Shown here one piece after another: positions 1-64,000 of a DNA stretch of 64,000 nt. The DNA comes from a virus (Duplodnaviria > Heunggongvirae > Uroviricota > Caudoviricetes). The notes under the pieces were generated by a model. It worked only from the letters and a program-made list of their open reading frames with translations. It made no database searches and had not been told where the DNA came from. The translations under genes and the position numbers were made by a program. Positions within the stretch are counted from its first letter, which is position 1. Each line of letters opens with the position of its first letter. Location: the IMG/VR virus record IMGVR_UViG_3300025858_001097; one strand, written 5' to 3'.

Positions 1-459
1 ATTATTTAATTTATCCATAAATGTATAAAACTTTGAGCGATATTTACCTTTAAGATCAATGAAATTAGAGGTCTCTGGTTTACTACCCGAAAAGACTTGC
101 GTGACAACATAGATATATTCTAGACCTAGTTGAAAATCTGGATTATCGACATCAAATTTAAAATCATCATTAAAACAATGTCTCTGATATTCTACAAATC
201 TATCTTTTTCTTGAGCTGGAATATCTTTTATAAATTCATGAAAATCTTTATGTTGTTTTATACATGAAAACAAATTAGAATTTAATTTATTATAATCATT
301 ATACACAACACGTTCTAAATTCTTAAATTTATCTAAATCTAAATTAAAATAAACCCAAAAAGCTCCAGAAAAATTCTCAACATATGTATTTATATCAGTT
401 GGAATATATTCTTGAATCCAACCGCCAATAGTACTCTTACCTCCAATATAAGAAAACAT
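1..459 (-). CDS. DNA N6-adenine methyltransferase (Dam/D12 class), N-terminal part; gene runs off the window start
   Basis: Manual revcomp translation from ATG at 457-459 is open to position 1: MFSYIGGKSTIGGWIQEYIP...VENFSGAFWVYFNL...YNDYNKLNSNLF. This matches the D12 N-terminal GGK motif, the FxGxG motif I and the DxN region. Not in the ORF track because it is partial. Confidence 0.55.
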   Translation of the reverse strand, partial: MFSYIGGKSTIGGWIQEYIPTDINTYVENFSGAFWVYFNLDLDKFKNLERVVYNDYNKLNSNLFSCIKQHKDFHEFIKDIPAQEKDRFVEYQRHCFNDDFKFDVDNPDFQLGLEYIYVVTQVFSGSKPETSNFIDLKGKYRSKFYTFMDKLNN

Positions 460-468
460 AATTCGTTT

Positions 469-1587
469 TTATTTTTTTAAAAAAGAGAAGTCATATCCTT
501 TATGAAGCTCTTTTAATGTGTTATATAATAAATTTATAGTATCTTCAACATCTCTTGTATGAACCATTTCTACTTTTGTATGCATATATCTCAAAGGTAT
601 TGAAACCAAAGCTGTTATAATACCATGACTCGCATAATTATCAGCATCAGTTCCAGTTGATTTTCCAAGAGCTTTTCTTTGATACTTTATCTTATTATTT
701 ATAGCAACTTTTTCTAAAAGTTCAACAAATTTTGGATGAGTTGTAGTAGCAAAAGTCAAAATCGGACCTTTACCACACACAATATTGCCACTCTTCTTTT
801 TATTCATCATTGGTGTTGATGTATCGTGAGTAACATCAATCACAATAGATAAATCCGGTTTATAGTTTTGACATATCATCGATGCTCCACGCAATCCAAC
901 TTCTTCTTGTACAACATTGGCAAACAACATAGACATGCGTGTTTTTTCTATTATTTCATCAGAAGTATCAGTAGAATTAATTTTGGATTCATCCTCTTTG
1001 ATTTTTTTGAGAACTTCCAATAAAATATATCCACCTATTTTATTATCCAGCCCTTTACCTGTGTAATAATTACCAACGATCTGAAAATTAGATGGATATG
1101 TTACAAGACATCCAGTTTTTACTCCCATTTTTGCGAGCTCTTTTCTTGATCCTACGCCACAATCAATAAATATATTTTCTATTGTAGGTTGAGTTTCTTT
1201 TGAAGCGTCGCGTGTATGAATAGCAGGCCAGCCAAATATACCATCAACCATACCTTTACCTGTATGGATTTTTACTCTACTCGATGGAGCTATTTGATGA
1301 TCGGCATTACCATTTTTAATGACATAAATTAAACCATCTTCTGTTATAAGGTTCACTCTATAAGATACCTCATCCACATGTGATTCTAACAGAACACTTC
1401 CATTAAAACCGTTTTTCTTAGCTATGACATTGCCGTAATTTTCTACAACAATTTCATTTGCATATTTTTTAACTTCATCTATCCATAGTTGCTGAGCGGG
1501 CATTTCAGCCCCACTAGGCGAATAACTATTCACATACTTTTCTAAAAATAATTCGTTCATATTAATTGCATTTACAAGGTTTAACAT
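469..1587 (-). CDS. M42-family metalloaminopeptidase (FrvX/PepA/YsdC-like)
   Basis: 372 aa. Motifs SHVDEVS (HxDE), GLDNKIGG (DD(R/K)xG-like) and VQEEVGLRGA are typical of M42 glutamyl aminopeptidases. Confidence 0.8.
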   Translation of the reverse strand: MLNLVNAINMNELFLEKYVNSYSPSGAEMPAQQLWIDEVKKYANEIVVENYGNVIAKKNGFNGSVLLESHVDEVSYRVNLITEDGLIYVIKNGNADHQIAPSSRVKIHTGKGMVDGIFGWPAIHTRDASKETQPTIENIFIDCGVGSRKELAKMGVKTGCLVTYPSNFQIVGNYYTGKGLDNKIGGYILLEVLKKIKEDESKINSTDTSDEIIEKTRMSMLFANVVQEEVGLRGASMICQNYKPDLSIVIDVTHDTSTPMMNKKKSGNIVCGKGPILTFATTTHPKFVELLEKVAINNKIKYQRKALGKSTGTDADNYASHGIITALVSIPLRYMHTKVEMVHTRDVEDTINLLYNTLKELHKGYDFSFLKK

Positions 1588-1858
1588 TAACTATAAAAAA
1601 ATCTCCAACCTCATCGTTATAATTTTTTGTGACTTGATAAAACTTTTTTTTATCCAGTAGAAATAACATGTCGTGTTTATTAGGTCTTACACTGGAAGGA
1701 AAATCTTTTCTATGAAGAAAAATGTCTATGTTGTCTCCGAGAGTTGTTCCATCAGATGAATAGGCATTCACTTTAAACTTATCCGTTATATCATATTCAT
1801 ATCCATTATTGGATTTTTTAGTAGAGTAATAATCTACCAAGAATTTATTGTCGTTCAT
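1562..1858 (-). CDS. hypothetical protein (98 aa)
   Basis: ORF track; overlaps the upstream gene end by 26 nt; no recognisable motif. Confidence 0.4.
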   Translation of the reverse strand: MNDNKFLVDYYSTKKSNNGYEYDITDKFKVNAYSSDGTTLGDNIDIFLHRKDFPSSVRPNKHDMLFLLDKKKFYQVTKNYNDEVGDFFIVNVKPCKCN

Positions 1859-2102
1859 TTTTCTTTTCGTATTTTAATTTTATATTATTCAATATTATCT
1901 GCATTTTACTTATAACTTCAACATAATCTTGAAGTAAATAATCTAAATTAGCTTCTTTATTATTTTCTATAATGAAAGTAAATGAAGCTAAAATCGCTTT
2001 ATAATGAACATATTCTATCAGTTCCTTGATATTCTCTTTTTCAAATGGAACATTTTCAAGGAACTGATAAATATCTTCGCTAAGTTCAAAATTTTTTTTC
2101 AC
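1845..2102 (-). CDS. hypothetical protein (85 aa)
   Basis: ORF track; 4-nt overlaps with neighbours suggest coupled genes. Confidence 0.4.
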   Translation of the reverse strand: MKKNFELSEDIYQFLENVPFEKENIKELIEYVHYKAILASFTFIIENNKEANLDYLLQDYVEVISKMQIILNNIKLKYEKKNERQ

Positions 2103-2443
2103 TCTTCAAAATATTTCCCAATAAATTTTTTCAATTCATTCTTAGGAAAAGCGCCAGTGTGCATAATAGGTTTTCCTTCTATTGGAATAAATAATATGGA
2201 TGGAATACTTCTTATATTAAAAGTACTCGATAAATCATATTCTTCATCTACATCTACTTTATATAAAGTAAAATTCCCCTCTCTTTCTAACTCTTCTAAA
2301 ACTGGAGCCACCATCTTACAAGGTCCACACCACTCTGCATAAAAATCTATAATAACAGGCTTATTCCCCTTAAATTTAAAATCCTTATCTTTTTCAAAAT
2401 CATAAATAATCTCTTTAAAATCTTTAGTAGTAATTTTCTTCAT
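2099..2443 (-). CDS. trx: thioredoxin
   Basis: WCGPCK active site with a preceding DFYAEW motif; 114 aa. Confidence 0.8.
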   Translation of the reverse strand: MKKITTKDFKEIIYDFEKDKDFKFKGNKPVIIDFYAEWCGPCKMVAPVLEELEREGNFTLYKVDVDEEYDLSSTFNIRSIPSILFIPIEGKPIMHTGAFPKNELKKFIGKYFEE

Positions 2444-2489
2444 AATTCAAATCATTATTTTTTTTATTGTATTAAATTTTACAATAATT

Positions 2490-2648
2490 GTTTTAAACAT
2501 TTCCAGGTTTACAATTTTGATATTCATCAAATAAAACTCCAGTTTTTGTTATTGTAATTCTATTTTCAATAATAAATGGTTCTTCAGTTTTTTCAATATA
2601 AATATCGACAATTCCGTCTTTTTCTTCGACTTTAACTATCTTATCCAT
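2490..2648 (-). CDS. possible small ORF (about 52 aa) below the ORF-track size cut-off
   Basis: Manual translation: MDKIVKVEEKDGIVDIYIEKTEEPFIIENRITITKTGVLFDEYQNCKPGNV. Its ATG overlaps the stop of the upstream gene (ATGGATAA). Confidence 0.25.
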
Positions 2649-2877
2649 TGTTTTTCTTATTTTTTTCCTTCCCTATAGAGAACAAATTTTTCCATAAAGA
2701 TTTCTTTTTTGGTGGGGGATTTGGCGTCAACCCCTTTTCAGTAACCGTCCAACTTGATGGTTTGCCTCCCTTTTCATAACCCCAAGTGCAAAAACCGCCA
2801 CATTCACATCTGTTTTTGTAAGCTGGTTCCCAAGGCTCTCCACAAATAACGCATATTAATTTTTTATCGTTTTCCAT
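2641..2877 (-). CDS. Cys-rich zinc-ribbon-like small protein
   Basis: CVICGEPW...CECGGFC...; 78 aa. Confidence 0.4.
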   Translation of the reverse strand: MENDKKLICVICGEPWEPAYKNRCECGGFCTWGYEKGGKPSSWTVTEKGLTPNPPPKKKSLWKNLFSIGKEKNKKNNG

Positions 2878-2908
2878 TACTTTTTCTCCTAAATATTTTT
2901 ATTATTTT

Positions 2909-3355
2909 TTATGAGTACATACTTAAATAATCAAATCTAACGCCTATTTCATATCTTTCAAGTAGTTCGTTTGTTCGATAAATCATCCTAGAATTATGAA
3001 AAACTAATTTTTGTATAACACATCCTTCTTTGGAAAATTTTTCTATTGTGATTGTCGGTAATTTAATCTTACTTCTTTCACACGCTTCGAATATTTTCGA
3101 CATTCTGATGTATGCTTCTTTTTCCTTAAATTTTATATTTTTTTCATAAATTTCATTTCTTACCGGAGCATATCTTGTTGAATTCTTATAAGAATATTCA
3201 ACTCTATTTATTTCAAAATGAGTATCCATTTCTATTGGATAATGTTCATATCCTAATCTTAAATATAATCCTTCAACTAATTCTTCTTTTACATCGTCTT
3301 CGACGAACTCGTCATCTTCGAATTGTCCATCGCTATACCATTTGATCTTACTCAT
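2909..3355 (-). CDS. hypothetical protein (148 aa)
   Basis: ORF track only. Confidence 0.45.
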   Translation of the reverse strand: MSKIKWYSDGQFEDDEFVEDDVKEELVEGLYLRLGYEHYPIEMDTHFEINRVEYSYKNSTRYAPVRNEIYEKNIKFKEKEAYIRMSKIFEACERSKIKLPTITIEKFSKEGCVIQKLVFHNSRMIYRTNELLERYEIGVRFDYLSMYS

Positions 3356-3361
3356 AATATT

Positions 3362-3922
3362 TTATTTTAAATTTAATTCTTTTTCTCCAAAAACTTCAGC
3401 TTCATATGTAAATATGTCAGCATCTTTCCAATCATTCCACCCAAGACCCATTTTATCTTGTGAACAATGACCTAAAAATTCCATAAGCGACCAACCAGTT
3501 TCAGTAGCCACTTGTGGTAAAAATGTTCCACTTCTACCATGTTTAGTCATAAAAATTCCATGTTTTCCAATCTCTATATCATTAACATCTGTTATTCTTC
3601 TAAACGGAGTAAGTACTGATATTTCAATATCAATTTCATTCATCTCATCTATTCTAACTGGCGGAAATCTGTCGTCTTGAAACGCAGATTGTATGGCGGT
3701 ATCATGAACTGCTTTATATAATTCATAATCTGAGTTGAATCTTCCTGTACAACCTCTTAACATACCGTTTTTATGTAAAGTTACAAAGGATCCACAATGA
3801 GCTTGTAAAATTTTTGTTTCTGATAGTGGTGAGTATTTTACATGATTTAAAGTTGCATCTATTGTTTCTCTTGCAATTTTTAATAATTCTATTCTGTCTT
3901 TATCGGTAAATCTCATAAACAA
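3362..3922 (-). CDS. AMMECR1 domain protein
   Basis: CGSFVTL...LRGCTG matches the AMMECR1 signature (CGAFVTL / LRGCIG). Confidence 0.75.
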   Translation of the reverse strand: MFMRFTDKDRIELLKIARETIDATLNHVKYSPLSETKILQAHCGSFVTLHKNGMLRGCTGRFNSDYELYKAVHDTAIQSAFQDDRFPPVRIDEMNEIDIEISVLTPFRRITDVNDIEIGKHGIFMTKHGRSGTFLPQVATETGWSLMEFLGHCSQDKMGLGWNDWKDADIFTYEAEVFGEKELNLK

Positions 3923-3932
3923 AATCCCTTTT

Positions 3933-3942
3933 TATATATTAA
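3933..3942 (-). promoter_or_regulatory. promoter-like box upstream of the AMMECR1 gene
   Basis: tatatattaa, 11 nt from the ATG. Confidence 0.4.
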
Positions 3943-4082
3943 TTTTTTTTCTTCGAAACACCCGAAAACCAATTTATTTTTTATAAAATAATATTCCCGA
4001 AATGCCCTACAACACTATCATTTACAGCAAATGATACTTCAATGATCTTTAATTATATTTTTATATAAATTGAACCTTTTTA

Positions 4083-4095
4083 TTTAATATATAAT
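4083..4095 (+). promoter_or_regulatory. promoter-like box upstream of 4121..4429
   Basis: tttaatatataat. Confidence 0.4.
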
Positions 4096-4120
4096 ATTAA
4101 ATTAGAGTTGTTTAAATAAT

Positions 4121-4429
4121 ATGGATTTCATAATATTTCTTTTAGCCACTATAGGATTTACATTAATAATAAACGTTTCTTTTTTGTTTAAGGCAATAAG
4201 AGATTGGACTAAAAATAAAAATAAGTATTTATCTAAATTAGTTACCTGTAGTCAATGTGCTGGTTTTTGGGCATCTTTAATAGTTCAATTTATAATTTTG
4301 ATACATCAAAGAATGGCATTTGCTTTCTATTGGTGTGATTTATATTATATACTTTATGGATTTATAGGTAGTTTTGTTTGTTATTTAACATATCTTTTAA
4401 TCAAACCTTTAATAGATAAATTTGATTAA
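4121..4429 (+). CDS. small membrane protein (about 3 TM helices)
   Basis: Hydrophobic segments; promoter-like box at 4083-4095. Confidence 0.45.
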   Translation: MDFIIFLLATIGFTLIINVSFLFKAIRDWTKNKNKYLSKLVTCSQCAGFWASLIVQFIILIHQRMAFAFYWCDLYYILYGFIGSFVCYLTYLLIKPLIDKFD

Positions 4430-4680
4430 CTTAACATTTTATCAATTAATTTTGTTCGTTTTCTAGCAAGCTTCTCTTCTTTTGTTATAAAAAGTATATT
4501 TTTCAGAATTCCAAACCACCCACAATCCAGGCAAACATAAGCTTTTTCACTAAACTCCTTTCTTTCCATTATCCATAAAGAAGATTTTAAACATTTATTA
4601 CCATCTCTCTCAAAATTGTCAGATAAACAATTTGGACAATACAGATGAAATTTTTGTCCTTTGAAAGGACCTAAAGGCAT
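4426..4680 (-). CDS. zinc-ribbon protein (84 aa)
   Basis: CPNC...CLDCG Cys pairs. Confidence 0.45.
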   Translation of the reverse strand: MPLGPFKGQKFHLYCPNCLSDNFERDGNKCLKSSLWIMERKEFSEKAYVCLDCGWFGILKNILFITKEEKLARKRTKLIDKMLS

Positions 4681-4879
4681 ATTAAACCTCCCAATTTTCT
4701 TTTAGATTTGAAAATTAAATATTTATAAAAATCATGCAAAATCATGATATATACTATTACTTTATTATTTATTATATTTTTTCCGGCCGGCATCCATTCG
4801 AACAATGCGCAGTTGGTCTTAAAAAATATCTTATTGTTGCTAATTCTCTCATGATTTTTCTTTTATTTTATATATTAAT

Positions 4880-5539
4880 TTAGAGTTTCAAATTTTTAGT
4901 ATTATTCTTAAATCTTTCTTCGATAAAGGAATAATTAACATCCTTTTTTTCTATATCAGAATAAGAAGCTATTTGTGTAGCTATTATCGGATTAACCAAT
5001 AAACATATATTTTTTCTTTGAAAATAACTAGCCATGAAAACATCTAGTGTGTCTTGAAATTCAATTTTTTCTAATCCATCATATTTTCTAATAAAAAAAT
5101 CGTATGTTTTATGATTATAACAAAAAGCATGACAAGCAAATGCGTTTTTAAGTAGAAGTATATTTGGTTTTGATTTTGTTATGAATTGAAGTGGTTCGTG
5201 AGTATTCGCTCCTAAATAAAACAACCACCAATCTAAATTTCCTATTTGAGATATAGATTTTTCTAAAATTTCTACGGAATTATTTATAAAATGAACGTCA
5301 TCTTCAAAAACCAGAACATTTTTTAATCCTTTTTCTTTAGCCATTTTAATAATAGCTAAATTTGATTTTACTACACCTAGACGACCATCATTTTCTTTAA
5401 TAGCTGAAAAACGTTGAACTCTTGGCAACACACCCACATTATCAAATTCTTTTTGAACTCTATCCCATCTATCAGTTCTATGATCTAAATTTATGCAATA
5501 AATTTCTTCAAAGAAATCCCAAACTTTATTATATTCCAT
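4880..5539 (-). CDS. glycosyltransferase family 25 (LPS / collagen beta-galactosyltransferase family)
   Basis: N-terminus IYCINLDHRTDRWDRVQKEF...RFSAIK matches the Glyco_transf_25 signature. It is the last gene of the fibre locus. Confidence 0.7.
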   Translation of the reverse strand: MEYNKVWDFFEEIYCINLDHRTDRWDRVQKEFDNVGVLPRVQRFSAIKENDGRLGVVKSNLAIIKMAKEKGLKNVLVFEDDVHFINNSVEILEKSISQIGNLDWWLFYLGANTHEPLQFITKSKPNILLLKNAFACHAFCYNHKTYDFFIRKYDGLEKIEFQDTLDVFMASYFQRKNICLLVNPIIATQIASYSDIEKKDVNYSFIEERFKNNTKNLKL

Positions 5540-5601
5540 GGCACAATAATTTATTTTATAATAAAATTTATATTAAAAACAATATTAAAAGTTTATTAAT
5601 G

Positions 5602-8600
5602 TTATGGTGCCTCTAAATATGTATATAAAGGTATCCAACCTTCATAATAATTTCCAAGAGCATCATCATAAACAGATATTTTAGCCATACGTTCTAATTT
5701 GTATCCAGGACTTCCTATTGTTGGGAAGTTTATAGTAGTGTCTGTTAGACCAGTGAAATTTGTCAAGTTACCAGAATCAACTAAATTCTGATTAGTTATG
5801 AAATTTCCCCTCAAAGTAGTGAAAGCTTTATCAGTATTACCACTTGTTTGTAAATGTATAACTGAAAGATTATTTGAATTTGTTGATTCATAAGCGTTTA
5901 TATTACCTTTTTTATCTATATCTGTTGTTGAATGTCCTCCATAAAAATTGGACATGCCTTCGCTATTTATATCAACTCTAGTATTTCCGCTATTTCTAAT
6001 AGATAAAAGTGTTACTCCACTATCAGTTATATCATTTTTAGTATCTAAGAAATGTATAGTGTTTCCTGTATTGGCTGGATCTAATTGATAAAAAACAGAC
6101 GCTCCGCCACCAGTTATTTTATTATTGACAAATAAATCTCCTCCAGTTACTTCTCTAAAAGATATGTCATCTATTGTAACTATACCAGTACCAGACGTGT
6201 ATGTAGAAGCCATATTTATGGTAAAATCCCCAACGGCTGTAGCTGGTGTTTTTATATAAAAAGTATATGTTTTACTTACGTCTTGGGTGAAAATTAATTC
6301 ATAGGCATATCCTAAAAATGAAGAATTTATAAATCCAGTGATAATCGTTCCAGCACTATGCACAAAACTATAATTCAATCTATACCATCTATTAGGTAAT
6401 ATTGATCTAGCAAAATTAGCTGATGTTTGTGTTATAGAACCTACTCCTGTGGAGTGTGTATATGTGCCTTTATCTCCTGTGAGTGCCATATCTCCAGTGG
6501 CTGACCAACTTGTGCCACTAGTTAAAGCTGAATTTGTAAATGAATCTAATTCCAGTGTATCGAATCTTAATACTTCTTCATTTCCTCTTATCTCTGTTTT
6601 TCTTATATCATAATTACCAACAACAACAGAATTGCTTTCCATTACTTTTGTATCATAACCTATTGCAGTAGAATTAGTTAACGCGGATGTAGAATCTTTT
6701 GAAGCTCCTCGACCCAATAGGGTTAAATAACTATCAGTTGTTAAATTAGTTCTACCAGTTACTGAATAAGAAGGCTGATATACTCCAGCGTTTTGCCCTA
6801 ATACAGTATTATAACCGCCAGTCGATCCGCCAGCAGCAGAATGACCCACTATTGTATTATCATTACCAGTAGTTATGTCAGATCCGGCGTTAGATCCTAT
6901 CGCAACATTAGCCCCACCAGTAGTAGCTAATCGTAACGACGTATATCCGATGGCTACATTATTATATGACGATAAATTATACGCAGCATTATAACCAATG
7001 AGAGTATTATTTGCAGCAGTAGATATAAGTGATCCTGCGTAAACTCCTATAATTACATTAGAAGTGCCGGTTGTTAAATTAAATCCTGATCCTAAACCAA
7101 TGCCAATATTTTCTGATCCAGTTGTTAATTTATTTAAAGCTGAATGACCAACAGCAGTATTAGAATAACCATAAGTTAAAAGTCTTAGAGCTAAAGGACC
7201 TAACGCAACGTTATAATCACCGGTGGTTGATGTGTATAAAGATTCTGTGCCTACAGCGAGATTAAATACTCCAGTCGTGATATTCTTTAAAGAATTTGTT
7301 CCAATAGCTGTGTTAGAATAACCATAAGTTAAATTTTCTAAAGCTGAAGCCCCAAATGCTGTATTGGAAGTACTCCCGGTGGCAGAAAATCTCAAACTAT
7401 TGGTTCCTACTCCCAAATTATTAGGAGTGAAAGCACTTCTAGCTTCCAGACCAATTCCTGTGACAGTTGTGTGTATCAAAGGAGCCCTTATAGCGGCTGT
7501 GGATGGATCAAGTTCTTTTATTGATATATCACTAATAGTTCCACTCGCCCCAGAAGGAACTTCTATTTGAACTGTTACTGACCCTGTAGTATTGGCTGTT
7601 AAATCGGCTGATGTGATTATTATATTTTGTTTTGGATTACTTTTGACGGTTCCAACATATGCGTAAACTTCACTTTTAAAAGTATAAGTAGACGCTCCTC
7701 CAACGGTCCAACTAATTAAATATCTTCTACCTGAAGTAGCGGTTATAGTAGTACTGATAGCACTCAACGCGCCTGCACTGTGTGTATATATACCACCTCC
7801 ACTATTTACCCAATTAGTGCCGAGTGTCCACCCGGTTGGATTTATATTTAATTCGGTTGATAAATTAGGAATATCTGATGATGTATATAGATTAACGCCC
7901 GCTGTATTTAAAACACCATCTAAAGCTATTGGATTTGTGTAACTCGGTTTTAAAGTTGTGGTATTTCCTGTTATATAAAAATAGGCATATAAAGGATCGC
8001 TCCCTTTCTTGTTAGCATAAGGTACAACAGATAAAGTACTGGCCGATATTGTTAAATCGAAAGTTCTATCCATTACGTCAGTAGAGCCTGTCATTATATT
8101 AATCCAACTGGAGTAACCATTAGCGTCGCTCTTTAAAATTTTATCCTCTCCTTCCGATCCGTTAGCATATCTTAAAGTCGAAGACATCAATGTTAATACA
8201 TTTGTATCTGGATCAAAAGTAAATCCACTATCTGTATTATAGCCATATGTAGCCCCTGTATCTCTAAATATAACTTCGAGATTATCTCCTATTAGTGGAA
8301 GAAAACCACTAGTTCCACTACTACCAGATGTACCATAACTTAAACCTGATGTTCCGCTGCTACCAATACCAGAAGTTCCACTAGTTCCAGAAGATCCAGG
8401 CGACCCCGAACCGCTAGTTCCACTTGATCCTGATCCGCTAGTCCCACTCGAGCCTAAAAAATTACCATCTTTTCCACTAGTTCCGCTAGTTCCATAAAAA
8501 TTACCATCAACGCCTGAGCTACCACTTGTTCCAGATTGTCCCTGACCTCCAGCCGGTAGAAAAGATATAATATATTGTTTTCCTTCTACTAAATTTCCAT

Positions 8601-9372
8601 TGGTGTTATATGCTGACAAATTGGATATATTATGCCAATTTCCATTAGCTATAGATGTTATTCCTGTGTATATGCCAAAAAATTCAGGATTCCCCCATTC
8701 CTCTATTTTTAATATACCACCATTCCAACTATTTAACCAGTATCCTAAATCTTGACCGTTACCGTCAACATCGTTTATTGTAAAACCTGTTATCGTTCCT
8801 AAATCTGTTATACTGGCGCTACAACATCCACTATCAGGATATGTTTCACCTGTAAAAGTCCATAATCTTGTTGCTCCACCATATCCACCATCCAATCCAG
8901 ATGTACCAGATGAACCAAAACCAGATGTACCACTTGATCCTGTTAAACCACTAGTGCCTGAAGATCCTGTTTCACCGCTACTTCCACTTGTCCCTGAAGT
9001 GCCGCTCGTACCACTAGTTCCTCTGCCGCTTGTTCCACTTGTGCCGCCAGTGCCACTTGTGCCTCCAGTTCCACTAGTTCCACCTGTTCCGTCTCTACCA
9101 CTACTTCCGTTTGTTCCGTCTCTGCCACTCGTACCGCTGGTTCCATCTGCTCCGCTTGATCCAAAGAAAACTCCATCAACACCCGATGTACCATCTTTAC
9201 CAGATGTGCCGGAAGATCCAGATGCTGAAGTTCCTCCAGTGGTTATATAATGCCACGTGCAATCTTCAAATTTTTCCCATAAACCTACTAAATCTCTACC
9301 GAGGTATATATGACCGGTATCTGGACAACCAATGTCATTAGGATTTATAAGCTGGATTTTTTTGAAACTCAT
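5602..9372 (-). CDS. collagen-like fibre protein 1
   Basis: 1256 aa. It has the conserved N-terminal MSFKKIQLI(N/D)P..IG.P..GHIYLG domain shared with the genes at 15766 and 30764, and two Gly-X-Y (G-T-S / G-S-S) blocks. The C-terminal half carries YadA-head / Hep_Hag-like 14-residue repeats (NTAIG..AL..TTG). Confidence 0.8.
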   Translation of the reverse strand: MSFKKIQLINPNDIGCPDTGHIYLGRDLVGLWEKFEDCTWHYITTGGTSASGSSGTSGKDGTSGVDGVFFGSSGADGTSGTSGRDGTNGSSGRDGTGGTSGTGGTSGTGGTSGTSGRGTSGTSGTSGTSGSSGETGSSGTSGLTGSSGTSGFGSSGTSGLDGGYGGATRLWTFTGETYPDSGCCSASITDLGTITGFTINDVDGNGQDLGYWLNSWNGGILKIEEWGNPEFFGIYTGITSIANGNWHNISNLSAYNTNGNLVEGKQYIISFLPAGGQGQSGTSGSSGVDGNFYGTSGTSGKDGNFLGSSGTSGSGSSGTSGSGSPGSSGTSGTSGIGSSGTSGLSYGTSGSSGTSGFLPLIGDNLEVIFRDTGATYGYNTDSGFTFDPDTNVLTLMSSTLRYANGSEGEDKILKSDANGYSSWINIMTGSTDVMDRTFDLTISASTLSVVPYANKKGSDPLYAYFYITGNTTTLKPSYTNPIALDGVLNTAGVNLYTSSDIPNLSTELNINPTGWTLGTNWVNSGGGIYTHSAGALSAISTTITATSGRRYLISWTVGGASTYTFKSEVYAYVGTVKSNPKQNIIITSADLTANTTGSVTVQIEVPSGASGTISDISIKELDPSTAAIRAPLIHTTVTGIGLEARSAFTPNNLGVGTNSLRFSATGSTSNTAFGASALENLTYGYSNTAIGTNSLKNITTGVFNLAVGTESLYTSTTGDYNVALGPLALRLLTYGYSNTAVGHSALNKLTTGSENIGIGLGSGFNLTTGTSNVIIGVYAGSLISTAANNTLIGYNAAYNLSSYNNVAIGYTSLRLATTGGANVAIGSNAGSDITTGNDNTIVGHSAAGGSTGGYNTVLGQNAGVYQPSYSVTGRTNLTTDSYLTLLGRGASKDSTSALTNSTAIGYDTKVMESNSVVVGNYDIRKTEIRGNEEVLRFDTLELDSFTNSALTSGTSWSATGDMALTGDKGTYTHSTGVGSITQTSANFARSILPNRWYRLNYSFVHSAGTIITGFINSSFLGYAYELIFTQDVSKTYTFYIKTPATAVGDFTINMASTYTSGTGIVTIDDISFREVTGGDLFVNNKITGGGASVFYQLDPANTGNTIHFLDTKNDITDSGVTLLSIRNSGNTRVDINSEGMSNFYGGHSTTDIDKKGNINAYESTNSNNLSVIHLQTSGNTDKAFTTLRGNFITNQNLVDSGNLTNFTGLTDTTINFPTIGSPGYKLERMAKISVYDDALGNYYEGWIPLYTYLEAP
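8322..9237 (-). repeat. Gly-X-Y collagen-like 9-bp coding repeats (two blocks) of fibre protein 1
   Basis: GGN-ACN-AGN periodicity; coordinates approximate. Confidence 0.7.
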
Positions 9373-9390
9373 TTGAAGAATTTTTATTTC

Positions 9391-9400
9391 TATATATTAA
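9391..9400 (-). promoter_or_regulatory. promoter-like box (plus-strand TATATATTAA = gene-strand TTAATATATA) 19 nt upstream of the fibre 1 ATG; a second copy lies at 9465-9480
   Basis: Recurrent motif. Confidence 0.45.
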
Positions 9401-9635
9401 ATTATAAAGACTTATTTATACATCTCCCGAGTACTTAATGTATTTATATGTGTGTAGCATATATTCTATATATTAAATTAAATTACTGATACAATTTCAG
9501 TCGGAATTATATCAGATACAATATCAGAACCAAAAATAATTGCCATTGAATAAGATATTGTGGTTGAATCTAATTGTAATTCATAATATTGTACACCTTC
9601 AAAAATTATATCATCTATCATTTTGAATATTTATT

Positions 9636-11759
9636 TTATTGTGTTAATAGTGCTCTAACAATTATTCCAGCAGGAAGTGTCGTTGCAGTATATCTAATAT
9701 AATTTCCAACATTATCTGCCGATGAACTCCAAGTATTCCAGTTAGTTCCATCTGTAGAATATTGCCAAGTACCACTACCAGATGCTACAACAGTATCATC
9801 TAAAATTAATCCATTAGTTGCCGCATTATACATTCTTATTCTTAAATTTGGTATATTTGATCCCCAAGCTGTTGATTGACGATAAGCAAATATTCTATTT
9901 GTAACACTAGATTTATTTACACTTGGCGTATAATGAGAATCTGTATTAGAATCTTCATAAACAACTGACATTGAGTATATTCTAGATGGAATGCACCAAG
10001 TTCCTAGAACCTTAAATTTTATTTTAAATTGTATTGAATCTGTTCCCCCAACACTTGTCAAATCGCCATCATTACCCAACAATGTCCATGTTCCACCACT
10101 TGATTCAAATCCTGTTGTTCTATAATAAACATCAAAATCTTCTGTAGGACAACCAAAAGTTAAGTCTCCTAATTGTCTGGTCGAGTTTACATATAATCTA
10201 TAAAATTTGACACAACCAGTCGTATTTAATATGGGTGTAGTTACAAACGAACCGAAATCATCGGCCCATCCTCTATGAGGTTTCACGGGTATCGCATATA
10301 TTTGATTCAATGCTGCGGAAGTACCATTACGACTAATATATAAATATCCAGATTCTGTATAAAGAGATACCATAGTTCCGTTTGTCGTTGGGTGTATTGG
10401 AGCACTGTTGTCAGCTGTAGATTGATCTGTTTGAAGATCATTTGCGAGGAATACGCGTTCGAACGGATCTGATGTTGTTTGATATGTTGTACAATATGAA
10501 CGACCAGCAGCCGCTCCAGATAAGAAAAGCTTATCAGTCAAATCCCCCCACTCAACTCCTGTAAAAGTTGATACAGTATATGTTGCGGTGCCTCCAGGTG
10601 GAACTTCAACCATAGAATCTGTAATAAAATTAGTTGAACCATTTGTTATTGTGCTTAAATCACTTCTATAAACCCTGGATGTTGTCACAAAATATAAAGA
10701 TTTTACACCTGATGCTACACCATGCTTTAATGTTGCTATTCTGCCATTGTTTGTAACAATAATAGTTCCAGTTAAAGCTGATGCGATCGTTCCTGTTTTA
10801 AATTGAAAAGCTGTTGTATCTTTACCTGTCGTGGGTGATAGTGACGCTCTAATATTATAAACATAATATTGATAACCGTTTGCAGAAACCGTACCGTTCA
10901 TTGCATAACAAAGATGTGTAGTATATCCACTTTTAGTATCTAATGCGCATCCCCAAGCTGTTGTCATTGTTACTGAAGCAGCATCTGCTAGCCAATACAA
11001 TGCTCGAAGATTGTCCGTATTTGCGGTGAGCGTGAATGTTAAACCTCCAGATTGAAATGTGTCTCTATTTAATCCTTTCACAAGGAATAATCCACTGTTT
11101 GTTGATGTTGCACTTGTGATTGTCATGACTACTCTTAATTCTTCCATAACATACGGGGTTCCACTTGGATAAACACCCGCACCAGTTGATAATGTTAAAC
11201 CGGTATCACTATTAATTGGTGTAGTTGTTGGATTTGACATTTCATACCAAGTTGTTATTTGTGCTGGATCAGTGCTTCCAAAACCTATACGAGCCCCAGC
11301 TGCCATTCGATCTGTAACCCATTGTGTTCCAGTTCCTTTCACAGTTGTTCCATCAACTTCAACAGTACCAGTTGTATAAGCAACATAATCCATACGAAAA
11401 CCTTTTACTGTTAAGTTACCACCAGGTCCAGTCAATGTTATAAACCCTTTATAATTAAATAAATTTTGAAATTTGTCATATTCATACATGACAACAACTC
11501 TTGTTGCTGCTGCTAATGCGATGCCTGCTAAAAATACCCAATCTATTGTATCACTCCAATGTATAACAAAGGGATATCCAACTGCGTTAGCTGTTGGAGC
11601 TTCCATTGGTCTTGCAATAGCAAGAGGAACAGTGCTCACATACCAATCGGCGGGCGTTGTGCCCGTGTTTTGTATAATTTGTGGTCCTATATAAGTCGTT
11701 GTTCCTGTATAGGTTGTTGATGTTGTACCATTAAAAATATGTTCTATTACGTTTTTCAT
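9636..11759 (-). CDS. Thr/Ser-rich beta-rich protein, putative fibre or receptor-binding component
   Basis: 707 aa. Its start codon overlaps the stop of fibre protein 2 (TAATG), suggesting translational coupling. No collagen repeat. Confidence 0.6.
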   Translation of the reverse strand: MKNVIEHIFNGTTSTTYTGTTTYIGPQIIQNTGTTPADWYVSTVPLAIARPMEAPTANAVGYPFVIHWSDTIDWVFLAGIALAAATRVVVMYEYDKFQNLFNYKGFITLTGPGGNLTVKGFRMDYVAYTTGTVEVDGTTVKGTGTQWVTDRMAAGARIGFGSTDPAQITTWYEMSNPTTTPINSDTGLTLSTGAGVYPSGTPYVMEELRVVMTITSATSTNSGLFLVKGLNRDTFQSGGLTFTLTANTDNLRALYWLADAASVTMTTAWGCALDTKSGYTTHLCYAMNGTVSANGYQYYVYNIRASLSPTTGKDTTAFQFKTGTIASALTGTIIVTNNGRIATLKHGVASGVKSLYFVTTSRVYRSDLSTITNGSTNFITDSMVEVPPGGTATYTVSTFTGVEWGDLTDKLFLSGAAAGRSYCTTYQTTSDPFERVFLANDLQTDQSTADNSAPIHPTTNGTMVSLYTESGYLYISRNGTSAALNQIYAIPVKPHRGWADDFGSFVTTPILNTTGCVKFYRLYVNSTRQLGDLTFGCPTEDFDVYYRTTGFESSGGTWTLLGNDGDLTSVGGTDSIQFKIKFKVLGTWCIPSRIYSMSVVYEDSNTDSHYTPSVNKSSVTNRIFAYRQSTAWGSNIPNLRIRMYNAATNGLILDDTVVASGSGTWQYSTDGTNWNTWSSSADNVGNYIRYTATTLPAGIIVRALLTQ

Positions 11760-14700
11760 TATATTTTTTTAATTTTTAGAAAATAATATAATTTTGTTAT
11801 ATCAGTCGCAGAATTGACATAAAATTCTATCAAATCTCCGGATGTAATGTTTGTTGACCAACTCGCGAGAGAATAATCACTATTTTTTATTTGATTCGTT
11901 AATGTTGGATAATTTCCTGCCGTTATTCCTGTAAATATCGGATAATCAGAGTAATTACTTTTTCTAATATCAACTGCGCAACTCCCAGAAATACTTGCAA
12001 ACATTGTCCAACTATACATGACACAATCATAATTCATTTGTTTAAACCCCTTTGAACCAGTTGTTATAACATTTGATCCATTATCGATTATGAAACCTAT
12101 TGTATCATATTCTGTTGAACTAACGCCTGAACTACCAGAGTTTCCACTGGAACCACTGGTGCCAGAACTACCCGGAGATCCAGTTCCTGATGTTCCACTG
12201 GTGCCAGAACTACCCGGAGATCCAGTTCCTGATGTTCCACTGGTTCCGCCAGTTCCACTAGTTCCACCACTACCTGTTAAACCACTAGTTCCTGATGTTC
12301 CACTAGTCCCGCCTACACCACTCGTGCCACTAGTACCACTGATACCTGAAGTACCTGAAGTTCCACTACTACCTTGCGCTCCACTAGTGCCGCTAGTTCC
12401 TCCTGTACCACTGGTACCACTGATACCTGAAGTACCTGAAGTTCCACTACTACCTTGCGCTCCACTAGCGCCGCTAGTTCCTCCTGTACCACTGGTCCCT
12501 GAAGTGCCTGACGTTCCCGATGTGCCTGAAGTGCCGCTTGTTCCTGATGAACCATCTCTTCCACTACTTCCACTGGTTCCTGATGTCGGTGAATTGGTTT
12601 GATAATATGTATTACCAGAACTATCTACAACTAGATATCTAGATAAACCTGAAGTTGATGTTATTCCAGATATAACTAAAGTATTTGTTACCAATTTACC
12701 ATTACCATCAACAGACATAACATTACCATCTATGCCGTTTTGAATTTCAAGTACTGTATCCGAATCTGAGTTTGAACCTCTCTTGATAGTAAGAGCCCCC
12801 AATGTTGAATTCGTCAATATTTCTGGAACACCTGTTGAATTATTATAAGCTATTTGAAGATTGACTGTTGATAATCCAATACCGCCCATACCAATCACAT
12901 CACCAAATTTTGAAACCAATAAAAATTTAGCAGTGGATGGATCTGTTAAATTTGTACAATTACTCTGAACTGTTAAAATACCTATTAATATAGCATCTGT
13001 TTGAAAATTAGAAAATGTAACAAATGATTCAGTTAACGCATTGGATAAAGCCGTTGCAAAATCAGAATATACTGTTTGACCATATTGAATTCTAAATTTT
13101 CCATTTTGAGTCAAAAATATTCTCTGATTAGTTGATTGTTTTGCTGGCGATCCTACCAAAGTAACAACACCACCGTCATCCCAATAATTGGGTATCACTT
13201 GTGTCCTATCTGTATCCGAACCGCCTAATTGTGTTCTATATTGGAAAGTTGTAGGACTTTGTGATGATATACTAATACTACTTGGATTCAATACACTATT
13301 CGAAAAACCAATACCCAAACCCCACAATTTACCACCAGTAGTATTAAATGTCAAACCAGTATTTGGTGATGGATATATTCCCTGATTAATCAAATTAATA
13401 GGTGTCCATACATCTCTAAGTTGAGATAATGGTGAAACATCTAAATCAGGTTGATCCAACGAATAAAGCAAATATGATTTAGTTGGATGGGCTAATTTGC
13501 CCAAAAATATAGATTGTCTTCTATTTGTAGGTGATAATTCTGTTGAACTTTGAGCTATAGTTCCATCAGATTGTAAATAAACCCAAGTTTCCGTTGATGT
13601 TGATATATTTGTTGCTGTTATTCCAGTCTGACCTAAAAAATGAACATATAGAGCTGTTGGATTTATTGGATCAGTTGTATTATCAATAATCCAACCTTTA
13701 ACTTCACTTACATTAAATGTAATACCAGTTGTAGTGGGTGGATTAGAATTCAATGTTAATCCTGAAAAATAAAATAATCCAGTTGAATTAACATTACCCA
13801 ATAATATGTTTCTTTCAATATCGGTTAAACTAATTTCAGTATCTTCGTTCTTAACGTTAATATATATTTTTCCCGTTGTTGGTGAATTATCAATGACTTT
13901 ACCTATATAATTACTTCTTGATGAATATTGTAAACTTGATGATCCAACTATGAATCCGCCTGCTACTGTATCAGATAAATATAAATTATCACCATTTGTA
14001 TATCCCGATAAATTAAGATCATATATTTTTCCGTTTGTAATAACAAACCCTACACCACTTAAAGATATATCTTCTGATACCATTCCTAAAACAACATCAT
14101 CTAGATTACTTGCAATAGCCTTATCAACACAAGGTATTCCATTAATAGTCGAACCTCCAGTTAATTTAACGACAGTGGATTTCGTTAATACGTAAGAATT
14201 TGGATTATAGACTTTGATTACTAATTGTCCACCAAGAAGAATTGTTGATTGTAATGTATCAGATTGAGGATAATAAACTATACCTCCTTTATTATTATCA
14301 TAAACCATCCTGCCAGTAAGACCAGTAGACGGTAAAGTAATTCCTGTCCAAAAATCAAAATATCCAACATCAGATACATTGCCATCATGTAAAGATAATG
14401 TAGTTTCTGTGAATGTCAAACCCGATTGGGATATAGCACCATCTGGCGTTCCATCCGAAGTCAGCACTCTTGTTAAAGTTGGATATTGTACTGTTGTGAA
14501 ACCGTGACCTGAACTACCCGATGTGCCTGAAGAACCTGAAGTACCTGTCGTTCCGCTTGTTCCAGAAGTTCCTGATGTGCCTGAAGTGCCACTAGTTCCA
14601 GAAGAACCTGATGTTCCGCTGGTTCCACTAGAACCTGACGTTCCACTTGTTCCTGAAGTGCCACTAGTTCCAGAAGTGCCTGATGAACCATCTTGTCCAG

Positions 14701-15766
14701 AAGTTCCGCTAGTCCCGATAGTTCCTGAAGTACCTGAAGAACTTGAAGTTCCACTAGTTCCAGAAGTACCACCAGTTCCACTAGTTCCACTACTACCTTG
14801 TTTTCCAGAAGTACCACTTGTTCCACTAGTTCCATCGGTACCACTTGTTCCACTACTACCAAGAAAACTTCCATCTTTTCCACTAGTTCCACTACTACCA
14901 AGAAAACTTCCATCTTTCCCAGATGAACCACTAGTGCCGTCAGCACCAACTCCTCCTGTTCCGAAAGGAACATATGATATTAAATAACTTTCATTATTTG
15001 TTAGACTACCATTCGAGCTAATATCTGTAACTCCACTAATTTGATAAACATATAAATATGGAGTCGTGTTTATAGTAATACCACTTATTATATTATATAA
15101 TCCAAATATTGAGGGGTTATTGTGCAATTCTATTTTTAACATGCCGCTTGTCCAAGTATCCAGCCAATTGCTTTGATCAACATTATCTGCATCAACTTGA
15201 CTTATTCTAAAATATTCTGTAGCACTAAAGTGATCATTTCCGCTGTAGAAATATTTTGAAATTGGTATTGGTTGTGTCGAATCATATACCCATCTTCTAG
15301 ATGCTCCACCATATCCTGAGAATCCACTAGTTCCGCTACTACCAAAAAAATCTCCATCTACTCCCGAAGATCCACTTGTTCCAGTAAAACCACTAGACCC
15401 ACTAGACCCACTAGTACCTTTTCCGCTAGTTCCACTGGTTCCAGTTGTACCACTGGATCCTGTTTTTCCGCTAGTTCCACTAGTTCCTTCTTTTCCACTT
15501 GTTCCGCTCGATCCATCCTTTCCGCTACTTCCCGAGAAACCACTGGTTCCACTTGATCCGAAAAAACTTCCATTCAATCCATCCTTACCAGAAGATCCAC
15601 TTGTTCCAGCCGTTCCACTTAAAGTAATACCAGATGCTATATAAGTTATAGTTCCATCGGATTCTTTTTGCCATAAACCATAGTCATCGTGACCTAGATA
15701 AATAAAACCAACCTCGGGATTACCAATAACTGTTGGATCAATTAATTGTAATTTCTTAAAACTCAC
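11759..15766 (-). CDS. collagen-like fibre protein 2
   Basis: 1335 aa. The N-terminal domain MSFKKLQLIDPTVIGNPEVGFIYLG is conserved and there are three Gly-X-Y blocks. The track start appears to be GTG, whereas its paralogues use ATG. Large beta-rich central domain. Confidence 0.8.
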   Translation of the reverse strand: MSFKKLQLIDPTVIGNPEVGFIYLGHDDYGLWQKESDGTITYIASGITLSGTAGTSGSSGKDGLNGSFFGSSGTSGFSGSSGKDGSSGTSGKEGTSGTSGKTGSSGTTGTSGTSGKGTSGSSGSSGFTGTSGSSGVDGDFFGSSGTSGFSGYGGASRRWVYDSTQPIPISKYFYSGNDHFSATEYFRISQVDADNVDQSNWLDTWTSGMLKIELHNNPSIFGLYNIISGITINTTPYLYVYQISGVTDISSNGSLTNNESYLISYVPFGTGGVGADGTSGSSGKDGSFLGSSGTSGKDGSFLGSSGTSGTDGTSGTSGTSGKQGSSGTSGTGGTSGTSGTSSSSGTSGTIGTSGTSGQDGSSGTSGTSGTSGTSGTSGSSGTSGTSGSSGTSGTSGTSGTSGTSGTTGTSGSSGTSGSSGHGFTTVQYPTLTRVLTSDGTPDGAISQSGLTFTETTLSLHDGNVSDVGYFDFWTGITLPSTGLTGRMVYDNNKGGIVYYPQSDTLQSTILLGGQLVIKVYNPNSYVLTKSTVVKLTGGSTINGIPCVDKAIASNLDDVVLGMVSEDISLSGVGFVITNGKIYDLNLSGYTNGDNLYLSDTVAGGFIVGSSSLQYSSRSNYIGKVIDNSPTTGKIYINVKNEDTEISLTDIERNILLGNVNSTGLFYFSGLTLNSNPPTTTGITFNVSEVKGWIIDNTTDPINPTALYVHFLGQTGITATNISTSTETWVYLQSDGTIAQSSTELSPTNRRQSIFLGKLAHPTKSYLLYSLDQPDLDVSPLSQLRDVWTPINLINQGIYPSPNTGLTFNTTGGKLWGLGIGFSNSVLNPSSISISSQSPTTFQYRTQLGGSDTDRTQVIPNYWDDGGVVTLVGSPAKQSTNQRIFLTQNGKFRIQYGQTVYSDFATALSNALTESFVTFSNFQTDAILIGILTVQSNCTNLTDPSTAKFLLVSKFGDVIGMGGIGLSTVNLQIAYNNSTGVPEILTNSTLGALTIKRGSNSDSDTVLEIQNGIDGNVMSVDGNGKLVTNTLVISGITSTSGLSRYLVVDSSGNTYYQTNSPTSGTSGSSGRDGSSGTSGTSGTSGTSGTSGTSGTGGTSGASGAQGSSGTSGTSGISGTSGTGGTSGTSGAQGSSGTSGTSGISGTSGTSGVGGTSGTSGTSGLTGSGGTSGTGGTSGTSGTGSPGSSGTSGTSGTGSPGSSGTSGSSGNSGSSGVSSTEYDTIGFIIDNGSNVITTGSKGFKQMNYDCVMYSWTMFASISGSCAVDIRKSNYSDYPIFTGITAGNYPTLTNQIKNSDYSLASWSTNITSGDLIEFYVNSATDITKLYYFLKIKKI
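12046..12616 (-). repeat. Gly-X-Y coding repeat block (C-terminal) of fibre protein 2
   Basis: 9-bp periodicity; approximate bounds; further blocks at about 14566-14956 and 15331-15622. Confidence 0.65.
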
Positions 15767-15785
15767 CTCGCGGAGATATTTTTAT

Positions 15786-15800
15786 TCTATATATTAAAAA
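15786..15800 (-). promoter_or_regulatory. promoter-like box upstream of the fibre 2 start
   Basis: tctatatattaaaaa. Confidence 0.45.
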
Positions 15801-15820
15801 TTAAAGGAAGAAAAATAAAA

Positions 15821-16561
15821 TTACATTGTCGATGATATTATGTTACAAACAACATCCTCGTAAACTTCATAAAATATATAAACTAGCCCGTCTCCACCAG
15901 CTCCAGGAACAGAAGCGTTTCCTGTTGTACCGTAAGCGCCACCTCCACCTCCGCCAGCTTGACGTCCATTGCCACCGAATAAAATTCCAGATGCTCCATT
16001 ACCACCATTGCCCCCATATTGATTTCCACCATTTCCACCAGCACCACCTACTACTCCGCCATTTCCACCTTTACTACCATTTTGTTCTGTTCCGGCTCCG
16101 CCTCCGCCGCCACCTCCACGAAGACTGACTCCACCAGCGCCACCATCGCCTCCATTGTAAGTAGCGTTATTTTCACCCCCTGTGCCTCCTACAGATCCAA
16201 CACCACCAGCTCCACCAGCAACAGCTCTATTAACTCCTGTACCACCTCCACCAACAACTAAATTTGATGAATAATCTCCAACTTGACTTAATGATACATA
16301 ACTATCACCTCCATTAATAACACTATTATTACCACCAGTACCAACAACTATTTTCATAGTTGTTGGAAGATTTGATGTGTAAGAGAACATGGCACTTCCG
16401 CCGCCTCCACCTCCTCCGCCTCCAGTGCTTGCTGCTCCTAAGGATCCTCTACCACCTCCCCCGATAACGTAAATGGTTAATCCCGTAGTTCCTTGAGGGA
16501 CCTGTCGATAATAAGTTCCAGGTGTATCATACGTTAAAGTATCAGCTGGGATTGAATTCAT
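15821..16561 (-). CDS. glycine-rich protein
   Basis: Long GGxGG runs. The track ORF start at 16648 overlaps the upstream gene; an internal Met at 16559-16561 (M30) sits just after the upstream stop, so the gene likely starts there. Confidence 0.55.
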   Translation of the reverse strand: MNSIPADTLTYDTPGTYYRQVPQGTTGLTIYVIGGGGRGSLGAASTGGGGGGGGGSAMFSYTSNLPTTMKIVVGTGGNNSVINGGDSYVSLSQVGDYSSNLVVGGGGTGVNRAVAGGAGGVGSVGGTGGENNATYNGGDGGAGGVSLRGGGGGGGAGTEQNGSKGGNGGVVGGAGGNGGNQYGGNGGNGASGILFGGNGRQAGGGGGGAYGTTGNASVPGAGGDGLVYIFYEVYEDVVCNIISSTM

Positions 16562-16575
16562 ATTAATTATTTTTT

Positions 16576-17415
16576 TTATGTTCCTGTCAAAGTAACGACT
16601 AATTGATTGACAGTCCCTGACGCAGAAGCTATATACAAGGCTAACCAATCCCCAGCAGAAACGCTAGATCCAGTTTTTCCGCTTGCTCCACCCGTTGTTG
16701 CTACTATATCCGATCCAAACAAACTCGATGTAGATCCAATAGCTCCATAATATATATTAAAAGTGGCACTCGTATTATTTTGAACATAAGCGTTAGCTAC
16801 AGTCGGAGCATAAGACGCATTTAATCTGGGGCCTAATATAACTCCAGGTCCCGGCGAAGACACTACCCAAGTAAAACTTCTTTCGGGGTATGTGCCAGAT
16901 GTGCCTGATGAACCAGGACTACCAACGCCAGATGTTCCTGATGAACCAGGACTACCAACGCCAGATGTGCCACTTGTTCCGCTTGTTCCAGTAGTTATAT
17001 TAGTTACTTCTTTCACAACATTTCCATCCAATACCAATTTTGTACCGTTATCAGCTACAGTATCAACATTTGTCATAGTGAGAGTCGAACCAGTCATCCA
17101 TATATTAGGAATATAAGATGTATTTGTCGCTGAATCCCAATAAAAATCTGGATCTGTAGCAAATGAATTATCTATAGTCTGCCATGTTCCAACTCCATTA
17201 GCATCTGAAGTTAAAACATATCCATTGGATTGTGATCCGTCCACTATTCTAATAGTGCCGCCAGAAACAACAATTTTTTGGTCTATCGACCAAGCAGCAG
17301 ATGTTACACCAACACCAATTCTTTTATTGGTTTTGTCAATCATAACAACATCCTCTAACATTAAAGATGTGTTACCAGTTTGAGTATATTCTGTATAAAA
17401 TTTGGTTTGTGACAT
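16576..17415 (-). CDS. small collagen-motif protein (279 aa)
   Basis: Central GTSGTSGTSGVGSPGSSGTSGVGSPGSSGTSG flanked by beta-rich domains; contains a 33-nt tandem duplication. Confidence 0.6.
   Translation of the reverse strand: MSQTKFYTEYTQTGNTSLMLEDVVMIDKTNKRIGVGVTSAAWSIDQKIVVSGGTIRIVDGSQSNGYVLTSDANGVGTWQTIDNSFATDPDFYWDSATNTSYIPNIWMTGSTLTMTNVDTVADNGTKLVLDGNVVKEVTNITTGTSGTSGTSGVGSPGSSGTSGVGSPGSSGTSGTYPERSFTWVVSSPGPGVILGPRLNASYAPTVANAYVQNNTSATFNIYYGAIGSTSSLFGSDIVATTGGASGKTGSSVSAGDWLALYIASASGTVNQLVVTLTGT
16895..16971. repeat. 33-nt tandem direct repeat (2 full units plus a partial third)
   Basis: ccagatgtNcctgatgaaccaggactaccaacg appears twice and is then restarted; it encodes VGSPGSSGTSG twice. 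Confidence 0.7.
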
Positions 17416-17453
17416 TTAAAAATTTCTATTTTTACTATATATAATTTTTTTTG

Positions 17454-18638
17454 TTATGGAAAACATACAGCAACCGGTGTGCTTTTATTTGTAACTGAAT
17501 TTATTCCTAATTCTCCAAAAGTATTTTCCCCCCAAGACCAAGCTTTATTATTTTTATCTAAAGCCAAAGTATTATAACCACCGCTTATGAAATTGAAAGT
17601 ATGATTTCCACAGACAGCGACCGGAGTTGATACACTTCCAGACGACGTGTTCGCGCCTAACTGTCCGTCGTTATTCCATCCCCAACACCACGCTTTTCCG
17701 TGATTATCTATCGCCATAGAATGATAATTACCAGCTTCTATATCGCAAAATGTATGACCTCCACAAACAGCCACCGGCGTACTTCTATTAGTTGATGTAT
17801 TATCTCCCAAAGTACCAACATTGAAATTTGACCCCCATGCCCAAGCTTTTCCATGATTGTCTATCGCTAATACGTGATGTTGTCCACAAGATATTTGACA
17901 AAATGTATGCGCTCCGCAAACAGCCACTGGTGTACTTCTATCTGTGGAAATATTATTACCTAAACATCCATACCCATTGTATCCCCATCCCCAAGCTTTG
18001 CCATGATTGTCTACGGATGACGAATGACGTTGTCCGCAATCTATTAGACAGAATGTATGAGTCCCGTAGACTGCAATTGGTGTGCTTTTACATACCACAG
18101 TGTTATCTCCCAATTGTCCATAATTATTATCCCCCCATGACCACAATTTACCATTATATCCTAATCCTAAAGTGTTATGACCTTCACTAGTATATCTTCC
18201 TCCTACTTTTATATAACAAAAAGTATGATCCCCGCAAACAGCCACTGGTATAGATTTTCCATTGGTAGTATTATCTCCCAATTGTCCATAACTATTATTC
18301 CCCCAAGTCCAAGCTTTCCCGTCGGTATCTATGGCTGCGCTGTGTATCCCAGTGTCTATGGCAATAAAATTGCGATTACCAAAAACGGCTCGTGGAATAC
18401 ATTTATCACCGTGTTCATTAATGCCTAATTGTCCATAACTATTATCTCCCCAAGTCCAAGCTTTGTTATAAACATCTAAAGCTATGCTATTAAAAGTTCT
18501 ACCAACAATACTTACAAAATAATCAGTTGATCCAGAATCTGTTAAATAAATTAAACAAGGAGACGATATTTCATACGCTATTTTACTATTTCGTAAAACT
18601 ATTCTATAAATGGCCATAAAAAACAGATTTTTTATCAT
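17454..18638 (-). CDS. RCC1-repeat beta-propeller protein
   Basis: At least six WxWGxNxYGQLG repeats. Confidence 0.7.
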   Translation of the reverse strand: MIKNLFFMAIYRIVLRNSKIAYEISSPCLIYLTDSGSTDYFVSIVGRTFNSIALDVYNKAWTWGDNSYGQLGINEHGDKCIPRAVFGNRNFIAIDTGIHSAAIDTDGKAWTWGNNSYGQLGDNTTNGKSIPVAVCGDHTFCYIKVGGRYTSEGHNTLGLGYNGKLWSWGDNNYGQLGDNTVVCKSTPIAVYGTHTFCLIDCGQRHSSSVDNHGKAWGWGYNGYGCLGNNISTDRSTPVAVCGAHTFCQISCGQHHVLAIDNHGKAWAWGSNFNVGTLGDNTSTNRSTPVAVCGGHTFCDIEAGNYHSMAIDNHGKAWCWGWNNDGQLGANTSSGSVSTPVAVCGNHTFNFISGGYNTLALDKNNKAWSWGENTFGELGINSVTNKSTPVAVCFP

Positions 18639-18662
18639 TTTTATATATAAAAAATCTGTTTT
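18620..18662 (-). terminator. A-tract/T-tract flanked hairpin between the epimerase and RCC1 genes; the loop carries TATATAT and the RCC1 start codon
   Basis: aaaaaacagatttttt / aaaaaatctgtttt form a perfect stem of about 14 bp with a 15-nt loop atcatttttatatat. It fills the whole intergenic spacer. Confidence 0.45.
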
Positions 18663-18683
18663 CTTAAAAACGAAATAATAGGA

Positions 18684-19568
18684 TTATATTAGTTTTTTAT
18701 AATATTCTGCTGTTTTTCGCAAACCTTCCTCCAAAATTGTTACGGGCGTCCAAGATAAAATGTCTGATGATTTTTTAAAATCAATATTAACAGATTCAAA
18801 ATTTTTACCGTTTTCTTTGAATATTATTTTTGAATTTGTTTTTATAACTTTCAATGTGGTATTAGCTAATTCTTTTATTGATGTAAGTGTTTGATTTCCA
18901 ATATTTAATACAGTTTCAGTAGTTTCTGTATTCATAAATTTTATAAAAACATCCAAAAAGTCGTCTATGTAACAAAAAGAATCTATTTGATTACCATCTC
19001 CAAAAATTATTAAATCCTCATTTTTTAAAGATTTCATTATAAATTGCGGTATAACTCGCGAATCTCCAACTGCCATATTCGGACCATATATACTTTTTAG
19101 TCTTGATATTTTTACTTTTGTTGAAAATTTCTTTCTATATTCACTACAAAGAGTTTCAGCTACTCTCTTTCCTTCTGTATAACAAGAATTTATGCCAGTG
19201 TGATCATATTCGAAAACTCTTACTGTTGAAGAATGCATTATTGGAATATCCAATTTTGTAGCTAATTCTAACGCATTTCTTGTTCCATAAATATTGGTTT
19301 CTAATGTTTTTAGAGGATCTTTGCGATAATGATCTGGGGCGGCAGGGCTTGCCAAATTATATATTTGATTAATATCCGATATGTTTATTTCCTTACGTAT
19401 ATCATGATTTATTAAATGAAAATTTTCATTTTTTGTGAAATTGATGACATTATTTTTGGAACTGGTTGAAAAATCATCCAAGCAATAAACCGTGTTGCCT
19501 TGATATAACAAACTCTTACAAAGATTAGAACCTATAAAACCGCTACCTCCTAAAACTAAAATTTTCAT
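18684..19568 (-). CDS. UDP-glucuronate decarboxylase (UDP-xylose synthase, UXS/ArnA-type extended SDR)
   Basis: GGSGFIGSNL Rossmann motif. IYNLASPAAPDHYRKDPLKTLETNIYGTRNALELA and YTEGKRVAETLCSEY closely match UXS1 signature segments. Confidence 0.75.
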   Translation of the reverse strand: MKILVLGGSGFIGSNLCKSLLYQGNTVYCLDDFSTSSKNNVINFTKNENFHLINHDIRKEINISDINQIYNLASPAAPDHYRKDPLKTLETNIYGTRNALELATKLDIPIMHSSTVRVFEYDHTGINSCYTEGKRVAETLCSEYRKKFSTKVKISRLKSIYGPNMAVGDSRVIPQFIMKSLKNEDLIIFGDGNQIDSFCYIDDFLDVFIKFMNTETTETVLNIGNQTLTSIKELANTTLKVIKTNSKIIFKENGKNFESVNIDFKKSSDILSWTPVTILEEGLRKTAEYYKKLI

Positions 19569-19571
19569 AAT

Positions 19572-20507
19572 TTAACAACTCATATATTTTGACAATTTTT
19601 TATCTTTGAATTTTCCATCCGGATCTTTATATAAATAAGGTGTCCAAAATCCAAATTCATTAACAATTAAAAACATACCATATCTTTTGGCTATATTATT
19701 TCTGTAACGAAAATCTTTATATGAAGCAAGACTTTCTGGATTGCCCATATAAGGCTTTCCTTCATTTAAGACGTATCTATTCATCATTATTTTTCTAGAT
19801 TTACCCTTCAATTTTTCTAAGTGATAAGAAGATATATCATCTATTTTTTCTATGCTTAATCTGCGACGGAGCGGACAAGCCATTCCGCATTTTGGGCAGA
19901 ATTGTTCCATCTGCTCACGATAATCTTTGCGTGTGCGTTTCCACCAACCATGTTCAACTTCCCAACCATCGGGTCCATCATACAACATAGCGAAAGCTGC
20001 GGCCATTTCGCAGAAATAAGCCCCCTTTGGATTAATAGAAGCACTCCAAGATTCCTGCGCCCAACAATGATCTATATAATACCACATATCATCTTTATCC
20101 TTAATCACTTCATCTATAGCCACAAGAGCTGGATGATGATATATGTCATCTCGAGTGTGATCGTTTATAAAAATATGACCGAATGTTCTTACAATAACTT
20201 CACGATAATGTTCGTATCCTTTTGGAAGAGTTGTCCAAAGACCTAATTGTTCCTTTGGAAATTTTGATGCTGCATAATCACAAAATTTTTCAAACTCTGG
20301 ATGAAGGATTGGTTCGCCTCCTTGAAAACCAACCATTTTTTTAAAACCTTCAAAAGAATCTATTGCTTCTTTGAATTTTTCAAATGAAAGATAGAAAACT
20401 TTTCCATGACCGACAAATCTTGTACAATTACTACATAAATTACGACAACAATTTGTAATTTCGATTTGAATTGTATCTTGATCCCTCAAATTTATCATAA
20501 TCCCCAA
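19572..20507 (-). CDS. radical SAM enzyme with a C-terminal Cys cluster
   Basis: CRNLCSNC (CxxxCxxC) and a GGEPILHPE motif; C-terminal CPKCGMACP cluster. Confidence 0.6.
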   Translation of the reverse strand: MGIMINLRDQDTIQIEITNCCRNLCSNCTRFVGHGKVFYLSFEKFKEAIDSFEGFKKMVGFQGGEPILHPEFEKFCDYAASKFPKEQLGLWTTLPKGYEHYREVIVRTFGHIFINDHTRDDIYHHPALVAIDEVIKDKDDMWYYIDHCWAQESWSASINPKGAYFCEMAAAFAMLYDGPDGWEVEHGWWKRTRKDYREQMEQFCPKCGMACPLRRRLSIEKIDDISSYHLEKLKGKSRKIMMNRYVLNEGKPYMGNPESLASYKDFRYRNNIAKRYGMFLIVNEFGFWTPYLYKDPDGKFKDKKLSKYMSC

Positions 20508-21181
20508 GATTTTTTTCTATCTATGAGTCTTACTACTTTTTCTTCGACTGGCATGGCATAATTATGATATAAGAAGCTGAGATAATCCATGTCATATTTA
20601 GCGAAGAAATCTTTAAACATCACGAATTTTAATCCAAATTTTGCGATGTTTCTTGACAACACATAATCGTCAATAAGACTTCTTGGAGTTACTCCATTGT
20701 CCGATTCTGATTTTGTTGGGAATATATTATTAGCTGCTTCATCGGGAGTTAGATCATCTAAAGGTCTCCATAGATCTATGCACCAATCGCTGGCTATTGT
20801 AAACCAATTGCAACTTCCGATATTCCTACCATCTCTTAGAAAATATTCATCGTAACGCCAACGAAGTGATGCCATATCCATCGCTGAGTGAGCAACCGTG
20901 TCTTTTGACATTTGTGTAGTTATATCAAATATATCTGGATGTATTAAAGCATCACAATCTACATAAATATTCCAATCATTTTTCATTTCTTTTCCGAGTT
21001 CGTATATTTGCATTTTTTCATATGTTATATACCACTCTGGAAATTTACGCTCTTTTATGACATAAAAATCAGCTCCTATTTTATGAGCGTATTTTTTTAT
21101 ATATGGATATGTAATATCTGTTATATCCTTTGAATATTCATCGTTAATATTCAAAGTGAAAATTGTTTTCTTTAATCTCAC
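20495..21181 (-). CDS. putative GT-A fold nucleotide-sugar transferase
   Basis: IYVDCDALIHPD DxD-like motif in a context resembling nucleotide-diphospho-sugar transferases; weak. Confidence 0.4.
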   Translation of the reverse strand: MRLKKTIFTLNINDEYSKDITDITYPYIKKYAHKIGADFYVIKERKFPEWYITYEKMQIYELGKEMKNDWNIYVDCDALIHPDIFDITTQMSKDTVAHSAMDMASLRWRYDEYFLRDGRNIGSCNWFTIASDWCIDLWRPLDDLTPDEAANNIFPTKSESDNGVTPRSLIDDYVLSRNIAKFGLKFVMFKDFFAKYDMDYLSFLYHNYAMPVEEKVVRLIDRKKSWGL

Positions 21182-21280
21182 TGTAAAAGATTTTTTGATT
21201 TATATAAGAAAAAAAATTGAAAAGTTTTATTTTATATTTTGATTTTTAATATAATATGATTAATTATATTAATATCGATT

Positions 21281-21652
21281 TTATGCATAAGCATCGTCGT
21301 CAACAGTTATTAGTGTATTATCTACAGTAACATAAGTAGTATCTACTAGTACATGAAAACGAGCTTCACACGCACCGCCAAGTAAATTAATAAATTTATC
21401 TGTTGCTCCGAGTAAAGTATCACCCAGAGTAGTTCCACTCAAGCTTATTATTATTGTATCTCCATACAATGTTACACCGGTGTCCCCAGCCAAATCAGAT
21501 ATGAATTTTTGACCTATTAATGTTGTTGATTTATCAGCATCTCCTATTAAGTCATCAATTTCTTTTTGACCGGAAAGAGAGCTTGTATATTTGGTACCAC
21601 CCTCAATAACAATTTTATCTGCAGTAACATCATATAAATTACAAGTAGCCAT
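21281..21652 (-). CDS. hypothetical beta-rich protein (123 aa)
   Basis: ORF track; repetitive LxGDT motifs. Confidence 0.45.
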   Translation of the reverse strand: MATCNLYDVTADKIVIEGGTKYTSSLSGQKEIDDLIGDADKSTTLIGQKFISDLAGDTGVTLYGDTIIISLSGTTLGDTLLGATDKFINLLGGACEARFHVLVDTTYVTVDNTLITVDDDAYA

Positions 21653-21669
21653 ATACTTTATATTTTATT

Positions 21670-22008
21670 TTATGATGTTAATAAAACAGGCAAAATTGTA
21701 ACCGTGCCGATAGCTGGTGTTGTTGGTTGACCAACAGTGTCAACAAGTCTTAACTCATGATAATAACTACCAGCTGTAATTCCAGTTGTATCAGCAGGTT
21801 CTAATGTCACTGTAACATTCTTACCAGACAATGTTATACCAAAGCCACCAGACGTTTTTAAAATAGCCTGTGATCCAGTAGCTTCTTCTGTAGTGGACAT
21901 AGCCCATTCGGCTGTTCCGCCAGTAACAGTAGATACATCCTCGATATAAAACACAATTTGTCTGTAGTTACCTTTCCATGTTGTAAAATCTTGATTTGTT
22001 TTTCCCAT
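21670..22008 (-). CDS. hypothetical protein (112 aa)
   Basis: ORF track; promoter-like box at 22031-22040. Confidence 0.45.
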   Translation of the reverse strand: MGKTNQDFTTWKGNYRQIVFYIEDVSTVTGGTAEWAMSTTEEATGSQAILKTSGGFGITLSGKNVTVTLEPADTTGITAGSYYHELRLVDTVGQPTTPAIGTVTILPVLLTS

Positions 22009-22067
22009 TTTATTTTTTATTTTTTATTTTTATATATTAAAAAATATATTTTTTTAATTCTATTCTA

Positions 22068-25000
22068 TTATATTTCAGTGTTGTTAGCAGAAACATAGGA
22101 GTATTCAATGACATCAACAGTATATTTCAATTGAAGTTTATAACTTGGCGATGGATCCCATCCAGTAGCACTCCTTAAATTATTTTTTAATAATAGATAC
22201 GGTTTACTGCTATATATTAGAGCTTCCGCATCTATATCATTAGGACCTATTTGTCCTTGTGTATCTATCGATGCGTGACGACCCGGAGATGGTGTTTCTG
22301 AATTATACTTAACCCAATACCCCGAATGTTGAACTGTTTTAGTATCTGTTACATAATTAGTATAGCTACCAGTTTGATCTACAAAGACGTTGAAACGATA
22401 TTCTCTCATCGCTGCCAATGAATAATCGATTGCTGTCATTTGTGAAGTAGTGCCAGTATCCATTAAGTGATCCATATAGTAGTAACAATTAACCTTAACA
22501 GAGAATCCACTAGTTCCATTTCCACCTGTAACTCCGTGTGTTGTGGATAAGTCTATTTTACTTTGTGAAGCCCAAGCTGTGGCCCAACTAAACGGAGGTA
22601 TATCATTTACATAATAATACGTTACTCCAATTCCAGAGGTTCCACTACTGCCTGTTATTCCTGATGTTCCACTAGTTCCTGAAGTGCCACTAACGCCACT
22701 AGTTCCACTGGTGCCATCATTTCCAGATGTTCCGCTTGTTCCTCTAGCTCCAGATGTTCCGCTAGTTCCACTACTGCCTTGTTTTCCAGATGTTCCACTA
22801 GTTCCACTAGTGCCACCTGTTCCACTGGTTCCTGATGTACCTCCAGTTCCACTAGTTCCACTACTACCTGTTATTCCAGCGGTTCCGCTAGTTCCTGATG
22901 TACCGCCAGTGCCGCTAGTTCCACTACTGCCTTGTTTTCCAGATGTTCCACTAGTTCCACTTGTACCGCCTGTGCCTGAAGTACCACCAGTGCCATCATG
23001 TCCAGATGTTCCGCTTGTTCCACTACTACCATCATTTCCAGATGTTCCACTTGTACCGCCAGTACCATTTGTTCCTGATGTACCTCCAGTTCCACTAGTT
23101 CCACTACTACCTTGTCTTCCAGAAGTACCACTGGTTCCACTTGTACCGCCTGTACCATTTGTTCCTGATGTACCTCCAGTTCCACTGGTTCCGCTACTAC
23201 CATCATTTCCAGATGTGCCTGAAGTACCACCTGTTCCGCTAGTTCCAGAAGTACCACTACTACCATCATTACCAGATGTTCCACTGGTTCCGCTACTACC
23301 ATCATTTCCAGATGTTCCGCTAGTTCCACTACTACCATCATGTCCGGATGTTCCACTAGTTCCACTAGTTCCACCTGTGCCATTTGTTCCTGATGTACCA
23401 CCAGTTCCACTAGTTCCACTACTGCCTTGTTTTCCAGAAGTACCACTTGTGCCACTAGTTCCACCCGTACCATTTGTTCCTGATGTACCACCAGTTCCAC
23501 TGGTTCCACTACTTCCATCATGTCCTGATGTGCCTGAAGTTCCTCCAGTACCACTAGTTCCACTACTGCCATCATGTCCAGATGTTCCTGAAGTTCCACC
23601 CGTGCCTGAAGTACCGCTTGTACCACCAGTGCCATCATGTCCAGAAGTACCACTAGTTCCACTACTGCCATCGTGACCAGACGTACCTGAAGTACCACTT
23701 GTTCCACTAGTTCCTGATGTACCACTTGTTCCTGATGTACCACTACTGCCATCGTGACCAGACGTACCTGAAGTACCACTTGTTCCGCTTGTACCACTAC
23801 TTCCATCATGTCCTGATGTACCTGAAGTTCCTCCAGTACCTGAAGTTCCACTACTTCCATCATGACCAGATGTGCCTGCTGTTCCTGAAGTACCACCAGT
23901 ACCATTGGTTCCTGAAGTTCCGCCCGTTCCTGATGTACCACTACTACCATCATTTCCAGATGTTCCACTAGTTCCACCAGTTCCGTTTGTTCCTGAAGTT
24001 CCACCAGTTCCACTAGTTCCACTACTCCCTGAAGTACCGTTTGTTCCAGAAGTGCCTGAAGTGCCTCCAGTTCCACTTGTACCACTACTACCTTGTTTTC
24101 CAGAAGTACCACTTGTACCACTACTACCAGAAGCACCTGAAGTGCCTGAAGTTCCTCCAGTTCCACTAGTTCCACCTGTTCCATTTGTTCCTGATGTCCC
24201 ACCAGTTCCACTAGTCCCACTACTTCCTGTTAAACCTGAAGTTCCGCCAGTTCCTGAAGTTCCTCCTGTTCCCGAGGTACCACTACTACCTTGTTTTCCA
24301 GAAGTTCCGCTAGTTCCTGAAGTTCCTCCTGTTCCGCTGGTACCTGAAGTTCCACCAGTGCCACTAGTTCCACTACTACCATCGTGTCCAGATGTTCCAC
24401 TTGTTCCACTAGTTCCACTACTTCCTGAAGTTCCTCCAGTTCCACTAGTTCCACTGCTTCCAGAAGTTCCACTAGTCCCAGAAGTACCACTAGTACCTCC
24501 AGTACCACTAGTTCCACTACTACCTTGTTTTCCAGAAGTTCCGCTGGTTCCTGAAGTACCGCTTGTGCCGCCTGTTCCGCTAGTACCTGAAGTACCACCT
24601 GTACCACTAGTTCCACTACTGCCATCGTGTCCCGAAGTACCACTAGTACCTCCAGTTCCGCTAGTTCCACTACTACCATCATGTCCAGATGTTCCACTAG
24701 TTCCACTGCTACCTGAAGTTCCTGAAGTACCATTTGTTCCACTTGTACCTGAAGTTCCACTTGTACCACTACTACCTTGTTTTCCAGAAGTACCATTTGT
24801 ACCACTTGTACCACTACTACCTGAAGTTCCACCAGTTCCAGAAGTACCGCCAGTTCCATTTGTTCCTGAAGTGCCTCCAGTTCCGCTAGTTCCACTAGTT
24901 CCACTAGTTCCATCATGACCCGATGTTCCCGAAGTTCCACCTGTACCAGATGTTCCTGATGTCCCGCCTGTTCCGCTTGTTCCACTACTTCCATCATGAC

Positions 25001-28000
25001 CCGATGTTCCTGAAGTGCCACCCGTGCCTGAAGTACCACCTGTACCAGATGTTCCTGATGTCCCGCCTGTTCCGCTTGTTCCACTACTTCCATCATGACC
25101 CGATGTTCCTGAAGTGCCACCCGTGCCTGAAGTACCACCTGTGCCACCAGTTCCACTAGTTCCACTACTTCCAGAAGTTCCACTAGTTCCACTACTTCCA
25201 GAAGTTCCGCTTGTTCCACTACTACCATCGTGGCCAGAAGTTCCACTAGTTCCAGCAGTTCCACTTGTGCCAGAAGTGCCACCTGTTCCGCTTGTACCAC
25301 TACTTCCATCATGTCCAGATGTACCTGATGTTCCACTTGTTCCGGAAGTACCACCTGTTCCACTTGTACCACTACTTCCATCATGTCCAGATGTACCTGA
25401 TGTTCCACTTGTTCCTGCTGTACCTGATGTTCCACTTGTACCGCCTGTACCTGAAGTTCCACTACTACCTGATGTTCCACTCGTGCCACTAGTTCCCGAA
25501 GTACCACTACTACCTTGTTTTCCAGAAGTACCACTTGTACCACTAGTTCCACTACTTCCTGAAGTTCCACCAGTTCCAGAAGTACCACCTGTTCCATTTG
25601 TACCTGATGTACCACTTGTCCCGCTAGTTCCGCTAGTCCCACTACTACCATCATGTCCAGATGTTCCAGAAGTTCCAGAAGTACCACCTGTTCCGTTAGT
25701 TCCTGAAGTACCACCTGCTCCACTAGTTCCACTACTTCCATCATGACCTGAAGTTCCAGAAGTACCACTTGTCCCGCTAGTTCCGCTAGTCCCACTACTA
25801 CCATCATGTCCAGATGTTCCTGAAGTTCCAGAAGTACCACCTGTTCCACTAGTTCCACTACTTCCATCACGACCTGAAGTTCCTGAAGTGCCGCCTGTTC
25901 CGTTAGTTCCTGAAGTACCACCTGTTCCACTAGTTCCACTAGTTCCGCTTGTTCCACTACTACCACTAGTACCGCCAGTTCCGCCTGTACCAGAAGTACC
26001 ACTTGTTCCCGATGTGCCACTGCTACCATCATGACCGGAAGTTCCACTAGTTCCACTTGTTCCACTAGTTCCACTACTACCATCATGTCCAGAAGTACCA
26101 CTAGTTCCTGAAGTACCACCTGTTCCACTAGTTCCTGAAGTGCCGCCTGTTCCACTTGTACCACTGCTACCATCAACGCCCGAAGTTCCAGAAGTTCCTC
26201 CTGTACCTGATGTTCCATTTGTCCCACTTGTGCCTCCAGTGCCTGAAGTACCACTACTACCAGATGTGCCTGAAGTTCCTCCAGTACCACTAGTTCCACT
26301 ACTACCTTGTTTTCCAGAAGTACCACTAGTTCCACTACTTCCAGAAGTTCCTGAAGTGCCAGAAGTTCCCCCAGTGCCACTTGTTCCTCCAATACCACTA
26401 GTTCCACTACTTCCAGAAGTTCCTGAAGTGCCAGAAGTTCCCCCAGTGCCACTTGTTCCTCCAATACCACTAGTTCCACTACTTCCATCATAACCACTTG
26501 TTCCCGAAGTTCCTCCCGTACCTGATGTTCCTGAAGTACCACCTGTACCACTAGTTCCACTACTTCCATCATGACCACTTGTTCCAGAAGTGCCACTGCT
26601 ACCACTTGTACCGCTTGTTCCGCCAGTACCAGAAGTGCCACCTGTTCCACTAGTTCCACTAGTACCGCTACTACCATCGTGTCCTGATGTACCACTTGTT
26701 CCTGAAGTTCCTCCAGTACCACTAGTTCCGCTAGTTCCTGAAGTTCCACTACTTCCATCGTGACCAGAAGTACCACTAGTTCCACTAGTTCCGTTTGTTC
26801 CTGAAGTTCCACCAGTTCCACTACTTCCTGTCGCACCTGATGTTCCAGAGGTTCCGCCGGCACCGCTAGTTCCTGATGTACCGCCAGTTCCACTAGTTCC
26901 ACTACTTCCTCCTGTACCTGATGTGCCACTAGTTCCAGAAGTTCCACTCGTACCACCAGTTCCACTAGTTCCACTACTACCTTGTTTACCGGAAGTACCA
27001 CTTGTACCACTACTTCCAGAAGTTCCCGAAGTGCCTGAAGTTCCTCCAGTACCACTTGTTCCTCCAGTACCACTAGTTCCACTACTTCCTGTTGCGCCAG
27101 AAGTTCCAGATGTTCCGCCTGTTCCAGATGTACCACTAGTTCCACCTGTTCCAGATGTACCGCTACTCCCATCGTGACCTGAAGTACCTGATGTACCTGA
27201 AGTACCACTTGTTCCTCCTGTTCCTGAAGTTCCTCCAGTTCCGCTAGTCCCACTACTTCCTGAAGTTCCGCTAGTCCCACTTGTTCCTGAAGTTCCACCT
27301 GTGCCATTTGTTCCACTAGTACCACTTGATCCTGATACTCCACTTGTTCCACTAGTTCCTCCAGTTCCACTAGTTCCACCTGTTCCACTAGTTCCAGAAG
27401 AACCAGACGTACCACTTGTTCCGCTAGTTCCCGAAGTACCACTACTACCTTTTGCGCCCGAAGTTCCACTAGTTCCAGATATACCACTAGTTCCACCTGT
27501 ACCTGATGTACCGCTCGTGCCGCCAGTTCCGCTAGTCCCGCTACTTCCACTTGTACCACTACTACCAGATGTTCCATTAGTTCCTGAAGTACCACCAGTG
27601 CCATTCGTGCCACTCGTACCTCCAGTTCCTGAAGTACCACTACTACCTGATGTTCCACTAGTTCCACTACTTCCAGAAGTTCCACTAGTTCCACTAGTTC
27701 CAGAAGTGCCACTGCTACCTGATGTACCGCTAGATCCAGAAGTACCACTAGTTCCTGATGTACCTGAAGTTCCACTTGTTCCTGAAGTACCGCCTGTTCC
27801 ACTAGTACCGCTACTTCCTTGGGCTCCACTAGTTCCACTGGTTCCACTTGTACCCCCAGTACCGCTTGTTCCTGATGTCCCGCCTGTTCCACTAGTTCCA
27901 CTACTACCTTGAGCCCCACTAGTTCCTGAAGTACCACTGCTACCTTGTGCTCCGCTGGTTCCACTTGTACCACCAGTTCCGCTAGTTCCACTACTACCTT

Positions 28001-30764
28001 GAGCCCCGCTTGTTCCTGAAGTACCACCAGTACCACTCGTACCACTTGTACCACTTGTTCCCCCAGTACCACTAGTTCCACTACTACCTGATGTTCCACT
28101 AGTTCCACTACTTCCAGAAGTGCCTGAAGTTCCACCAGTTCCGCTTGTTCCAGATGAACCAGAAGTACCACTACTGCCCTGAGCTCCTGAAGTTCCAGAT
28201 GTACCACCAGTCCCAGATGTTCCACTAGTTCCGCCAGTTCCGCTAGTTCCACTACTTCCTGAAGTACCTGATGTTCCACTACTACCAGATGTTCCCCCCG
28301 TACCTGAAGTTCCGCTAGATCCAGATGTTCCTCCTGACCCGCTTGTACCAGATGTTCCACTTGTACCGCCAGTTCCGCTAGTTCCACTACTACCTTGAGC
28401 TCCACTAGTTCCACTCGTGCCACTAGTTCCTGAAGTTCCACTACTACCTTGAGCTCCACTAGTTCCACTTGTTCCGCTAGATCCGCTAGTTCCACTAGTA
28501 CCGCTTGTGCCCGATGTACCTGAAGTTCCACTAGAACCACTTGTACCGCTGGTTCCACTGATACCAGTCAATCCACTAGTTCCACTTGTTCCTGAGGTGC
28601 CCCCAGTTCCGCTCGTACCGCTAGATCCAGAAGTACCACTACTACCAGAAGTACCTGAAGAACCTGATGTTCCGCTAGTTCCACTACTACCTGATGTTCC
28701 ACTTGTTCCAGACGTACCACTAGTCCCGCTAGTACCTGAAGTTCCACTAGTTCCACTGGATCCTGAAGTTCCCCCAGTGCCACTAGTTCCACTACTACCT
28801 TGAGCTCCACTAGTTCCAGAAGTCCCACTACTACCTGATGTTCCACTTGTTCCAGAAGTACCACTACTACCCGATGTTCCAGATGTACCACCAGTCCCAG
28901 ATGTTCCACTACTTCCACTAGTCCCTGAAGTTCCTGATGTTCCAGACGAACCACTCGTTCCTGATGTTCCTCCTGTACCTGATGTTCCTCCGGTTCCACT
29001 ACTTCCTTGTGCTCCACTAGTTCCACTGGTTCCTGAAGTTCCGCTACTACCTGTTAAACCACTGGTTCCACTAGAACCACTAGTACCACTACTACCACTA
29101 GTTCCTGATGTTCCGCTTGTACCACTGCTGCCAGATGTTCCACTAGTACCACTACTTCCTGAAGTTCCACTAGTACCACTAGTTCCTGATGTTCCGCTTG
29201 TACCACTGCTGCCAGATGTTCCACTAGTACCACTACTTCCTGAAGTTCCACTAGTTCCGCTACTACCACTAGTTCCAGATGTACCACTACTACCTTGTGC
29301 TCCACTAGTTCCACTACTACCAGTTTCTCCTGATGTTCCGCTGGTTCCGCTTGTACCTGAAGTTCCACTGGAACCAAAACCACTAGTACCAGATGTTCCT
29401 AAACCAGCATCAGTATAAGTAAAAACAATAGGTTCGTCTAATATAAAATTGTTATTTGAATCTATCGGTGTAACATCTAATGTCCACCAAGATCCATTAT
29501 CTGTTTTAGCATCTAAATAAAAAGTTGCAAATTTAGTAGAATCGTATTCATCGAATATTCTGATTCTAGACATTCCATTGGCATTAAGACTACTTAACCA
29601 AGAACTTATATCAACACCATCTTTACTTGTCTGACTTATGTATATTTGAGTTACTGAACCGTATACAGTATTATCAAATTTTAAATATCCAGATAGAGGA
29701 TTTGATGCTGTTGTTCCTGTTAAGAAATAATATGGTTGGCTATCACCTCCAAATATTCCAGATAAACCAGAAGATCCAGGAGAACCCATACCTGATGTTC
29801 CACTAGTTCCACTTACACCACTACTTCCATAAAACCATCCATCAACACCAGATGATCCTGAAGTCCCACTACTTCCAGTTCCACCTTGAATATAAGATAT
29901 TAAATACGATTTCCCGTTTGTAGCTGAACCTCCTCCTGATGCGTAAACTGAAAATCCAGTTATTTCATAAAAATTGCCACCTAATCCAAGATTAACACTA
30001 TTAATGGGAACATTATATATGCCTACAACTGAAAGATTTTCTCTCTCTTCTATTTTTAATACGCCTTGAATATTCCACGAACTTAACCAATTATTTACAA
30101 GATCTCCATTCGCGTCCCATTTATTTATTCTTATATTTGTTACAGCCCCTAAATTTGAATTATTTATGTAGAATTTTCCATTCCCAGGAGTTGATGTACT
30201 ATTATCATAAACCCATTTACGCGTAGCTCCACCATAACCACCATCTATACCGCTACTTCCACTAGTTCCACTACTACCTCCGAGTCCTGATGTACCACTT
30301 GATCCACTAGAGCCTGATGTACCTGAAGATCCTGCTTCGCCGCTACTTCCACTTGTTCCGGATGTACCACTTGTGCCACTTGTTCCTCTACCGCTTGTTC
30401 CGCTTGTGCCACCTGTTCCACTCGTACCTCCAGTTCCACTGGTTCCGCCAGTTCCGTCTCTGCCGCTGCTACCACTTGATCCATCTCTACCACTACTACC
30501 ACTTGTTCCATCAGCTCCGCTTGATCCAAAGAAAACACCATCAACACCCGATGTACCGTCTTTTCCAGATGTGCCACTAGTTCCACCTCCACCACTTCCT
30601 GAAGATGTCGCACCAGTACATGGCAAATAATAAATATTTCCCCACTCGTCCTTTTGCCAAAGGCCGCAAAAACCATCTATAAAATCTTGACCTAAGTATA
30701 TATGCCCCGGATCTGGATTACCAATTAGTTTCGGGTCTACTCTTTGGATTTTTTTGAAACTCAT
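22068..30764 (-). CDS. giant collagen-like fibre protein 3 (2898 aa)
   Basis: Conserved N-terminal domain MSFKKIQRVDPKLIGNPDPGHIYLG. About 2250 residues of uninterrupted Gly-X-Y (mostly GTS/GSS, punctuated by GHD/GKQ/GND/GRD triplets). C-terminal globular domain of about 185 aa. Confidence 0.85.
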   Translation of the reverse strand: MSFKKIQRVDPKLIGNPDPGHIYLGQDFIDGFCGLWQKDEWGNIYYLPCTGATSSGSGGGGTSGTSGKDGTSGVDGVFFGSSGADGTSGSSGRDGSSGSSGRDGTGGTSGTGGTSGTGGTSGTSGRGTSGTSGTSGTSGSSGEAGSSGTSGSSGSSGTSGLGGSSGTSGSSGIDGGYGGATRKWVYDNSTSTPGNGKFYINNSNLGAVTNIRINKWDANGDLVNNWLSSWNIQGVLKIEERENLSVVGIYNVPINSVNLGLGGNFYEITGFSVYASGGGSATNGKSYLISYIQGGTGSSGTSGSSGVDGWFYGSSGVSGTSGTSGMGSPGSSGLSGIFGGDSQPYYFLTGTTASNPLSGYLKFDNTVYGSVTQIYISQTSKDGVDISSWLSSLNANGMSRIRIFDEYDSTKFATFYLDAKTDNGSWWTLDVTPIDSNNNFILDEPIVFTYTDAGLGTSGTSGFGSSGTSGTSGTSGTSGETGSSGTSGAQGSSGTSGTSGSSGTSGTSGSSGTSGTSGSSGTSGTSGTSGTSGTSGSSGTSGTSGSSGTSGTSGTSGSSGTSGSSGTSGLTGSSGTSGTSGTSGAQGSSGTGGTSGTGGTSGTSGSSGTSGTSGTSGSSGTSGTGGTSGTSGSSGTSGTSGTSGSSGTSGTSGAQGSSGTSGTGGTSGSSGTSGTSGTSGTSGTSGTSGTSGSSGTSGTSGSSGTSGSSGTSGSSGTSGTGGTSGTSGTSGLTGISGTSGTSGSSGTSGTSGTSGTSGTSGSSGTSGTSGAQGSSGTSGTSGTSGTSGAQGSSGTSGTGGTSGTSGTSGSGGTSGSSGTSGTGGTSGSSGTSGTSGSSGTSGTGGTSGTSGTGGTSGTSGAQGSSGTSGSSGTSGTGGTSGTSGSSGTSGTSGSSGTSGTGGTSGTSGTSGTGGTSGTSGAQGSSGTSGTGGTSGTSGAQGSSGTSGTSGAQGSSGTSGTGGTSGTSGTGGTSGTSGTSGAQGSSGTSGTGGTSGTSGTSGTSGTSGTSGSSGTSGSSGTSGTSGTSGTSGSSGTSGTSGSSGTSGTGGTSGTNGTGGTSGTNGTSGSSGTSGSSGTSGTGGTSGTSGTGGTSGISGTSGTSGAKGSSGTSGTSGTSGTSGSSGTSGTGGTSGTGGTSGTSGVSGSSGTSGTNGTGGTSGTSGTSGTSGSSGTSGTGGTSGTGGTSGTSGTSGTSGHDGSSGTSGTGGTSGTSGTGGTSGTSGATGSSGTSGTGGTSGTGGTSGTSGTSGSSGTSGTSGKQGSSGTSGTGGTSGTSGTSGTSGTGGSSGTSGTGGTSGTSGAGGTSGTSGATGSSGTGGTSGTNGTSGTSGTSGHDGSSGTSGTSGTSGTGGTSGTSGTSGHDGSSGTSGTSGTGGTSGTGGTSGTSGSSGTSGTSGHDGSSGTSGTGGTSGTSGTGGTSGTSGYDGSSGTSGIGGTSGTGGTSGTSGTSGSSGTSGIGGTSGTGGTSGTSGTSGSSGTSGTSGKQGSSGTSGTGGTSGTSGSSGTSGTGGTSGTNGTSGTGGTSGTSGVDGSSGTSGTGGTSGTSGTGGTSGTSGTSGHDGSSGTSGTSGTSGTSGHDGSSGTSGTSGTSGTGGTGGTSGSSGTSGTSGTSGTGGTSGTNGTGGTSGTSGRDGSSGTSGTGGTSGTSGTSGHDGSSGTSGTSGTSGTSGTSGHDGSSGTSGAGGTSGTNGTGGTSGTSGTSGHDGSSGTSGTSGTSGTSGTNGTGGTSGTGGTSGSSGTSGTSGTSGKQGSSGTSGTSGTSGTSGSSGTSGTGGTSGTSGTAGTSGTSGTSGHDGSSGTSGTGGTSGTSGTSGTSGHDGSSGTSGTGGTSGTSGTAGTSGTSGHDGSSGTSGTSGSSGTSGTSGSSGTSGTGGTGGTSGTGGTSGTSGHDGSSGTSGTGGTSGTSGTGGTSGTGGTSGTSGHDGSSGTSGTGGTSGTSGTGGTSGTSGHDGTSGTSGTSGTGGTSGTNGTGGTSGTGGTSGSSGTSGTNGTSGKQGSSGTSGTSGTSGTNGTSGTSGSSGTSGTSGHDGSSGTSGTGGTSGTSGHDGSSGTSGTGGTSGTSGTGGTSGTSGTSGTSGKQGSSGTSGTGGTSGTSGTSGTSGSSGTSGTGGTSGSSGTSGTSGTSGHDGSSGTSGTGGTSGTSGTGGTSGTSGTSGKQGSSGTSGTGGTSGTGGTSGLTGSSGTSGTGGTSGTNGTGGTSGTGGTSGTSGASGSSGTSGTSGKQGSSGTSGTGGTSGTSGTNGTSGSSGTSGTGGTSGTNGTGGTSGTSGNDGSSGTSGTGGTSGTNGTGGTSGTAGTSGHDGSSGTSGTGGTSGTSGHDGSSGTSGTSGTSGTSGHDGSSGTSGTSGTSGTSGTSGTSGTSGHDGSSGTSGTSGHDGTGGTSGTSGTGGTSGTSGHDGSSGTSGTGGTSGTSGHDGSSGTSGTGGTSGTNGTGGTSGTSGTSGKQGSSGTSGTGGTSGTNGTGGTSGTSGTSGHDGSSGTSGTSGNDGSSGTSGTSGNDGSSGTSGTSGTGGTSGTSGNDGSSGTSGTGGTSGTNGTGGTSGTSGTSGRQGSSGTSGTGGTSGTNGTGGTSGTSGNDGSSGTSGTSGHDGTGGTSGTGGTSGTSGTSGKQGSSGTSGTGGTSGTSGTAGITGSSGTSGTGGTSGTSGTGGTSGTSGTSGKQGSSGTSGTSGARGTSGTSGNDGTSGTSGVSGTSGTSGTSGITGSSGTSGIGVTYYYVNDIPPFSWATAWASQSKIDLSTTHGVTGGNGTSGFSVKVNCYYYMDHLMDTGTTSQMTAIDYSLAAMREYRFNVFVDQTGSYTNYVTDTKTVQHSGYWVKYNSETPSPGRHASIDTQGQIGPNDIDAEALIYSSKPYLLLKNNLRSATGWDPSPSYKLQLKYTVDVIEYSYVSANNTEI
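22626..29400 (-). repeat. about 6.8 kb of continuous 9-bp (Gly-X-Y) coding repeat
   Basis: GGN ACN AGN periodicity throughout; approximate bounds. Confidence 0.8.
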
Positions 30765-30771
30765 TTAAAAA

Positions 30772-30813
30772 GAAAAACGGTTTTTTATACCTATATATAA
30801 AAAACCGTTTTTC
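30772..30813 (-). terminator. perfect 15-bp inverted repeat (A5-CGG-T6) with a TATATA-containing loop, between the pncA-like gene and the fibre 3 start
   Basis: gaaaaacggtttttt [atacctatatat] aaaaaaccgtttttc; T-runs on both strands; ends 9 nt before the fibre 3 ATG. Confidence 0.5.
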
Positions 30814-30841
30814 TTTTTGGTGTGGAGTTGTTATGAAGTTA

Positions 30842-31432
30842 TTATCTTTGCATATCAAAGAAAATTTTATATTTAAATATTTCATCGTCAGATAGAAAAA
30901 TATCCAGATCCATTGAATTTATAATCATAACGCCGTCTTTAGCCATATCTTCGACGATGGGAGTCATTTGATCGAAAAAACGTGTTGCATCTACAATCAA
31001 AAAAGTTTTGAAAAATACAGAGCAATCTTTGGCCGTTTCTTTTACATTGAAATCTCCTGGAAGTCCAACTACATAAACTTCTTTTACATCGTTTTTATCT
31101 AAAAAATCATAAAGATTTAAACCATCTTCATTAACTCCAACAAAACCGCTCAAATCTATGGTTTTCTCACCTTTTGTGAAAATAGTAGTTTCTTTTAAAT
31201 CTAAATCTGGATGAAAATCTGCGCCTTCAGTATTTTGAATACAATGAGGAGGAATTTCATCAGTGAAAGATTTATGATTGACTGGATGCCAATCTCTTGA
31301 TGCTACAGTTAAATCAAATTTATCTTTGATTTCGTTAATTATAGGAATAATTCTATCTCCGAAAGGAACAGGATATGTTCCACCGGGCATAAAATCCTTT
31401 TGAACATCAACAATAAATAAAGCTCTTTTCAT
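30842..31432 (-). CDS. isochorismatase-family protein, PncA (nicotinamidase)-like, with the catalytic Cys position apparently substituted
   Basis: IVDVQKDF (Asp), SRDWHP...PPHC metal-binding residues and TKGE (Lys) are present. The segment aligning to the PncA GIATDHCV reads GLPGDFNV. Confidence 0.55.
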   Translation of the reverse strand: MKRALFIVDVQKDFMPGGTYPVPFGDRIIPIINEIKDKFDLTVASRDWHPVNHKSFTDEIPPHCIQNTEGADFHPDLDLKETTIFTKGEKTIDLSGFVGVNEDGLNLYDFLDKNDVKEVYVVGLPGDFNVKETAKDCSVFFKTFLIVDATRFFDQMTPIVEDMAKDGVMIINSMDLDIFLSDDEIFKYKIFFDMQR

Positions 31433-31433
31433 A

Positions 31434-31799
31434 TTATTCTAATCTAATAACACCACTATCAACTTCAAATGTTTTCTTTTCTACCAGAGTGTCTGGCAAA
31501 ACAAAAGTTTTTCCATCCTGTAAAACCATAACAGTTCCTTTCTTTGGAAAATGAACAGGATTTTTGCATGTTTCGCTATGGAATAAAAAGGAATTAAATG
31601 CTGGTTTTAATGAAAGACGTCCATTGGTTTTCAAATAACCCATGTATTCGTGCCCTTCAATTTCATAAACATATAAGGTGATCCCATTCACGACAACATG
31701 TCTTTTAGCATTCATTTCTTTATCAATATCAACTTTCTGTTTACAACCAGTAAACAGAAAAAGACACATTATTACTAATAATCCTAAAAATTTTTTCAT
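31434..31799 (-). CDS. lipoprotein (121 aa)
   Basis: Signal peptide with lipobox LFTGC. Confidence 0.5.
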   Translation of the reverse strand: MKKFLGLLVIMCLFLFTGCKQKVDIDKEMNAKRHVVVNGITLYVYEIEGHEYMGYLKTNGRLSLKPAFNSFLFHSETCKNPVHFPKKGTVMVLQDGKTFVLPDTLVEKKTFEVDSGVIRLE

Positions 31800-31819
31800 T
31801 TTACAAATATATTAATTTT

Positions 31820-32800
31820 TTAATAGTTAAAAAAATTCTTTTTAACTATATCTATAGCTTTTTGTGTTCTTTCTTCCCAATCAGTTCCACTCACAACCTC
31901 CATTTTTAAATTTTTAGATTTAAAAAAGTTGTATTGGAAATCACCAAGATCATCTCTTTTTTCTTTTGAAAGGCGAGTTCCATCTTGTATATAAGGGGCA
32001 TCTTTATCTAAGAAAATGTATAAATCGAATTTGTTTGCTTCTTCAATCCAATTATCGAATACGGGTTCAAGATCGAAGAAAAATTTAGAATAAGATTTTG
32101 TTGTATTTAAATTTGTGTCGCTAAATAATATCCTATTAGCGTGTTTTATTTCTTCGATTATGCCACTAGCATGAGCTTTTCCAACATTCATGATATCTTT
32201 TATAGTTGTATTGTCTGAATGTTCGATTATATCTCTACCCCACTCTTTTACATAAGATGTTTGAAAAACTTTTGACAATTTTTCTGTAAGAACTGTTTTT
32301 CCAGTACTTTCTGTTCCACACAGACATATTTTCTTAACAAAATAAGGTCTTGCTACAAGTGATATATAATCCCAATACTTGAAAGGATTTTCTCTTATCT
32401 GAGTGCCACTTATTGGAACAGTTTCACGTTTTTCGTCAAATATTACATATCCACAATTCATATACTCAGCAACATACTCTGCGTAAGGTTCTGAAGCAAA
32501 CACAACATCTACATTATCTAAAGTTTTACTTATGTGATCAGCCCATAGTTTAGATACTTCCCTATCAGAAACAGAAGTATATGGAAGTTTTACATCGGTA
32601 TATCTTATAATAACTTTATAATCATCCCTATATTTATCCGTAAGCCAGTGAAGTCTCACGTAACCTGGTATGGTTTCTTTTTCGTCATTCATACATAAAA
32701 GAACATATAAGAGATCACATTTCTCTTTAGCAAAATTTATAAGTGCTTCGTGACCTAAAGAAATTGGTTCTGCTTTTAAAATTATCAGTCCTCTTATCAT
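31820..32800 (-). CDS. nadR: NadR-like bifunctional NMN adenylyltransferase / ribosylnicotinamide kinase (no HTH domain)
   Basis: N-terminal cytidylyltransferase-like PISLGHEAL (H/TxGH); central P-loop GTESTGKT of the RNK domain; 326 aa. Confidence 0.7.
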   Translation of the reverse strand: MIRGLIILKAEPISLGHEALINFAKEKCDLLYVLLCMNDEKETIPGYVRLHWLTDKYRDDYKVIIRYTDVKLPYTSVSDREVSKLWADHISKTLDNVDVVFASEPYAEYVAEYMNCGYVIFDEKRETVPISGTQIRENPFKYWDYISLVARPYFVKKICLCGTESTGKTVLTEKLSKVFQTSYVKEWGRDIIEHSDNTTIKDIMNVGKAHASGIIEEIKHANRILFSDTNLNTTKSYSKFFFDLEPVFDNWIEEANKFDLYIFLDKDAPYIQDGTRLSKEKRDDLGDFQYNFFKSKNLKMEVVSGTDWEERTQKAIDIVKKNFFNY

Positions 32801-33636
32801 TCAAATATTTTTTTTATATTTTTGAAGTTGTTATTTATAATCAGATTATAATCATAATATTTCTTGGATTCATTCATTTTAATTTCATTAATATTTCTTT
32901 TCTTATTCCACAAATAACTTGATTTTATTTCAAAGACTATGTTTGTATTTTTTATTCTATAGTCTATATAATAATTATGTTCTTTTCCGCTATCATCAAA
33001 ATAACTTATACGAGGTCCTCTTTCAATCAAATCAAATTTACCGATGGATTCAACAAATTTTAAAAATTTTAATTCATAACTGCTTTGATAATCTATGCCA
33101 TTATATTGTTTTATTCTTATTCTTCCCCATCCACTATTAGGTTTTCTTCTCCCTTCTTTAAAAGCTTTAATGGCTGCATCACTCATTCTTTTTTTAATAT
33201 CATCAGATAGTTTAGTCCCCTTTCTTTTTTCTGCCATTTTTATCCATCCTTGTTTTTCTTTTATTTTTTGTTTAGAAGATTCCCAAGTAAAAGGGTTTCC
33301 GTTCTCATTCAACCATTTTTTAAGCCCTATTTTAGCATTATTGTTTGGTTTTCCAAAATTTCCGTTTCTATCTCCTTTATTTTGACATTTGGTACAAAAA
33401 TGTTCATTTTTATCTGGTTTTAGATCTCTTATTCTTCTTTCGAATATTACACCACAATCATCACATTTTACTTTTATAAATTTTATTCTATAATCTCTTT
33501 TTGATTTTAGTAATGACCAATGAACTAAAAAAGGTTCGTTTATATTTGGTCTATAACCGAGTGTTTTTTTCCATCTGTCGGGTTGAGTGTAATGTGTTAA
33601 GACAACTTCAACGTTTTCATATTCTTTTATATACAT
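32797..33636 (-). CDS. putative homing endonuclease (zinc finger, NUMOD3-like motif and PD-(D/E)XK-like C-terminus)
   Basis: CDDCG...CTKC; KGTKLSDDIKKRMSDAAIKAFKEG resembles NUMOD3; C-terminal D...E.K pattern (IDYRI...IVFEIKS). Confidence 0.4.
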   Translation of the reverse strand: MYIKEYENVEVVLTHYTQPDRWKKTLGYRPNINEPFLVHWSLLKSKRDYRIKFIKVKCDDCGVIFERRIRDLKPDKNEHFCTKCQNKGDRNGNFGKPNNNAKIGLKKWLNENGNPFTWESSKQKIKEKQGWIKMAEKRKGTKLSDDIKKRMSDAAIKAFKEGRRKPNSGWGRIRIKQYNGIDYQSSYELKFLKFVESIGKFDLIERGPRISYFDDSGKEHNYYIDYRIKNTNIVFEIKSSYLWNKKRNINEIKMNESKKYYDYNLIINNNFKNIKKIFE

Positions 33637-33702
33637 AAGAACTTTTTATTCTTATATATTAAAAACTAAAAATCACTTTTAACCTTTTCATTGTGGTCAT
33701 TT

Positions 33703-34128
33703 TCATTCACTCCAATCTTCTTCACCATACGGATCCAAATCATTAATTATTCTTTTATTGAGTTTATATTCTCTTTTATGTTCTCTCTTTTTTTCTTTCC
33801 ATTCACTATAACTTCCACAATGATGATGTCTTATCATATTACATATATCTGGGAAACTTCTAACTACTTTAGTTGGCAAACTATATATATTTATATCTGA
33901 TGATGCACAATTATCTAATAGATGTAATATATAATCAATAACATAATCTTCATTTTGATCTTTATAATGTTTTAAAAATTTTATAATGTCATCGACATTC
34001 TTCCAGCTTAACTCGATTTTTTTTAAATCTAATATAGCTTGTGCGGCTTCTTCGCGTGTTAAATCTGTTCGATAACCATATTTATCGAAATCTTTAAAAT
34101 CTTCAAATTTAGATAAATTACTTATCAT
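33703..34128 (-). CDS. hypothetical protein with a C-terminal DPYGEEDW motif
   Basis: 141 aa. The motif is shared with 60039..60482 and with the disrupted ORF at 63661..63881. Confidence 0.5.
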   Translation of the reverse strand: MISNLSKFEDFKDFDKYGYRTDLTREEAAQAILDLKKIELSWKNVDDIIKFLKHYKDQNEDYVIDYILHLLDNCASSDINIYSLPTKVVRSFPDICNMIRHHHCGSYSEWKEKKREHKREYKLNKRIINDLDPYGEEDWSE

Positions 34129-34131
34129 ATG

Positions 34132-34452
34132 TCATTTAACTTTTTTAGTTTCATAAATATAACACTCATACCATCTTGAAGATACTCCATATTCACATAA
34201 TACATTTTCAAGAGATTGTTTGGGGAATTTAGTAAAAGATCCTTTTATTTCCAAGAACCAAGAATCTGGCACATATTTTTCTTTTATCCATTCTCTTGGA
34301 TCTTTTTCCCATCCATTTAATATATTATACCAACCTTCACTTTTATATTTATTTGTGAGTTCTCCAACGAGAATTTCTTCGCCATTATTATGTTTAAGAA
34401 TTATAATATCTTCAATTTCAATTTCGTCAAAACTTACTTTTTTCAATTTCAT
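34132..34452 (-). CDS. hypothetical protein (106 aa)
   Basis: ORF track. Confidence 0.5.
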   Translation of the reverse strand: MKLKKVSFDEIEIEDIIILKHNNGEEILVGELTNKYKSEGWYNILNGWEKDPREWIKEKYVPDSWFLEIKGSFTKFPKQSLENVLCEYGVSSRWYECYIYETKKVK

Positions 34453-35018
34453 TGTTGTTTTTTATATATTTTTGTCCAATTAATTAACCCGTAGACGGCT
34501 ACAAAAGTTATCACAATATATTCTAAAGATACTAAATATATTCCTTTTGAATAGAATAACCACACGCTTAACATATCCAATAATATCCATAGAAACCATC
34601 CATATAAATATTTTTTAGATAGAAATACCACAGCAAATATACTCATTGTTGTGACAATAGCATCTAGTAAAGCAAATTGTGGTTGAAAGAATCCCAATAC
34701 ATAACCTCCTAATAAACAAAGAATTAGTATAACAATTCCAGTTATTATTACATTTTTTAATGAAGATATTTTTATCTTTTTACCTATATCTCTTCCCCAA
34801 TATGTCCAACCGTATATTGAAACAATCGTAAAAAAGACTTGAAGCGCAACTTGTCCAAACAATTGATTTTTTAAAAAAAGTATAAAGAAAAATATCTGTC
34901 CGATTATACCAACAGGCCAATTCCAAATTTTGTTTCTAGCAGCCAAAACTACTGCAGCAAAAGAAAACAATGTTCCAAATAATTCTAAATAAGAAAGTGT
35001 ATATCCTAGTAATACCAT
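34449..35018 (-). CDS. pnuC: nicotinamide riboside / NMN transporter PnuC
   Basis: Multi-TM protein with a PnuC-like N-terminal region (FGTLFSFAAVVLAARNKIWNWPVGIIG...IYGWTYW). Confidence 0.75.
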   Translation of the reverse strand: MVLLGYTLSYLELFGTLFSFAAVVLAARNKIWNWPVGIIGQIFFFILFLKNQLFGQVALQVFFTIVSIYGWTYWGRDIGKKIKISSLKNVIITGIVILILCLLGGYVLGFFQPQFALLDAIVTTMSIFAVVFLSKKYLYGWFLWILLDMLSVWLFYSKGIYLVSLEYIVITFVAVYGLINWTKIYKKQQ

Positions 35019-35473
35019 TATTTATTTATCTTAATATACTTACCAATAATAGCTGATTTATCCAACACATGTCCATCAATTTCTTTCAAAAGTTCGGCTT
35101 TAGTATATCCTTCTTTGTTCAAAAAACAATCTAAAGCAAATATCTTAAAGAAATATCTATGAACACCATTTGGAGGGCATGGACCTTTATAATCAAATTG
35201 TTTATAGTCATTTTTTCCAAATAAAATTGGTGGTTGTGAATCTCCTTTTGTAAAGTGTTCATTAAACATAGTTGTAGTTGGTGGAATATTATATACAATC
35301 CAATGTACCCAATCTCCAACTGGAGCGTCGGGATCATCAACTAATAAAGCTAGACTAACAGTCGCTTTTGGAAAACCACTCCATTCTAGCTGAGGTGATA
35401 CATTTACTCCCTCGCAAGTAAATTTGGAAGGAATAAATTCACCATGTCTAAACGCGTTACTTCTTATTTCCAT
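35018..35473 (-). CDS. YbhB/YbcL-family phosphatidylethanolamine-binding (PEBP) protein
   Basis: LVDDPDAPVGDWVHW signature. Confidence 0.8.
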   Translation of the reverse strand: MEIRSNAFRHGEFIPSKFTCEGVNVSPQLEWSGFPKATVSLALLVDDPDAPVGDWVHWIVYNIPPTTTMFNEHFTKGDSQPPILFGKNDYKQFDYKGPCPPNGVHRYFFKIFALDCFLNKEGYTKAELLKEIDGHVLDKSAIIGKYIKINK

Positions 35474-37541
35474 CTTTTTCTTTTAACATTATTTTTAATT
35501 GAGCAAAACAATTAAATGGTACTCCTACAAAATAAAGTGGTTGATCTCCACTCCAATTTAATTGACCGCTCGCGAAATATTTTTGATTTGTTATATTATT
35601 AAAATAGATATTAAAATCTATCCAGTTCCAACTAACACCCAATTTTCCATTTAAAGTGTAATAAGAATCAATAGTTTCGGCTAAATCCGTCCCCAACCAT
35701 TTTGTATATCCGATGATACTTCCATCTTGATATCTACAAGATAAACCTACTACAAACCATTTATATTTATAATGACCTTCTATGTTACCTATCCATTTTG
35801 GAGATAATATTGGTTTATTTATTTGATTATTAGATTGTTTTATACCACAATCATTATACGAACCATTTACACCAATTCCTAAACCAAAATCCCATTTGTA
35901 TTTGAAATCTGCTTCAATTCCTCTTCTATAACTCTGTTTTACGTTATCGTGTAATGGAACTCCACTCATACCTATTTTACCATTTAAAACAATTTCATTA
36001 CTAAAATTCATATGGAAAAAATTGAAATTTATATAAAAATTTTTTTCTACTACACGAATACCAAGTTCATTATCTCGCGATTGTTCGGAATTAAGATTGT
36101 TATAAACAGCGTTACCAAGAGTATCACATGGTAAGTAGTTATACCCATTTAATACATCATTTCTTGATGGTTCACGATTATTTACACCATAACTATAATA
36201 AAACACAGTTCTATTTAAATTGTAATCTATTCCTAAATCATAATTTATAAAATTCCAATGTAAATCTGGCATAACAACATTATAATGAGGAGTAAAGTTC
36301 TCATCATAAGAAACATCGCCTTTATATTTAAAATCTGTATATCTATATTGAACATCGCCAAAAAGATTCAGATCTTTCCAAACATTATATTTAACTTTCA
36401 AATAACTACTTATTTCATTTCTATATCCAGTGTTTGTGTATTGATATCCATAAATATCATTATTCCCTATATGTTCTCTATCATATGTAAAACCGTGAGT
36501 TCCTAAATCGAAATAAAATCCTTTTATATTTTTTGAAAAATTTAAATATCCACCATACCAATTAGATTTAAAAGTATATTTGTCTATACCATAATTAATA
36601 TTATTCTGTAAGAAATTCTGTAAATCAAAAGTATAATAGCCGTGAAGATAATTATAATAAAGAGCATAATTCAATTTCGTTTCTTTATTGAAATTTATTA
36701 TGTGGTGAAATTGAACGTGTGTCTGAGCAAAATTATCTTGTTCTTTGTCTGTCGCACCGTTTGTTTTCCTATCTTCTCGAACTTTTTCCAACGGAACGCC
36801 CAACCACGCTAACTGATTATTTTGGGCTCCTATAAAAGATACTATTTTGAATGTATGTTTTTTTACATTAAAATATGAATTTAAAAATAAACTCTGTCCT
36901 TTATTACTGGAATGATATTTATATCCTTTTGTTTCTATATCTGATAATTGAAAGTAATAACCGCCACGTTTAAAATTTTGATCGACCTCTGCTCCAATAT
37001 TAAAACTATTGAAAGATCCGTATCCAAATTTAGCCGTCGCTTTATCATAAGTAGGGAAATGGGAATCAAAATTTAAACCACCTCCAAAACAAGATGATCC
37101 ATTTTTTGTTAAACTATTACCTCTTTGTATTTGAATCAAATCTAATGAATTAAAGAAATCTGGATAGTTTGAAAAATACAATCCTTGATCTTCGGGCTCA
37201 TTCATTGGCACTCCGTTTAGAGTGAAATTAATACGAGTTTGATCAATTCCTCTCATACGAATATAAGAATATCCATAGGGGCTACCAGCATCAGAATAAG
37301 ATGTGATAGAGGGTGTTGTAATAAGAATATCAGAAGGCTCTTGCCCGTGATATTTAAAATTTATTTCGTTCTTATTTAAATTTGTAAAAGTAATAGGAGT
37401 AAGATGATTCGCCTTGTATGGCGCTGTAATATTAACCTCTTTTAATTCTATCGTGTCCTTACCAATATGATAAATAGTGTCTTGACTATAACCCCCGATA
37501 GCGAAGATAAATAGAATAATAATAAATAATGTTCTTTTCAT
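35457..37541 (-). CDS. TonB-dependent outer-membrane receptor
   Basis: Signal peptide ending GGYSQD; plug-domain motifs (IQIQRGN..., RGIDQTRINFTLNGVPMN); long beta-barrel region; 694 aa. Confidence 0.7.
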   Translation of the reverse strand: MKRTLFIIILFIFAIGGYSQDTIYHIGKDTIELKEVNITAPYKANHLTPITFTNLNKNEINFKYHGQEPSDILITTPSITSYSDAGSPYGYSYIRMRGIDQTRINFTLNGVPMNEPEDQGLYFSNYPDFFNSLDLIQIQRGNSLTKNGSSCFGGGLNFDSHFPTYDKATAKFGYGSFNSFNIGAEVDQNFKRGGYYFQLSDIETKGYKYHSSNKGQSLFLNSYFNVKKHTFKIVSFIGAQNNQLAWLGVPLEKVREDRKTNGATDKEQDNFAQTHVQFHHIINFNKETKLNYALYYNYLHGYYTFDLQNFLQNNINYGIDKYTFKSNWYGGYLNFSKNIKGFYFDLGTHGFTYDREHIGNNDIYGYQYTNTGYRNEISSYLKVKYNVWKDLNLFGDVQYRYTDFKYKGDVSYDENFTPHYNVVMPDLHWNFINYDLGIDYNLNRTVFYYSYGVNNREPSRNDVLNGYNYLPCDTLGNAVYNNLNSEQSRDNELGIRVVEKNFYINFNFFHMNFSNEIVLNGKIGMSGVPLHDNVKQSYRRGIEADFKYKWDFGLGIGVNGSYNDCGIKQSNNQINKPILSPKWIGNIEGHYKYKWFVVGLSCRYQDGSIIGYTKWLGTDLAETIDSYYTLNGKLGVSWNWIDFNIYFNNITNQKYFASGQLNWSGDQPLYFVGVPFNCFAQLKIMLKEKDGNKK

Positions 37542-38056
37542 TTGTGATATTTTTCGTTAAATTTAAAACTCCATTCTGGATTTGGCCTGTATTTAGTGTT
37601 TAGAAAATATTTATATACATATTTCCAATCCTTTTTTGGATTAAATCCAGCCTTGTCTTCCCAAAGAGAATTGAAATATGGTTTTTTGTCATAAAATCCA
37701 AAACTTCCTTTAGCGTCAGAAATTTCTGGATTATCATTCACGTACTTAAAATATATACCATCTTCTTCGAATTGTTTCATATACTTTTCAATCTCGTTTT
37801 TATAAGAAGATGTGAATATAAACAATATCATATCACGGCGGTTCTTTGTAAGATATTGTAAAGTTTCTTTGGCATAAGGATAGTAATTTATTCTAAATTC
37901 ACCTTCACCTTTTTCAGATTTACGATAATCTGGCTCGGATATAACTCCATGAATATCAAAGCAATGATAGGTTTCATACCACTGCCTTTCTTTGGCGTGT
38001 TTAAACATTTTATCCATCCAAACAAGTAAAGATGGTTTATAGCAAGGATTTAGCAT
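37538..38056 (-). CDS. hypothetical protein, weakly HAD / 5'(3')-nucleotidase-like
   Basis: CFDIHGVI resembles HAD motif I (DxDGV) but with His at the second Asp position. Confidence 0.35.
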   Translation of the reverse strand: MLNPCYKPSLLVWMDKMFKHAKERQWYETYHCFDIHGVISEPDYRKSEKGEGEFRINYYPYAKETLQYLTKNRRDMILFIFTSSYKNEIEKYMKQFEEDGIYFKYVNDNPEISDAKGSFGFYDKKPYFNSLWEDKAGFNPKKDWKYVYKYFLNTKYRPNPEWSFKFNEKYHK

Positions 38057-38193
38057 ATAAATATTTTTTTATATAACTTTTTTATTTTTAAGCCATATAA
38101 TTCGAACAAAATTAAATATTTTTTTATTAATAAAAAAATTTTGTAACCGATAAGAAAAATTAGCGTCTAATCTAGAAAATAAAAACATAAAAT

Positions 38194-38487
38194 ATGAACA
38201 GATTGTATAGAGCATCTAAAGATCGCATTTTCGGTGGAGTTTGCGGAGGAATTGGGAAGTATTTCGATATTGATCCAGTTATTATAAGACTTATTTGGCT
38301 ATTGTTTGCCCTTTGTGCTGGCTTTGCTATTTTCATTTATATTATAGCATGGATAATAATTCCAAATGAACCTTTGGAAATAAAACCAGAAAAACCTATT
38401 AAAGAAAAGGAAGTTAAAGAAGACCCAATAGAAGAGCAGACCTTTGAAAAGCCAAGAGCTAGAAAAAAGGGAAATAATACAAAATAA
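38194..38487 (+). CDS. PspC-domain membrane protein
   Basis: LYRASKDRIFGGVCGGIGKYFDIDPVIIRL followed by a TM helix is the classic PspC domain. Confidence 0.7.
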   Translation: MNRLYRASKDRIFGGVCGGIGKYFDIDPVIIRLIWLLFALCAGFAIFIYIIAWIIIPNEPLEIKPEKPIKEKEVKEDPIEEQTFEKPRARKKGNNTK

Positions 38488-38496
38488 TTCTTCTGT

Positions 38497-39951
38497 TTAA
38501 GCTGCAGGCGTAGCTGGTGCTGGAGGTTGATCTTCTTTAAATCCGTAAGTCACCTCAGTCTTCGTTTTACCAGGAGTTTTACCTGGCACTTTCTTAGAAT
38601 CTATAGCATATAAAAGATCTATGTCATAGTAATCCTCACCAACTTTACCTATAGTTTTATTTAACTCAAATCTGTGTGTGACATCAGGAGGTGTTCGTTT
38701 ATTCTTATCGTGATAAACATCAACAGCATATTTTTTCCAAATCCATGTATTTAAAGGTTTTGAGAAAACCGAATCTTCTTTAGCATACCATTTCTTTGTA
38801 TATTCACACCAAACGATGTGTGGGGATCGTGGGAAAGCATATTCATTATTGTAAGAAAGTCTTATCACGTCTTCTGTGGCACAATAAGCATTATCATACC
38901 TACACCAAGTAGCTCTACTTTCGGGAATATCTTCATCGTTATAACCATCGTGAACAATTGGATCATAATCATCGTCGTCTCTCCATTGTTCATAATGCCC
39001 TTCGGTGTCAGTTAAAGTATAATATTCTCCCTCAAGATCATCGACACTCGATAGTTTCTTTTGTTCATGATAAAAATATCTTAAAGTATCCACATAAGGA
39101 AATAAATCAAAGTTCGTATTTTCTAAAATAACTTCCATCTCAATATCCTGAGATCCTTTACCAGGAACAATTATATAAGTTCCACCATATTTTTGTTCGT
39201 CTTTACAATACCATCCTTCACGTTTAGCATAATTGGTGAATAATATTTCATCTTCGTCTTTATTAGTATAAACTCTATCCATAAAAATAGCTCCTTCCGG
39301 TTTTGATAATTTCCAAACTAACGCTCTTCCTCTAATCTTATTACCATCGCTATTTTTAAGTATGAACAATTTACATTGTTTTGGATTGTTTCTATAGATG
39401 TTTAAAAATCTTCCACAATCCTCGTGTGACATACAAGAAGCTCCCATAGTACCGCGTAGACTATCATAATTTCTTGCATCATACCAATAAACAATGTTGT
39501 CTCCATCAACCAATTCAAAATTACCAGATTCTTCAGTTTCTTTTACTATGGTTTTAAACTTCTTCACGAACTTTTGGACAGAATCCTCACTAAATTTTGG
39601 AAGATTTTGAATGATGAATCTTCCAATTTTTTGAGTAGTTCTCATTTTAGAAGTCCAAAATTCTTCCTTGGGCTTACCTTCTTTTTTGAGTCTTTCTATT
39701 CTAGAAGATTGTAAAAAAGAAACACTCTCACCGTCATCTTCTACATCAACGTAAGAGAAATCAAAGAGACGATCGACTTCTTCGAGTTCTAAAATACGTT
39801 TTGATATATTACTTTGTTTTATGTTCTGAATAGAAATTAAAACATCTTTAAATCTATCAGATAATATCATTTTTTGATCGGGCTGCTTTACTTTTTTCTC
39901 TCCTTTTTCGGCAGCTTCTTTCAAATAATCAAAATATTTATTAATACTCAT
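38497..39951 (-). CDS. paralogous family member A (uncharacterised; SCM(R/S), NPK/NPDK, GRAL.W, FMDRVY and YPYVDTL motifs)
   Basis: Conserved blocks shared with 41792, 43036, 44038, 55024 and 56098. Confidence 0.6.
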   Translation of the reverse strand: MSINKYFDYLKEAAEKGEKKVKQPDQKMILSDRFKDVLISIQNIKQSNISKRILELEEVDRLFDFSYVDVEDDGESVSFLQSSRIERLKKEGKPKEEFWTSKMRTTQKIGRFIIQNLPKFSEDSVQKFVKKFKTIVKETEESGNFELVDGDNIVYWYDARNYDSLRGTMGASCMSHEDCGRFLNIYRNNPKQCKLFILKNSDGNKIRGRALVWKLSKPEGAIFMDRVYTNKDEDEILFTNYAKREGWYCKDEQKYGGTYIIVPGKGSQDIEMEVILENTNFDLFPYVDTLRYFYHEQKKLSSVDDLEGEYYTLTDTEGHYEQWRDDDDYDPIVHDGYNDEDIPESRATWCRYDNAYCATEDVIRLSYNNEYAFPRSPHIVWCEYTKKWYAKEDSVFSKPLNTWIWKKYAVDVYHDKNKRTPPDVTHRFELNKTIGKVGEDYYDIDLLYAIDSKKVPGKTPGKTKTEVTYGFKEDQPPAPATPAA

Positions 39952-39970
39952 TTTCTATACAAAATATTTT

Positions 39971-41467
39971 TTAGAATTTCATGTCACCGACATCAACTCT
40001 TATGTCTTTTTCTCCTTTATTCTTAAATGAAATTTTAATGATCAGTTTGTCTGGTCGAATTCCAATAATTTTTCCTTCACCAAAAATGGGGTGGAAAATT
40101 ACTAATCCTTCTTTCAAATCTTTTTCTGTGAGTTTCCTACTACCACCGGATTCAGATTTTTTCTTAAAATCGTACTTTGAGAATTTATCTGGTGGAAGAA
40201 TGAATTTGCTATTCATAGTGGTTGTTATAATCACTTTTGGATGAGGTCCTTCATTATCCACTTCTGTTATTGTTCCAAAAAGTTCACCTGTTTTACTATA
40301 AATTTCCATATCCTTTTTGGCTTCATCGAAAGTAACAGGACTCATTCCCTTACTATCAACAACTTCTTCTCTCTTAACTTTCGTAGGATCAAAATCTGGT
40401 GTTGTGTAGAATCCTACGTAATCAACCCAAATAGCGTCTTTCTTTAGACACCATTGTTTGTCGTGTTCGCACCATTGAGCATCGGCCACCTTAACGGTAT
40501 TTCCGAGATAGTCTTTGACCTCTGTTTGACCCGGTGCTAATTGTCCTGGTCCTGTTGTTGTAGATCTTGCGGATGTAGTTTGTCCGTAACCTCCGCCTTC
40601 CCACCAACGATCATCACGTTCCCAATCTGAATAATATTTACCACGACGTGAGTAAGAATATTGATGCTCAACTTTAGTTGGATCTCTTTTCACTGGAAGA
40701 GTTTCCCAATCTACTTTACAACAAGCTTCTGCTAACTTTTCCAAAAAAACTATATTTTGTTTTTCGCGAACTGAGTGTTGATCATCATAACCAACACTAA
40801 GATTTGTACACTCGGGGAATTTTTCAGCAACTTGATGTGAATCTGTTACAGCTCCTGTTGGATCTTGTTTATATTTAAATCCACCAGCTTCATTTAACCT
40901 TTTAGCTAATTCATCTGCAAATTCAGCCGAACAACATCTTTCACCCATTTGGAAAGTAATAACACTATCATAATCTCTACGGTCTAATGAAATTACTTTA
41001 TTTATTTTTTTATATAATTCGTCATCTTTATTGCTACCCAAATATGTATTTAGAGCTCTAGATCCAACGCAACCATGTTCTTCACCATGAAAGAAATAAT
41101 AAAGACCTTGAATACCTTTCCCTATCATATATATCATAATAGTAGCGCCAGCTTTATCGTCCGCACCAAGTAGGGTTTTTCCGTCTGTTTCGATGTAATC
41201 TCCTTTGATGACATGCTTAACTTCTTTTGGTTGTCCGCTGTCTGCTGTATCCATATGGCAAGCAAACATAACGGTAGGATCTCCAATTTTGAAATAATAA
41301 TTTCCATTGGCATCCTTTTTCCACCCGCTAGGCAAATAAGGTTCTATCAACTTTTCGTTGCCTCCTGGCATTGTGGTACTTGTTAATTTTAAAAATAGGT
41401 CTTTGATTGTGGACATTTTATTTATGCTTATTTTTTTATCTTCTTTATTTTCAACAAAATCTTTCAT
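39971..41467 (-). CDS. M20-like (peptidase T-like) zinc metallopeptidase / amidohydrolase, paralogue 1, with a C-terminal extension
   Basis: FACHMDTA (HxD), LGADDKAG and HGEEHG (EE) motifs of M20/M28 dizinc hydrolases; about 50% identity with 45585..46733 over the catalytic region. Confidence 0.55.
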   Translation of the reverse strand: MKDFVENKEDKKISINKMSTIKDLFLKLTSTTMPGGNEKLIEPYLPSGWKKDANGNYYFKIGDPTVMFACHMDTADSGQPKEVKHVIKGDYIETDGKTLLGADDKAGATIMIYMIGKGIQGLYYFFHGEEHGCVGSRALNTYLGSNKDDELYKKINKVISLDRRDYDSVITFQMGERCCSAEFADELAKRLNEAGGFKYKQDPTGAVTDSHQVAEKFPECTNLSVGYDDQHSVREKQNIVFLEKLAEACCKVDWETLPVKRDPTKVEHQYSYSRRGKYYSDWERDDRWWEGGGYGQTTSARSTTTGPGQLAPGQTEVKDYLGNTVKVADAQWCEHDKQWCLKKDAIWVDYVGFYTTPDFDPTKVKREEVVDSKGMSPVTFDEAKKDMEIYSKTGELFGTITEVDNEGPHPKVIITTTMNSKFILPPDKFSKYDFKKKSESGGSRKLTEKDLKEGLVIFHPIFGEGKIIGIRPDKLIIKISFKNKGEKDIRVDVGDMKF

Positions 41468-41531
41468 TTTAGTAGATAATTTTGTTGTTGGTTCTTTCTT
41501 TTTATATCGCGTTTCCTTTTCCTCTTCTTCT

Positions 41532-41762
41532 TCAATTTCTTTGGTACATTTGATTTCTATACGGCGTGAAATCTTTATCTGATAAAAAATTTTCTACTCT
41601 TTTGTTCGATTCACTTTTACCGCCTAATTTATATTCGTCATCTAAAACTCTGCTTAAAAATTTAGCAACTTCTTTTGCACTGGAATTTAACAATTGTTTT
41701 TTGAGTTCCCCCAATTCACTTTCAGATAGATCTCCTACTTTAGTTTTTGACAAATCGAACAT
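41532..41762 (-). CDS. hypothetical protein (76 aa)
   Basis: ORF track; promoter-like box at 41785-41796 overlapping the stop of the upstream gene. Confidence 0.45.
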   Translation of the reverse strand: MFDLSKTKVGDLSESELGELKKQLLNSSAKEVAKFLSRVLDDEYKLGGKSESNKRVENFLSDKDFTPYRNQMYQRN

Positions 41763-41791
41763 TTATATTCTATTATTTTTTATTCTATATA

Positions 41792-43009
41792 TTAAAAATT
41801 TTTTTTGAGTATGTACTCACCAGTTTCTTCGTCTTTCATCATATCGTCTTTCAAATATATTTTTGAACCCAATCTGACAAATTCGTGTTCGGGTGTTACA
41901 TAATCATCTCTATATTTTAATGGAACAGCATCATTTTTGTGTACATAGACATTATCATATTCCGACCAAATCAGAAAATCACGATAAACCATTCTACCCA
42001 AATAATCTATTCCGAAATTATAATTACTATCTACTAGTGGTTCTCCGTTAGCCATAACCAAAGCTAACCAACCAGTTTTATTAAATTTTTCAACGTCACT
42101 TGTAAGAATCGCTTCTTCTGGATTATAAAATTGTAAAGTATCTACATATGGATAATGTTCGTGATTAATTTTATTCAGATTTACTGTCATTATAATTTTT
42201 TCTTCTTTCCCTTTATTCACAACTGGAATAACACTTCCTCCATACATTTGTTTACTTTTATAAATATAATCATTTCTTATTGCATAATCTATAAAAAGTT
42301 TAATTTGCCAATCATAAGTGGTGTATATCCTATCCATAAAAATTCTTCCAGCCGGCTCATCCAGATACCATAAATTGGCTCTTCCGTATATCTTATCTTC
42401 ATTTGGATCTTTCAGTATTAACATTTTCATTTTATCGGGATTCTTCTCGTATAAAGAAAAGAATATTTTAGAATCATCATATCTCATACAAGATCTCTGT
42501 AGTTGACCCGTGGCTTCCCCACTATACATTCTCCCACTATAATATTTAATAATTTCTTTTCCTTCAATTACAGAAAAATTTTCTACCTCACCTTTTAAAG
42601 CTACTTTATAATTCTTTATAAATTCTTCTATTTGCTGTTGAGTGAATTTATTTCCAAAAATTCTAGTTATAAACCTAGACAATCTCTGTTTTTGACGATA
42701 ATGCACCCAGCAATAATTTATACCTTCTTGATCTTTTCCTATAGATTTATATTTATCTAATATTTGTTTTGCTTTATTTGATGCTGTATAAGAAACAAAA
42801 TCATCCTTTTCTTCTTCCACATCCACAAAAGAAATATCATATTTTTTATTATCATATTGAATATTCATTAGTTCATCTAGAATGGGATCTTCTGGCATAT
42901 CGGCCAAAACTTCCTTAAAAGTGTGAGAAAAAATCATGGGTAGATTATTCTCATCTTTCGATTCATTCAAAAATGATTTAAAACCGTATAATATCATTAA
43001 TAAAATCAA
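41792..43009 (-). CDS. paralogous family member B
   Basis: RSCMRY, NPDKMKMLIL, YGRANLWYLDEP, FMDRIY and YPYVDTL blocks. Confidence 0.6.
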   Translation of the reverse strand: MILLMILYGFKSFLNESKDENNLPMIFSHTFKEVLADMPEDPILDELMNIQYDNKKYDISFVDVEEEKDDFVSYTASNKAKQILDKYKSIGKDQEGINYCWVHYRQKQRLSRFITRIFGNKFTQQQIEEFIKNYKVALKGEVENFSVIEGKEIIKYYSGRMYSGEATGQLQRSCMRYDDSKIFFSLYEKNPDKMKMLILKDPNEDKIYGRANLWYLDEPAGRIFMDRIYTTYDWQIKLFIDYAIRNDYIYKSKQMYGGSVIPVVNKGKEEKIIMTVNLNKINHEHYPYVDTLQFYNPEEAILTSDVEKFNKTGWLALVMANGEPLVDSNYNFGIDYLGRMVYRDFLIWSEYDNVYVHKNDAVPLKYRDDYVTPEHEFVRLGSKIYLKDDMMKDEETGEYILKKNF

Positions 43010-43021
43010 TTATTTTCTGTT

Positions 43022-43037
43022 TCTATATATAAAATTT
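43022..43037 (-). promoter_or_regulatory. promoter-like box upstream of family member B, overlapping the stop of member C
   Basis: tctatatataaaattt. Confidence 0.4.
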
Positions 43038-43992
43038 AAAATTCAAAATCACTTCTTAATTCATAACTGCCTGTATGATCACAAAGATCGTAAAATTGTT
43101 TACATCCTATGCTTTTTAAGAATCTCGGATCGTTTGTCAAACTGCCACTTTTTGGATCATAGAAACCTAGATTGTCAACAAAAGGATAAAATTCATAATC
43201 TTTTGGGTTTATTTTTACAACCATAGTTTCTTTGATAATTTTATTATTAGATACAACTTGCAATACGTTATCCATACTCTCGAGTTTATACAGCCAATTA
43301 TTTTTTATTGCGAAATTTATAAACATATTTAGTATGAAGTCATCAGAGAAATATACTCTATCCATGAATGTTTTGTCGGGTCGATCCAAATTCCATAATA
43401 AAGCTCTACCAAGAATTTTCTGTTTATCATCATCCAATAAAATTAATAATTTGATTTTATCTGGATTTTCTGCGTAGATATTTAAAAAAGCTTGACAAAA
43501 TCTATATCTCATACAAGAATTTTTGAGATTTCCACCACCAACAGCATAATTTTCTTGACGATACCAATTCTTTATTTCATCTCCGATTACAGTTTTAAAA
43601 TTTCTGTTTAAATGTTTTGCTTTTATAATAGATTTATATTTATTTATAAAATTCTCTATTTCTTGCGGTTGAACTTTATCACCAACCAATCTAACAATCA
43701 ATCTTCCGATTCTTATTTCAATTCTTTGGGGATTGGACCAGCATTCTGATTCAATATCAGTCACTTTATCTTCTATCATTTTATTTACTTTATCGCCAGT
43801 GATAAAAGTGACAGTATCTTCTTTTTCTGTTCTATCTATGAATGTTTCTTTTGATAAAAATCTTTGAGTCGCCAATTTAAATAGTTCTCTTGATACATTA
43901 TCGTCTATTCTATTTAAAATTTTAGAAATTCTCTTAGACAAAACGAGTGGAAACAAGTCTGGATTTGAGATGTTGTACTTATCAAAGTTCAT
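43036..43992 (-). CDS. paralogous family member C
   Basis: NSCMRY, NPDKIKLLIL, GRALLWNL, FMDRVY and YPFVDNL blocks. Confidence 0.6.
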   Translation of the reverse strand: MNFDKYNISNPDLFPLVLSKRISKILNRIDDNVSRELFKLATQRFLSKETFIDRTEKEDTVTFITGDKVNKMIEDKVTDIESECWSNPQRIEIRIGRLIVRLVGDKVQPQEIENFINKYKSIIKAKHLNRNFKTVIGDEIKNWYRQENYAVGGGNLKNSCMRYRFCQAFLNIYAENPDKIKLLILLDDDKQKILGRALLWNLDRPDKTFMDRVYFSDDFILNMFINFAIKNNWLYKLESMDNVLQVVSNNKIIKETMVVKINPKDYEFYPFVDNLGFYDPKSGSLTNDPRFLKSIGCKQFYDLCDHTGSYELRSDFEF

Positions 43993-44037
43993 TTCAAATA
44001 ATCATTTTCGCGTATATATTTTATTTTGTATCTGGTT

Positions 44038-45456
44038 TTATATTGACTTTCTTTTTTTCTTTTTTTCTTTATTACTTCCCATCATTTCTCTTACGAAGCT
44101 ATTCTTTTTTATCAGTTCTTCTAACGCTTTTTTGTCATTGTTATTGATTTCAATTATTTTATTTTCATCATATTCATCTTTAAAATAGTATTCATCATCG
44201 ATTCCTTTTATTAGAAGATCCATTATATAAAATTTACCATCAACATATTCATATTCTTTATTTATATCGTTTCTTAAAAGATAATCAAAGGTTTTCCTAT
44301 CCTTGTCAAAATAAACTCTATACACATCGCCTTCCATCATAAAAGAACCAATCTTTTTAGAATAAACACTAGATTGTGAGGTTAGAAACCTTTTATGATG
44401 AGTAGAATATCTTAATTCTGATGGATAAGAATATTCGTCAAATTCTTTTATAAAGAAAGCGTTGTTTTTATGCGTATAACCATCACCATAATAACAGAAT
44501 ATAGAATCTTCTATGTTGATAAATTCTTTATTTAAAACATCGTAAACAAAATTTTCGTTTCCAGAATCCGCTCCGTTTGTTTCACGAAGCTTTACAATAT
44601 TAGAAATCTCTTCATATTCCTTATCTATATTTGTTAGATATTTTTCTTTCGCGTTATAATAAAATAAAGTATCCATATAAGGAAAGTATTTAAAATCTCC
44701 CTTAACATGAACTTTCATATCAATATTGATTTCAAAACCATCTTTTACGACTTTTACGGCATCAAATGTCTGGGCTGCTTTATACAACCATCCTTGTTTT
44801 TCAGCGTGTTTCTTGAAAAGAATAGCGTCAGAATCTTCCTTAACGTATATTCTATCTAAAAGCCAAGTATCACTTGGTTCGTCTAATTTCCAAAGAATGG
44901 CTCTTCCACCAATAAGATCTCTACTTTCCTGAAGAATTAACATTTTTATTTTATCTGGATTCTTTGTATATAAATCCATATATTGCTCACATTGATCGTA
45001 ACGCATGCAAGACTTATTCAGTGAACCATTGCCTCTTGAATATCTTTTACCGTTATAGTATTTTGCAATTTCACAGCCTTCAACAATCTTAAATTTAATA
45101 TTTTTTAAAGCATTCTTATATTCAGCTTTAAATGAATTTACCCATCTTTCAATTTCTGATGGTGTATAAAAAGGAGCAATTTTGTTTATTAATCTACCAA
45201 CTCGAATTTCGTTTCTAGAACCGCACGACCATACCATATCACCGTTTCCTCTCACTTGAGGAATTTCTTGGTATTTATTAGCTTGAATAAAAGATACTGT
45301 AGATTCATCATCCGTTATATCGAAAAAAGAATACTGGAAAGCGTAGTCTTGATTGTTCTCCATAGAAAGAATGAAAATAGATATATTGTCATTGATTCTC
45401 GTGAGAATATCTCTAAATCTTGATGATAAAATTACTGGTAAATATACATTTTCCAT
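44038..45456 (-). CDS. paralogous family member D
   Basis: KSCMRY, NPDKIKMLIL, GRAILWKL, LDRIY and FPYMDTL blocks. Confidence 0.6.
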   Translation of the reverse strand: MENVYLPVILSSRFRDILTRINDNISIFILSMENNQDYAFQYSFFDITDDESTVSFIQANKYQEIPQVRGNGDMVWSCGSRNEIRVGRLINKIAPFYTPSEIERWVNSFKAEYKNALKNIKFKIVEGCEIAKYYNGKRYSRGNGSLNKSCMRYDQCEQYMDLYTKNPDKIKMLILQESRDLIGGRAILWKLDEPSDTWLLDRIYVKEDSDAILFKKHAEKQGWLYKAAQTFDAVKVVKDGFEINIDMKVHVKGDFKYFPYMDTLFYYNAKEKYLTNIDKEYEEISNIVKLRETNGADSGNENFVYDVLNKEFINIEDSIFCYYGDGYTHKNNAFFIKEFDEYSYPSELRYSTHHKRFLTSQSSVYSKKIGSFMMEGDVYRVYFDKDRKTFDYLLRNDINKEYEYVDGKFYIMDLLIKGIDDEYYFKDEYDENKIIEINNNDKKALEELIKKNSFVREMMGSNKEKKKKRKSI

Positions 45457-45584
45457 AAATGAAAATTAATTTTTAATATATAATGCAAATTGCGGATTAT
45501 AAATTGTTTTACAAAATTAATAAATTTAATTTAGATATTAAAAAATTTTATTAATTTTGTAAAAATAAAAGAATAAAAATATTT

Positions 45585-46733
45585 ATGGACATTAGAGCGA
45601 AGTTTTTAGAATTGACATCAAAAACATATCCTATGGGGAAAGAAAAGGAAGTATATAAATTTTTACCAGACGATTTTATTAAGGACCCATTTGATAATTT
45701 ATATTGGATAATAGGACATCCAGACACTTTATTCTGTGCTCATCTTGATACTGTCGGCGAGTCATCTGAAGTTGTACATGTTTTTGATGGAAATGTGGTC
45801 AAAACAAATGGGAAAACCGTTCTTGGAGCAGATGATAAAGCGGGAGTTGTTATTATGCTAAATATGATAGAAAAAAACATCCCTGGTTTTTATTTATTCA
45901 CTGTGGGCGAAGAAAAGGGGTGTCAAGGTTCGGCTAAATTATCTCAAAAATTACAGACAAAAGGAGACGATAAATTCAAAGGTATCAAAAAAATAATAGC
46001 CTTCGATAGAAGTGGATATAGTAGTATTATTACACACCAAATGGAACAAAGATGTTGTAGTGATGAATTTGCAAATGCCTTAATTAGAGAATTTGGAAAA
46101 GTAGGTCTCCAATACACATTAGACACGGGTGGTGTATATTGTGATTCTGCTGAGTTTGCGGATCTAATTCCCGAATGCACTAATATTTCTGTTGGTTATT
46201 TCGATCAACACAACGTAGTGGAAAAACAAGACATGGCTTTTTTGGAAAGGTTATCAGATGCTTGTTGTAAAGTAGATTGGAAATCATTACCAGTAAAAAG
46301 AGATCCTAAAAAAGTAGAATATATTGATAGTTATTATACTAGTAGAAAGAAAAGAACTATTGTAGGTGAAGATGAATCCGAATTTGATGATTATGATTTT
46401 CATCCAATGGCAGTTGAAGATAATAAAGATGTGGAAGTTTTCTATTTCGAAGATAAAAGATATAATTATATATCTGATATATCTTATCTAAATGGTGAAA
46501 TTGTAGATATTACTTTAAGTCAAAAACGCATTGAGCATGAATTAGAGGCAATAACAAAATATATAGAAGATAGTGGAATAATATATGATTTCGCTGTTTG
46601 GGATGGACTCATTTTGGTCGTCGAACACGACAAACACGAAACAAAAATATCAAGAAACGATCTCATCAAATACGTACCAATTCTCGATATAGAATTTATC
46701 AAGAAAGAGGTAAGACCAATTAGAAAATTTTAA
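45585..46733 (+). CDS. M20-like (peptidase T-like) zinc metallopeptidase / amidohydrolase, paralogue 2
   Basis: CAHLDTV, LGADDKAG and VGEEKG motifs; no TATATA box upstream, unlike most genes. Confidence 0.55.
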   Translation: MDIRAKFLELTSKTYPMGKEKEVYKFLPDDFIKDPFDNLYWIIGHPDTLFCAHLDTVGESSEVVHVFDGNVVKTNGKTVLGADDKAGVVIMLNMIEKNIPGFYLFTVGEEKGCQGSAKLSQKLQTKGDDKFKGIKKIIAFDRSGYSSIITHQMEQRCCSDEFANALIREFGKVGLQYTLDTGGVYCDSAEFADLIPECTNISVGYFDQHNVVEKQDMAFLERLSDACCKVDWKSLPVKRDPKKVEYIDSYYTSRKKRTIVGEDESEFDDYDFHPMAVEDNKDVEVFYFEDKRYNYISDISYLNGEIVDITLSQKRIEHELEAITKYIEDSGIIYDFAVWDGLILVVEHDKHETKISRNDLIKYVPILDIEFIKKEVRPIRKF

Positions 46734-46777
46734 ACAAGACTGACCTTCTTTAATATATAAAGAAAAAAGGAAGTGTT

Positions 46778-47239
46778 ATGTTTGTGTATCAACTAGTAAA
46801 CGCTAAAAAAGCGTTAGATAATGTATCTCATTATCAAGGTTTAGAATTTGCTTATGCTGTATTTAAGAATAAACAATTAATTGATAATAAATTAATGGAA
46901 GTTGATTTCATTAAAAATGTATCACCTGAAGTTGTTGAATATGAAAATCAAAGAATAAAACTCTGTGAAGATTATTCTAAGAAGAATAATGAAGGCGTGC
47001 CTATAATAGAGAACGATCTTTATCTCATTGAAAATCAAGATGAATTTAAAGAAAAAATGAAAGATTTAGTGGAAAAATATAAACCTTTCGTTGAAGAAAG
47101 ACAAAAACAAATTGAAATTTTTAATGAAAAAATGAATAATCAAGCTAATATTGATTGGATAAAGATTAAAAAAGATCAAATTCCGCCAGATATTAAAACA
47201 GCGAACGAACTTCAAGAAATATCATTTATGATAGACTAA
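46778..47239 (+). CDS. hypothetical protein (153 aa)
   Basis: Promoter-like box at 46749-46761; an AAGGAAG Shine-Dalgarno-like sequence 6 nt before the ATG, which is rare in this window. Confidence 0.5.
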   Translation: MFVYQLVNAKKALDNVSHYQGLEFAYAVFKNKQLIDNKLMEVDFIKNVSPEVVEYENQRIKLCEDYSKKNNEGVPIIENDLYLIENQDEFKEKMKDLVEKYKPFVEERQKQIEIFNEKMNNQANIDWIKIKKDQIPPDIKTANELQEISFMID

Positions 47240-47252
47240 TTTTCATTAGTGA

Positions 47253-47921
47253 TTAATTCATATTTAATTCTTTTAACAGATTGTCTATGTTATACTGAGC
47301 TTCTTCTAAAAGTTTGACCTCCGGTATAATGATATTATTACCAACTTTTCTTACGCTATCAAATAAGATTTTTTCCTGATTGGTATAAATGGAAGCTGAC
47401 GCTGTATATAAAACAGCTGATATTTCAGGATTAGATTTTTCTACTTGACTGGCTAAAAAATTTAACTTCTCAATCAACTTGTCCTTCTTCATATTTATCT
47501 GCTTTTTAGTGTTGCAATTATAACAAAGAGTTTGATAATTATCAATATTATTTTCTCCGCCCTTACTTTTTGGTTTTACATGATCTTTTGTGAGCATTAC
47601 TTCATCTCCGTTCTCATTGTATCCATATAAATTAAAGTGCCATTTGTAATTTTCTTTTACTTCGTTGGCGTGTCTTTCCAAAGCGAAGAATTTTCCTTCT
47701 AGACCACATTCAACGCAGGATACACCACTTTTTTTAAATGTTTGATATCTGTGAGATGCCAAACTAACTAAATTACCCAAATATTCTTTTACTGTTTTGG
47801 GCACTCTTTCTTTTCCTTTTTGATTTCCTTTTTTAATCACAATAGGATCTGGAACAAAATCCAAAACTTCATTTATGGAAAAAGTTCCAATTCTTATATA
47901 CCGGTTGTTTTTATTTTTCAT
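47253..47921 (-). CDS. HNH endonuclease
   Basis: HVKPKSKGGENNIDNYQTLCYNCN matches the HNH motif. Confidence 0.65.
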   Translation of the reverse strand: MKNKNNRYIRIGTFSINEVLDFVPDPIVIKKGNQKGKERVPKTVKEYLGNLVSLASHRYQTFKKSGVSCVECGLEGKFFALERHANEVKENYKWHFNLYGYNENGDEVMLTKDHVKPKSKGGENNIDNYQTLCYNCNTKKQINMKKDKLIEKLNFLASQVEKSNPEISAVLYTASASIYTNQEKILFDSVRKVGNNIIIPEVKLLEEAQYNIDNLLKELNMN

Positions 47922-48550
47922 TAATAACTATAATTTTTTGTTGACTTGCGAACCTTGAGTTGTGAGTGGGTGTTATTTTTTTCAGTAAGTCCAGGCTCCA
48001 ATCCAGCTTCTTTTCTTTTTAAGACTAATCCTTCAATCATATCAATCTTAGTAAGACTATCCCAAATTTCTCCAAATCCTTTGTAAAAAGTTTTTGTCAT
48101 GTATATATTATCAGTTATTTTATAAGAATATTCATTTTCATCGACGAATTTAAACATATCTGTTAAAATATCCAATCTTTGCTGAAAAGTTTTTCCAATA
48201 AGATGATCATTATCTAATACAAGAATATCAAAGATAACAAGTTTGTGATTAAAAATTTTTCCAAACTCATCTTTCTTCGATTTATTCATATATTCACCAA
48301 CTATGAGATTTGAGCCGGTGTTTGGAATTAACTTTTTAATTTCTTCCCTAGAAATTTTAAAACCGCTAAGTTCGGCTTTGTGACGATTCATCACTCTCCA
48401 AAGATCATTTCCGATGTAAACTTCTGCGCACGAACCATTAAATTTAGGTTGTGCTAAAAAAGTTCCATCATCAAATTTATCCATTCCAGATCTTGGAAAG
48501 GTGTTCTCTGGGCGAGGAGGATAAACGTATTTTGAATCTTTATAAATCAT
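47921..48550 (-). CDS. minimal ATP-dependent polynucleotide ligase-like nucleotidyltransferase
   Basis: Motif I KFNGS (KxNG); III IVGEYM; IIIa VIFDIL; IV EGLVLKRK; V LKVRK. The track ORF (to 48664) has a 38-aa N-terminal extension that overlaps the TM ORF 48540..48725 and reads like an off-frame artefact. The likely start is M39 at about 48548-48550. Confidence 0.5.
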   Translation of the reverse strand: MIYKDSKYVYPPRPENTFPRSGMDKFDDGTFLAQPKFNGSCAEVYIGNDLWRVMNRHKAELSGFKISREEIKKLIPNTGSNLIVGEYMNKSKKDEFGKIFNHKLVIFDILVLDNDHLIGKTFQQRLDILTDMFKFVDENEYSYKITDNIYMTKTFYKGFGEIWDSLTKIDMIEGLVLKRKEAGLEPGLTEKNNTHSQLKVRKSTKNYSY

Positions 48551-48725
48551 TAGAATCTTTACTGTTATTTTTGTTCTTTTTTGAGGTTTGAGATGAAGGT
48601 ACAACAGTGGTAATGACAGCAGCAAATACAACCCAACCCCAACCTGGTTTTCCCCAATAAGCAAGCAATCCAGCTAAAACTACAAAACTTATTGATACAA
48701 TATTGTAAAATAAATATCTAAACAT
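48540..48725 (-). CDS. small two-TM membrane protein (61 aa)
   Basis: Two hydrophobic helices and a basic C-terminal tail. Confidence 0.4.
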   Translation of the reverse strand: MFRYLFYNIVSISFVVLAGLLAYWGKPGWGWVVFAAVITTVVPSSQTSKKNKNNSKDSNDL

Positions 48726-48739
48726 TTTTCTTATTTTTT

Positions 48740-48780
48740 TAAAAAAGTCCCTCAGTGTTTTCTGAGGGACTTTTGGTTAA
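48740..48780 (-). terminator. intrinsic terminator downstream of gene 48786..49400
   Basis: aaaagtccctcag-tgtttt-ctgagggactttt: a 13-bp GC-cored stem with A/T tracts on both sides (T-run on the minus-strand transcript); coordinates +/-1. Confidence 0.6.
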
Positions 48781-48785
48781 ATTTA

Positions 48786-49400
48786 TTACTTAACTTTAGC
48801 GCCCTTAGTCGCGAAGATGGGCTGAATATCCCTGATAAAGTCAGCGACTTTACCCTTACCCCAAGTGAAAGCCTTTTCAATTGCTCCCTTGCTTACAGAG
48901 TAAGCGACCCTTGCCTGAATGAGTTCACCTTTATCGTCGTCGGTGATATCGGGGCAATTTTCAATCATTGTGGAAAGAACTTCACCGTATTTGTCAACCA
49001 ATGCTGCATTGAGAACAAACTCAGTCTTTTCGGTAACAACATCATCACCATAAGTATCTTTGAGTTCGTTGAAGCGATTTTCATCACACTTGATATATCG
49101 ATCGGATGGCACGAACATGACGGAAGAGTTGGTATCAGAAGTGAGAATGAAAGAACCAGGATATCCACCAGTCTTGGTATAGACATCTTCGAAAGCCTTG
49201 ATGCCCATATCCTTCACTACGCCTTTAGCCATTTCAAGTTCAGCGGTGAGCTGATCAATCTGAGCTTCGAGCTGAGCCATTTTGGTAAGATTCTGATCGA
49301 ATTCTTTACCAGCAATGTTGATGCTAAGCTTGTCATTCTTTTTGTCAGCTTTTGCAGCCCCTTTTTCTTTTGCTTTGTTGAAAAGATTACCTTTTGTCAT
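48786..49400 (-). CDS. Lys/Ala-rich N-terminus plus coiled-coil, acidic small protein (204 aa) with GC-enriched, strongly biased codon usage
   Basis: GC visibly higher (about 40-45%) than its surroundings, with G/C-ending codons; strong terminator downstream; long 5' spacer lacking the usual TATATA box. Confidence 0.6.
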   Translation of the reverse strand: MTKGNLFNKAKEKGAAKADKKNDKLSINIAGKEFDQNLTKMAQLEAQIDQLTAELEMAKGVVKDMGIKAFEDVYTKTGGYPGSFILTSDTNSSVMFVPSDRYIKCDENRFNELKDTYGDDVVTEKTEFVLNAALVDKYGEVLSTMIENCPDITDDDKGELIQARVAYSVSKGAIEKAFTWGKGKVADFIRDIQPIFATKGAKVK

Positions 49401-49579
49401 TTTCTTTAAATATTAGGTTGTTTGACTTCGATTTTGATAATACGAAGATACGCCAATGTCCCGACATAAAAAAATCATACCGAAAATTTTTTTACCAATA
49501 AAATCAATATTTTCAGAATTATTTTTCAGTATAAAAGGAACTTGGAAGTATCTTTTATACTTATTTCTTAAATACCCCG

Positions 49580-50008
49580 TTATAAATTGGGTTCATCATA
49601 TATTATTTTAGCCTTGACATTTTGTTTCTTACCATTCTTGAAGTAAAATCTACTACAATTAGGATCTCCATCGCCATCACTAAAACCACTATCCCAGTCT
49701 ATGTCAAGTCTAAAAACAAGTTCTGGAAACTTTTTAGAGAATTTTTGTATGTCGTTTTCGATATCATATCCACTACAACCTTCATTAGCTTTTCCACTAT
49801 CTTTCAAAGCAACATAACAATCTTCACTTTCCTGTCTTAATTGTTTTATGATTTCTTCACTTTTAAATGGAACTTGTTCCACAACTAGTTTTGTACCACA
49901 ATCAGCACAGAAATTCCCAATTCTTTCTTCGTTACATGTTTTACAAAACATTACGGGTTTTGTCATCTCGCCAGCTATTTTCAAACTAAATGTATTATCG
50001 TACCCCAT
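49580..50008 (-). CDS. zinc-ribbon protein (142 aa)
   Basis: CKTC...CADCG. Confidence 0.5.
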   Translation of the reverse strand: MGYDNTFSLKIAGEMTKPVMFCKTCNEERIGNFCADCGTKLVVEQVPFKSEEIIKQLRQESEDCYVALKDSGKANEGCSGYDIENDIQKFSKKFPELVFRLDIDWDSGFSDGDGDPNCSRFYFKNGKKQNVKAKIIYDEPNL

Positions 50009-50146
50009 GGCTTTTTATTTTAGTTCATTATCTAATCTTTCTTTCAATTCACTTAATGCCTTTGTGGTAGTATGTCCTTAACATACTTAGCGTCACCTGT
50101 TCGATTAGTTAATATCGCTCTTAATCTGATTTCTTCTCTGTCCATA

Positions 50147-50497
50147 TTATTCTAATTTTCCTTTATTATACCATTTAACTATCGTTTTTTCTTCTTCAAC
50201 TTGTTTGTATCCCATTCTTCGCTTAAAATCCTCATGCCATATTTCACAATATTCATCAAGAGTTACTTCTTTTCCTCTATAATACCATTTAGTATTAATA
50301 AGATCATTATTATCAAGATCTTTATAATATTCTTCTAATTTTTTCAATCTACTCAAATCTTTTACAAAAACTTTACGCCATTGGGGATCGCTTACAATAA
50401 CCGCAGATCCTGGTCCTTTTGATGTTACAACTCCAGGAAAAGATATGGTTACTCCTTTATAAAATACTTTATCTCCTATTTCAAAATTACTTTTCAT
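50147..50497 (-). CDS. hypothetical protein (116 aa)
   Basis: ORF track. Confidence 0.5.
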   Translation of the reverse strand: MKSNFEIGDKVFYKGVTISFPGVVTSKGPGSAVIVSDPQWRKVFVKDLSRLKKLEEYYKDLDNNDLINTKWYYRGKEVTLDEYCEIWHEDFKRRMGYKQVEEEKTIVKWYNKGKLE

Positions 50498-51347
50498 TAA
50501 TTAATTGATGTTTGTAAGTTAATAACATATCTTCCTTTTCTTTTGGAAGAACTGGATAAGCTAAATCCAATGCTTTCATTCTTTCAATCAAAATCTTAGA
50601 AACCAAAAGACGAGACAGTTTCTTTTTGTCAGCTGGAATAACATACCAGGGACTCTTTTCAGTTGAAGTATTGTTGATCATATCTTCATATGCTTCCATA
50701 TAATCATTCCAATAACAACGCTCTTTTAAATCCGCTTCTGAAAATTTCCAATTTTTAGCTTCATCTTCAATTCTTTCAAGAAGACGATTCTTCTGCTCTT
50801 CTTTTGAAATATTTAAAAATATTTTAACTACTTCAATTCCATTACGATTTAAATGTTTTTCAAAGTTACGAATATCATCATAACGCTCTTCCCAAACTTT
50901 ATCTGTGATAAGATCTGATGGTATCTTCTGTTTAGTTAATAAATTGTGAACTTTTACCACTAAAACCTCTTCATAATAAGAGCGATTGAATATTGCAATA
51001 TTTCCTTTATTTGGAGCAAAAACTTGAGCCTTCCAAAGCCATGTGTGATCAAGTTGCTCGGGCCCGGGTTGTTTAAAACTCATAACTTGTGTAGCTTGCG
51101 GATTCAATCCGCTCATAACATGCTTTATGATTCCATCTTTACCGCACGTATCCATCCCCTGAATTATCATCAGCATACCATATTTATCTTGTGCATAAAG
51201 CATGTCCTGCATAAGAGCAAGTTCTTTAATATGATCTACAAGATTTTGCTCAATATCTTCTTTGCTAAGATCAGATTTAATGGAAGTATCAAAATTTTTA
51301 ATTTTGAATTTATCTCTACCGTCAACAGTGTAATCTTTGATTTTCAT
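50487..51347 (-). CDS. ppk2: polyphosphate kinase 2 (PPK2) family
   Basis: Walker A GMDTCGKDG, followed by FNRSYYE-type motifs. Confidence 0.8.
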   Translation of the reverse strand: MKIKDYTVDGRDKFKIKNFDTSIKSDLSKEDIEQNLVDHIKELALMQDMLYAQDKYGMLMIIQGMDTCGKDGIIKHVMSGLNPQATQVMSFKQPGPEQLDHTWLWKAQVFAPNKGNIAIFNRSYYEEVLVVKVHNLLTKQKIPSDLITDKVWEERYDDIRNFEKHLNRNGIEVVKIFLNISKEEQKNRLLERIEDEAKNWKFSEADLKERCYWNDYMEAYEDMINNTSTEKSPWYVIPADKKKLSRLLVSKILIERMKALDLAYPVLPKEKEDMLLTYKHQLINEK

Positions 51348-51349
51348 TA

Positions 51350-52291
51350 TTATTTGTTGTTAATGAATAACTTACTCAATGATTTATGATTTACTATGTT
51401 GCGAATAGCTCTTGATAAAAGAGTTGATGCAGAAACCACCGTAATCTTACTGCTATTCTCTTTTAACGGAACGGTATCTGTTACAACTAGCTCGGTTAAA
51501 GCTGATTTATTTACGTTATCATAAGCGTCTCCACTTAAAATAGGATGAGTAACAACCGCTCTTACGCTGTTTGCTCCTCTTTCCATCATCAATTTGGCTG
51601 ATCTACAGAGAGTTCCACCTGTATCTATAATATCATCAACAATCACAACATCCTTGCCTTTGACATCACCTATGAGAATCATTTCATCTATTTTATTTTC
51701 TTTTGGTCTGTGTTTGTAACAAAGAACCATTTCGCATCCAAGACTTTCTGATAAATATTTTGCCTTTTTTGTTCCACCAGTATCAGGAGCTGCTACTACA
51801 AGATTTTGAAGACCCAATTCTTTTAGATAAGGAACAAACATATAAGAAGCTAGGAGCATATCTACAGGAATGTTGAAGAATCCACCAATTTGATCGGCGT
51901 GAAGGTCAATAGTAACGATTCTAGTCGCGCCGGCGGTTTCTAAAAAGTTGGCAACTAATTTAGCTCCAATGCCGCATCTTGGTTTATCTTTTCTATCCTG
52001 TCTTCCATAACCGAAGTATGGAACAACAGCAATGATTCTTGCAGCGGACGCTTTCTTTGCAGCATCAATCATCTGGAACAACTCCCAATAATTATCAATA
52101 GGAGCATATCCCGACTGAATGATGAACACTGAACGTCCTCTAATATTTTCTTTGAAAACTGGTTGGAATTCGCCGTCAGAAAACTTTGTAAGTTCTACCT
52201 GACCCAATCCCATTTTAAGATTTTTGGCTACATTTTCAGCAAGCGCTTTACTAGCTGAGCCAGCGAAGATCTTTACTTCACTTTTATCCAT
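51350..52291 (-). CDS. prs: ribose-phosphate pyrophosphokinase (PRPP synthetase) homologue
   Basis: DLHADQIGGFF and VVIVDDIIDTGGTL PRPP-binding loop; 313 aa. Confidence 0.85.
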   Translation of the reverse strand: MDKSEVKIFAGSASKALAENVAKNLKMGLGQVELTKFSDGEFQPVFKENIRGRSVFIIQSGYAPIDNYWELFQMIDAAKKASAARIIAVVPYFGYGRQDRKDKPRCGIGAKLVANFLETAGATRIVTIDLHADQIGGFFNIPVDMLLASYMFVPYLKELGLQNLVVAAPDTGGTKKAKYLSESLGCEMVLCYKHRPKENKIDEMILIGDVKGKDVVIVDDIIDTGGTLCRSAKLMMERGANSVRAVVTHPILSGDAYDNVNKSALTELVVTDTVPLKENSSKITVVSASTLLSRAIRNIVNHKSLSKLFINNK

Positions 52292-52394
52292 AATGAGTTT
52301 TTTTGAGTTATATTAAAAAAACGTATTCTTGTTTTCTTTTACAAAATTAAAAAATATTTCATTAAATAAAAAATTTAATTAAGCTTATATTATT

Positions 52395-52410
52395 TTAATA
52401 TATAAATAGA
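52395..52410 (+). promoter_or_regulatory. promoter-like box upstream of 52426..53574
   Basis: ttaatatataaataga. Confidence 0.4.
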
Positions 52411-52425
52411 AACAACATTTCATCA

Positions 52426-53574
52426 ATGGGACAAGTTGAAACATTAATAAAAAACATAGATTCATTAACAGCTACTATTTACAAATTAAAAGAAAAGACT
52501 TTTCTAACTCCTTCTATTCCACAAATAGATATTACTAGTATGGTTATGACTCCGCGTCAAATAGCAAAAAGAGTTTTATTAGTTGGAAGTGGTGTTGTGA
52601 ACACATCGGGTCAAATTGTTGAAACACTAACGTCAACGGGAATATATACCGCGCAATCATTGGGGGCTGATACAACTTTAGCCCAAGAGGCTTTGAACTC
52701 ACCCGAGGCTCTTACAGCACTAACAGCGATTAAAATATCAGGTATGGTCACGACAGAAGAAGAAGCTCATTTGATAGTCTATGGAAAAATAATGAGAGAC
52801 GCCAACGGAAAAATAATAGACAATGAAAAATTATATCCCGAATGTGTTGATGATCGTTTAGGAATGCCTAAAATTCATCCAACATTGACCGAAGTTAAAA
52901 AATATGTAACTTTAGCCACAAAAGCCGTTAAAATGATAGGAATTAAAGAACAGGATTTATTAGATGATATAATGCAAGCTGCAATTTCAATACCGGCAAA
53001 CATAACAGCGATGGTTTCTGCGACAGCTATAATGCCACCGGGCTCAGGTCTTCCAGTCGCTTTCGCGGCTTTTCAATCTATGGTCGCTACAATAATGGGG
53101 TTAACGTCTAAAATAGCCGACATTACAGGAATATTACCAGACCTAGAATATGTTCCTTTAATACTACCGAAAGAAATGGTTGATGCCGTACTTATTCCAG
53201 TAAATGCTATTCTTACAGCATTGATTACTGTTATGGGTACAATAGAAGGTATAACGAGTCTTATTCCAAGCACGTCATCATTATCGTCAATGTCTGGTGG
53301 AGCCGTAATACCCCCAGCGGCTTATGTTGGCGGAACAGTCACTGGGACAGTTAAAAGAAGTTCGGATAATGTTTCTATACCTAACGCTACTGTAACTGTT
53401 GGAAATAAACCAGAAGTAAAGACAGACGCAGCTGGAAAATATACAGTTGAAAAAGTAGATACAGGAAAACAAAATATAACAGTATATCACGCCTCTTTCC
53501 AAGGATATACTAGTTCGGTGGATGTTCAAAACGATCAAACAATAACAGTAGATGTTCTGTTACTTCCTTTATGA
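52426..53574 (+). CDS. putative structural protein with a C-terminal carboxypeptidase-regulatory-like (CarboxypepD_reg) beta-sandwich
   Basis: C-terminal GTVTGTV...ATVTVGN...TDAAGKYTV...GYTSSV pattern; the promoter box at 52395-52410 is 16 nt before the ATG. Confidence 0.5.
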   Translation: MGQVETLIKNIDSLTATIYKLKEKTFLTPSIPQIDITSMVMTPRQIAKRVLLVGSGVVNTSGQIVETLTSTGIYTAQSLGADTTLAQEALNSPEALTALTAIKISGMVTTEEEAHLIVYGKIMRDANGKIIDNEKLYPECVDDRLGMPKIHPTLTEVKKYVTLATKAVKMIGIKEQDLLDDIMQAAISIPANITAMVSATAIMPPGSGLPVAFAAFQSMVATIMGLTSKIADITGILPDLEYVPLILPKEMVDAVLIPVNAILTALITVMGTIEGITSLIPSTSSLSSMSGGAVIPPAAYVGGTVTGTVKRSSDNVSIPNATVTVGNKPEVKTDAAGKYTVEKVDTGKQNITVYHASFQGYTSSVDVQNDQTITVDVLLLPL

Positions 53575-53628
53575 AAACAACCAGAAATAGGACCTCATCA
53601 AATTAATTTATATTAATAAAAAAATAAT

Positions 53629-54198
53629 ATGAAATATAATAACGAAGAGGACGAATTTCTAATAAAGAATTATGAAAATAAAGGACTTTCTTGGTGTTCT
53701 AAAGAATTAAATAGAACAAAATATTCAATCAAAAACAGAGCTAAAATTCTTAAATTGAAAGTCGATAGAAGAGTCGCCAATTCGAATTTTACAAAAGAAG
53801 ATATAGATTTTTTATGCAATAATTATTCTACTATGGGAACTGAAATCATTTCGGTAAAATTAAATAAATCTAAAAGACAAATTAGAAGGAAAATCAATGA
53901 ATTAAAACTAAGAGTAAACAAAGATTATATTAGTGAAATTCATAGAAAAGTAACGCAAAATTATTGGAATAATTTTGAAAAACCATTTAATAAATTTAAA
54001 GTCAACCCTGAAAATTTCATGAAACCATCAACACCAGAAGTATCCTATATACTAGGAATTTTATGGGCGGACGGTTTTATTAAAAACAGCGGGAAAGGAA
54101 AGGAGAATTCAGTCGGAATTGAAAATTTAACTGACGATGTACTCGATATTAAATGGATTTTTGATAAAACCGGAATTATCTTTTACTGGAAATTATGA
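53629..54198 (+). CDS. LAGLIDADG-type homing endonuclease remnant with two N-terminal HTH (NUMOD1-like) motifs
   Basis: ILGILWADGF (LAGLIDADG-like) about 40 aa from the C-terminus; only 189 aa, so probably truncated. Confidence 0.45.
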   Translation: MKYNNEEDEFLIKNYENKGLSWCSKELNRTKYSIKNRAKILKLKVDRRVANSNFTKEDIDFLCNNYSTMGTEIISVKLNKSKRQIRRKINELKLRVNKDYISEIHRKVTQNYWNNFEKPFNKFKVNPENFMKPSTPEVSYILGILWADGFIKNSGKGKENSVGIENLTDDVLDIKWIFDKTGIIFYWKL

Positions 54199-54224
54199 GC
54201 AAGATTGGAAATGAAATTTTATAA

Positions 54225-54974
54225 TTATATGTCCATTTTATGAAATTCCGTTTTCACACCTAAACAATCGCAAAAAGTCAATTTGGTTAAATCATGAAAA
54301 TCGTATGTTTTTATTTCAGGTACAGGGTTGTGACCTATTAGCTGATGATAACCAGGTAAAGGCTTTGTATAGATTTCTTGTTTACCAGCCCAAAGTGGTC
54401 CTCCAACTTTATCATGTCCTCCGCGTAAATGACCTACCATAAAAATAGGATCATAATTAAATTCAAACATCAAATTTAAAATATCAGCGATGTTCTTACA
54501 ATCATCTAAATATGGAGTAAAACGATTGTTAGTTTTTCTGTCTAAAACAGGTTGAACAAAATATTGCCACCAACCACGATGAATTCCAGCGTGAGTCCAG
54601 ATATTATATCCTTCTTGATAAGCTAACTGAAATAAATTACGATTTTCACGAAATAATTCATTTAAGTCGTGATACATCTCGGGGCGAAATCCGCTAATAT
54701 TTTCATTTCTTACATAAGCTATTTCATGATTTCCCCACAGCAAAACAACATTATCTGGATAATCTTTTTTTAATTGAATGATTTCCAATAAATTATCTAA
54801 AATTTGATCGTTTGTTCTCTCATAAGCATCAACATAATCACCCAAGAAAACAACTTTATCTATAGCCATTCCTAGACGGCAATACATGATTTCATCAGTA
54901 TCTTCATTGATACGATAAACCGCGTTTTTCCATCTATCGCGACCATGAACGTCACCTATTGTAACAATTCGCAT
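54225..54974 (-). CDS. calcineurin-like metallophosphoesterase (Ser/Thr phosphatase-like)
   Basis: GDVHG, GDYVD and GNHE motifs. Confidence 0.75.
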   Translation of the reverse strand: MRIVTIGDVHGRDRWKNAVYRINEDTDEIMYCRLGMAIDKVVFLGDYVDAYERTNDQILDNLLEIIQLKKDYPDNVVLLWGNHEIAYVRNENISGFRPEMYHDLNELFRENRNLFQLAYQEGYNIWTHAGIHRGWWQYFVQPVLDRKTNNRFTPYLDDCKNIADILNLMFEFNYDPIFMVGHLRGGHDKVGGPLWAGKQEIYTKPLPGYHQLIGHNPVPEIKTYDFHDLTKLTFCDCLGVKTEFHKMDI

Positions 54975-55023
54975 ATTATTAGAGATTTAAGCAAATTTAA
55001 GAAAAATATTGAAATCTAAAAAA

Positions 55024-56079
55024 TTATTCTTGTTTTATTTCCACTTCTTTAGATTCAGCTTTAGTTTTTTCTTCGTCTTCTCTTTCTGTAACATATTTTC
55101 TGGGGCATTCTGCATGATAGGTATTATTCCATTGATAATTTCTATAAGGCTGTGGTAATCTTGTATAGTTGTCTGTTAATAAATTATGCTCGAAATTAAC
55201 ATACATCGAATCAAACGGACAATAATTCAGGAATCTGGTTTCTAATGATATTAAGAGGGTAGAGTAGTTTGGAGCGGTTGATTTTTCAATAGCGTTATAT
55301 TTATTTCTTAAATATTCTCTTATCATAATATCATATTTTCCCCCCACTCCATAAGCATTACCCCACACTGTATGAACTTCGCCCTTTTTCCAATCTCCAA
55401 CGGTTTCTACTTGTGGACCTTGTTGGAACGATCTACGTGCTACTATAACATCATTATCCCAAACAACAGCGACTCCACAATTATCTGGATTTTTTGTATA
55501 AATGTGAAATTGTGCTAAAGTTGGTTCTGGATAATTTCCAAACGCATTCTCGGCTTGTTTGAAATTAGCACAACTATAACCAAAATTTTTTATAAGTTCG
55601 TTGTTGTAATTGTAACCTCTGAGAAGTTCTTCGCCTCTATATTCTACAACTCGAGCGGATTTGTTTTTTATTTCAATGTTCCATTTATTTATAAAAGACT
55701 CTAAATCAACTGGTTTAATATAACTGTTTAAATAAGCTTCATTATACACTTCACGTAAAACTTTTGTTGATTTCATTTTAACTCTGCGCGGTGATGTCCA
55801 TAAATTTCCTTCGCTGAAAAAACGCGGTTTAATAAAAGAGATATTTCCTTCAGCGTCAACATCAAAATAATCTGGAGGTTCTTTTGTTGAATATTTTCTT
55901 TCAATACCTTCTTTTAATCTCAAATAAAATTCAGCCACTTTATATTCGTTTTTCATTGGCATTAAAATTTTCAAAAGTTTATTGGATATTTGAAAGAATA
56001 TCTTTTCATCTGGATCTTTTGGAGGAAGATCAGATTGAATTTGCTCATTAAGAAAATCTAAATAGTGTTTTATTATCAT
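55024..56079 (-). CDS. paralogous family member E (divergent)
   Basis: FGYSCANF, KNPDNCGV, ARR..QQG, YCPFD blocks; aligns with 56098 and more distantly with members A-D. Confidence 0.55.
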   Translation of the reverse strand: MIIKHYLDFLNEQIQSDLPPKDPDEKIFFQISNKLLKILMPMKNEYKVAEFYLRLKEGIERKYSTKEPPDYFDVDAEGNISFIKPRFFSEGNLWTSPRRVKMKSTKVLREVYNEAYLNSYIKPVDLESFINKWNIEIKNKSARVVEYRGEELLRGYNYNNELIKNFGYSCANFKQAENAFGNYPEPTLAQFHIYTKNPDNCGVAVVWDNDVIVARRSFQQGPQVETVGDWKKGEVHTVWGNAYGVGGKYDIMIREYLRNKYNAIEKSTAPNYSTLLISLETRFLNYCPFDSMYVNFEHNLLTDNYTRLPQPYRNYQWNNTYHAECPRKYVTEREDEEKTKAESKEVEIKQE

Positions 56080-56097
56080 TTCATTATTATTGTTTTT

Positions 56098-57126
56098 TTA
56101 CCCCATACTTAATCCTCTTGTAAAATAATATGGATCTCTTTCAAAATTTAAATCTGGTTCTGGTTTTGGTTCGTTTAGATGTTTTTCTTCTTCTATTCTT
56201 TTTTTAACAAGTTTTGTAGGACAACTTGCTCCATAAGCTCTTGTCCATTTATGATTTCCTCCTCCACCATCGGATAATAAATTATCTTCAAAACACACTT
56301 CCATTCCATCGAAAGGAGGGTATGTAAGAAATCTGGTTTCAAATTTAATAATAAAAGATCCATCTTTTGTATGCATTCCATTGGCGTTGTATTCTTCCCT
56401 TAAATAATCTCTTATCATAACGTCATACACACCACCACATCCATAATGATTTCCATAAACAGTATAATATTGTCCTTTTTTATAATATCCTCTATTTTCA
56501 ACTTGAATTCCTTGTTGATAAGTTCTTCTTCCCATTATTTTTCCTTTATCGACAACTACCACAACTCCACAATTATCTGGATTTTTAACATAAACATCAT
56601 AAATATTGGTGTTTCTACCTTTATACCAATTAGCGCAAGAAAGACCGAAATTAGAAGATAACTCTCCTGTTACACCATAAGCTCTAAGAACATCTTCACC
56701 TCTTAGATCTTCTATGTGAGGTTTGTTATCTTCTTTTCTGTGTAATATCGACCACTTATTTACAAAAGCTTCGATATCAGTTTGCTTTATCTGACTATTT
56801 ATATAAGACTCGTTGTATATGTCGCGTAATATTTTTGAAGCTTTAGATTTTTGTCTTCTTTGTGAAGAAAATTCATTTCCTTTAAATTCTTCAAAATATC
56901 TAGATTTTAAAAAACTTATATTTCCTTCTGTGTCAACATCTAAAAAATCAACTGGATCTGTCACCAAATATTTCCTATCTACTCCTTCTTTCAAGCTAAT
57001 AAGAAGCATGGCTACTTTATATTCATCCATCATTTTTGTGAGATCTTTCACTAAATTTTGAGATAAATTAAAGACTCTTCTATCTTCAACTTGCTCATTT
57101 ATAAATCTATCAAATCTAGTTATCAT
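56098..57126 (-). CDS. paralogous family member F (divergent)
   Basis: FGLSCANW, KNPDNCGV, GRR..QQG, YPPFD. Confidence 0.55.
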   Translation of the reverse strand: MITRFDRFINEQVEDRRVFNLSQNLVKDLTKMMDEYKVAMLLISLKEGVDRKYLVTDPVDFLDVDTEGNISFLKSRYFEEFKGNEFSSQRRQKSKASKILRDIYNESYINSQIKQTDIEAFVNKWSILHRKEDNKPHIEDLRGEDVLRAYGVTGELSSNFGLSCANWYKGRNTNIYDVYVKNPDNCGVVVVVDKGKIMGRRTYQQGIQVENRGYYKKGQYYTVYGNHYGCGGVYDVMIRDYLREEYNANGMHTKDGSFIIKFETRFLTYPPFDGMEVCFEDNLLSDGGGGNHKWTRAYGASCPTKLVKKRIEEEKHLNEPKPEPDLNFERDPYYFTRGLSMG

Positions 57127-57135
57127 ATTTAATTC

Positions 57136-57375
57136 TTATCTTTTTGCTAGTCCATACAAATATCCATTAACAAAAGTACTGATTATTAATGGAGATTCAC
57201 TTCCCCTGGTCGTAAATACGACTTTTCCCTCAATAGACACACTTCCGTTGGGACCATTCACATTCACGTTAAAACTTGGAACTCTTCTTTGTATCAATCT
57301 ACACATCAGAGTTAAATTTTCAGTGTCTTGTTGAGACCATTCTTCATTTACTTTAAAATCTTCAAAATTTTTCAT
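57136..57375 (-). CDS. hypothetical protein (about 79 aa from the internal ATG)
   Basis: The track ORF starts at a GTG (57420) inside the promoter-like box at 57394-57411, so the real start is probably the ATG at 57373-57375 (M16). Confidence 0.45.
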   Translation of the reverse strand: MKNFEDFKVNEEWSQQDTENLTLMCRLIQRRVPSFNVNVNGPNGSVSIEGKVVFTTRGSESPLIISTFVNGYLYGLAKR

Positions 57376-57475
57376 TAGTTCTTTTATTTTCTTAGTATAT
57401 ATATTAAAAAAATTAAACACATTTTATAAAAGGTAATATAAATAAGAAAATTATGATTTTTATAAAATAATATAT

Positions 57476-57619
57476 ATGAATATGATAAACAAAGAAAAAA
57501 TAACTATTTCCTTAGATAAAGAAATTATAGAAAAATTGGAAAAAATATCTGATGAACAATGCGTTAATAAAAGCAAATTCATAAATAAAATATTAAAAGA
57601 ACATTTTAAAAAATTATGA
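57476..57619 (+). CDS. ribbon-helix-helix (CopG/Arc-like) small DNA-binding protein, 47 aa
   Basis: Manual translation: MNMINKEKITISLDKEIIEKLEKISDEQCVNKSKFINKILKEHFKKL. A beta-strand plus two helices. Its stop overlaps the ATG of 57616 (ATGA). Confidence 0.45.
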   Translation: MNMINKEKITISLDKEIIEKLEKISDEQCVNKSKFINKILKEHFKKL

Positions 57620-59268
57620 TATTGTCAGAAAAAATTGATATAACGATATCAGCCAATAATAAAAAACATTATTTACAATGGTTTGATGATATCAAAGTAG
57701 GTGATAAGAAACAAGTATCTATCGAAATGATTCCTACGGGAAGTCATAAAATAATTACTTGTAAATGTGATATTTGTGGCGATGAAAAAAATATTCCATA
57801 TCGAGATTACATTAAGAGTTTAAATAATGGTAATATTTTTACATGCAATAAATGTAAAGATTTTAAAGTCAAAAAAACTAATCTGGAAAAATATGGAGCA
57901 AAAAATTATTATAACAAAGAAAAAAGTAAAAGAACATGTTTAGAAAAATATGGTGTCGAAAACGTTTTTCAAAATGAGGGCATAAAGAAAAGAATAAAGG
58001 AAAATAATTTGGAAAAATATGGAGTTGAATATACTTCACAAACAGAACATAATAAAAAGAAGTCGAAAGAAACTTGTATAGAGAAATATGGCGTAGAGCA
58101 TCATTTAAAAAACAAAGATATTTTAGATAAGCAACATCAAACTAATTTGGAGAGATATGGAGTCGAACACACTTCTCAAAATAAAGAGGTGATGAAAAAA
58201 ATAATAGAAAATTCAAAAAAGACAAGAAAAGAAACATTTTTAAATAAATATAAAAATAATCCAAATATTTTAGAAATAGATTACGAGAATAAAATTTTTA
58301 AAATGACATGTAACAAAGGTCATGTCTTTGAAATAAATTTTGGTCTATTTCATAATAGAAAAGTCTTGAAAAACGAATTTTGTGTCGTTTGTAATCCAAT
58401 AGATTCATCAACGAGTGATCTAGAAAATCAATTATTAAAATTCATCGGAGAAAATTATAATGGAACAATTAAAAAAAATAAAAAAATTCTAGAAGATTTC
58501 GAAATAGATATTTATCTGCCAGATTTAAAACTTGGATTTGAATTTAACGGATTATACTGGCATAGCGAATTGTTCAAAGATAAAAAATATCATCTAAATA
58601 AAACCGAAGAATCTGAAAGAAACGGAATAAAATTGATTCACATTTATGAGGACGACTGGTTATATAAACAAGAAATAGTAAAATCTAGAATATTAAATCT
58701 TTTGGGCAAATCCGAAAAAATTCACGCTAGAAAATGTGAAATTAAAGAAATAGAAAACAATGATTTGATTAGAGAATTTCTCAATAAGAATCATTTACAA
58801 GGATTCGTTGGGTCAAAAGTAAAAATAGGACTATTTTATAACGATGAGTTAGTTTCTTTGATGACGTTTGGTGCTCTTAGAAAATCCTTGGGACAATCAA
58901 AAGTAAAAGATGTTTATGAAATGATAAGATTTTGTAATAAATTAAATACCAATGTAATAGGAGGGGCTGGTCGCATGTTTAAATATTTTATAGAAAAATA
59001 TAATCCCAAAGAAATTATAAGTTATGCAGATAGAAGTTGGTCATCCGGTGGTTTATATGAGAAACTAGAATTTAAATTGGTGCATAAAACGAGGCCAAAT
59101 TATTATTATTTTAAAAATAAAAACAAATATCATAGATTTAACTTTAGAAAAGATATTTTAATAAAAAACGGAGCTGATCCAAATAAAACAGAGTACGATA
59201 TAATTGTTGAGAAAGGATATTATAGAATATATGACTCTGGAAATCTAAAATTTATCTGGACATCTTAA
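57616..59268 (+). CDS. homing-endonuclease-like protein: Zn-finger N-terminus, KYG(V)E tandem repeats, DUF559/Vsr-like nuclease core (EFNGLYWH) and a C-terminal domain
   Basis: Five or more repeats of about 22 aa containing LEKYGVE; IDIYLPDLKLGFEFNGLYWHSE; paralogous at its N-terminus and repeats to 61385..62275. Confidence 0.55.
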   Translation: MILSEKIDITISANNKKHYLQWFDDIKVGDKKQVSIEMIPTGSHKIITCKCDICGDEKNIPYRDYIKSLNNGNIFTCNKCKDFKVKKTNLEKYGAKNYYNKEKSKRTCLEKYGVENVFQNEGIKKRIKENNLEKYGVEYTSQTEHNKKKSKETCIEKYGVEHHLKNKDILDKQHQTNLERYGVEHTSQNKEVMKKIIENSKKTRKETFLNKYKNNPNILEIDYENKIFKMTCNKGHVFEINFGLFHNRKVLKNEFCVVCNPIDSSTSDLENQLLKFIGENYNGTIKKNKKILEDFEIDIYLPDLKLGFEFNGLYWHSELFKDKKYHLNKTEESERNGIKLIHIYEDDWLYKQEIVKSRILNLLGKSEKIHARKCEIKEIENNDLIREFLNKNHLQGFVGSKVKIGLFYNDELVSLMTFGALRKSLGQSKVKDVYEMIRFCNKLNTNVIGGAGRMFKYFIEKYNPKEIISYADRSWSSGGLYEKLEFKLVHKTRPNYYYFKNKNKYHRFNFRKDILIKNGADPNKTEYDIIVEKGYYRIYDSGNLKFIWTS

Positions 59269-60013
59269 ACCAAGATACGGTGCTTTGTTCCTTTATATAA
59301 GTTTTTACTTCTTCTACCATTTCTTTTCCTTGTGTGATAATATCATTAGCGTTATAAGTAAAGTTACCTGGCATGTTGAAATTAAAACGACCAATCAATT
59401 CGCCCATTCTGCTTCTACACATTCCAATAACAAATCTTTTAAACATTTCAAAATCAAATAATTCTTCTTCTTGAATTCTTACCCAGCATTCCAACATTAA
59501 ATTGGATTGATCTTTAATTTCTGATAAAAAGTGCAATCTTTTGTTTATGTGATTGTAGTTATGAGCTATGGTGTTTTTTGTAAGTTTATTAATTTCATCA
59601 GCAAAATAACTAATAGTAGATCTATAAAGCGCCAAATCACCAGCTGTAGTTACAAAAGAAGTCAAGAATGGTTGATTGGTTACACCAAGATTGATGGATA
59701 GATTTGGCGCTTGAATACCTAATCTGAACAAAGATGTATCTTCCATTTTCACTATCTTTGTTATATTTTCAACTTCCTCGGGTAATTGAAAATATTGAAA
59801 CATCGCATATGTTTCTCTCGCCAGTTTGTCATATTTTAGAAAATAATAAAATTTTTGAACTGCGTATTGATAATTCTTATAAAACCACTCCAGAGCAATT
59901 TCTTTAATAACACGTCTAACTTCTTGATCGGGAAGAACTTTTGGAAGTGATCCAGAGAATGTTAAATCCTGTTGTACAATATCTATTAACTGCTCAAATG
60001 TTATTGAAGCCAT
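59252..60013 (-). CDS. hypothetical protein (253 aa)
   Basis: ORF track; promoter box 60031-60047. Confidence 0.5.
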   Translation of the reverse strand: MASITFEQLIDIVQQDLTFSGSLPKVLPDQEVRRVIKEIALEWFYKNYQYAVQKFYYFLKYDKLARETYAMFQYFQLPEEVENITKIVKMEDTSLFRLGIQAPNLSINLGVTNQPFLTSFVTTAGDLALYRSTISYFADEINKLTKNTIAHNYNHINKRLHFLSEIKDQSNLMLECWVRIQEEELFDFEMFKRFVIGMCRSRMGELIGRFNFNMPGNFTYNANDIITQGKEMVEEVKTYIKEQSTVSWFKMSR

Positions 60014-60030
60014 GTAATAATGTCTTTTTT

Positions 60031-60047
60031 TCTATATATTAATTTTT
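60031..60047 (-). promoter_or_regulatory. promoter-like box upstream of 59252..60013
   Basis: tctatatattaattttt. Confidence 0.4.
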
Positions 60048-60482
60048 ATTATCTAAATATTTTTTAATTACAAAATCAAATAAATCTTTGTGTTTATTAA
60101 AATAATCATGTATTGGAATTAATAGAATATCTAGAACAATACGATATATATTGTCATCGTCTATTTTTTTAATGTTACCTTTTTTTATATTATAAGAAGG
60201 TCTGAATTCGAAATCCGATATCATATCCCACTCTCCGATTGTTCCAAAATAAACATATTCATTATCTCGTATTTTTAAATAAATTTCAAAAGATGCTGAT
60301 GTTAGAACAATTCGCGTTTTAGAAGTTTTTTTTACATATAAAGAGTTATCTAATTCTTTAAAATCAATTTCATCCCAGTCTTCCTCGCCATAAGGATCTA
60401 ATGGATTATATGCGATAATTCGTTTTTTATTTCCAATAAATTTCAATTCTTCTGATATAACAAATTCTTCAAAAGTTACCAT
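60039..60482 (-). CDS. hypothetical protein with an N-terminal DPYGEEDW motif
   Basis: AYNPLDPYGEEDWDEIDF. Confidence 0.5.
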   Translation of the reverse strand: MVTFEEFVISEELKFIGNKKRIIAYNPLDPYGEEDWDEIDFKELDNSLYVKKTSKTRIVLTSASFEIYLKIRDNEYVYFGTIGEWDMISDFEFRPSYNIKKGNIKKIDDDNIYRIVLDILLIPIHDYFNKHKDLFDFVIKKYLDNKN

Positions 60483-60498
60483 TTCTTCTAATTTGCCT

Positions 60499-60747
60499 TT
60501 ATTCCACCATCTTATTTTGGGAGTAAAAAATTCTTTTTTTTAATTCAAAATGACCGAGAGTCATTCTCATGTCTTTTTGTACATCATTTTCAAATTTTAT
60601 CGTAGCAATATGTCCACCTGGACGAATTTTTACTATTTCCCCTATTCCAGGATCATCTTGATATCCTACAAGACCCGTGTATCTTACAATATCCCCAACT
60701 TGTAATAAATCGACATTATCTACTGTTATTCTAATCCATCTTTTCAT
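60499..60747 (-). CDS. hypothetical small beta-rich protein
   Basis: The track start at 60750 is a TTG; an ATG lies at 60745-60747; promoter-like box at 60751-60768. Confidence 0.5.
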   Translation of the reverse strand: MKRWIRITVDNVDLLQVGDIVRYTGLVGYQDDPGIGEIVKIRPGGHIATIKFENDVQKDMRMTLGHFELKKRIFYSQNKMVE

Positions 60748-60780
60748 CAACTTTATATATTAAATTTTGAAAAATTTTTT

Positions 60781-60794
60781 TTAATATATAAAAC
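60781..60794 (+). promoter_or_regulatory. promoter-like box upstream of 60807..61406 (its divergent partner box is at 60751-60768)
   Basis: ttaatatataaaac. Confidence 0.4.
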
Positions 60795-60806
60795 TAAAAC
60801 TCGTAA

Positions 60807-61406
60807 ATGAAAATGATAAGATTTTCTGACTACATAAAAGAAGCAGCAAACATAAAAAGCAACGACGGGATACTTGTTATAGTTGATGTTCAAAAACAAT
60901 TTGATAAGTTTACTCCACAGAATTTTGAAGGAAATATTTCAAAATATTGCAAAGAATTTCCAAAAGATGATAACTCGGGCAAAGGAGTCTATCAAATATG
61001 GGACGCTAACAAAGCTCAAAATTTTAGTTACAACTTCCCAAACACTTTACAAGTTATTAAAAAAAATTATGGAACTAAATTTGATAATAGAATAAGGAAA
61101 ATAGCAGAAAATTTATCCAAAAAATATCCAAATGCTAAAGAAGGACAACAATTCAAATTAAAAGATAGCAATTCATTTTTGGTTAGAGTTAACAACAATC
61201 ACAAATGGTTTTATGTCAACGAAGATTTATATAATCTTTATTTGAAATTAAAAGGAAAAACTATTATATTGGTTGGTGGAGCCTCGGAAGAATGTCTCTC
61301 AGATTTATATGTCTCCATGAAATCCTTCGGGATTAATCCAATCTACAACCACGATTATATTTATAGTGCTCAAACCAACGATAATCAGGTAGCTGCCCCC
61401 AAATAA
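60807..61406 (+). CDS. hypothetical protein (199 aa)
   Basis: Promoter-like box TTAATATATAAAAC at 60781-60794. Confidence 0.5.
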   Translation: MKMIRFSDYIKEAANIKSNDGILVIVDVQKQFDKFTPQNFEGNISKYCKEFPKDDNSGKGVYQIWDANKAQNFSYNFPNTLQVIKKNYGTKFDNRIRKIAENLSKKYPNAKEGQQFKLKDSNSFLVRVNNNHKWFYVNEDLYNLYLKLKGKTIILVGGASEECLSDLYVSMKSFGINPIYNHDYIYSAQTNDNQVAAPK

Positions 61407-62275
61407 TCTTCATAATTTCTATTATATTTCTTAGAATTAATACGTCTCTTTGTTAAACACAAATTTTTAATGTCTGCTATATCTTCAGCATTAATTTTAT
61501 TTTTAAATCCCTCAAAAATTGTTATTTTATGATCGATCGTTGGATAATTCCCATCGTGATATGGTAAACTAAAATTATCTCTTATATATTCACCGTCATA
61601 ATAATCTAATCCGTTCCAATTTTCTAATAATTTATTTTTGACTTTTTTTGTCAACGAATAAACTTTACTTTTATATAAATCGAACTCGTTTGTTAAAATA
61701 TTATATCCCATTTTTTTGTGATATTCAAGTCTTTTCTCCGCCATTTCTTTCGACATTTGCGGATGTGGAACACCATAATTTTTCATACTAGTTTCTTCAC
61801 TTTTTCCTTTAAAATCTTTATTTAACACATAATATTCAACACCATGTTTCTCCAACATCGTTTTCTTTCTCTTCTTTTTAATATTTTCACATTTAGAAGG
61901 ATTATCCACTCCATAGTTTTTGATATTAGTTTCTTTGACTCTTTTTTTAGATTCTTCTGTTTTAGAATAATATTCCACTCCAAATTTATTCAAAGAGGTC
62001 AATTTAGCTTTCATTCTACCACATTTTGATCCACAAACATAAATGTTGTGTTTATTGAAACTTTTTAGGTAGTGTCTATACATCAAATCTTTTTCTTTTC
62101 CACAGACATCACATTTAACTTTAACTATACTATGACTTCCTTTGTTTAAATGCTCTACCGGAACTATCAATTTTTCTCCCTTTTTTAGATTTGAATATCC
62201 AAGTGATATAAAATGTTTAAAATTGGCTGAATTTAAAGTCACCTCAGCTTCTTTACTTATTATCATTTTTATCAT
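61385..62275 (-). CDS. HNH homing endonuclease with a Zn-finger N-terminus and KYG(V)E repeats
   Basis: Repeats FGVEYY / NYGVDNP / KHGVEYY / NYGVPHP; C-terminal YHDGNYPTIDHKI...N HNH motif. Confidence 0.6.
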   Translation of the reverse strand: MIKMIISKEAEVTLNSANFKHFISLGYSNLKKGEKLIVPVEHLNKGSHSIVKVKCDVCGKEKDLMYRHYLKSFNKHNIYVCGSKCGRMKAKLTSLNKFGVEYYSKTEESKKRVKETNIKNYGVDNPSKCENIKKKRKKTMLEKHGVEYYVLNKDFKGKSEETSMKNYGVPHPQMSKEMAEKRLEYHKKMGYNILTNEFDLYKSKVYSLTKKVKNKLLENWNGLDYYDGEYIRDNFSLPYHDGNYPTIDHKITIFEGFKNKINAEDIADIKNLCLTKRRINSKKYNRNYEDYLGAAT

Positions 62276-62396
62276 TTTTATTTTTTAAAAATTCTTTTAT
62301 CAATATTTCTGTTAATTTATTAATTTGATATCCATTTTCTTTACAAAAGATTTTGAATTCTTCGTGGGTTTCATTTTCAATGTGTAGAGTTTTCAT
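62253..62396 (-). CDS. ribbon-helix-helix-like small protein, 47 aa, overlapping the start of the HNH gene
   Basis: Manual translation: MKTLHIENETHEEFKIFCKENGYQINKLTEILIKEFLKNKNDKNDNK; promoter-like box at 62412-62429. Confidence 0.4.
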   Translation of the reverse strand: MKTLHIENETHEEFKIFCKENGYQINKLTEILIKEFLKNKNDKNDNK

Positions 62397-62460
62397 ATGA
62401 CGATATTTTATTATTATATATTAAAATAAAAAGTCAAAAAATACCAATTTTGATAGCATA

Positions 62461-62492
62461 AAAAAGGGAACCAAAATTTGGTTCCCTTTTTA
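62461..62492 (-). terminator. intrinsic terminator downstream of the SPFH gene
   Basis: aaaaagggaacc-aaaattt-ggttcccttttt. Confidence 0.6.
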
Positions 62493-62510
62493 ATTGAGGA
62501 CTTCTAATTA

Positions 62511-63545
62511 TTACTGGATTGGCATCATCATTGTCATGTTTGTTCCCTGCCCCATCATATAATTTGGAAGCTGTCCATCCCATTTATTAATCCATTCGAG
62601 AGTAATAATCTTTGGATTTTTATTAATAGCATCTCCCTTGATCTGAAGAGCTTTAGCTTCACCTTCGGCTGTCTGAATGACAATTTCCTTATCAATCTTA
62701 GCCTGAATTAGGAGTTCCGACTTTTGTTTGGTCACTTCAATAAGAGTGAGAGCTTTCTGTTCCTGAACCTTTTTATTCTTGATTTCCTCTTCGTATTTTG
62801 GATCGTAATAAACTTCACGAATGTCTATCTGTTCAAGAATGATACGCCAAGATGCCAATTCTTGCTTCATTTTGGCAAGAACCTTATCCTGAATTTCCTT
62901 ACGTTTCATAGAATAAGTTTGAATAGGAGTATACTCAGAAACAGTCAAAGCGAGACAAGATTTCAGTTTAGCTCTAATAACATTCTCTTCCAACCAAAGA
63001 TAACGACTCGATTCATTTCCATCTTGGGGAGTTACGTTCTGATAAATCCAGGGAGCTTGATTAGCATCGATCTTCCATGATGCAGAAATGTCAAATCCCA
63101 TTTTAATACCTTCTGATGTTGGAGCCCAAATAGCATCGTCATTCTTATCCTGTCCATCTTTTGCCTGTTGAGCGCAGGTGTAAACCCACACAGTCTTATC
63201 CATAATGTGAACATCCCACCAAGGCATTACAACACGCCAACCCGTGTGAAGAGGTTCTTGTTTAACTCCAGTTGGAGTTGTTACAACACCAACACTCTGA
63301 CCATCAATTTTTACAATGAAAATCCAAAAAAGAATTAAAAGAATAAAAGATATTCCTGATATCCATGCAACGGGCACAGTAAAAGGCAAATTAAAAGCCG
63401 GTGGTGCCTGTCTTCCACGATTTCCACCAGCCTCTTGTACCCTCAAGAAATCCTCACGATTCATTTTTGAAACTTTATTGGCGATTCCTCCGCCAATACC
63501 ATAAATTAGCCCAAGAAGAGCTAAAATAACTAATAATGCCATCAT
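62511..63545 (-). CDS. SPFH / band-7 (stomatin/HflKC-like) membrane protein
   Basis: N-terminal TM helix; SPFH core; C-terminal coiled-coil EAKALQIKGDAI. Confidence 0.7.
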   Translation of the reverse strand: MMALLVILALLGLIYGIGGGIANKVSKMNREDFLRVQEAGGNRGRQAPPAFNLPFTVPVAWISGISFILLILFWIFIVKIDGQSVGVVTTPTGVKQEPLHTGWRVVMPWWDVHIMDKTVWVYTCAQQAKDGQDKNDDAIWAPTSEGIKMGFDISASWKIDANQAPWIYQNVTPQDGNESSRYLWLEENVIRAKLKSCLALTVSEYTPIQTYSMKRKEIQDKVLAKMKQELASWRIILEQIDIREVYYDPKYEEEIKNKKVQEQKALTLIEVTKQKSELLIQAKIDKEIVIQTAEGEAKALQIKGDAINKNPKIITLEWINKWDGQLPNYMMGQGTNMTMMMPIQ

Positions 63546-63660
63546 TTTTTATAAAATATTAGAAACGCCTACTCTATTCAACCATTTTCGGCATCCTGGT
63601 TAGAATACAAATGTAAAAAGAAATAAAATATCTGCAAAATAATTTTAAGAAAAAAATTTA

Positions 63661-63881
63661 TTATTCTTCTCCCCAATCCTCCTCACCATAAGGATCATCT
63701 GCGGAAATAACTATTTTTGGAGGTTTTTCTTTTTTTAAATGTTCCATAGAACACCAATATGATTTATATTCAGGATCTATCCCATCACCGCCATGCAAAC
63801 CACCTGACCACCTGTTATCAAATAAGATACTCTATCGCCTACTTTAAAGGCTTCATTGATGAAATCTGAATAACTTTTCAT
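63661..63881 (-). pseudogene. disrupted (frameshifted) small gene ending in a DPYGEEDW motif
   Basis: ATG at 63879-63881 gives MKSYSDFINEAFKVGDRVSYLITGGQVVCMAVMG then TAG. A different frame continues ...GIDPEYKSYWCSMEHLKKEKPPKIVISADDPYGEEDWGEE* to a stop at 63661. Confidence 0.35.
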
Positions 63882-64000
63882 TGTGAATAAATTTTGTCAT
63901 AAAATCTTGTTATAATATCAATCAATTTTTTAATTTTTCCTTCTTTTCTTAATTTCTTAAAAACAAGATTTTCTATTGAAAATTCTCCTTCCTCGGTAAG
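63878..64000 (-). CDS. 3' end of a gene extending beyond the window (C-terminal ...RFYDKIYSQ*)
   Basis: Open frame from the window end; its TGA overlaps the next ATG (ATGA). Confidence 0.3.
   Translation of the reverse strand, partial: LTEEGEFSIENLVFKKLRKEGKIKKLIDIITRFYDKIYSQ

What the first reader, a model, noticed from the sequence alone, without database searches (positions are those of the whole stretch)
4880..30764. 26-kb co-directional fibre megalocus: three giant collagen-like genes with a shared N-terminal domain plus sugar-modifying enzymes
All genes from 30764 down to 4880 are on the minus strand and tightly spaced; several use overlapping or coupled start/stop codons. There are three collagen-like proteins of 1256, 1335 and 2898 aa. 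They share a roughly 45-aa N-terminal module (MSFKK(I/L)Q..(N/D)P..IG.P..G.IYLG.D..GLW.K), plausibly a virion/base anchor. Their Gly-X-Y repeats are almost entirely Thr/Ser (GTS, GSS) with no proline, which suggests dense O-glycosylation, as in the BclA-type GXT collagens of spore surfaces and the glycosylated fibrils of giant viruses. Interleaved genes are a GT25 enzyme (the family that contains collagen galactosyltransferases), a UXS-type UDP-xylose synthase, a radical-SAM enzyme, a GT-A-like transferase, an RCC1 propeller, a Gly-rich protein, a small collagen-motif protein and a Thr-rich fibre-like protein. Together this looks like a self-contained biogenesis and glycosylation system for extremely long surface fibres. 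I do not recognise this arrangement as a described system.
Basis: partly seen in the sequence, partly recalled or inferred. Interest (0 to 1): 0.85.

Follow-up and report, generated by a model that had tools for sequence, protein, structure and literature searches.

The report
Huge-phage collagen-like tail-fibre island
This is the variable host-recognition (tail-fibre) island of an uncultured huge phage: it encodes three very long, proline-free collagen-like fibre proteins and a glycine-rich adhesin, and it has picked up a widespread, undescribed enzyme cassette that probably modifies such fibre proteins chemically.

Summary
All genes from 4880 to 30764 are on the minus strand and closely spaced. 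The three collagen-like ORFs have exactly the stated lengths. The largest has 750 uninterrupted Gly-X-Y triplets, no proline, and is 93% Gly/Ser/Thr.

The window comes from a relative of the 735-kb 'Mahaphage' LR756501. That phage has a syntenic fibre island between the same flanking genes.

- The shared N-terminal region is about 270-290 aa (45-aa module, collagen linker, 110-aa beta-barrel domain), not 45 aa.
- The 'UXS' is UXS-derived but lacks the UXS signature residues Ser119, Glu120 and Arg277.
- The 'Gly-rich protein' is homologous to solved phage tail-fibre adhesin domains (Pam3 gp24).

The new result concerns the GT-A glycosyltransferase, radical-SAM and SDR genes. They form a mobile cassette found in at least 166 uncultured viral contigs. 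Its constant neighbours are the radical-SAM enzyme and glycine-rich adhesin proteins, not collagen. LR756501 lacks the cassette but keeps the GT25-like gene at the island's edge.

Fibre modification is therefore plausible but accessory and unproven. Overall this is a new variant of a known kind, of moderate to high interest.

The parts
22068..30764 (-). Fibre protein C, 2898 aa. N-module aa 1-47. Collagen linker. D1 beta-barrel aa 178-295 (29880-30233). D2 aa 339-455 (29400-29750). 750 uninterrupted GXY triplets aa 464-2713 (22626-29375). Globular C-terminal domain of 185 aa.
   Evidence: (Pfam Collagen 2.7e-187)
21670..22008 (-). 112-aa protein of unknown function; phage family phrog_1084.
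   Evidence: E 1.2e-5; no Pfam or NCBIfam match
21281..21652 (-). 123-aa protein of unknown function.
   Evidence: no match in Pfam, PHROGs or NCBIfam
20495..21181 (-). GT-A-fold glycosyltransferase, 228 aa, with an invariant D75-x-D77 motif. First gene of the mobile cassette.
19572..20498 (-). Radical-SAM enzyme, 308 aa from the ATG. CX3CX2C motif plus five further invariant Cys, suggesting an auxiliary cluster. Second gene of the cassette; overlaps the GT-A gene by 4 nt.
18684..19568 (-). Extended SDR derived from the UDP-glucuronate decarboxylase (UXS) lineage, without the UXS signature residues. Third gene of the cassette.
17454..18638 (-). RCC1-repeat beta-propeller protein.
   Evidence: RCC1 1.2e-56; phage RCC1 PHROGs
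16576..17415 (-). 279-aa short fibre-like protein with two short GXY runs. Its N- and C-terminal domains match the ends of large collagen-like proteins in LR756501 and L004.
15821..16561 (-). Gly_rich_2 protein: a TNF-like plus glycine-rich (polyglycine-II type) tail-fibre adhesin domain.
   Evidence: Pfam PF21722, 39.8 bits. Profile against PDB: Pam3 tail fibre gp24 at 4.5e-10 and Bxb1 gp33 at 4e-7. Literature.
11759..15766 (-). Fibre protein B, 1335 aa, GTG start. N-module, linker, D1 (aa 152-268), two collagen blocks, a 640-aa central non-collagen region, and a C-terminal 115-aa domain shared with phage virion proteins.
   Evidence: phrog_10330 and tail-fibre PHROGs
9636..11759 (-). 707-aa Thr-rich protein of unknown function. 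Its start codon overlaps the stop of B.
   Evidence: no match in Pfam, PHROGs, NCBIfam, PDB or GenBank phages. Exact copies in 8 public contigs.
5602..9372 (-). Fibre protein A, 1256 aa. N-module, linker, D1 (aa 163-275), short collagen runs, and a distal region with tail-spike-like repeats.
   Evidence: (phrog_4636 tail spike 5e-32)
4880..5539 (-). GT25-like glycosyltransferase, 219 aa. It bounds the island and is conserved at 77% identity at the same position in LR756501.

Best explanation
The region is the hypervariable host-recognition island of a huge phage related to the 735-kb phage LR756501, for which a Bacteroidota host has been predicted.

Fibres. Three paralogous proteins share an N-terminal region of about 270-290 aa: a 45-aa module, a collagen-like linker and the D1 beta-barrel. 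I infer that this region docks them to the same site on the virion, most likely the tail or baseplate. Each paralogue carries a different distal part. Their Gly-Thr-Ser repeats would form trimeric rope-like stalks; the longest would be about 0.64 um if it is a collagen triple helix. A separate Gly_rich_2 protein supplies a Pam3 gp24-type glycine-rich adhesin domain.

Enzymes. Two enzyme sets are attached to the island. The GT25-like transferase is conserved at the island's edge in this phage clade. The horizontally mobile cassette (GT-A glycosyltransferase, auxiliary-cluster radical-SAM enzyme, UXS-derived SDR) is almost always adjacent to glycine-rich adhesin proteins in other phages, and sometimes to collagen-like ones. 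I infer that these enzymes make a modified nucleotide sugar and attach or decorate a glycan on the adhesin or fibre proteins. That would tune stability, shielding or receptor binding.

Shown versus inferred.
- Shown: gene content, homologies, synteny and gene linkage.
- Inferred: virion location, trimeric helix, and the enzymes' substrate and chemistry.
For: Phage identity and synteny.
- PRPP synthase is 74% identical to LR756501.
- Both flanks of the island are conserved: TonB receptor/PnuC/NadR/nicotinamidase on one side, and GT25-like/AMMECR1/thioredoxin/M42 peptidase on the other.
- LR756501 carries three N-module collagen-like genes (814, about 2830 and 3487 aa) plus a Gly_rich_2 gene in the island.

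Fibre nature.
- The N-module + linker + D1 architecture occurs in six more IMG/VR phage contigs, often as tandem paralogues, next to a gp23-like capsid protein or a tail sheath.
- The D domain has 2189 relatives, often repeated within collagen-containing proteins. It matches pelagiphage and cyanophage tail-fibre genes.
- A and B match tail-spike and tail-fibre PHROGs.
- Gly_rich_2 is homologous to solved tail-fibre proteins.

Enzyme linkage.
- The same order, GT-A then rSAM then SDR, lies directly downstream of collagen-like and/or Gly_rich_2 proteins in L013, L016, L017/18 and L019, across GC 35-57%.
- Of 42 IMG/VR loci with full flanks, 33 have rSAM or Gly_rich_2 adjacent, mostly within 100 nt.
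- 13 of 15 hits in MAG contigs show the same adjacency.
- Methyltransf_24 is fused either to GT-A or to rSAM.
- GT-A is about 55-60% identical across phages, whereas the adjacent adhesins are 28-40% identical. This argues for a conserved acceptor.
- The GT25-like gene lies beside fibre or Gly_rich_2 genes in four of six close contexts.
Against: - There is no direct evidence that any of these proteins is in the virion or is glycosylated.
- LR756501 lacks the GT-A and rSAM genes genome-wide, and no homologue of them or of the cassette SDR lies in its fibre island, yet it has longer collagen-like proteins. The cassette is therefore not needed to make the fibres.
- Only 4 of 79 GT-A loci have a collagen-like neighbour.
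- The SDR lacks the residues that define UXS, so the sugar is unknown.
- Glycosyltransferases are common in tail-fibre hypervariable regions of marine myophages and have been interpreted as host-surface modifiers.
- In L004 the fibre genes follow the major capsid gene, so capsid attachment is not excluded.
- Gly-Thr-Ser triplets are poor triple-helix formers according to host-guest peptide data. This point rests on my own knowledge and was not tested.
Confidence: 0.6

Rival explanations
1. The sugar and radical-SAM enzymes are auxiliary genes that remodel the host's surface glycans during infection, for example to block superinfection or to stop progeny re-adsorbing to debris. On this view they sit in the fibre island only because it is a recombination hot spot.
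For: - The pelagimyophage literature describes glycosyltransferases and radical-SAM cassettes in tail-fibre hypervariable regions and interprets them this way.
- The cassette is absent from the closest relative.
- The cassette is mobile across GC 29-69% genomes.
- GT25 is primarily an LPS-biosynthesis family (Pfam description).
Against: - The gene-to-gene adjacency with Gly_rich_2 proteins is tight, often 4 nt, and always on the same strand. It recurs in very different phages.
- The enzyme is far more conserved than the adhesins, which presumably track different receptors.
- The best structural match of GT-A is a virus enzyme deposited as a putative glycosyltransferase involved in glycosylating the PBCV-1 major capsid protein.
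Confidence: 0.25
2. The collagen-like proteins are head or neck fibres (capsid decoration or whiskers) that increase the capture radius or bind the environment, not baseplate receptor-binding fibres.
For: - In L004 the N-module genes directly follow the prohead protease and the gp23-like capsid gene.
- A stalk of 0.64 um is far longer than usual tail fibres.
- B's C-terminal domain matches PHROGs labelled 'virion structural protein' in the head and packaging category.
Against: - D-domain relatives are annotated as tail-fibre or baseplate-connector genes.
- A matches tail-spike PHROGs.
- The Gly_rich_2 partner is a tail-fibre domain in solved structures.
- In L008 the genes lie about 5 kb from a confirmed tail sheath gene, and L009 carries an uncharacterised ORF with a similar N-terminus.
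Confidence: 0.15
3. The Gly-Thr-Ser arrays do not form a collagen triple helix. They would instead be flexible, mucin-like or polyproline-II spacers, possibly heavily O-glycosylated.
For: - There is no Pro and almost no charged residues in 2250 aa.
- Thr in X and Ser in Y are weak helix formers (my own knowledge).
- Glycine-rich PPII bundles occur in the same locus family.
Against: - Gly is kept at every third position for 750 triplets without a single interruption. That constraint is expected for a triple helix and is unnecessary for a disordered spacer.
- The Pfam Collagen score is 607 bits.
- Phage collagen-like tail-fibre families match.
Confidence: 0.2
4. The giant ORF is an assembly or annotation artefact of a repetitive region.
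For: The exact 2898-aa product is not found in other assemblies. Other frames also contain long ORFs.
Against: - It is the only frame free of stops. Its N- and C-terminal globular domains are in frame and homologous to domains in LR756501.
- The repeats are degenerate at the DNA level.
- LR756501, a curated complete genome, has 2719-3487-aa counterparts.
Confidence: 0.03

Closest known systems
Collagen-like phage tail-fibre and minor-tail proteins (PHROGs 1806, 5073, 6320; prophage collagen-like proteins of E. coli O157)
   Same: Both have Gly-X-Y stalks between an N-terminal attachment part and a variable distal part.
   Different: - These are 5-20 times longer: 750 uninterrupted triplets.
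- The composition is Pro-free Gly-Thr-Ser.
- They share a conserved module + D1 N-terminal region.
- They occur in a huge phage and are linked to modifying enzymes.
Pam3 gp24 tail fibre, Bxb1 gp33 'tail wing brush' and S16 gp38 adhesin (TNF-like plus glycine-rich polyglycine-II domain)
   Same: The window's Gly_rich_2 protein matches Pam3 gp24 and Bxb1 gp33 by profile. In Pam3 this domain recognises the host.
   Different: - Here it is a separate 246-aa protein; in other phages it is fused to a collagen-like stalk.
- No sequence-level link to S16 gp38 was found (hhalign probability 0.6%).
- A GT-A/rSAM cassette has not been described next to those fibre genes.
Virion glycosylation systems: PBCV-1 A64R capsid glycosylation, Mimivirus fibril glycosylation, mycobacteriophage capsid and tail-tube O-glycosylation
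   Same: All are virus-encoded GT-A enzymes, with methyltransferase fusions, placed next to structural genes. A64R is the best structural match of the 228-aa enzyme. Virion glycosylation in mycobacteriophages is documented (cited).
   Different: - This system includes an auxiliary-cluster radical-SAM enzyme and a UXS-derived SDR.
- Its inferred acceptor is a tail-fibre adhesin or collagen-like stalk.
- It has no experimental support.
BclA-type glycosylated collagen-like proteins of Bacillus and Clostridioides spores
   Same: Both are Thr-rich collagen-like surface filaments, and BclA has known O-glycosylation.
   Different: BclA repeats are Gly-Pro-Thr, with Thr in the Y position and Pro present. 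Here Thr is in X, Ser in Y, and there is no Pro. No homology of the terminal domains was found.
Human UDP-xylose synthase (UXS1)
   Same: It is the best solved homologue of the SDR (4e-60). Thr118, Tyr147 and Lys151 are conserved.
   Different: Ser119, Glu120 and Arg277, which are invariant in UXS enzymes, are Val, Arg and Val here. The 119-144 loop is shortened by 14 residues. The same changes occur in all five cassette SDRs examined.

Membership tests
Collagen triple-helix repeat proteins (PF01391) | Uninterrupted Gly-X-Y periodicity over many triplets | tested here: met
   750 consecutive triplets in C; runs of up to 40 triplets in B and 16 in A. Pfam scores: 607 bits for C, 119 for B, and 25.1 for A, which is just under the 27.2 cut-off.
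Collagen triple-helix repeat proteins (PF01391) | Stabilising residues: Pro/Hyp, or the charged pairs found in bacterial collagens | tested here: not met
   In the 2250-aa run there are 0 Pro, 36 Asp, 11 Lys, 3 Arg and 1 Glu.
Collagen triple-helix repeat proteins (PF01391) | Trimeric triple-helical fold | not testable with these tools
   This needs circular dichroism, protease resistance, EM or a multimer prediction.
UDP-xylose synthase (UXS) | SDR catalytic triad Thr118/Tyr147/Lys151 and closest overall similarity | tested here: met
   phmmer gives 206 bits to hUXS1 against 109 bits for the next family. The triad is aligned.
UDP-xylose synthase (UXS) | UXS-specific Ser119, Glu120 and Arg277 | tested here: not met
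   They are replaced by Val, Arg and Val, and a loop is deleted, in this SDR and four other cassette SDRs. Their defining role is taken from PMC3438964.
Glycosyltransferase family 25 | Match to the family profile above the curated threshold, over most of the domain | tested here: inconclusive
   30.4 bits against a cut-off of 24, but only profile positions 66-122 of 199 are matched. The match to the COLGALT1 GT25 domain is weak (E 2e-3).
GT-A fold glycosyltransferases | Rossmann-like GT-A fold with a DxD motif | tested here: met
Radical SAM superfamily | CX3CX2C cluster motif and a profile match | tested here: met
   C18, C22 and C25 are invariant, as are five further Cys. Pfam gives 29.9 against a cut-off of 29.5. 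No curated subfamily is reached.
Gly_rich_2 / Pam3 gp24-type tail-fibre adhesin domain | Full-length profile match, including the non-glycine strands | tested here: met
   PF21722 at 39.8 bits against a cut-off of 24.3, covering positions 2-225 of 226. The profile hits Pam3 gp24 at 4.5e-10 across both ends of the domain.
T-even gp38 adhesins (S16 gp38) | Detectable sequence homology | tested here: not met
   hhalign probability is 0.6%. Only a structural resemblance between Pam3 gp24 and gp38 is reported, in PMC9608196.
BclA-type spore collagen-like glycoproteins | Gly-X-Thr repeats (Thr in Y, usually Gly-Pro-Thr) | tested here: not met
   The dominant triplets are GTS (435), GSS (112) and GTG (102).
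Mahaphage-group huge phages | Shared gene order and high protein identity with a member genome | tested here: met
   Identity is 53-77% over 12 flanking genes in conserved order on both sides of the island. Marker-gene phylogeny was not done.

The most novel reading that the evidence does not exclude
Many uncultured phages may carry an undescribed post-translational modification system. It would consist of a GT-A glycosyltransferase plus an auxiliary-cluster radical-SAM enzyme, with an optional SAM methyltransferase and UXS-derived SDR. Its dedicated substrates would be glycine-rich (polyglycine-II) tail-fibre adhesins and their collagen-like stalks. In the largest known phages this system would decorate Pro-free Gly-Thr-Ser collagen ropes more than 0.6 um long, whose folding or stability depends on that modification.
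Probability: 0.3. Interest if true: 0.85.

Novelty: new variant of a known kind. Interest (0 to 1): 0.65.

Why it matters
- Receptor-binding fibres set phage host range. Enzymatic modification of the adhesin itself would add a layer of host-range and immune-evasion control that is little explored and is absent from current tail-fibre engineering.
- The cassette is easy to test. It comprises three small, highly conserved genes plus a small substrate protein, and occurs in at least 166 viral contigs.
- The Pro-free, charge-poor Gly-Thr-Ser arrays of 750 triplets challenge current rules for collagen stability. They could also be of interest as biomaterials.
- The finding gives a first functional reading of a roughly 26-34-kb island in the largest known phage genomes, whose published description does not mention it.

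Tried and rejected
- A word-index homologue search with a chimeric N-module + D1 query gave only one hit.
- I tried to build a gapped profile from fragments. MAFFT misaligned them, and HMMER's fragment rule would have defeated the design, so I searched the D domain alone.
- Gly_rich_2 against S16 gp38 by hhalign showed no relation.
- Single-sequence Gly_rich_2 searches against PDB and GenBank phages found nothing. Only the profile worked.
The reciprocal statistic, the fraction of Gly_rich_2 genes that have a GT-A neighbour, could therefore not be measured.
- The 707-aa protein has no homologue with any annotation.
- Exact look-up of the 2898-aa product found nothing on record.
- The sigma-70 promoter and terminator scan was at chance level. 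It says nothing about a single transcript beyond the absence of intergenic minus-strand terminators.
- A giant eukaryotic virus origin was rejected on the T4-like capsid, sheath and protease genes in related contigs and on synteny with LR756501.
- DNA glycosylation was considered for the transferases. It is not favoured, given their placement and the structural match to A64R, but it is not excluded.
Full report
**1. Observation**

The ORF map confirms 13 co-directional minus-strand genes between 4880 and 30764. Spacing runs from -4 to 99 nt, apart from one 263-nt gap at 9373-9635. Two junctions overlap.

The three large ORFs have the stated lengths: 1256, 1335 and 2898 aa. Gly-X-Y runs make up 13%, 30% and 84% of them. 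Thr dominates position X and Ser position Y.

Protein C contains 750 uninterrupted triplets (aa 464-2713) with no proline and 93% Gly/Ser/Thr. This is the only reading frame without stops. Ser is encoded by both the AGY and the TCN codon families, which shows selection on the protein in this frame. The DNA repeats are degenerate.

Two independent public assemblies carry the same genes, from the 112-aa ORF through protein A and beyond. The 2898-aa product itself is not on record elsewhere.

Local GC rises to 44-50% against a 28-30% background, simply because of GGN/ACN/TCN codons.

**2. What genome this is**

The window contains no tRNA genes and one Rfam motif. It encodes:
- NAD-salvage genes (nicotinamidase, NadR, PnuC);
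- a TonB-dependent receptor;
- PRPP synthase, PPK2, a DNA ligase domain and an HNH endonuclease.

PRPP synthase is 74% identical to the 735-kb uncultured phage LR756501. That is the largest genome in Al-Shayeb et al. 2020, which assigns its largest genomes to the Mahaphage clade and predicts Bacteroidetes hosts for those above 634 kb.

Both flanks of the fibre region are syntenic with LR756501:
- upstream: TonB receptor, PnuC, NadR, lipoprotein and nicotinamidase, at 56-63% identity;
- downstream: GT25-like at 77%, then AMMECR1, thioredoxin and M42 peptidase.

Between these flanks LR756501 carries:
- three collagen-like genes that start with the same MSFKK module (814, about 2830 and 3487 aa; the last has 2565 aa in Gly-X-Y);
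- five laminin-G/ConA-like proteins;
- an 1183-aa collagen-like protein and a 529-aa Gly_rich_2 protein.

It has no homologue there of the GT-A, radical-SAM, SDR, RCC1 or 707-aa genes. The region is therefore a bounded, hypervariable fibre island. The huge-phage paper does not mention collagen, tail fibres or glycosyltransferases. A jumbo-phage comparative review does not mention collagen or radical SAM either.

**3. The fibre proteins**

It comprises:
- a 43-47-aa module with 18 invariant positions;
- a collagen-like linker of about 100 aa;
- a domain of about 110 aa, here called D1.

This arrangement is present in all three window paralogues, in the three LR756501 genes, and in every hit of an IMG/VR scan with the module. 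That scan gave six contigs; one of them has four tandem paralogues. Those contigs are clearly tailed phages, with a gp23-like capsid protein, a prohead protease and a tail sheath.

A profile of D1/D2 finds 2189 cluster representatives among 1.84 billion proteins. The domain is often present in 3-8 copies per protein, and 87 of the 151 sequences examined have collagen runs. Eighteen carry the N-module, and those are mostly 300-670 aa, so the giant versions are unusual.

By tblastn the D region matches a pelagiphage tail-fibre gene and cyanophage genes annotated as 'baseplate wedge tail fiber connector'. Protein A's distal part matches a tail-spike PHROG at 5e-32. B matches many tail-fibre PHROGs, and its C-terminal 115 aa match virion structural protein families.

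A conserved N-terminus with variable distal parts in tandem paralogues is the classical layout of phage receptor-binding fibres. Attachment to the tail rather than the head is inferred, not shown.

If the 750-triplet run forms a collagen helix, at 0.286 nm per residue (established value), the stalk would be about 0.64 um long.

**4. The glycine-rich protein**

The 246-aa product of 15821-16561 is a full-length Gly_rich_2 (PF21722) domain. A profile of 14 such domains matches solved structures:
- Pam3 tail fibre gp24 (7YFW/7YPX), E 4.5e-10, aligned over both the strand-forming ends and the glycine motifs;
- mycobacteriophage Bxb1 gp33 'tail wing brush', E 4e-7;
- the Flavobacterium protein RemZ, E 2e-8.

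In Pam3 the TNF-like plus glycine-rich domain forms the distal, receptor-recognising end of the fibre, and it structurally resembles the S16 gp38 adhesin. A direct profile comparison with S16 gp38 is negative.

This is the strongest evidence that the island is a tail-fibre module.

**5. The enzymes**

It has an invariant DxD motif.

*The radical-SAM enzyme.* It belongs to a similarly conserved family of 553 hits at 54-73% identity. Besides CX3CX2C it has five more invariant cysteines. Only the cluster-binding N-terminus resembles curated maturase families.

*The SDR.* Its best solved homologue by far is human UXS1. The alignment shows that Thr118, Tyr147 and Lys151 are conserved. Ser119, Glu120 and Arg277 are replaced by Val, Arg and Val, and a 14-residue loop is deleted. 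The four other cassette SDRs share the loop deletion, carry Arg or Lys in place of Glu120, and lack Arg277. The UXS structure paper names exactly these three residues as the invariant UXS signature needed for decarboxylation chemistry and for retaining the 4-keto intermediate. The enzyme is therefore UXS-derived, but it should not be called a UDP-xylose synthase.

*The GT25-like protein.* It passes the Pfam threshold on a partial match only. Its close relatives occur in five other phage contexts. Three of these lie next to N-module collagen genes or a Gly_rich_2 gene. More distant relatives (27-33% identity) lie on IMG/VR contigs, three of which are giant-virus MAG contigs.

**6. The cassette is mobile and has a constant partner**

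Genomic contexts of GT-A and rSAM homologues show the same order, GT-A then rSAM then SDR, in several unrelated contigs:
- L013/L014 (160-kb phage contig): directly downstream of a 1377-aa collagen-like protein that ends in a Gly_rich_2 domain, and upstream of a baseplate gene;
- L016 (GC 56%): downstream of an 899-aa collagen-like protein with Gly_rich_2;
- L017/L018 (GC 36%): the order is collagen-like protein, a second rSAM, Gly_rich_2, GT-A, rSAM, SDR, then three paralogous proteins with GTS/GSS repeats;
- L019: a collagen-like ORF of more than 1472 aa, a second rSAM, Gly_rich_2, GT-A, a homing endonuclease, rSAM, SDR.

A scan of IMG/VR found 166 relatives of GT-A. In the 79 loci retrieved:
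- rSAM is present in 37;
- a Gly_rich_2 protein in 30;
- the SDR in 14;
- a collagen-like ORF in only 4.

Among the 42 loci with at least 3 kb on both sides, 33 have rSAM or Gly_rich_2. These are usually within 100 nt and always on the same strand.

In 185,579 species genomes there are only 15 hits, all on MAG contigs. Thirteen of them show the same neighbours. GenBank phages contain essentially none, which explains the silence of the literature.

A Methyltransf_24 domain is fused to GT-A in some loci and to rSAM in others. This links the three activities in one pathway.

**7. Interpretation**

The enzyme is much better conserved than the adjacent adhesins: about 55-60% identity against 28-40%. 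Adjacency is at the level of coupled genes. The best structural analogue is a viral capsid-glycosylating enzyme. For these reasons I favour modification of the fibre or adhesin proteins themselves.

The evidence does not single out the Thr/Ser collagen repeats as the acceptor. The glycine-rich adhesin domain is the statistically constant partner, and collagen stalks are an optional accessory that happens to be extreme in this phage clade.

LR756501 lacks GT-A and rSAM genome-wide and has no cassette homologue in its fibre island, so the cassette is accessory, not a biogenesis requirement. The GT25-like gene is the clade-conserved transferase of the island.

The main rival is that these are host-surface-remodelling auxiliary genes parked in a recombination hot spot, as proposed for pelagimyophages. 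It cannot be excluded without experiments.

**8. Verdict**

Collagen-like phage fibres and virion glycosylation are both known kinds. Three things are new:
- the scale and composition of the collagen arrays in Mahaphage-type genomes;
- the conserved module + D1 N-terminal region;
- above all, the widespread, undescribed GT-A/radical-SAM (with or without methyltransferase and SDR) cassette coupled to glycine-rich tail-fibre adhesins.

Noticed in passing
window 63566-63601 (-): A DUF805b RNA motif (Rfam RF02914, 41.8 bits, above the gathering score) lies just upstream of an SPFH/Band_7 gene (62511-63545) in a phage genome.
   Followed up: no
window 30842-37541 and 50487-52291: There is an NAD-salvage and nucleotide block: nicotinamidase, NadR-like, PnuC, a PEBP protein and a full TonB-dependent outer-membrane receptor, plus PPK2 and PRPP synthase. 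The nicotinamidase, NadR-like, PnuC, TonB-receptor and PRPP synthase genes have counterparts in LR756501. A phage-encoded TonB-dependent receptor is unusual.
   Followed up: partly
window 32797-33636, 57616-59268, 61385-62275: Three DUF7487-containing proteins are present, probably homing-endonuclease-like. One lies between NadR and PnuC. That position is empty in LR756501 but occupied in IMG/VR contig L005.
   Followed up: no
PDB 8GL8 chain D (RemZ); window 15821-16561: The Flavobacterium johnsoniae protein RemZ shares the Gly_rich_2 domain with phage tail fibres (E 2e-8). Flavobacterium belongs to Bacteroidota, the predicted host phylum, so host and phage may exchange adhesin domains.
   Followed up: no
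L104-L113: Distant relatives (27-33% identity) of the GT25-like protein lie on IMG/VR contigs, three of which are labelled as giant-virus MAG contigs (GVMAG). None has a collagen-like ORF nearby.
   Followed up: partly
L019 7226-7999: A NUMOD3 homing endonuclease is inserted between the GT-A and rSAM genes of the cassette.
   Followed up: no
window 8921-9210 versus 30286-30575: Proteins A and C share 83% DNA identity over the first collagen linker only. The neighbouring N-module and D1 give no blastn match, which suggests local gene conversion between paralogues.
   Followed up: partly
window 15725-15766: Protein B must start at the GTG at 15766 to include the conserved N-module. Gene calls in public assemblies start it 14 codons downstream, giving 1321 aa.
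   Followed up: yes
window 9373-9635: This is the only long intergenic gap in the island (263 nt). Public gene calls place a 47-aa ORF there. Its function is unknown.
   Followed up: no
L017 9810-13468: Three paralogous proteins with N-terminal GTS/GSS repeats follow the cassette. One has a weak match to the virginiamycin B lyase-type beta-propeller family (49.5 bits against a cut-off of 50).
   Followed up: no
window 39971-41467 and 45585-46733: Two M28-peptidase-like proteins are present. One matches a phage peptidase PHROG at 1e-61 and has a 52%-identical relative in L006.
   Followed up: no

Follow-up and report, generated by a model that had tools for sequence, protein, structure and literature searches.

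A short AT-rich sequence recurs just upstream of a number of genes in the 64,000-nt stretch of tailed-virus DNA analyzed here (the window), and the question that it raises is whether this box is a genuine signal and, if so, what reads it. Nineteen copies of its 10-base core, TTAATATATA, are present in the window, with 17 of them lying within the 6.9% of the DNA that is non-coding, and the relaxed pattern TT[AT]ATATATA is found at 23 sites, 20 of them non-coding; the core consensus is TT(A/T)ATATATA, in which ATATATA is nearly invariant. Exact matches to TTAATATATARA number 12 in the 64,000-nt window, against 0.10 expected. The null for the core count consisted of 500 dinucleotide-preserving shuffles restricted to the AT-rich non-coding segments. 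In cores lying wholly inside these segments (4,146 nt), 15 were seen as opposed to 0.43 ± 0.67 in the shuffles (maximum 3), an excess of about 35-fold. Thus, an artefact of AT-richness, which the original prediction had itself named as its refuter, is ruled out, and the repeated TTAATATATA box is confirmed as real and not a chance occurrence. An unbiased EM motif run on the upstream regions returned TTTTTTAATATATA as its best seed; only the seed ranking was used, because the model at convergence (lambda 0.55) had slid into general T-rich sequence.

The box had been described as standing ahead of most genes, which overstates its reach, since it heads 19 of the 64 genes in the window (30%), or about a third. 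It marks, instead, most heads of transcription units, namely the first genes after a gap and not those inside tight arrays; genes without a box either follow a box-headed gene in a tight array or have another motif upstream. Each of the 20 positions originally listed, of at least 20 claimed on both strands, holds the box or a close variant (Table 1), and 16 hold the exact 10-mer. Three sites are one base off and one is two bases off; at the site near position 45,471 a box is present, although it had been assigned to the minus strand and the consensus reads on the plus strand. The listing was also incomplete, with three further sites missed. The short spacing to the start codon holds, the measured distance from the end of the 10-mer being 3–27 nt, and so do the paired copies ahead of a fibre gene and the overlaps with upstream stop codons at two sites. 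The window contains no tRNA genes.

Table 1. Box sites and host-type −7 elements in the window, with distances (nt) from the end of the element to the start of the gene named.
Element	Coordinates	Strand	Distance	Downstream gene and remarks
Box TTAATATATA	3933..3942	-	16	ATG of ORF 3362-3916; kept upstream of LR756501 orthologue
Box	4084..4093	+	27	ATG of ORF 4121-4429; divergent partner of 3933-3942; kept in LR756501
Box	4869..4878	-	16	26-codon mini-ORF; missed originally
Box, proximal copy	9391..9400	-	18	ATG of tail-fibre/spike gene 5602-9372
Box, distal copy	9467..9476	-	6	14-codon mini-ORF; 94 nt before fibre ATG
Box	15788..15797	-	21	GTG start of collagen-like tail-fibre gene 11759-15766
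Variant ATTATATATA	17436..17445	-		ORF 16576-17415; one base off
Variant TTTATATATA	18642..18651	-	3	ATG of RCC1-repeat gene 17454-18638; candidate leaderless; spacing 5 nt if register taken as 18644-18653; missed originally
Box	22031..22040	-	22	ATG of ORF 21670-22008
Variant TTTATATATA	30792..30801	-	27	ATG of 2898-aa ORF 22068-30764; inside hairpin 30770-30815; missed originally
Box	33653..33662	-	16	ATG of ORF 32797-33636; NadR 31820-32800 follows
Box	41786..41795	-	23	ORF 41532-41762, then M28 peptidase 39971-41467; over stop codon of 41792-42997; kept in LR756501
Variant TTTATATATA	43024..43033	-		ORF 41792-42997; one base off; identical variant in LR756501
Weak variant AAAATATATA	44013..44022	-		ORF 43036-43992; two bases off; identical variant in LR756501
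Consensus box	45473..45482	+	102	ORF 45585; in divergent gap 45457-45584; kept in LR756501; orientation and target assignment tentative
Box	46750..46759	+	18	ATG of ORF 46778-47239; kept in LR756501
Box	52395..52404	+	21	ATG of ORF 52426-53574 (CarboxypepD_reg domain); kept in LR756501
Box	57398..57407	-	22	ATG of ORF 57136-57375
Variant ATAATATATA	57467..57476	+		Final A is the A of ATG 57476; in-frame ATG 57482 exactly 5 nt past box; predicted leaderless; one base off
Box	60033..60042	-	19	ATG of head-tail-adaptor-like gene 59252-60013; over stop of 60039-60482; kept in LR756501
Box	60754..60763	-	6	ATG of ORF 60499-60747; stands back to back with the box at 60781-60790
Box	60781..60790	+	16	ATG of ORF 60807-61406; divergent pair kept in LR756501
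Box	62415..62424	-	18	ATG of small ORF 62253-62396; 61385-62275 follows
Host-type −7 box TATATTTG	31804..31811	-	4	ATG of ORF 31434-31799; predicted leaderless; 4-nt spacing also in LR756501
Host-type −7 box TAATTTTG	38107..38114	-	50	ORF 37538-38056
Host-type −7 box TAATTTTG	45512..45519	-	55	ORF 44038-45456
Host-type −7 box TAATTTTG	45552..45559	+	25	ORF 45585-46733; TAnnTTTG kept in LR756501
Host-type −7 box TAATTTTG	52342..52349	-	50	PRPP synthase gene 51350-52291
Host-type −7 box TAAATTTG	54992..54999	-	17	Metallophosphoesterase-like ORF 54225-54974
Host-type −7 box TACATTTG	63608..63615	-		Directly upstream of DUF805b RNA motif (63566-63601) and ORF 62511-63545

When 21 kb of the window was compared with the phage collection by megablast, no match was found, and relatives had to be sought by protein-level searches. 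The window shares synteny with the uncultured “Mahaphage” LR756501 (735 kb), the proteins of the two being 55–92% identical. The box is kept, between diverged flanks, upstream of at least 10 LR756501 orthologues (46–92% protein identity), and box words top the upstream k-mer lists of LR756502, LR745206, and LR756504, three phages of more than 630 kb. A literature search found nothing relevant on the motif and no description of Mahaphage promoters.

The complete LR756501 genome (735 kb) contains 135 exact cores, of which 126 are non-coding, and 145 of its 195 non-coding TT[AT]ATATATA sites face an ORF start no more than 35 nt away, compared with 28 in the reverse orientation. Distances to the start codon have two peaks: 24 genes form a spike at exactly 5 nt, and a broad hump extends over 13–30 nt, in which the leadered boxes show a rather narrow mode of 20–23 nt. 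Five A/T-rich bases, and then AAA, come after the box; at leadered sites the fraction of A is 0.86, 0.85, and 0.77 at the sixth, seventh, and eighth positions past the box end. Host-type TAHHTTTG boxes, whose G lies at −5, give a small spike at 4 nt; taken together with the 5-nt spike of the phage box, this would put the last base of the phage box at −6, and transcription would then start six bases past the box end. The genes exactly 5 nt past a box fit leaderless mRNAs, in keeping with the very short or leaderless 5′ UTRs that had been proposed from the window. No −35 element is conserved, the information content being at most 0.16 bit at each position from −45 to −3 across 292 LR756501 sites. 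In addition, the back-to-back boxes of the window at 60754-60763 and 60781-60790 are separated by 17 nt within a 59-nt gap, too little for another promoter, and in the 5-nt class a separate −7 or −10 element could not be accommodated.

The box is associated with virion genes. In LR756501, the homologues of the portal, major capsid, and terminase genes have the box or a variant of it ahead of them, and it is absent ahead of the sigma gene and of the homologues of gp43 (polymerase), gp44 (clamp loader), gp46, and uvsW. Among the box genes of the window are tail fibres and the head-tail-adaptor-like gene. Some box genes, such as the M28 peptidase and the NadR-containing unit, are not obviously virion genes. 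On the basis of this distribution, the box genes are predicted to be expressed late.

The second class suspected among the box-negative genes is supported, several of them carrying a conserved element of the Bacteroidota type that would mark such a class. The −7 consensus of this phylum, TAnnTTTG, consists of T-12, A-11, T-8, T-7, T-6, and G-5 (PMC6847099). It occurs 12 times in the non-coding DNA of the window against 7.5 ± 2.7 in shuffles, a modest excess, so that the case for this class relies on the retention of sites at orthologous positions and not on enrichment. The TAnnTTTG boxes (Table 1) probably mark an early class read by the host sigma factor.

The reported lack of Shine-Dalgarno sequences is borne out in both genomes: SD-like 4-mers at positions −20 to −4 precede 6 of 67 genes in the window versus 5 of 67 in the control stretch, and 96 versus 83 of 1003 genes in LR756501. 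SD-like 5-mers in the same interval occur at five predicted starts of the window. The AAGGAAG before 46778, which had been considered the single exception, is present, although AGGAG before 2877 and GGGAGG before 4680 are also convincing; the 5-mer at 15573 was rejected, as it lies inside ORF 11759-15766. That Shine-Dalgarno sequences are lacking matches the habit of the phylum Bacteroidota (PMC6847099).

A candidate reader of the box is encoded at 69450-69824 in LR756501. This 124-aa protein is related to T4 gp55 (gp55 HMM, E = 0.001), and its top PHROG match is the late sigma factor family (E = 0.19). The weakness of the PHROG and Pfam scans made profile-to-profile and fold comparisons necessary: hhalign aligned the 124-aa family with the gp55 family at 91% probability (E = 9e-7), a sequence search of the PDB gave gp55 chain 7d7c_F as the top match, and a Foldseek search with the AlphaFold model (pLDDT 83) also ranked 7d7c_F best (TM 0.72, rmsd 1.8 Å, E = 0.06), followed by sigma region-2 domains. 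A Pfam match to ExsA_N was judged spurious. Single scores are weak (E = 0.001, 0.19, and 0.06), and the identification as a sigma factor is made because they agree. Members of this family occur in each of the Mahaphage genomes and also in Lak phages. The sigma locus was found in the relatives and lies outside the window, and the phage of the window presumably encodes the same sigma factor. LR756501 also contains homologues of T4 gp43, gp44, gp46, uvsW, gp4, gp17, gp18, gp20, and gp23.

Taken together, the box is likely to be the late promoter of a huge Bacteroidota phage of the Mahaphage type, working like the T4 late promoter TATAAATA. The virus-specific middle or late promoter first suggested for the window is in agreement with its directionality, its retention in relatives, its association with virion and not replication genes, and the gp55-type sigma factor of the relatives; its specificity to the virus is also supported, yet the promoter can be placed more precisely, in the architecture of T4 late promoters. 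The box stands alone as an AT-rich element of the −10 region, unaccompanied by a −35 element. We propose that the core of the host RNA polymerase reads it after exchanging its own sigma factor for a small one of the phage that consists, like T4 gp55, of a sigma-2 domain alone. We infer, by analogy with gp55, that the 124-aa protein would be this factor. If the last A of the box lies at −6, as in T4, transcription would begin six bases downstream, at the conserved A. The leaders of most box genes would accordingly be A-rich, about 9–21 nt long, and devoid of a Shine-Dalgarno sequence, whereas the genes of a distinct subset would lack a leader altogether, their ATG falling exactly at +1.

The T4 late promoter TATAAATA is recognized by gp55 together with gp33 and the sliding clamp gp45, and its 8-bp box starts at −13. 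It likewise comprises one AT-rich TATA-like box approximately one helical turn upstream of the start, lacks a −35 element, has AT-rich DNA immediately past the box, and is found on both strands ahead of virion genes. Replication and morphogenesis genes are shared with T4, as is a gp55-like protein with sigma-2 only, known here from the relatives. The sequence TATAAATA agrees with the last eight bases of the phage box, AATATATA, at six of eight positions, and the box end at −6 deduced above would be identical. By contrast, the phage core is longer (10 bases, TTWATATATA) and otherwise different in sequence, the core enzyme would be that of a Bacteroidota host, the sigma factor has 124 aa as opposed to the 185 aa of gp55, and Shine-Dalgarno sequences are absent. 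Homologues of gp33 and gp45 were not detected: gp45 gave no phmmer match in LR756501 and the best HMM score for gp33 was at noise level (E = 0.14), both with narrow T-even-based queries, and neither a clamp nor gp33 was recognized by eye among the ORFs adjoining the clamp loader and sigma genes. Considering also the shorter sigma factor, clamp-dependent activation as in T4 would be hypothetical for these phages. To our knowledge, T4 late genes have not been described as including a leaderless class whose ATG coincides with the predicted +1.

Some further observations weigh against a T4-type reading. The box at 30792-30801 is embedded in a strong 24-bp hairpin that is followed by a T-run and resembles a terminator, and this element may act in termination, as a promoter, or in both ways; the narrow spacing peak at 20–23 nt is not required by a pure promoter; and some box genes, as noted, have no evident virion function.

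TATA-like words with a similar setting appear in other, more distant jumbo phages of Bacteroidota. Homologues of the 124-aa sigma factor coexist with an 8-base word enriched upstream of genes in the Prevotella Lak phages (AATAAATA in Lak-A1) and in phage PAU (TATACATA), as seen in 50-kb samples, and these words differ from AATATATA and from T4 TATAAATA mainly at position 5. They are putative late boxes, observed here and not published as promoters as far as the literature was searched. Tenacibaculum phage pT24 showed no clear box in 50 kb.

It is unlikely, though still worth weighing, that the box is a promoter with a different reader, such as an undetected phage polymerase (phiKZ/AR9-like, crAss-like, or T7-like), another sigma factor, or a host sigma-A redirected by an activator. 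The 124-aa protein is tied to the box by analogy, no function is known for approximately 90% of megaphage genes, and the polymerase search was crude: a sigma-70 query consisting of one fragment had no phmmer match in LR756501, a weak negative, and a regular expression of low sensitivity, applied to greedy ORF calls, found no DFDGD/DxDGD beta-prime motif in the large ORFs of this complete genome. The lack of a detectable DFDGD-type catalytic motif nevertheless speaks against a phage polymerase and agrees with the grouping of the Bacteroidota megaphages with T4-like jumbo phages that have minimal sigma factors and no RNA polymerase (Iyer et al., 2021). The promoters of the multisubunit polymerases of phiKZ and AR9 are similarly short and AT-rich, lack a −35 element, and belong to jumbo phages; they differ in being read by the phages' own split beta/beta-prime polymerases without a sigma factor, and the low-sensitivity screen found none of these polymerases in LR756501. 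The Bacteroidota primary-sigma promoter (−33 TTTG/−7 TAnnTTTG) resembles the phage box in having one dominant downstream element near the start, the same polymerase core, and short A-rich leaders without Shine-Dalgarno sequences. As originally stated, the box does not fit this −7 element: it lacks the invariant TTTG, and true TAnnTTTG elements stand separately ahead of other genes. An activator acting with the host sigma-A does not fit either, because the required TTTG is missing and a separate −7 element could not be fitted into the 5-nt class. The original statement that the box does not match sigma-70 also holds: promoters of the E. coli type are not enriched, with 108 matches to TTGACA/16–18-nt spacer/TATAAT in 19 kb against 107 expected.

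There is little to recommend the view that the box acts in RNA, as a translation-initiation or mRNA-processing signal that replaces the Shine-Dalgarno sequence, perhaps with phage-modified ribosomes. The fairly constant distance to the start codon (mode 20–23 nt) and the lack of Shine-Dalgarno sequences would be in line with such a role, and ribosomal proteins and initiation factors are reported from huge phages. On the contrary, the box is confined to about 30% of genes, which are the first after gaps and not those within tight arrays; replication genes, which must also be translated, lack it; divergent gaps of about 60 nt contain two opposed boxes and no other promoter candidate; the 5-nt class would press the element against the start codon; and the homologous element of T4 is a DNA promoter.

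A true TATA box, read by an archaeal- or eukaryote-like initiation factor (TBP/TFB-like) with an unrecognized phage polymerase, is more doubtful again. The start would lie about 25 nt downstream and the 20–23-nt class would be leaderless; the TATATA core and the mode of about 26 nt from box centre to ATG do resemble the archaeal distance from TATA box to start, and a figure legend of a huge-phage survey mentions TFIIB-like proteins. However, the host polymerase is bacterial, the factor in these phages appears to be of the sigma type, related to gp55, and neither the A-run 6–8 nt past the box nor the 5-nt class suits a start at about 25 nt.

That the box is a functionless by-product of AT-rich intergenic DNA (about 72% A+T in the window) or of terminator hairpins, one of which does enclose a box beside its T-run, can be dismissed, because it is refuted by the shuffles of non-coding DNA alone and by retention at orthologous sites at about 60% protein identity, and is further opposed by the orientation bias and by the spacer between the two fibre-gene boxes (9401-9466), which folds no better than shuffles (z = 0.02) and has no Rfam match as a structured RNA.

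A T4-type late promoter thus offers the best account of the box. The mechanism would be familiar and the setting new, that is, a T4 strategy in a new group of phages with no new principle. If it is true, the strategy of a minimal sigma factor and a bare TATA-like box extends to Bacteroidota hosts, which have unusual promoter and translation signals. The predicted leaderless late mRNAs would correspond to about 12% of the LR756501 boxes, whereas leaderless mRNAs make up only about 5% in Bacteroidota hosts. The largest known phages (630–735 kb) are uncultured and approximately 90% unannotated; for these, the consensus TTWATATATA-N5-A in combination with TAnnTTTG allows about 1000 genes to be divided into putative early and late classes from sequence alone, with start codons fixed and mini-ORFs flagged in the same step. 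It is also tempting to speculate that an orthogonal expression switch for Bacteroidota could be built from the box and the 124-aa sigma factor.

The AT-rich box TT(A/T)ATATATA recurs upstream of genes in the window (23 sites, 20 of them non-coding). Its 10-base core, TTAATATATA, is present in 19 copies, 17 of which lie in non-coding DNA (6.9% of the window), and the 12-mer TTAATATATARA in 12 copies where 0.1 would be expected. Because intergenic AT-richness is the obvious worry, only non-coding segments were shuffled, with dinucleotides preserved; 15 cores were observed, compared with 0.43 ± 0.67 in the shuffles (maximum 3 in 500). In an unbiased EM run on 73 upstream regions, TTTTTTAATATATA was the top seed of 250. 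This enrichment and seed ranking bear out the original prediction of a recurrent box, and all 20 coordinates that it listed hold the box or a variant with one or two mismatches, but three sites (4869, 18642 and 30792) had been overlooked, the consensus box at 45473 is on the plus rather than the minus strand, and the “most genes” said to be preceded by a box are in fact 19 of 64. Two exact cores lie within coding sequence, at 13857-13866 (+) in the fibre gene 11759-15766 and at 16751-16760 (-) in ORF 16576-17415, and are either chance copies or internal promoters. Boxes 4869-4878 and 9467-9476 are followed at promoter-like spacing only by mini-ORFs on the minus strand, of 26 codons (MRELATIRYFLRPTAHCSNGCRPEKI, from 4852) and 14 codons (MLHTYKYIKYSGDV, from 9461), respectively; they could represent tandem promoters or drive small peptides or short RNAs.

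The window (G+C ~34%, coding fraction 93%, most genes on the minus strand, no tRNA genes) had no nucleotide-level match in the phage collection. Its nearest records by tblastn are LR756501/LR756503 (735,411 bp), followed by LR756502, LR745206 and LR756504 (634-642 kb), the largest genomes of the “Mahaphage” clade, whose predicted hosts are Bacteroidetes (PMC7162821). An ORF-by-ORF comparison showed synteny with ~383-457 kb of LR756501 at protein identities of 46-92%; genes were called as greedy longest-ATG ORFs, and the genomes of the relatives are unannotated. Besides the features in the table, which include the homing endonuclease and the NAD-salvage set (NadR, PnuC-like, isochorismatase and PRPP synthase), the window encodes an RCC1-repeat protein and peptidases of the M28 and M42 families.

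Features of the window, with positions and strands where assigned
Feature	Position	Strand	Remark
Collagen-like tail fibres	5602-9372 and 11759-15766		
2898-aa ORF	22068-30764	-	G+C 0.44-0.50, far above 0.28-0.35 in flanks; many long shadow ORFs in other frames; similarity to giant LR756501 ORFs (2719, 3487 aa) local only
NAD-salvage/uptake cluster	30842-37541		isochorismatase/nicotinamidase-like, NadR-like, PnuC-like NMN transporter, PBP-family protein
Full TonB-dependent receptor with plug domain	35457-37541		within the cluster
PRPP synthase	51350-52291		distant member of the cluster
HNH/homing-endonuclease-like gene, 550 aa	57616-59268	+	PHROG E = 1e-127; counterpart missing at syntenic place of LR756501; likely a mobile insertion; preceding small ORF begins 5 nt past a box variant
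Head-tail-adaptor-like protein	59252-60013		
DUF805b cis-regulatory RNA motif (Rfam)	63566-63601	-	41.8 bits, above gathering score
Host-type TACATTTG box	63608-63615		immediately upstream of DUF805b motif, ahead of ORF 62511-63545

In LR756501, the orthologues of 3362, 4121, 41532/39971, 41792, 43036, 46778, 52426, 59252 and 60807 are likewise preceded by the box, or by the variant seen in the window, and the equivalent of the 45457-45584 gap contains it too; the intergenic sequence around the retained boxes differs from that of the window. In 50-kb samples of LR756502, LR745206 and LR756504, AATATATA, TAATATAT and ATATATAG are among the most enriched upstream 8-mers, and the copies of box words are mostly non-coding. 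LR756501, counted as a whole genome, contains 135 exact cores, of which 126 fall in the non-coding 7% and 102 are followed on the same strand by an ATG at a distance of ≤40 nt; tolerating one mismatch raises the number of non-coding sites to 292, dominated by TTAATATATA (126) and TTTATATATA (69). An ORF starts ≤35 nt downstream of 145 of the 195 non-coding TT[AT]ATATATA sites, compared with 28 in the opposite reading direction. No conserved -35 element accompanies the LR756501 boxes, and the upstream signal is a weak T-run directly before the box. The variant at 30792 in the window lies within a perfect 24-bp AT-rich hairpin (30770-30815; dG -29.7 kcal/mol, z = -9) that is flanked by T-runs at either end and on both strands, between ORF 30842-31432 and the 2898-aa ORF. 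A hairpin of like design but other stem bases precedes ORF 420486-422930 of LR756501. Site 30792 may serve as terminator, as promoter or as both.

The predicted absence of Shine-Dalgarno sequences is confirmed, SD-like words preceding 6/67 genes in the window (control, 5/67) and 96/1003 starts in LR756501 (control, 83/1003). An A-rich stretch occupies -18 to -10 from the start codons; mRNAs of Bacteroidota look the same, with an A-rich upstream stretch and no SD excess (PMC6847099).

The distance from box end to ATG in LR756501 is bimodal: besides a sharp spike at exactly 5 nt (24 genes of the pattern TTWATATATA-G-nnnn-ATG), it shows a wide peak at 13-30 nt whose mode is 21-22 nt; leadered sites carry A at +6, +7 and +8 from the box end in 86%, 85% and 77% of cases. 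In the Bacteroidota primary-sigma -7 element, TAnnTTTG, the G is located at -5 (PMC9723704, PMC6847099), and non-coding TAHHTTTG sites of LR756501 show a small ATG spike exactly 4 nt past the G and almost no ATG at 5-14 nt, a distribution that marks leaderless genes. If the 5-nt spike is read in this way, the phage box would have its last A at -6, and both spacing classes would initiate at the conserved A found at +6 from the box end. The late box of T4 covers 8 bp from -13 onwards (PMC2988020) and so has the same end point, -6. In the window, box 57467-57476 with ATG 57482 is the one clean case of 5-nt spacing, and boxes 18642 and 60754 come close to it.

Several predicted leaderless box genes carry a peptide motif, (L)DP[YF]GEE(D/N/E)W(D/N/E), for which no literature was found. 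It has 106 copies among ~1000 LR756501 ORFs, many of them at the very end of the protein or, in small proteins starting MIKKF, 10-25 residues into the sequence; a single protein can have up to four copies. The three copies in the window, all on the minus strand, are near 63696, at 33735 (the C-terminus of ORF 33703-34128) and at 60398 (in ORF 60039-60482). A role as a signal for cleavage, targeting or docking is conceivable.

The T4 late promoter has the same architecture as the box in the window, and the last eight bases of the box, AATATATA, match the T4 late TATAAATA at six positions. Sister words are enriched upstream of genes in two more distantly related Bacteroidota jumbo phages that share the small sigma family described below, Lak-A1 (AATAAATA; 10/17 copies before ORFs) and PAU (TATACATA; 9/12 copies at most 50 nt before the start of an ORF, with copies in front of the tail-sheath gene among them). 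Position five accounts for most of the differences among the four boxes, a pattern that co-evolution of sigma factor and promoter, if it occurs, would produce. Lak-A1 200001-250000 contains AATAAATA(T) as well as the host-type word TATCTTTG, and its ORF density rises from 70% to 89% with TAG read as sense; in PAU 60001-110000, all 12 copies of tTATACATAt are on the coding strand of a plus-strand gene block.

LR756501 encodes homologues of T4 gp43, gp44, gp46, uvsW, gp4, gp17, gp18, gp20 and gp23, and no sigma-70-like protein was found among its ORFs. An HMM of T4-like gp55, the late sigma factor, picked one ORF (69450-69824, 124 aa, E = 0.001) adjoining head-completion, portal and capsid genes. 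Its best PHROG is “late sigma transcription factor” (weak, E = 0.19), and its family, with 93 metagenomic clusters, aligns to residues 5-103 of gp55 (hhalign probability 91%, E = 9e-7). The gp55 chain 7d7c_F is both the top PDB match of the family profile and the best Foldseek match of the AlphaFold model (pLDDT 83; TM 0.72/0.65, rmsd 1.8 Å, 100 columns), with region-2 domains of sigma-32, sigma-E and sigma-S next in rank. The family has further members in LR745206, LR756502, LR756504, LR756500, all Lak phages, Tenacibaculum phage pT24 and PAU; no sigma gene was seen in the sequence of the window's own phage. Where annotated, these homologues are called hypothetical, among them pT24 gp171 (NC_049383.1 148402-148761) and PAU gp112 (NC_019521.1 89849-90316) from cultured phages. 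These findings agree with Iyer et al. (2021, PMC7824862), who place the Prevotella megaphage and Tenacibaculum phage PTm1 among the T4-like jumbo phages that have minimal sigma factors and gp33 and no RNA polymerase. The T4 co-activator gp33 (best E = 0.14) and sliding clamp gp45 were not detected in LR756501, which makes clamp-coupled activation no more than a possibility. The box is very probably a promoter, and its recognition by a gp55-type mechanism in particular appears likely.

A crude screen of LR756501 ORFs detected no DFDGD/DxDGD catalytic motif of multisubunit RNA polymerase; a phage polymerase that escaped it may read the box, contrary to the published classification. Nor would an activator acting with the host sigma factor explain the boxes: they are not followed by TTTG, for which there would be no place at a 5-nt spacing. 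Three observations argue against an RNA-level or translation signal: the box heads only ~30% of genes, it is missing from replication genes, and divergent gaps of ~60 nt contain a pair of opposed boxes, separated by 17 nt, that leave no space for another promoter. Both the shuffles and the retention of boxes at orthologous sites exclude a composition artefact.

Among the genes of the window that follow a box are the two tail-fibre genes, the adaptor-like one and a number of small function-unassigned ORFs. In LR756501, the box or a one-base variant stands before the portal and major capsid homologues and before two terminase-fragment homologues; no box was found there before the polymerase, clamp-loader, gp46, uvsW and sigma genes. 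The second gene class that the original prediction had proposed is backed by a separate motif, TAnnTTTG, kept in both genomes before the PRPP synthase (51350), metallophosphoesterase-like (54225) and M28 peptidase (45585) genes, 44038 and 31434, and present in the window before 37538 and 62511. This class is of host-sigma type and, therefore, probably early, although the split is not fully clean, one M28 peptidase and a NadR-containing unit being behind boxes. The DUF805b motif, a bacterial-type riboswitch-like leader within a phage genome, sits between the TACATTTG box and its ORF, and LR756501 has a similar leader region.

A literature search found no published description of the boxes of the window, Lak-A1 or PAU; the finding therefore adds a case to a known type of mechanism and is not a new mechanism. 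It is useful for the annotation of the largest phages, and the leaderless class is mildly interesting.

Follow-up and report, generated by a model that had tools for sequence, protein, structure and literature searches.

A terminator-like RNA hairpin overlapping a promoter-like motif at a probable operon boundary in a huge phage genome

RESULTS AND DISCUSSION

Genes and features at the locus

The DNA analyzed here (the window, 64,000 nucleotides) comes from a huge phage that has not been cultured. The phage is related to LR756501, a 735-kb genome that Al-Shayeb et al. assign to the Mahaphage clade, with a predicted Bacteroidetes host. Positions 17000 to 21000 matched nothing in a nucleotide search of a phage collection. 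Between approximately 4.7 kb and 38 kb, all called genes of at least 60 aa lie on the minus strand. Two hairpins in this region are each located at a module border: hairpin 1 between sugar-modification enzymes and the following RCC1 and glycine-rich proteins, and hairpin 2 between NAD-salvage-like genes and a collagen-like giant. The epimerase/dehydratase gene next to hairpin 1, whose homologs are labelled UDP-glucuronate decarboxylase, is the last of the upstream co-directional run. The features are listed below.

17454 to 18617, minus strand: RCC1-repeat protein gene with corrected start (Pfam RCC1/WD40_RLD; MAIYRIV...)
18620 to 18635, minus strand: hairpin 1, 3' arm, ATAAAAAATCTGTTTT
18636 to 18646, minus strand: hairpin 1, 11-nt loop, ATATAAAAATG, containing the remainder of the motif core and an ATG at 18638-18636
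18641 to 18650, minus strand: promoter-like motif copy in hairpin 1, TTATATATAA, across the loop and upper stem
18647 to 18662, minus strand: hairpin 1, 5' arm in the sense direction, AAAACAGATTTTTTAT, from inverted-repeat search and folding
18684 to 19568, minus strand: NAD-dependent sugar epimerase/dehydratase gene, stop codon TAA at 18686-18684
22068 to 30764, minus strand: giant collagen-like open reading frame (ORF) downstream of hairpin 2, 2898 aa, N-terminus MSFKKIQ
30767 to 30818, minus strand: hairpin 2, arms AAAAAGAAAAACGGTTTTTTATA and TATAAAAAACCGTTTTTCTTTTT, loop TATAGG
30791 to 30800, minus strand: motif copy inside hairpin 2, TTATATATAG, 26 nt before the ATG at 30764
30842 to 31432, minus strand: isochorismatase/nicotinamidase-like gene, which closes the NAD-salvage-like run preceding hairpin 2

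Start codon of the RCC1 gene

Among the in-frame ATGs of the RCC1 ORF, the loop ATG (18638-18636, on the reverse strand) comes first, and a preliminary description of this DNA had taken it as the start of the gene, naming MAIYRIV as the alternative. The alternative proved correct. The ortholog P0015, with 62% identity and the same gene order, begins with MAVYRIVLRNNKIAYE (MAVYRIV), which corresponds to the window ATG at 18617-18615, and on the P0015 contig the RCC1 ORF is in a different frame from the loop ATG. The distance from the promoter-like motif is 23 nt for ATG 18617 versus 2 nt for ATG 18638, and the usual spacing is 15 to 26 nt. Several public gene calls also give a protein of 387 aa. 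Judged by the ortholog N-terminus, the frame shift of the ortholog's loop ATG, and the motif spacing, the RCC1 start is ATG 18617. The annotation is thereby changed to 387 aa, not 394.

Structure of the hairpins

Hairpin 1 is a perfect inverted repeat, as first described, with a stem of 16 bp rather than about 14 bp and a loop of 11 nt rather than 15 nt. The reported TATATA sequence is indeed present in the loop and upper stem, since the final 4 nt of the 5' arm (TTAT) are also the opening 4 nt of the motif. The RNA folding proposed as a check supported the structure: the sense (minus-strand) RNA has a predicted energy of −16.4 kcal/mol (z = −4.7), and none of 200 shuffled sequences was as stable. 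The hairpin begins 21 nt past the epimerase stop codon, which is the position expected of an intrinsic terminator between co-directional genes. The TCTG of the stem is followed by a T6 run (18623-18618), formed by the 3' arm together with the TT at 18619-18618, whose last base is 1 nt ahead of the RCC1 start and which gives the RNA a terminator-like U-tract directly 3' of the stem. On the other strand, the corresponding run is only T4. Intrinsic terminator stems are typically 5 to 14 bp long, with several G·C pairs and a short loop. Only 2 of the 16 pairs in hairpin 1 are G·C, the loop is long, and a consensus terminator scan did not call it. By textbook criteria, hairpin 1 is a weak terminator. 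The window also contains canonical GC-rich terminators, at 48740-48775 and 62458-62494.

The same architecture had been noted near 30.8 kb, and this was borne out by hairpin 2, a 23-bp perfect repeat (30767-30789 and 30796-30818) with a 6-nt loop, a predicted energy of −26.7 kcal/mol, and a z score of −8.8. Its 5' end is 23 nt past the isochorismatase-like stop codon, and its 3' end is 2 nt before the ATG of the collagen-like giant. Hairpin 2 has four G·C pairs and a U-tract consisting of CCG followed by T5CT5, and the terminator scan calls it on both strands, although its stem (23 to 27 bp) exceeds the length of typical intrinsic terminators.

Perfect repeats of this kind are rare. With a stem of at least 14 bp and a loop of 3 to 20 nt, only three are present in 64 kb, all intergenic, and none was found in 100 windows simulated with a Markov-1 model. 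In simulations with intergenic composition, one repeat of at least 14 bp occurred in 12 of 500 cases and two occurred in none of 500. Hairpins 1 and 2 are not chance products.

The A- and T-tracts on both sides of hairpin 1 had suggested a bidirectional terminator. A working bidirectional terminator is not supported here. The called genes of at least 60 aa in the region are all on the minus strand, which leaves no convergent transcription to be stopped near hairpin 1; in addition, the G·U pairs of the orthologous hairpins form only in the sense RNA.

The promoter-like motif

The TATATA element at hairpin 1 belongs to a motif that recurs across the window, TTT[A/T]ATATATA[G/A]AAnnAAAAA. The family was defined by the core T[AT]ATATATA[AG], flanked by T-rich sequence on its 5' side and A-rich sequence on its 3' side, and can be written as TTTWATATATAR-AA-nn-AAAAA. 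The window contains 24 matches versus 3.3 expected, a number reached in none of 100 shuffles. Twenty-one of the 24 matches are intergenic, and nearly all of these are co-oriented with the next gene; divergent spacers contain two opposed copies. Thirteen copies are located 15 to 26 nt before a called start, and three more precede, by 15 to 20 nt, a start that was identified by reading the sequence alongside. The motif logo has no conserved upstream block. In a leave-one-out scoring of the flanks, the hairpin 1 copy scored 7.2 bits in the sense orientation versus −2.6 in the antisense orientation, which is mid-range for the family, whereas the control matches inside genes scored −9 to −15. Both hairpin copies fall within the family in the sense orientation only.

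The motif is also enriched in LR756501 (13 versus 2.0 in L025 and then 10 to 15 per 50 kb across 250 kb) and weakly enriched in LR756502, while no enrichment was found in LR745206. Based on the intergenic orientation and spacing together with the enrichment in LR756501, the best reading of the motif is a phage-specific promoter, and we infer promoter activity on these grounds, although a role of the motif in the RNA instead is conceivable in principle. A Pfam scan of roughly 50 window ORFs revealed no polymerase or sigma factor that would read the motif, and no promoter motif for this phage lineage was found in the literature searched. Nine other genes in the window are preceded by boxes of the form TAnnTTTG, in no case accompanied by the phage motif, and this separation suggests two classes of promoter. 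The phage motif is also found upstream of AMMECR1 and other nonstructural genes and is therefore not limited to obviously late genes.

Structure around the motif is the exception. A genome-wide search for the hairpin design had been proposed as a check, and a genome-wide design is not supported: only 4 of the 33 motif copies in the window and L025 lie within a real stem (perfect, at least 11 bp, with G/C pairs), and no additional comparable stem was seen in a further 200 kb of LR756501. Many copies form stems of 5 to 9 bp from A/T pairs only. All four hairpin-embedded copies are the TTATATATA variant.

These observations bear on a role for the repeats at the DNA level, either as a cruciform or hairpin that exposes a single-stranded promoter core, as in phage N4, or as a symmetric operator for a dimeric regulator. 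In both hairpins it is exactly the loop and upper stem that hold the motif core, the embedded copies share one variant, and perfect AT-rich palindromes extrude easily under supercoiling. However, with most copies lacking a stem, the motif does not need the structure, and the stems and loops are unlike those of N4 promoters. An operator is further disfavored by arm sequences that vary between sites and orthologs while the pairing stays. The deviations from perfect pairing are G·T (four) and T·T but never A·C, a pattern to be expected of a sense RNA and not of DNA. We consider a DNA-level role distinctly improbable.

Conservation of the hairpins in relatives

Hairpin 2 has orthologs between the same flanking genes (an isochorismatase-like gene followed by a collagen-like giant that begins with MSFKK) in LR756501, L050, and L055, and a counterpart in L038 precedes the same giant-gene family. 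The orthologous stems are 24 to 28 bp by RNAfold, with energies of −26 to −29.5 kcal/mol and z scores of −8 to −10, and the tract after the stem is U-rich in all of them. Stem pairs were compared by walking outward from the T-run/A-run boundary, as a MAFFT alignment was out of register between the arms. Across four lineages, including LR756501, L050, and L038, 6 of the 12 stem positions compared have changes on both sides that preserve the pairing. Owing to G·U pairs, the sense RNA of the orthologs is 2.6 to 4.4 kcal/mol more stable than the antisense RNA. By this covariation, the pairing of hairpin 2 is clearly under selection.

For hairpin 1, the comparison consists of two lineages only. In the sole orthologous lineage, represented by L018 together with four identical contigs, the counterpart contains a U·U mismatch as well as one G·U pair. 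Its energy is only −6.9 kcal/mol, and the minimum-free-energy fold is a different one. Hairpin 1 is thus degraded in its single ortholog, and selection for hairpin 1 is not demonstrated by the comparison. Viral contigs scanned with the loop sequence yielded only a chance match in a giant-virus bin (L019), and a degenerate pattern for the RCC1 N-terminus had no matches among metagenome contigs, a collection without this lineage. Other RCC1 homologs (L001, L002, and L021 to L024) are located in unrelated, tightly packed phage contexts and are uninformative on hairpin 1. Epimerase homologs with 56 to 58% identity (L082 to L086) have different downstream genes and lack the motif.

The degraded ortholog is in line with a hairpin 1 that has no function and is a by-product of the quasi-palindromic consensus plus fortuitous flanking complementarity, or of a recent local duplication. 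The two lineages offer little comparison, and the short A/T-only stems around many motif copies arise for free. However, the scarcity of such repeats in the intergenic-composition simulations argues against this explanation, as do seven extra complementary A/T-rich pairs beyond the consensus, estimated at approximately 4e-4 per copy, and the same design at 30.8 kb, which is under selection. A functionless hairpin 1 therefore seems quite unlikely.

Proposed function of the hairpin 1 site

We favor the reading of the hairpin 1 site as a terminator-like RNA hairpin that overlaps a promoter at an operon boundary and assign it a probability of roughly 0.55, with termination and promoter activity both deduced from sequence features. 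The idea of a compact terminator-promoter cassette, raised in the preliminary description, is supported by the over-represented, oriented intergenic motif, the location of the hairpin just past the stop codon, and the T6 run. The motif at 18650-18641 is a copy of the recurrent single-block promoter-like element, which has no −35-like block and is unlike the host-type TAnnTTTG. Transcription would start a few nucleotides past the motif, at the end of the loop or in the first bases of the 3' arm. The 3' arm is the predicted short leader of the promoter-born RCC1 mRNA, which would be unstructured, A/U rich, and about 15 to 20 nt long. Transcripts reading through from the epimerase operon would carry both arms and fold into a 16- to 18-bp hairpin followed by U6. 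Most likely such transcripts would terminate immediately ahead of the RCC1 start, or would at least be blocked or processed there. The promoter consensus itself is quasi-palindromic (T-tract, ATATATA, A-tract), and the addition of a short G/C core (CAGA/TCTG here and CGG/CCG at 30.8 kb) and an outer A-tract and T-tract to a promoter copy produces the terminator-shaped hairpin. The motif class seems to be common to the operons upstream and downstream of hairpin 1 (copies at 22030 and 18641), and temporal insulation is therefore not an obvious need there.

A different function for the sense RNA is also conceivable, namely that the hairpin is a site of RNA processing by an RNase III-type cut or a stabilizer of the upstream mRNA 3' end, with the embedded motif still acting as a promoter. 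RNase III acts on duplex RNA of at least about 20 bp. The near-perfect duplexes of hairpin 2 and its orthologs, at 23 to 28 bp, are within this range and longer than usual terminators, and the sense-strand G·U bias would fit any function of the sense RNA. Hairpin 1, with only 16 to 18 bp, is borderline. Moreover, a U-rich run directly follows the G/C core in every copy, as in a terminator, and the internal loops that are usual in T7-type sites are absent. We regard processing or stabilization as unlikely in comparison with the terminator-like reading.

The preliminary description had also raised the possibility of an attenuator of read-through from the epimerase into RCC1. In such a mechanism, translation of a leader peptide or an alternative structure would be in control. 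The loop does contain the start of a short reading frame, MIKNLFF, in frame with RCC1, and the fold of the whole spacer has an outer helix between bases just upstream of the hairpin and early RCC1 coding bases. However, the frame of the loop ATG differs in the ortholog, so that no leader peptide is conserved. The hairpin is the dominant structure in the folds, which contain no competing antiterminator pairing worth the name, and there was no Rfam match. Attenuation is very improbable at this site.

As a tentative and rather doubtful extension of the terminator-promoter reading, these 45 nt may act as a gate with three jobs, in which the position of the transcription start splits the hairpin. 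The gate would stop or process upstream RNA, silence translation of read-through RNA, and leave an open leader on the promoter-born mRNA. The stem ends 1 to 2 nt before the start codon and the host would need an open leader, so that read-through RNA would go untranslated, while the promoter-born mRNA, which would carry the 3' arm only, would keep an unstructured leader. If this is true, RCC1 and the giant collagen-like fiber genes of a Mahaphage subclade would be under a hard-wired "own promoter only" gate, read by a putative phage-specific promoter-recognition factor.

Comparison with known systems

The hairpins resemble the symmetric A-tract/hairpin/T-tract intrinsic terminators often termed bidirectional in that they are located just past a co-directional stop codon, have G/C pairs adjoining the U-run, and have a mirrored A-tract upstream. 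They differ in that the upper stem and loop are built of the promoter motif and in that the stem is either AU rich (hairpin 1) or long (hairpin 2), and no convergent gene is present to use the second direction. In T7, intergenic RNase III hairpins likewise form long RNA duplexes between co-transcribed genes. In contrast, the stems described here are perfect, are followed by a U-run, and contain a promoter-like motif.

The T4 late promoter, TATAAATA, is a single-block phage promoter without a −35 element. The motif family is similar to this type in its short AT-rich TATA-type block near the start, the lack of a conserved upstream block, and its many copies directly before genes. However, the consensus is different and longer, with a downstream A-tract, and its use is not confined to obviously late genes. 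Bacteroidota sigma-A promoters have a −7 box, TAnnTTTG, and a −33 box, TTTG. Shared features are the presumed host phylum, leaders that are short and A/U rich, and the frequent absence of a Shine-Dalgarno sequence, but the phage motif has no TTTG and does not match TAnnTTTG. In phage N4, the promoters recognized by the virion RNA polymerase are hairpins with 5- to 7-bp stems and 3-nt loops. Promoter-core bases are displayed in a hairpin loop in both cases. In contrast to the N4 type, for which a hairpin is expected at every promoter of the class, the hairpin is dispensable for the motif here, and the dimensions of stem and loop are very different.

Nothing directly relevant was found in the literature as a precedent for a promoter inside a terminator loop. 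No new kind of mechanism is revealed by this locus. The nested promoter-in-terminator layout shows how tightly regulatory signals can be packed in such genomes, and synthetic biology in Bacteroidota could employ it as a small insulator. For this lineage of uncultured huge phages, comprising the window phage and LR756501, the motif family provides a promoter consensus that can be put to use and from which operon boundaries and two probable promoter classes, host type (TAnnTTTG) and phage type, may be predicted from sequence alone.

Two hairpins in intergenic spacers

Hairpin 1 lies between the epimerase gene and the gene for an RCC1-repeat protein, and hairpin 2 between an isochorismatase/nicotinamidase-like gene and a giant collagen-like open reading frame (ORF). 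The relevant features are as follows:

18686-18684, minus strand, stop codon TAA of the epimerase gene
18620-18662, minus strand, hairpin 1, perfect 16-bp stem (18662-18647 with 18635-18620) and 11-nt loop
18617, minus strand, ATG directly 3' of hairpin 1 after TT
30767-30818, hairpin 2, 23-bp perfect repeat (30767-30789/30796-30818) and loop TATAGG
48740-48775, minus strand, canonical GC-rich intrinsic terminator, GTCCCTCAG...CTGAGGGAC followed by T6
62458-62494, minus strand, canonical GC-rich intrinsic terminator, GGGAACCAAA...TTTGGTTCCC followed by T6

The minus-strand spacer 3' of the epimerase stop reads, 5' to 3', TCCTATTATTTCGTTTTTAAG AAAACAGATTTTTTAT ATATAAAAATG ATAAAAAATCTGTTTT TT ATGGCC. 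With RNAfold, the sense strand of hairpin 1 folded at -16.4 kcal/mol (z = -4.7; 0 of 200 shuffles were equally stable) and the opposite strand at -13.8 kcal/mol. Hairpin 2 folded at -26.7 kcal/mol (z = -8.8). The whole window contains three perfect inverted repeats whose arms reach 14 bp or more and whose loops span 3 to 20 nt, namely, the two hairpins and the canonical terminator at 62461-62491. Simulation of 100 windows yielded no such repeat. When 500 simulations used the intergenic composition, 12 contained one and none contained two, indicating that the occurrence of two hairpins is real and beyond chance. The preliminary description, which had reported the hairpin at 18620-18662 and its recurrence near 30.8 kb, was correct on both.

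Genome affiliation and host

The window has a G+C content of ~29 to 34% and phage-like gene content, and near-identical contigs are present in several metagenomes. One of its proteins shares 73.6% identity with the 735-kb uncultured phage LR756501/LR756503 and is related more distantly to 634- to 642-kb phages and Cellulophaga phages. The order of motif-bearing spacers (see below) is common to the window and positions 410 to 460 kb of LR756501. A DUF805b RNA match and frequent TAnnTTTG boxes, which we take to be marks of Bacteroidota, point to a host in that phylum. Bacteroidetes are likewise the predicted hosts of the largest genomes of Al-Shayeb et al. 2020, which were assigned to the Mahaphage clade (PMC7162821).

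A recurring promoter-like motif

Both hairpins enclose a copy of a promoter-like motif. The pattern T[AT]ATATATA[AG] matched the window 24 times, compared with 3.3 expected, and 0 of 100 shuffles reached 24. Twenty-one matches are intergenic. Nearly all of these face the following gene; the palindromic 18641 copy, which also matches when read antisense, accounts for the exception. The distance from the motif end to the called start codon is 15 to 26 nt in 13 copies, and for three additional copies (4868, 15787, and 62414) a start was read from the flanking sequence 15 to 20 nt downstream. Another four copies precede the next start by 93 to 138 nt or are just 5 nt from it. In divergent spacers, two copies face in opposite directions (3932-/4085+ and 60753-/60782+). 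The logo of 33 copies from the window and LR756501 was wwTTT[A/T]ATATATA[G/A]AAnnAAAAA, with a conserved A-tract 5 to 9 nt past the motif and no -35-like block. In leave-one-out scoring of the flanks, the hairpin-embedded copies reached family-typical values of 7.2 and 5.0 bits, compared to -9 to -15 for in-gene matches and -2.6 for the antisense reading at 18641.

Enrichment in LR756501 was similar (13 versus 2.0 expected in one 50-kb piece, and 10 to 15 matches in each of four additional 50-kb pieces), but it was weak in LR756502 (12 versus 4.7) and absent in LR745206 (7 versus 7.2). The motif is therefore subclade specific. Host-type TAnnTTTG boxes (the -7 box of Bacteroidota) stand upstream of nine other window genes, never together with the phage motif, which suggests two promoter classes. 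Examples are the genes at 37538-38056, 44038-45456, 45585-46733, and 51350-52291, and the box is often TAATTTTG. The simplest reading of these sequence patterns is that the motif represents a putative phage-specific promoter class. In the literature searched, no promoter consensus seems to have been described for this Mahaphage subclade.

Perfect stems of 11 bp or more that include G/C pairs enclose four of the 33 copies:

18641, window, inside hairpin 1
30791, window, inside hairpin 2
12957, LR756501 piece L025
9696, LR756501 piece L025

The remaining copies show only 3- to 9-bp pairings, mostly A/T, that are inherent in the quasi-palindromic consensus, and the four additional LR756501 pieces added no comparable stem. 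Because such stems enclose only 4 of 33 copies, the hairpin is an optional addition to the motif, and an N4-like structure-dependent promoter is therefore disfavored. Hairpin 1 alone could conceivably be a by-product of the consensus, but the simulations of repeats of at least 14 bp make a chance origin statistically unlikely.

Start codon of the RCC1 gene

The loop ATG (18638) had been proposed as the RCC1 start, but it is not; the start is at ATG 18617. The closest RCC1 ortholog, P0015 (62% identity), has the N terminus MAVYRIVLRNNKIAYE, which aligns with window MAIYRIVLRNSKIAYE from ATG 18617, and its contig (L018) retains the local gene order of epimerase, RCC1, and a next-gene spacer resembling that of the window. 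The hairpin spacer is also conserved in L018 and the loop ATG is still present, but a 1-nt length difference puts it out of frame, and a stop is reached after 11 codons. The motif lies 23 nt from ATG 18617, a typical distance, versus 2 nt from ATG 18638. Public gene calls on the identical sequence disagree (387 versus 394 amino acids [aa]); the 7-residue extension MIKNLFF is merely the 3' arm translated.

Conservation of the hairpins

Metagenomes were scanned with the motif and the N terminus of the downstream giant protein, the hairpin itself not being used, and 37 loci were recovered. The hairpin 2 cassette precedes the orthologous MSFKK... collagen-like gene in three further lineages (LR756501/L055/L029, L050, and L038), and an orthologous isochorismatase-like gene precedes the cassette in three of the four lineages. 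RNAfold predicted stems of 24 to 28 bp (-25.9 to -29.5 kcal/mol; z = -8 to -10). The G/C core varies by lineage with pairing retained (CGG/CCG, CCGA/TCGG, and CCAG/CTGG). Pairs were compared from the T-run/A-run boundary outward. Both sides had changed with pairing preserved at 6 of 12 positions; pairing failed only through a single T·T mismatch in each of two lineages. Every non-Watson-Crick pair was a G·U of the sense RNA and A·C never occurred, and the sense fold was more stable than the antisense fold by 4.0 to 4.4 kcal/mol (LR756501 and L050) and by 2.6 kcal/mol for hairpin 1. This covariation, the restriction of non-Watson-Crick pairs to G·U, and the more stable sense folds point to hairpins that probably act in the sense transcript, that is, RNA from the upstream operon. 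The turnover of arm sequences between lineages, the G·U bias, and the dispensability of the stem for the motif all disfavor a DNA-level cruciform or operator.

Hairpin 1 was found in one other lineage only (five identical contigs). There, the 5' arm is unchanged and the 3' arm introduces a G·U pair and a U·U mismatch, and the corresponding hairpin (-6.9 kcal/mol) is not the minimum-free-energy fold. Conservation support therefore appears less secure for hairpin 1 than for hairpin 2.

Proposed mechanism

All genes around hairpin 1 are on the minus strand. Upstream are five co-directional genes, the last two encoding a radical-SAM protein and the epimerase (21670-18684), and downstream are RCC1 and glycine-rich proteins. 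Hairpin 2 is preceded by an NAD-salvage-like run and followed by the 2,898-aa collagen-like giant. Both cassettes sit at module borders. The run (30842-38056, minus strand) comprises a TonB-dependent-receptor-like protein (35457-37541), PEBP, a PnuC NMN transporter, an NadR-like NMN adenylyltransferase, and the isochorismatase/nicotinamidase-like protein; PRPP synthetase and PPK2 genes are nearby (50487-52291, minus strand).

RNA from the upstream operon would contain both arms, fold, and meet a U-run (T6 in hairpin 1 and T5CT5 in hairpin 2). The arms, U-run, and mirrored A-tract have the anatomy of an intrinsic terminator, and a terminator scan called hairpin 2 but not hairpin 1. From the embedded motif, transcription would start near the conserved A-tract, at the loop end or within the first 3'-arm bases, and the new mRNA would therefore carry the 3' arm only, as an open A/U-rich leader of ~15 to 20 nt. 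More speculatively, the start codon may be poorly accessible in read-through RNA, since the stem ends 1 to 2 nt before it. The idea of a terminator-promoter cassette was thus broadly right, with a predicted promoter motif nested in a terminator-shaped hairpin. Taken singly, the terminator-shaped hairpin and the AT-rich, single-block phage promoter are ordinary parts; a promoter core nested in a terminator loop is a compact variant.

Two other proposals in the preliminary description were unsupported. As to a working bidirectional terminator, all called genes of 60 aa or longer between ~4.7 kb and 38 kb lie on the minus strand, and the bidirectional shape seems incidental. An attenuator is disfavored, as the leader frame is not conserved, the folds contain no alternative helix, and there was no Rfam match. 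The long perfect duplexes also fit an RNase III-type processing site or a 3'-stabilizing hairpin.

Other elements in the window and relatives

Three giant paralogous ORFs (5602-9372, 11759-15766, and 22068-30764, all minus strand) have the common N terminus [M/V]SFKK[I/L]Q..P..IG.P..G.IYLG, each with the promoter-like motif upstream. In the 2,898-aa giant, 82% of residues are in G-X-Y collagen-like triplets, with one run of 750, and its G+C content is 0.44 to 0.50 versus ~0.26 to 0.37 in most of the remaining window. On its 3' side (22009-22067, minus strand) is an A/U-only hairpin, AATTAAAAAA-ATATA-TTTTTTAATT (read by eye; RNAfold pairs 9 bp), whose 3' arm is the promoter's T-tract, another, weaker overlap of stem and motif. 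A different group of MSFKK paralogs, in the metagenomic relatives L028, L039, L049, and L051, has a small conserved hairpin, TATAGAGA-N-TCTCTATA, 3' of the motif; it abuts the gene's AAATG, and its 5' arm is supplied by part of the motif. At the terminator at 62458-62494, a separate motif copy (62414) follows ~35 nt later, so that terminator and promoter are adjacent, not nested.

A 21-bp, 95% inverted repeat (45507-45527/45544-45564), with no U-run 3' of it, lies within the ~100-nt stretch from motif copy 45474+ to the ATG of the plus-strand gene at 45585; a repeat beginning similarly (gttttacaaaatta) is downstream of motif copy 30781+ in LR756501 piece L025. Within the 240 nt at 1859-2098, where no gene was called, lies a long inverted repeat, TATCAGTTCCTTGA ... 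TCAAGGAACTGATA (loop, ~30 nt). The Rfam DUF805b RNA motif (63566-63601, minus strand; 41.8 bits, above the gathering score) immediately precedes an SPFH/Band-7 gene (62511-63545). At 47253-48664 (minus strand), an HNH endonuclease gene adjoins an ATP-dependent DNA-ligase-like gene.
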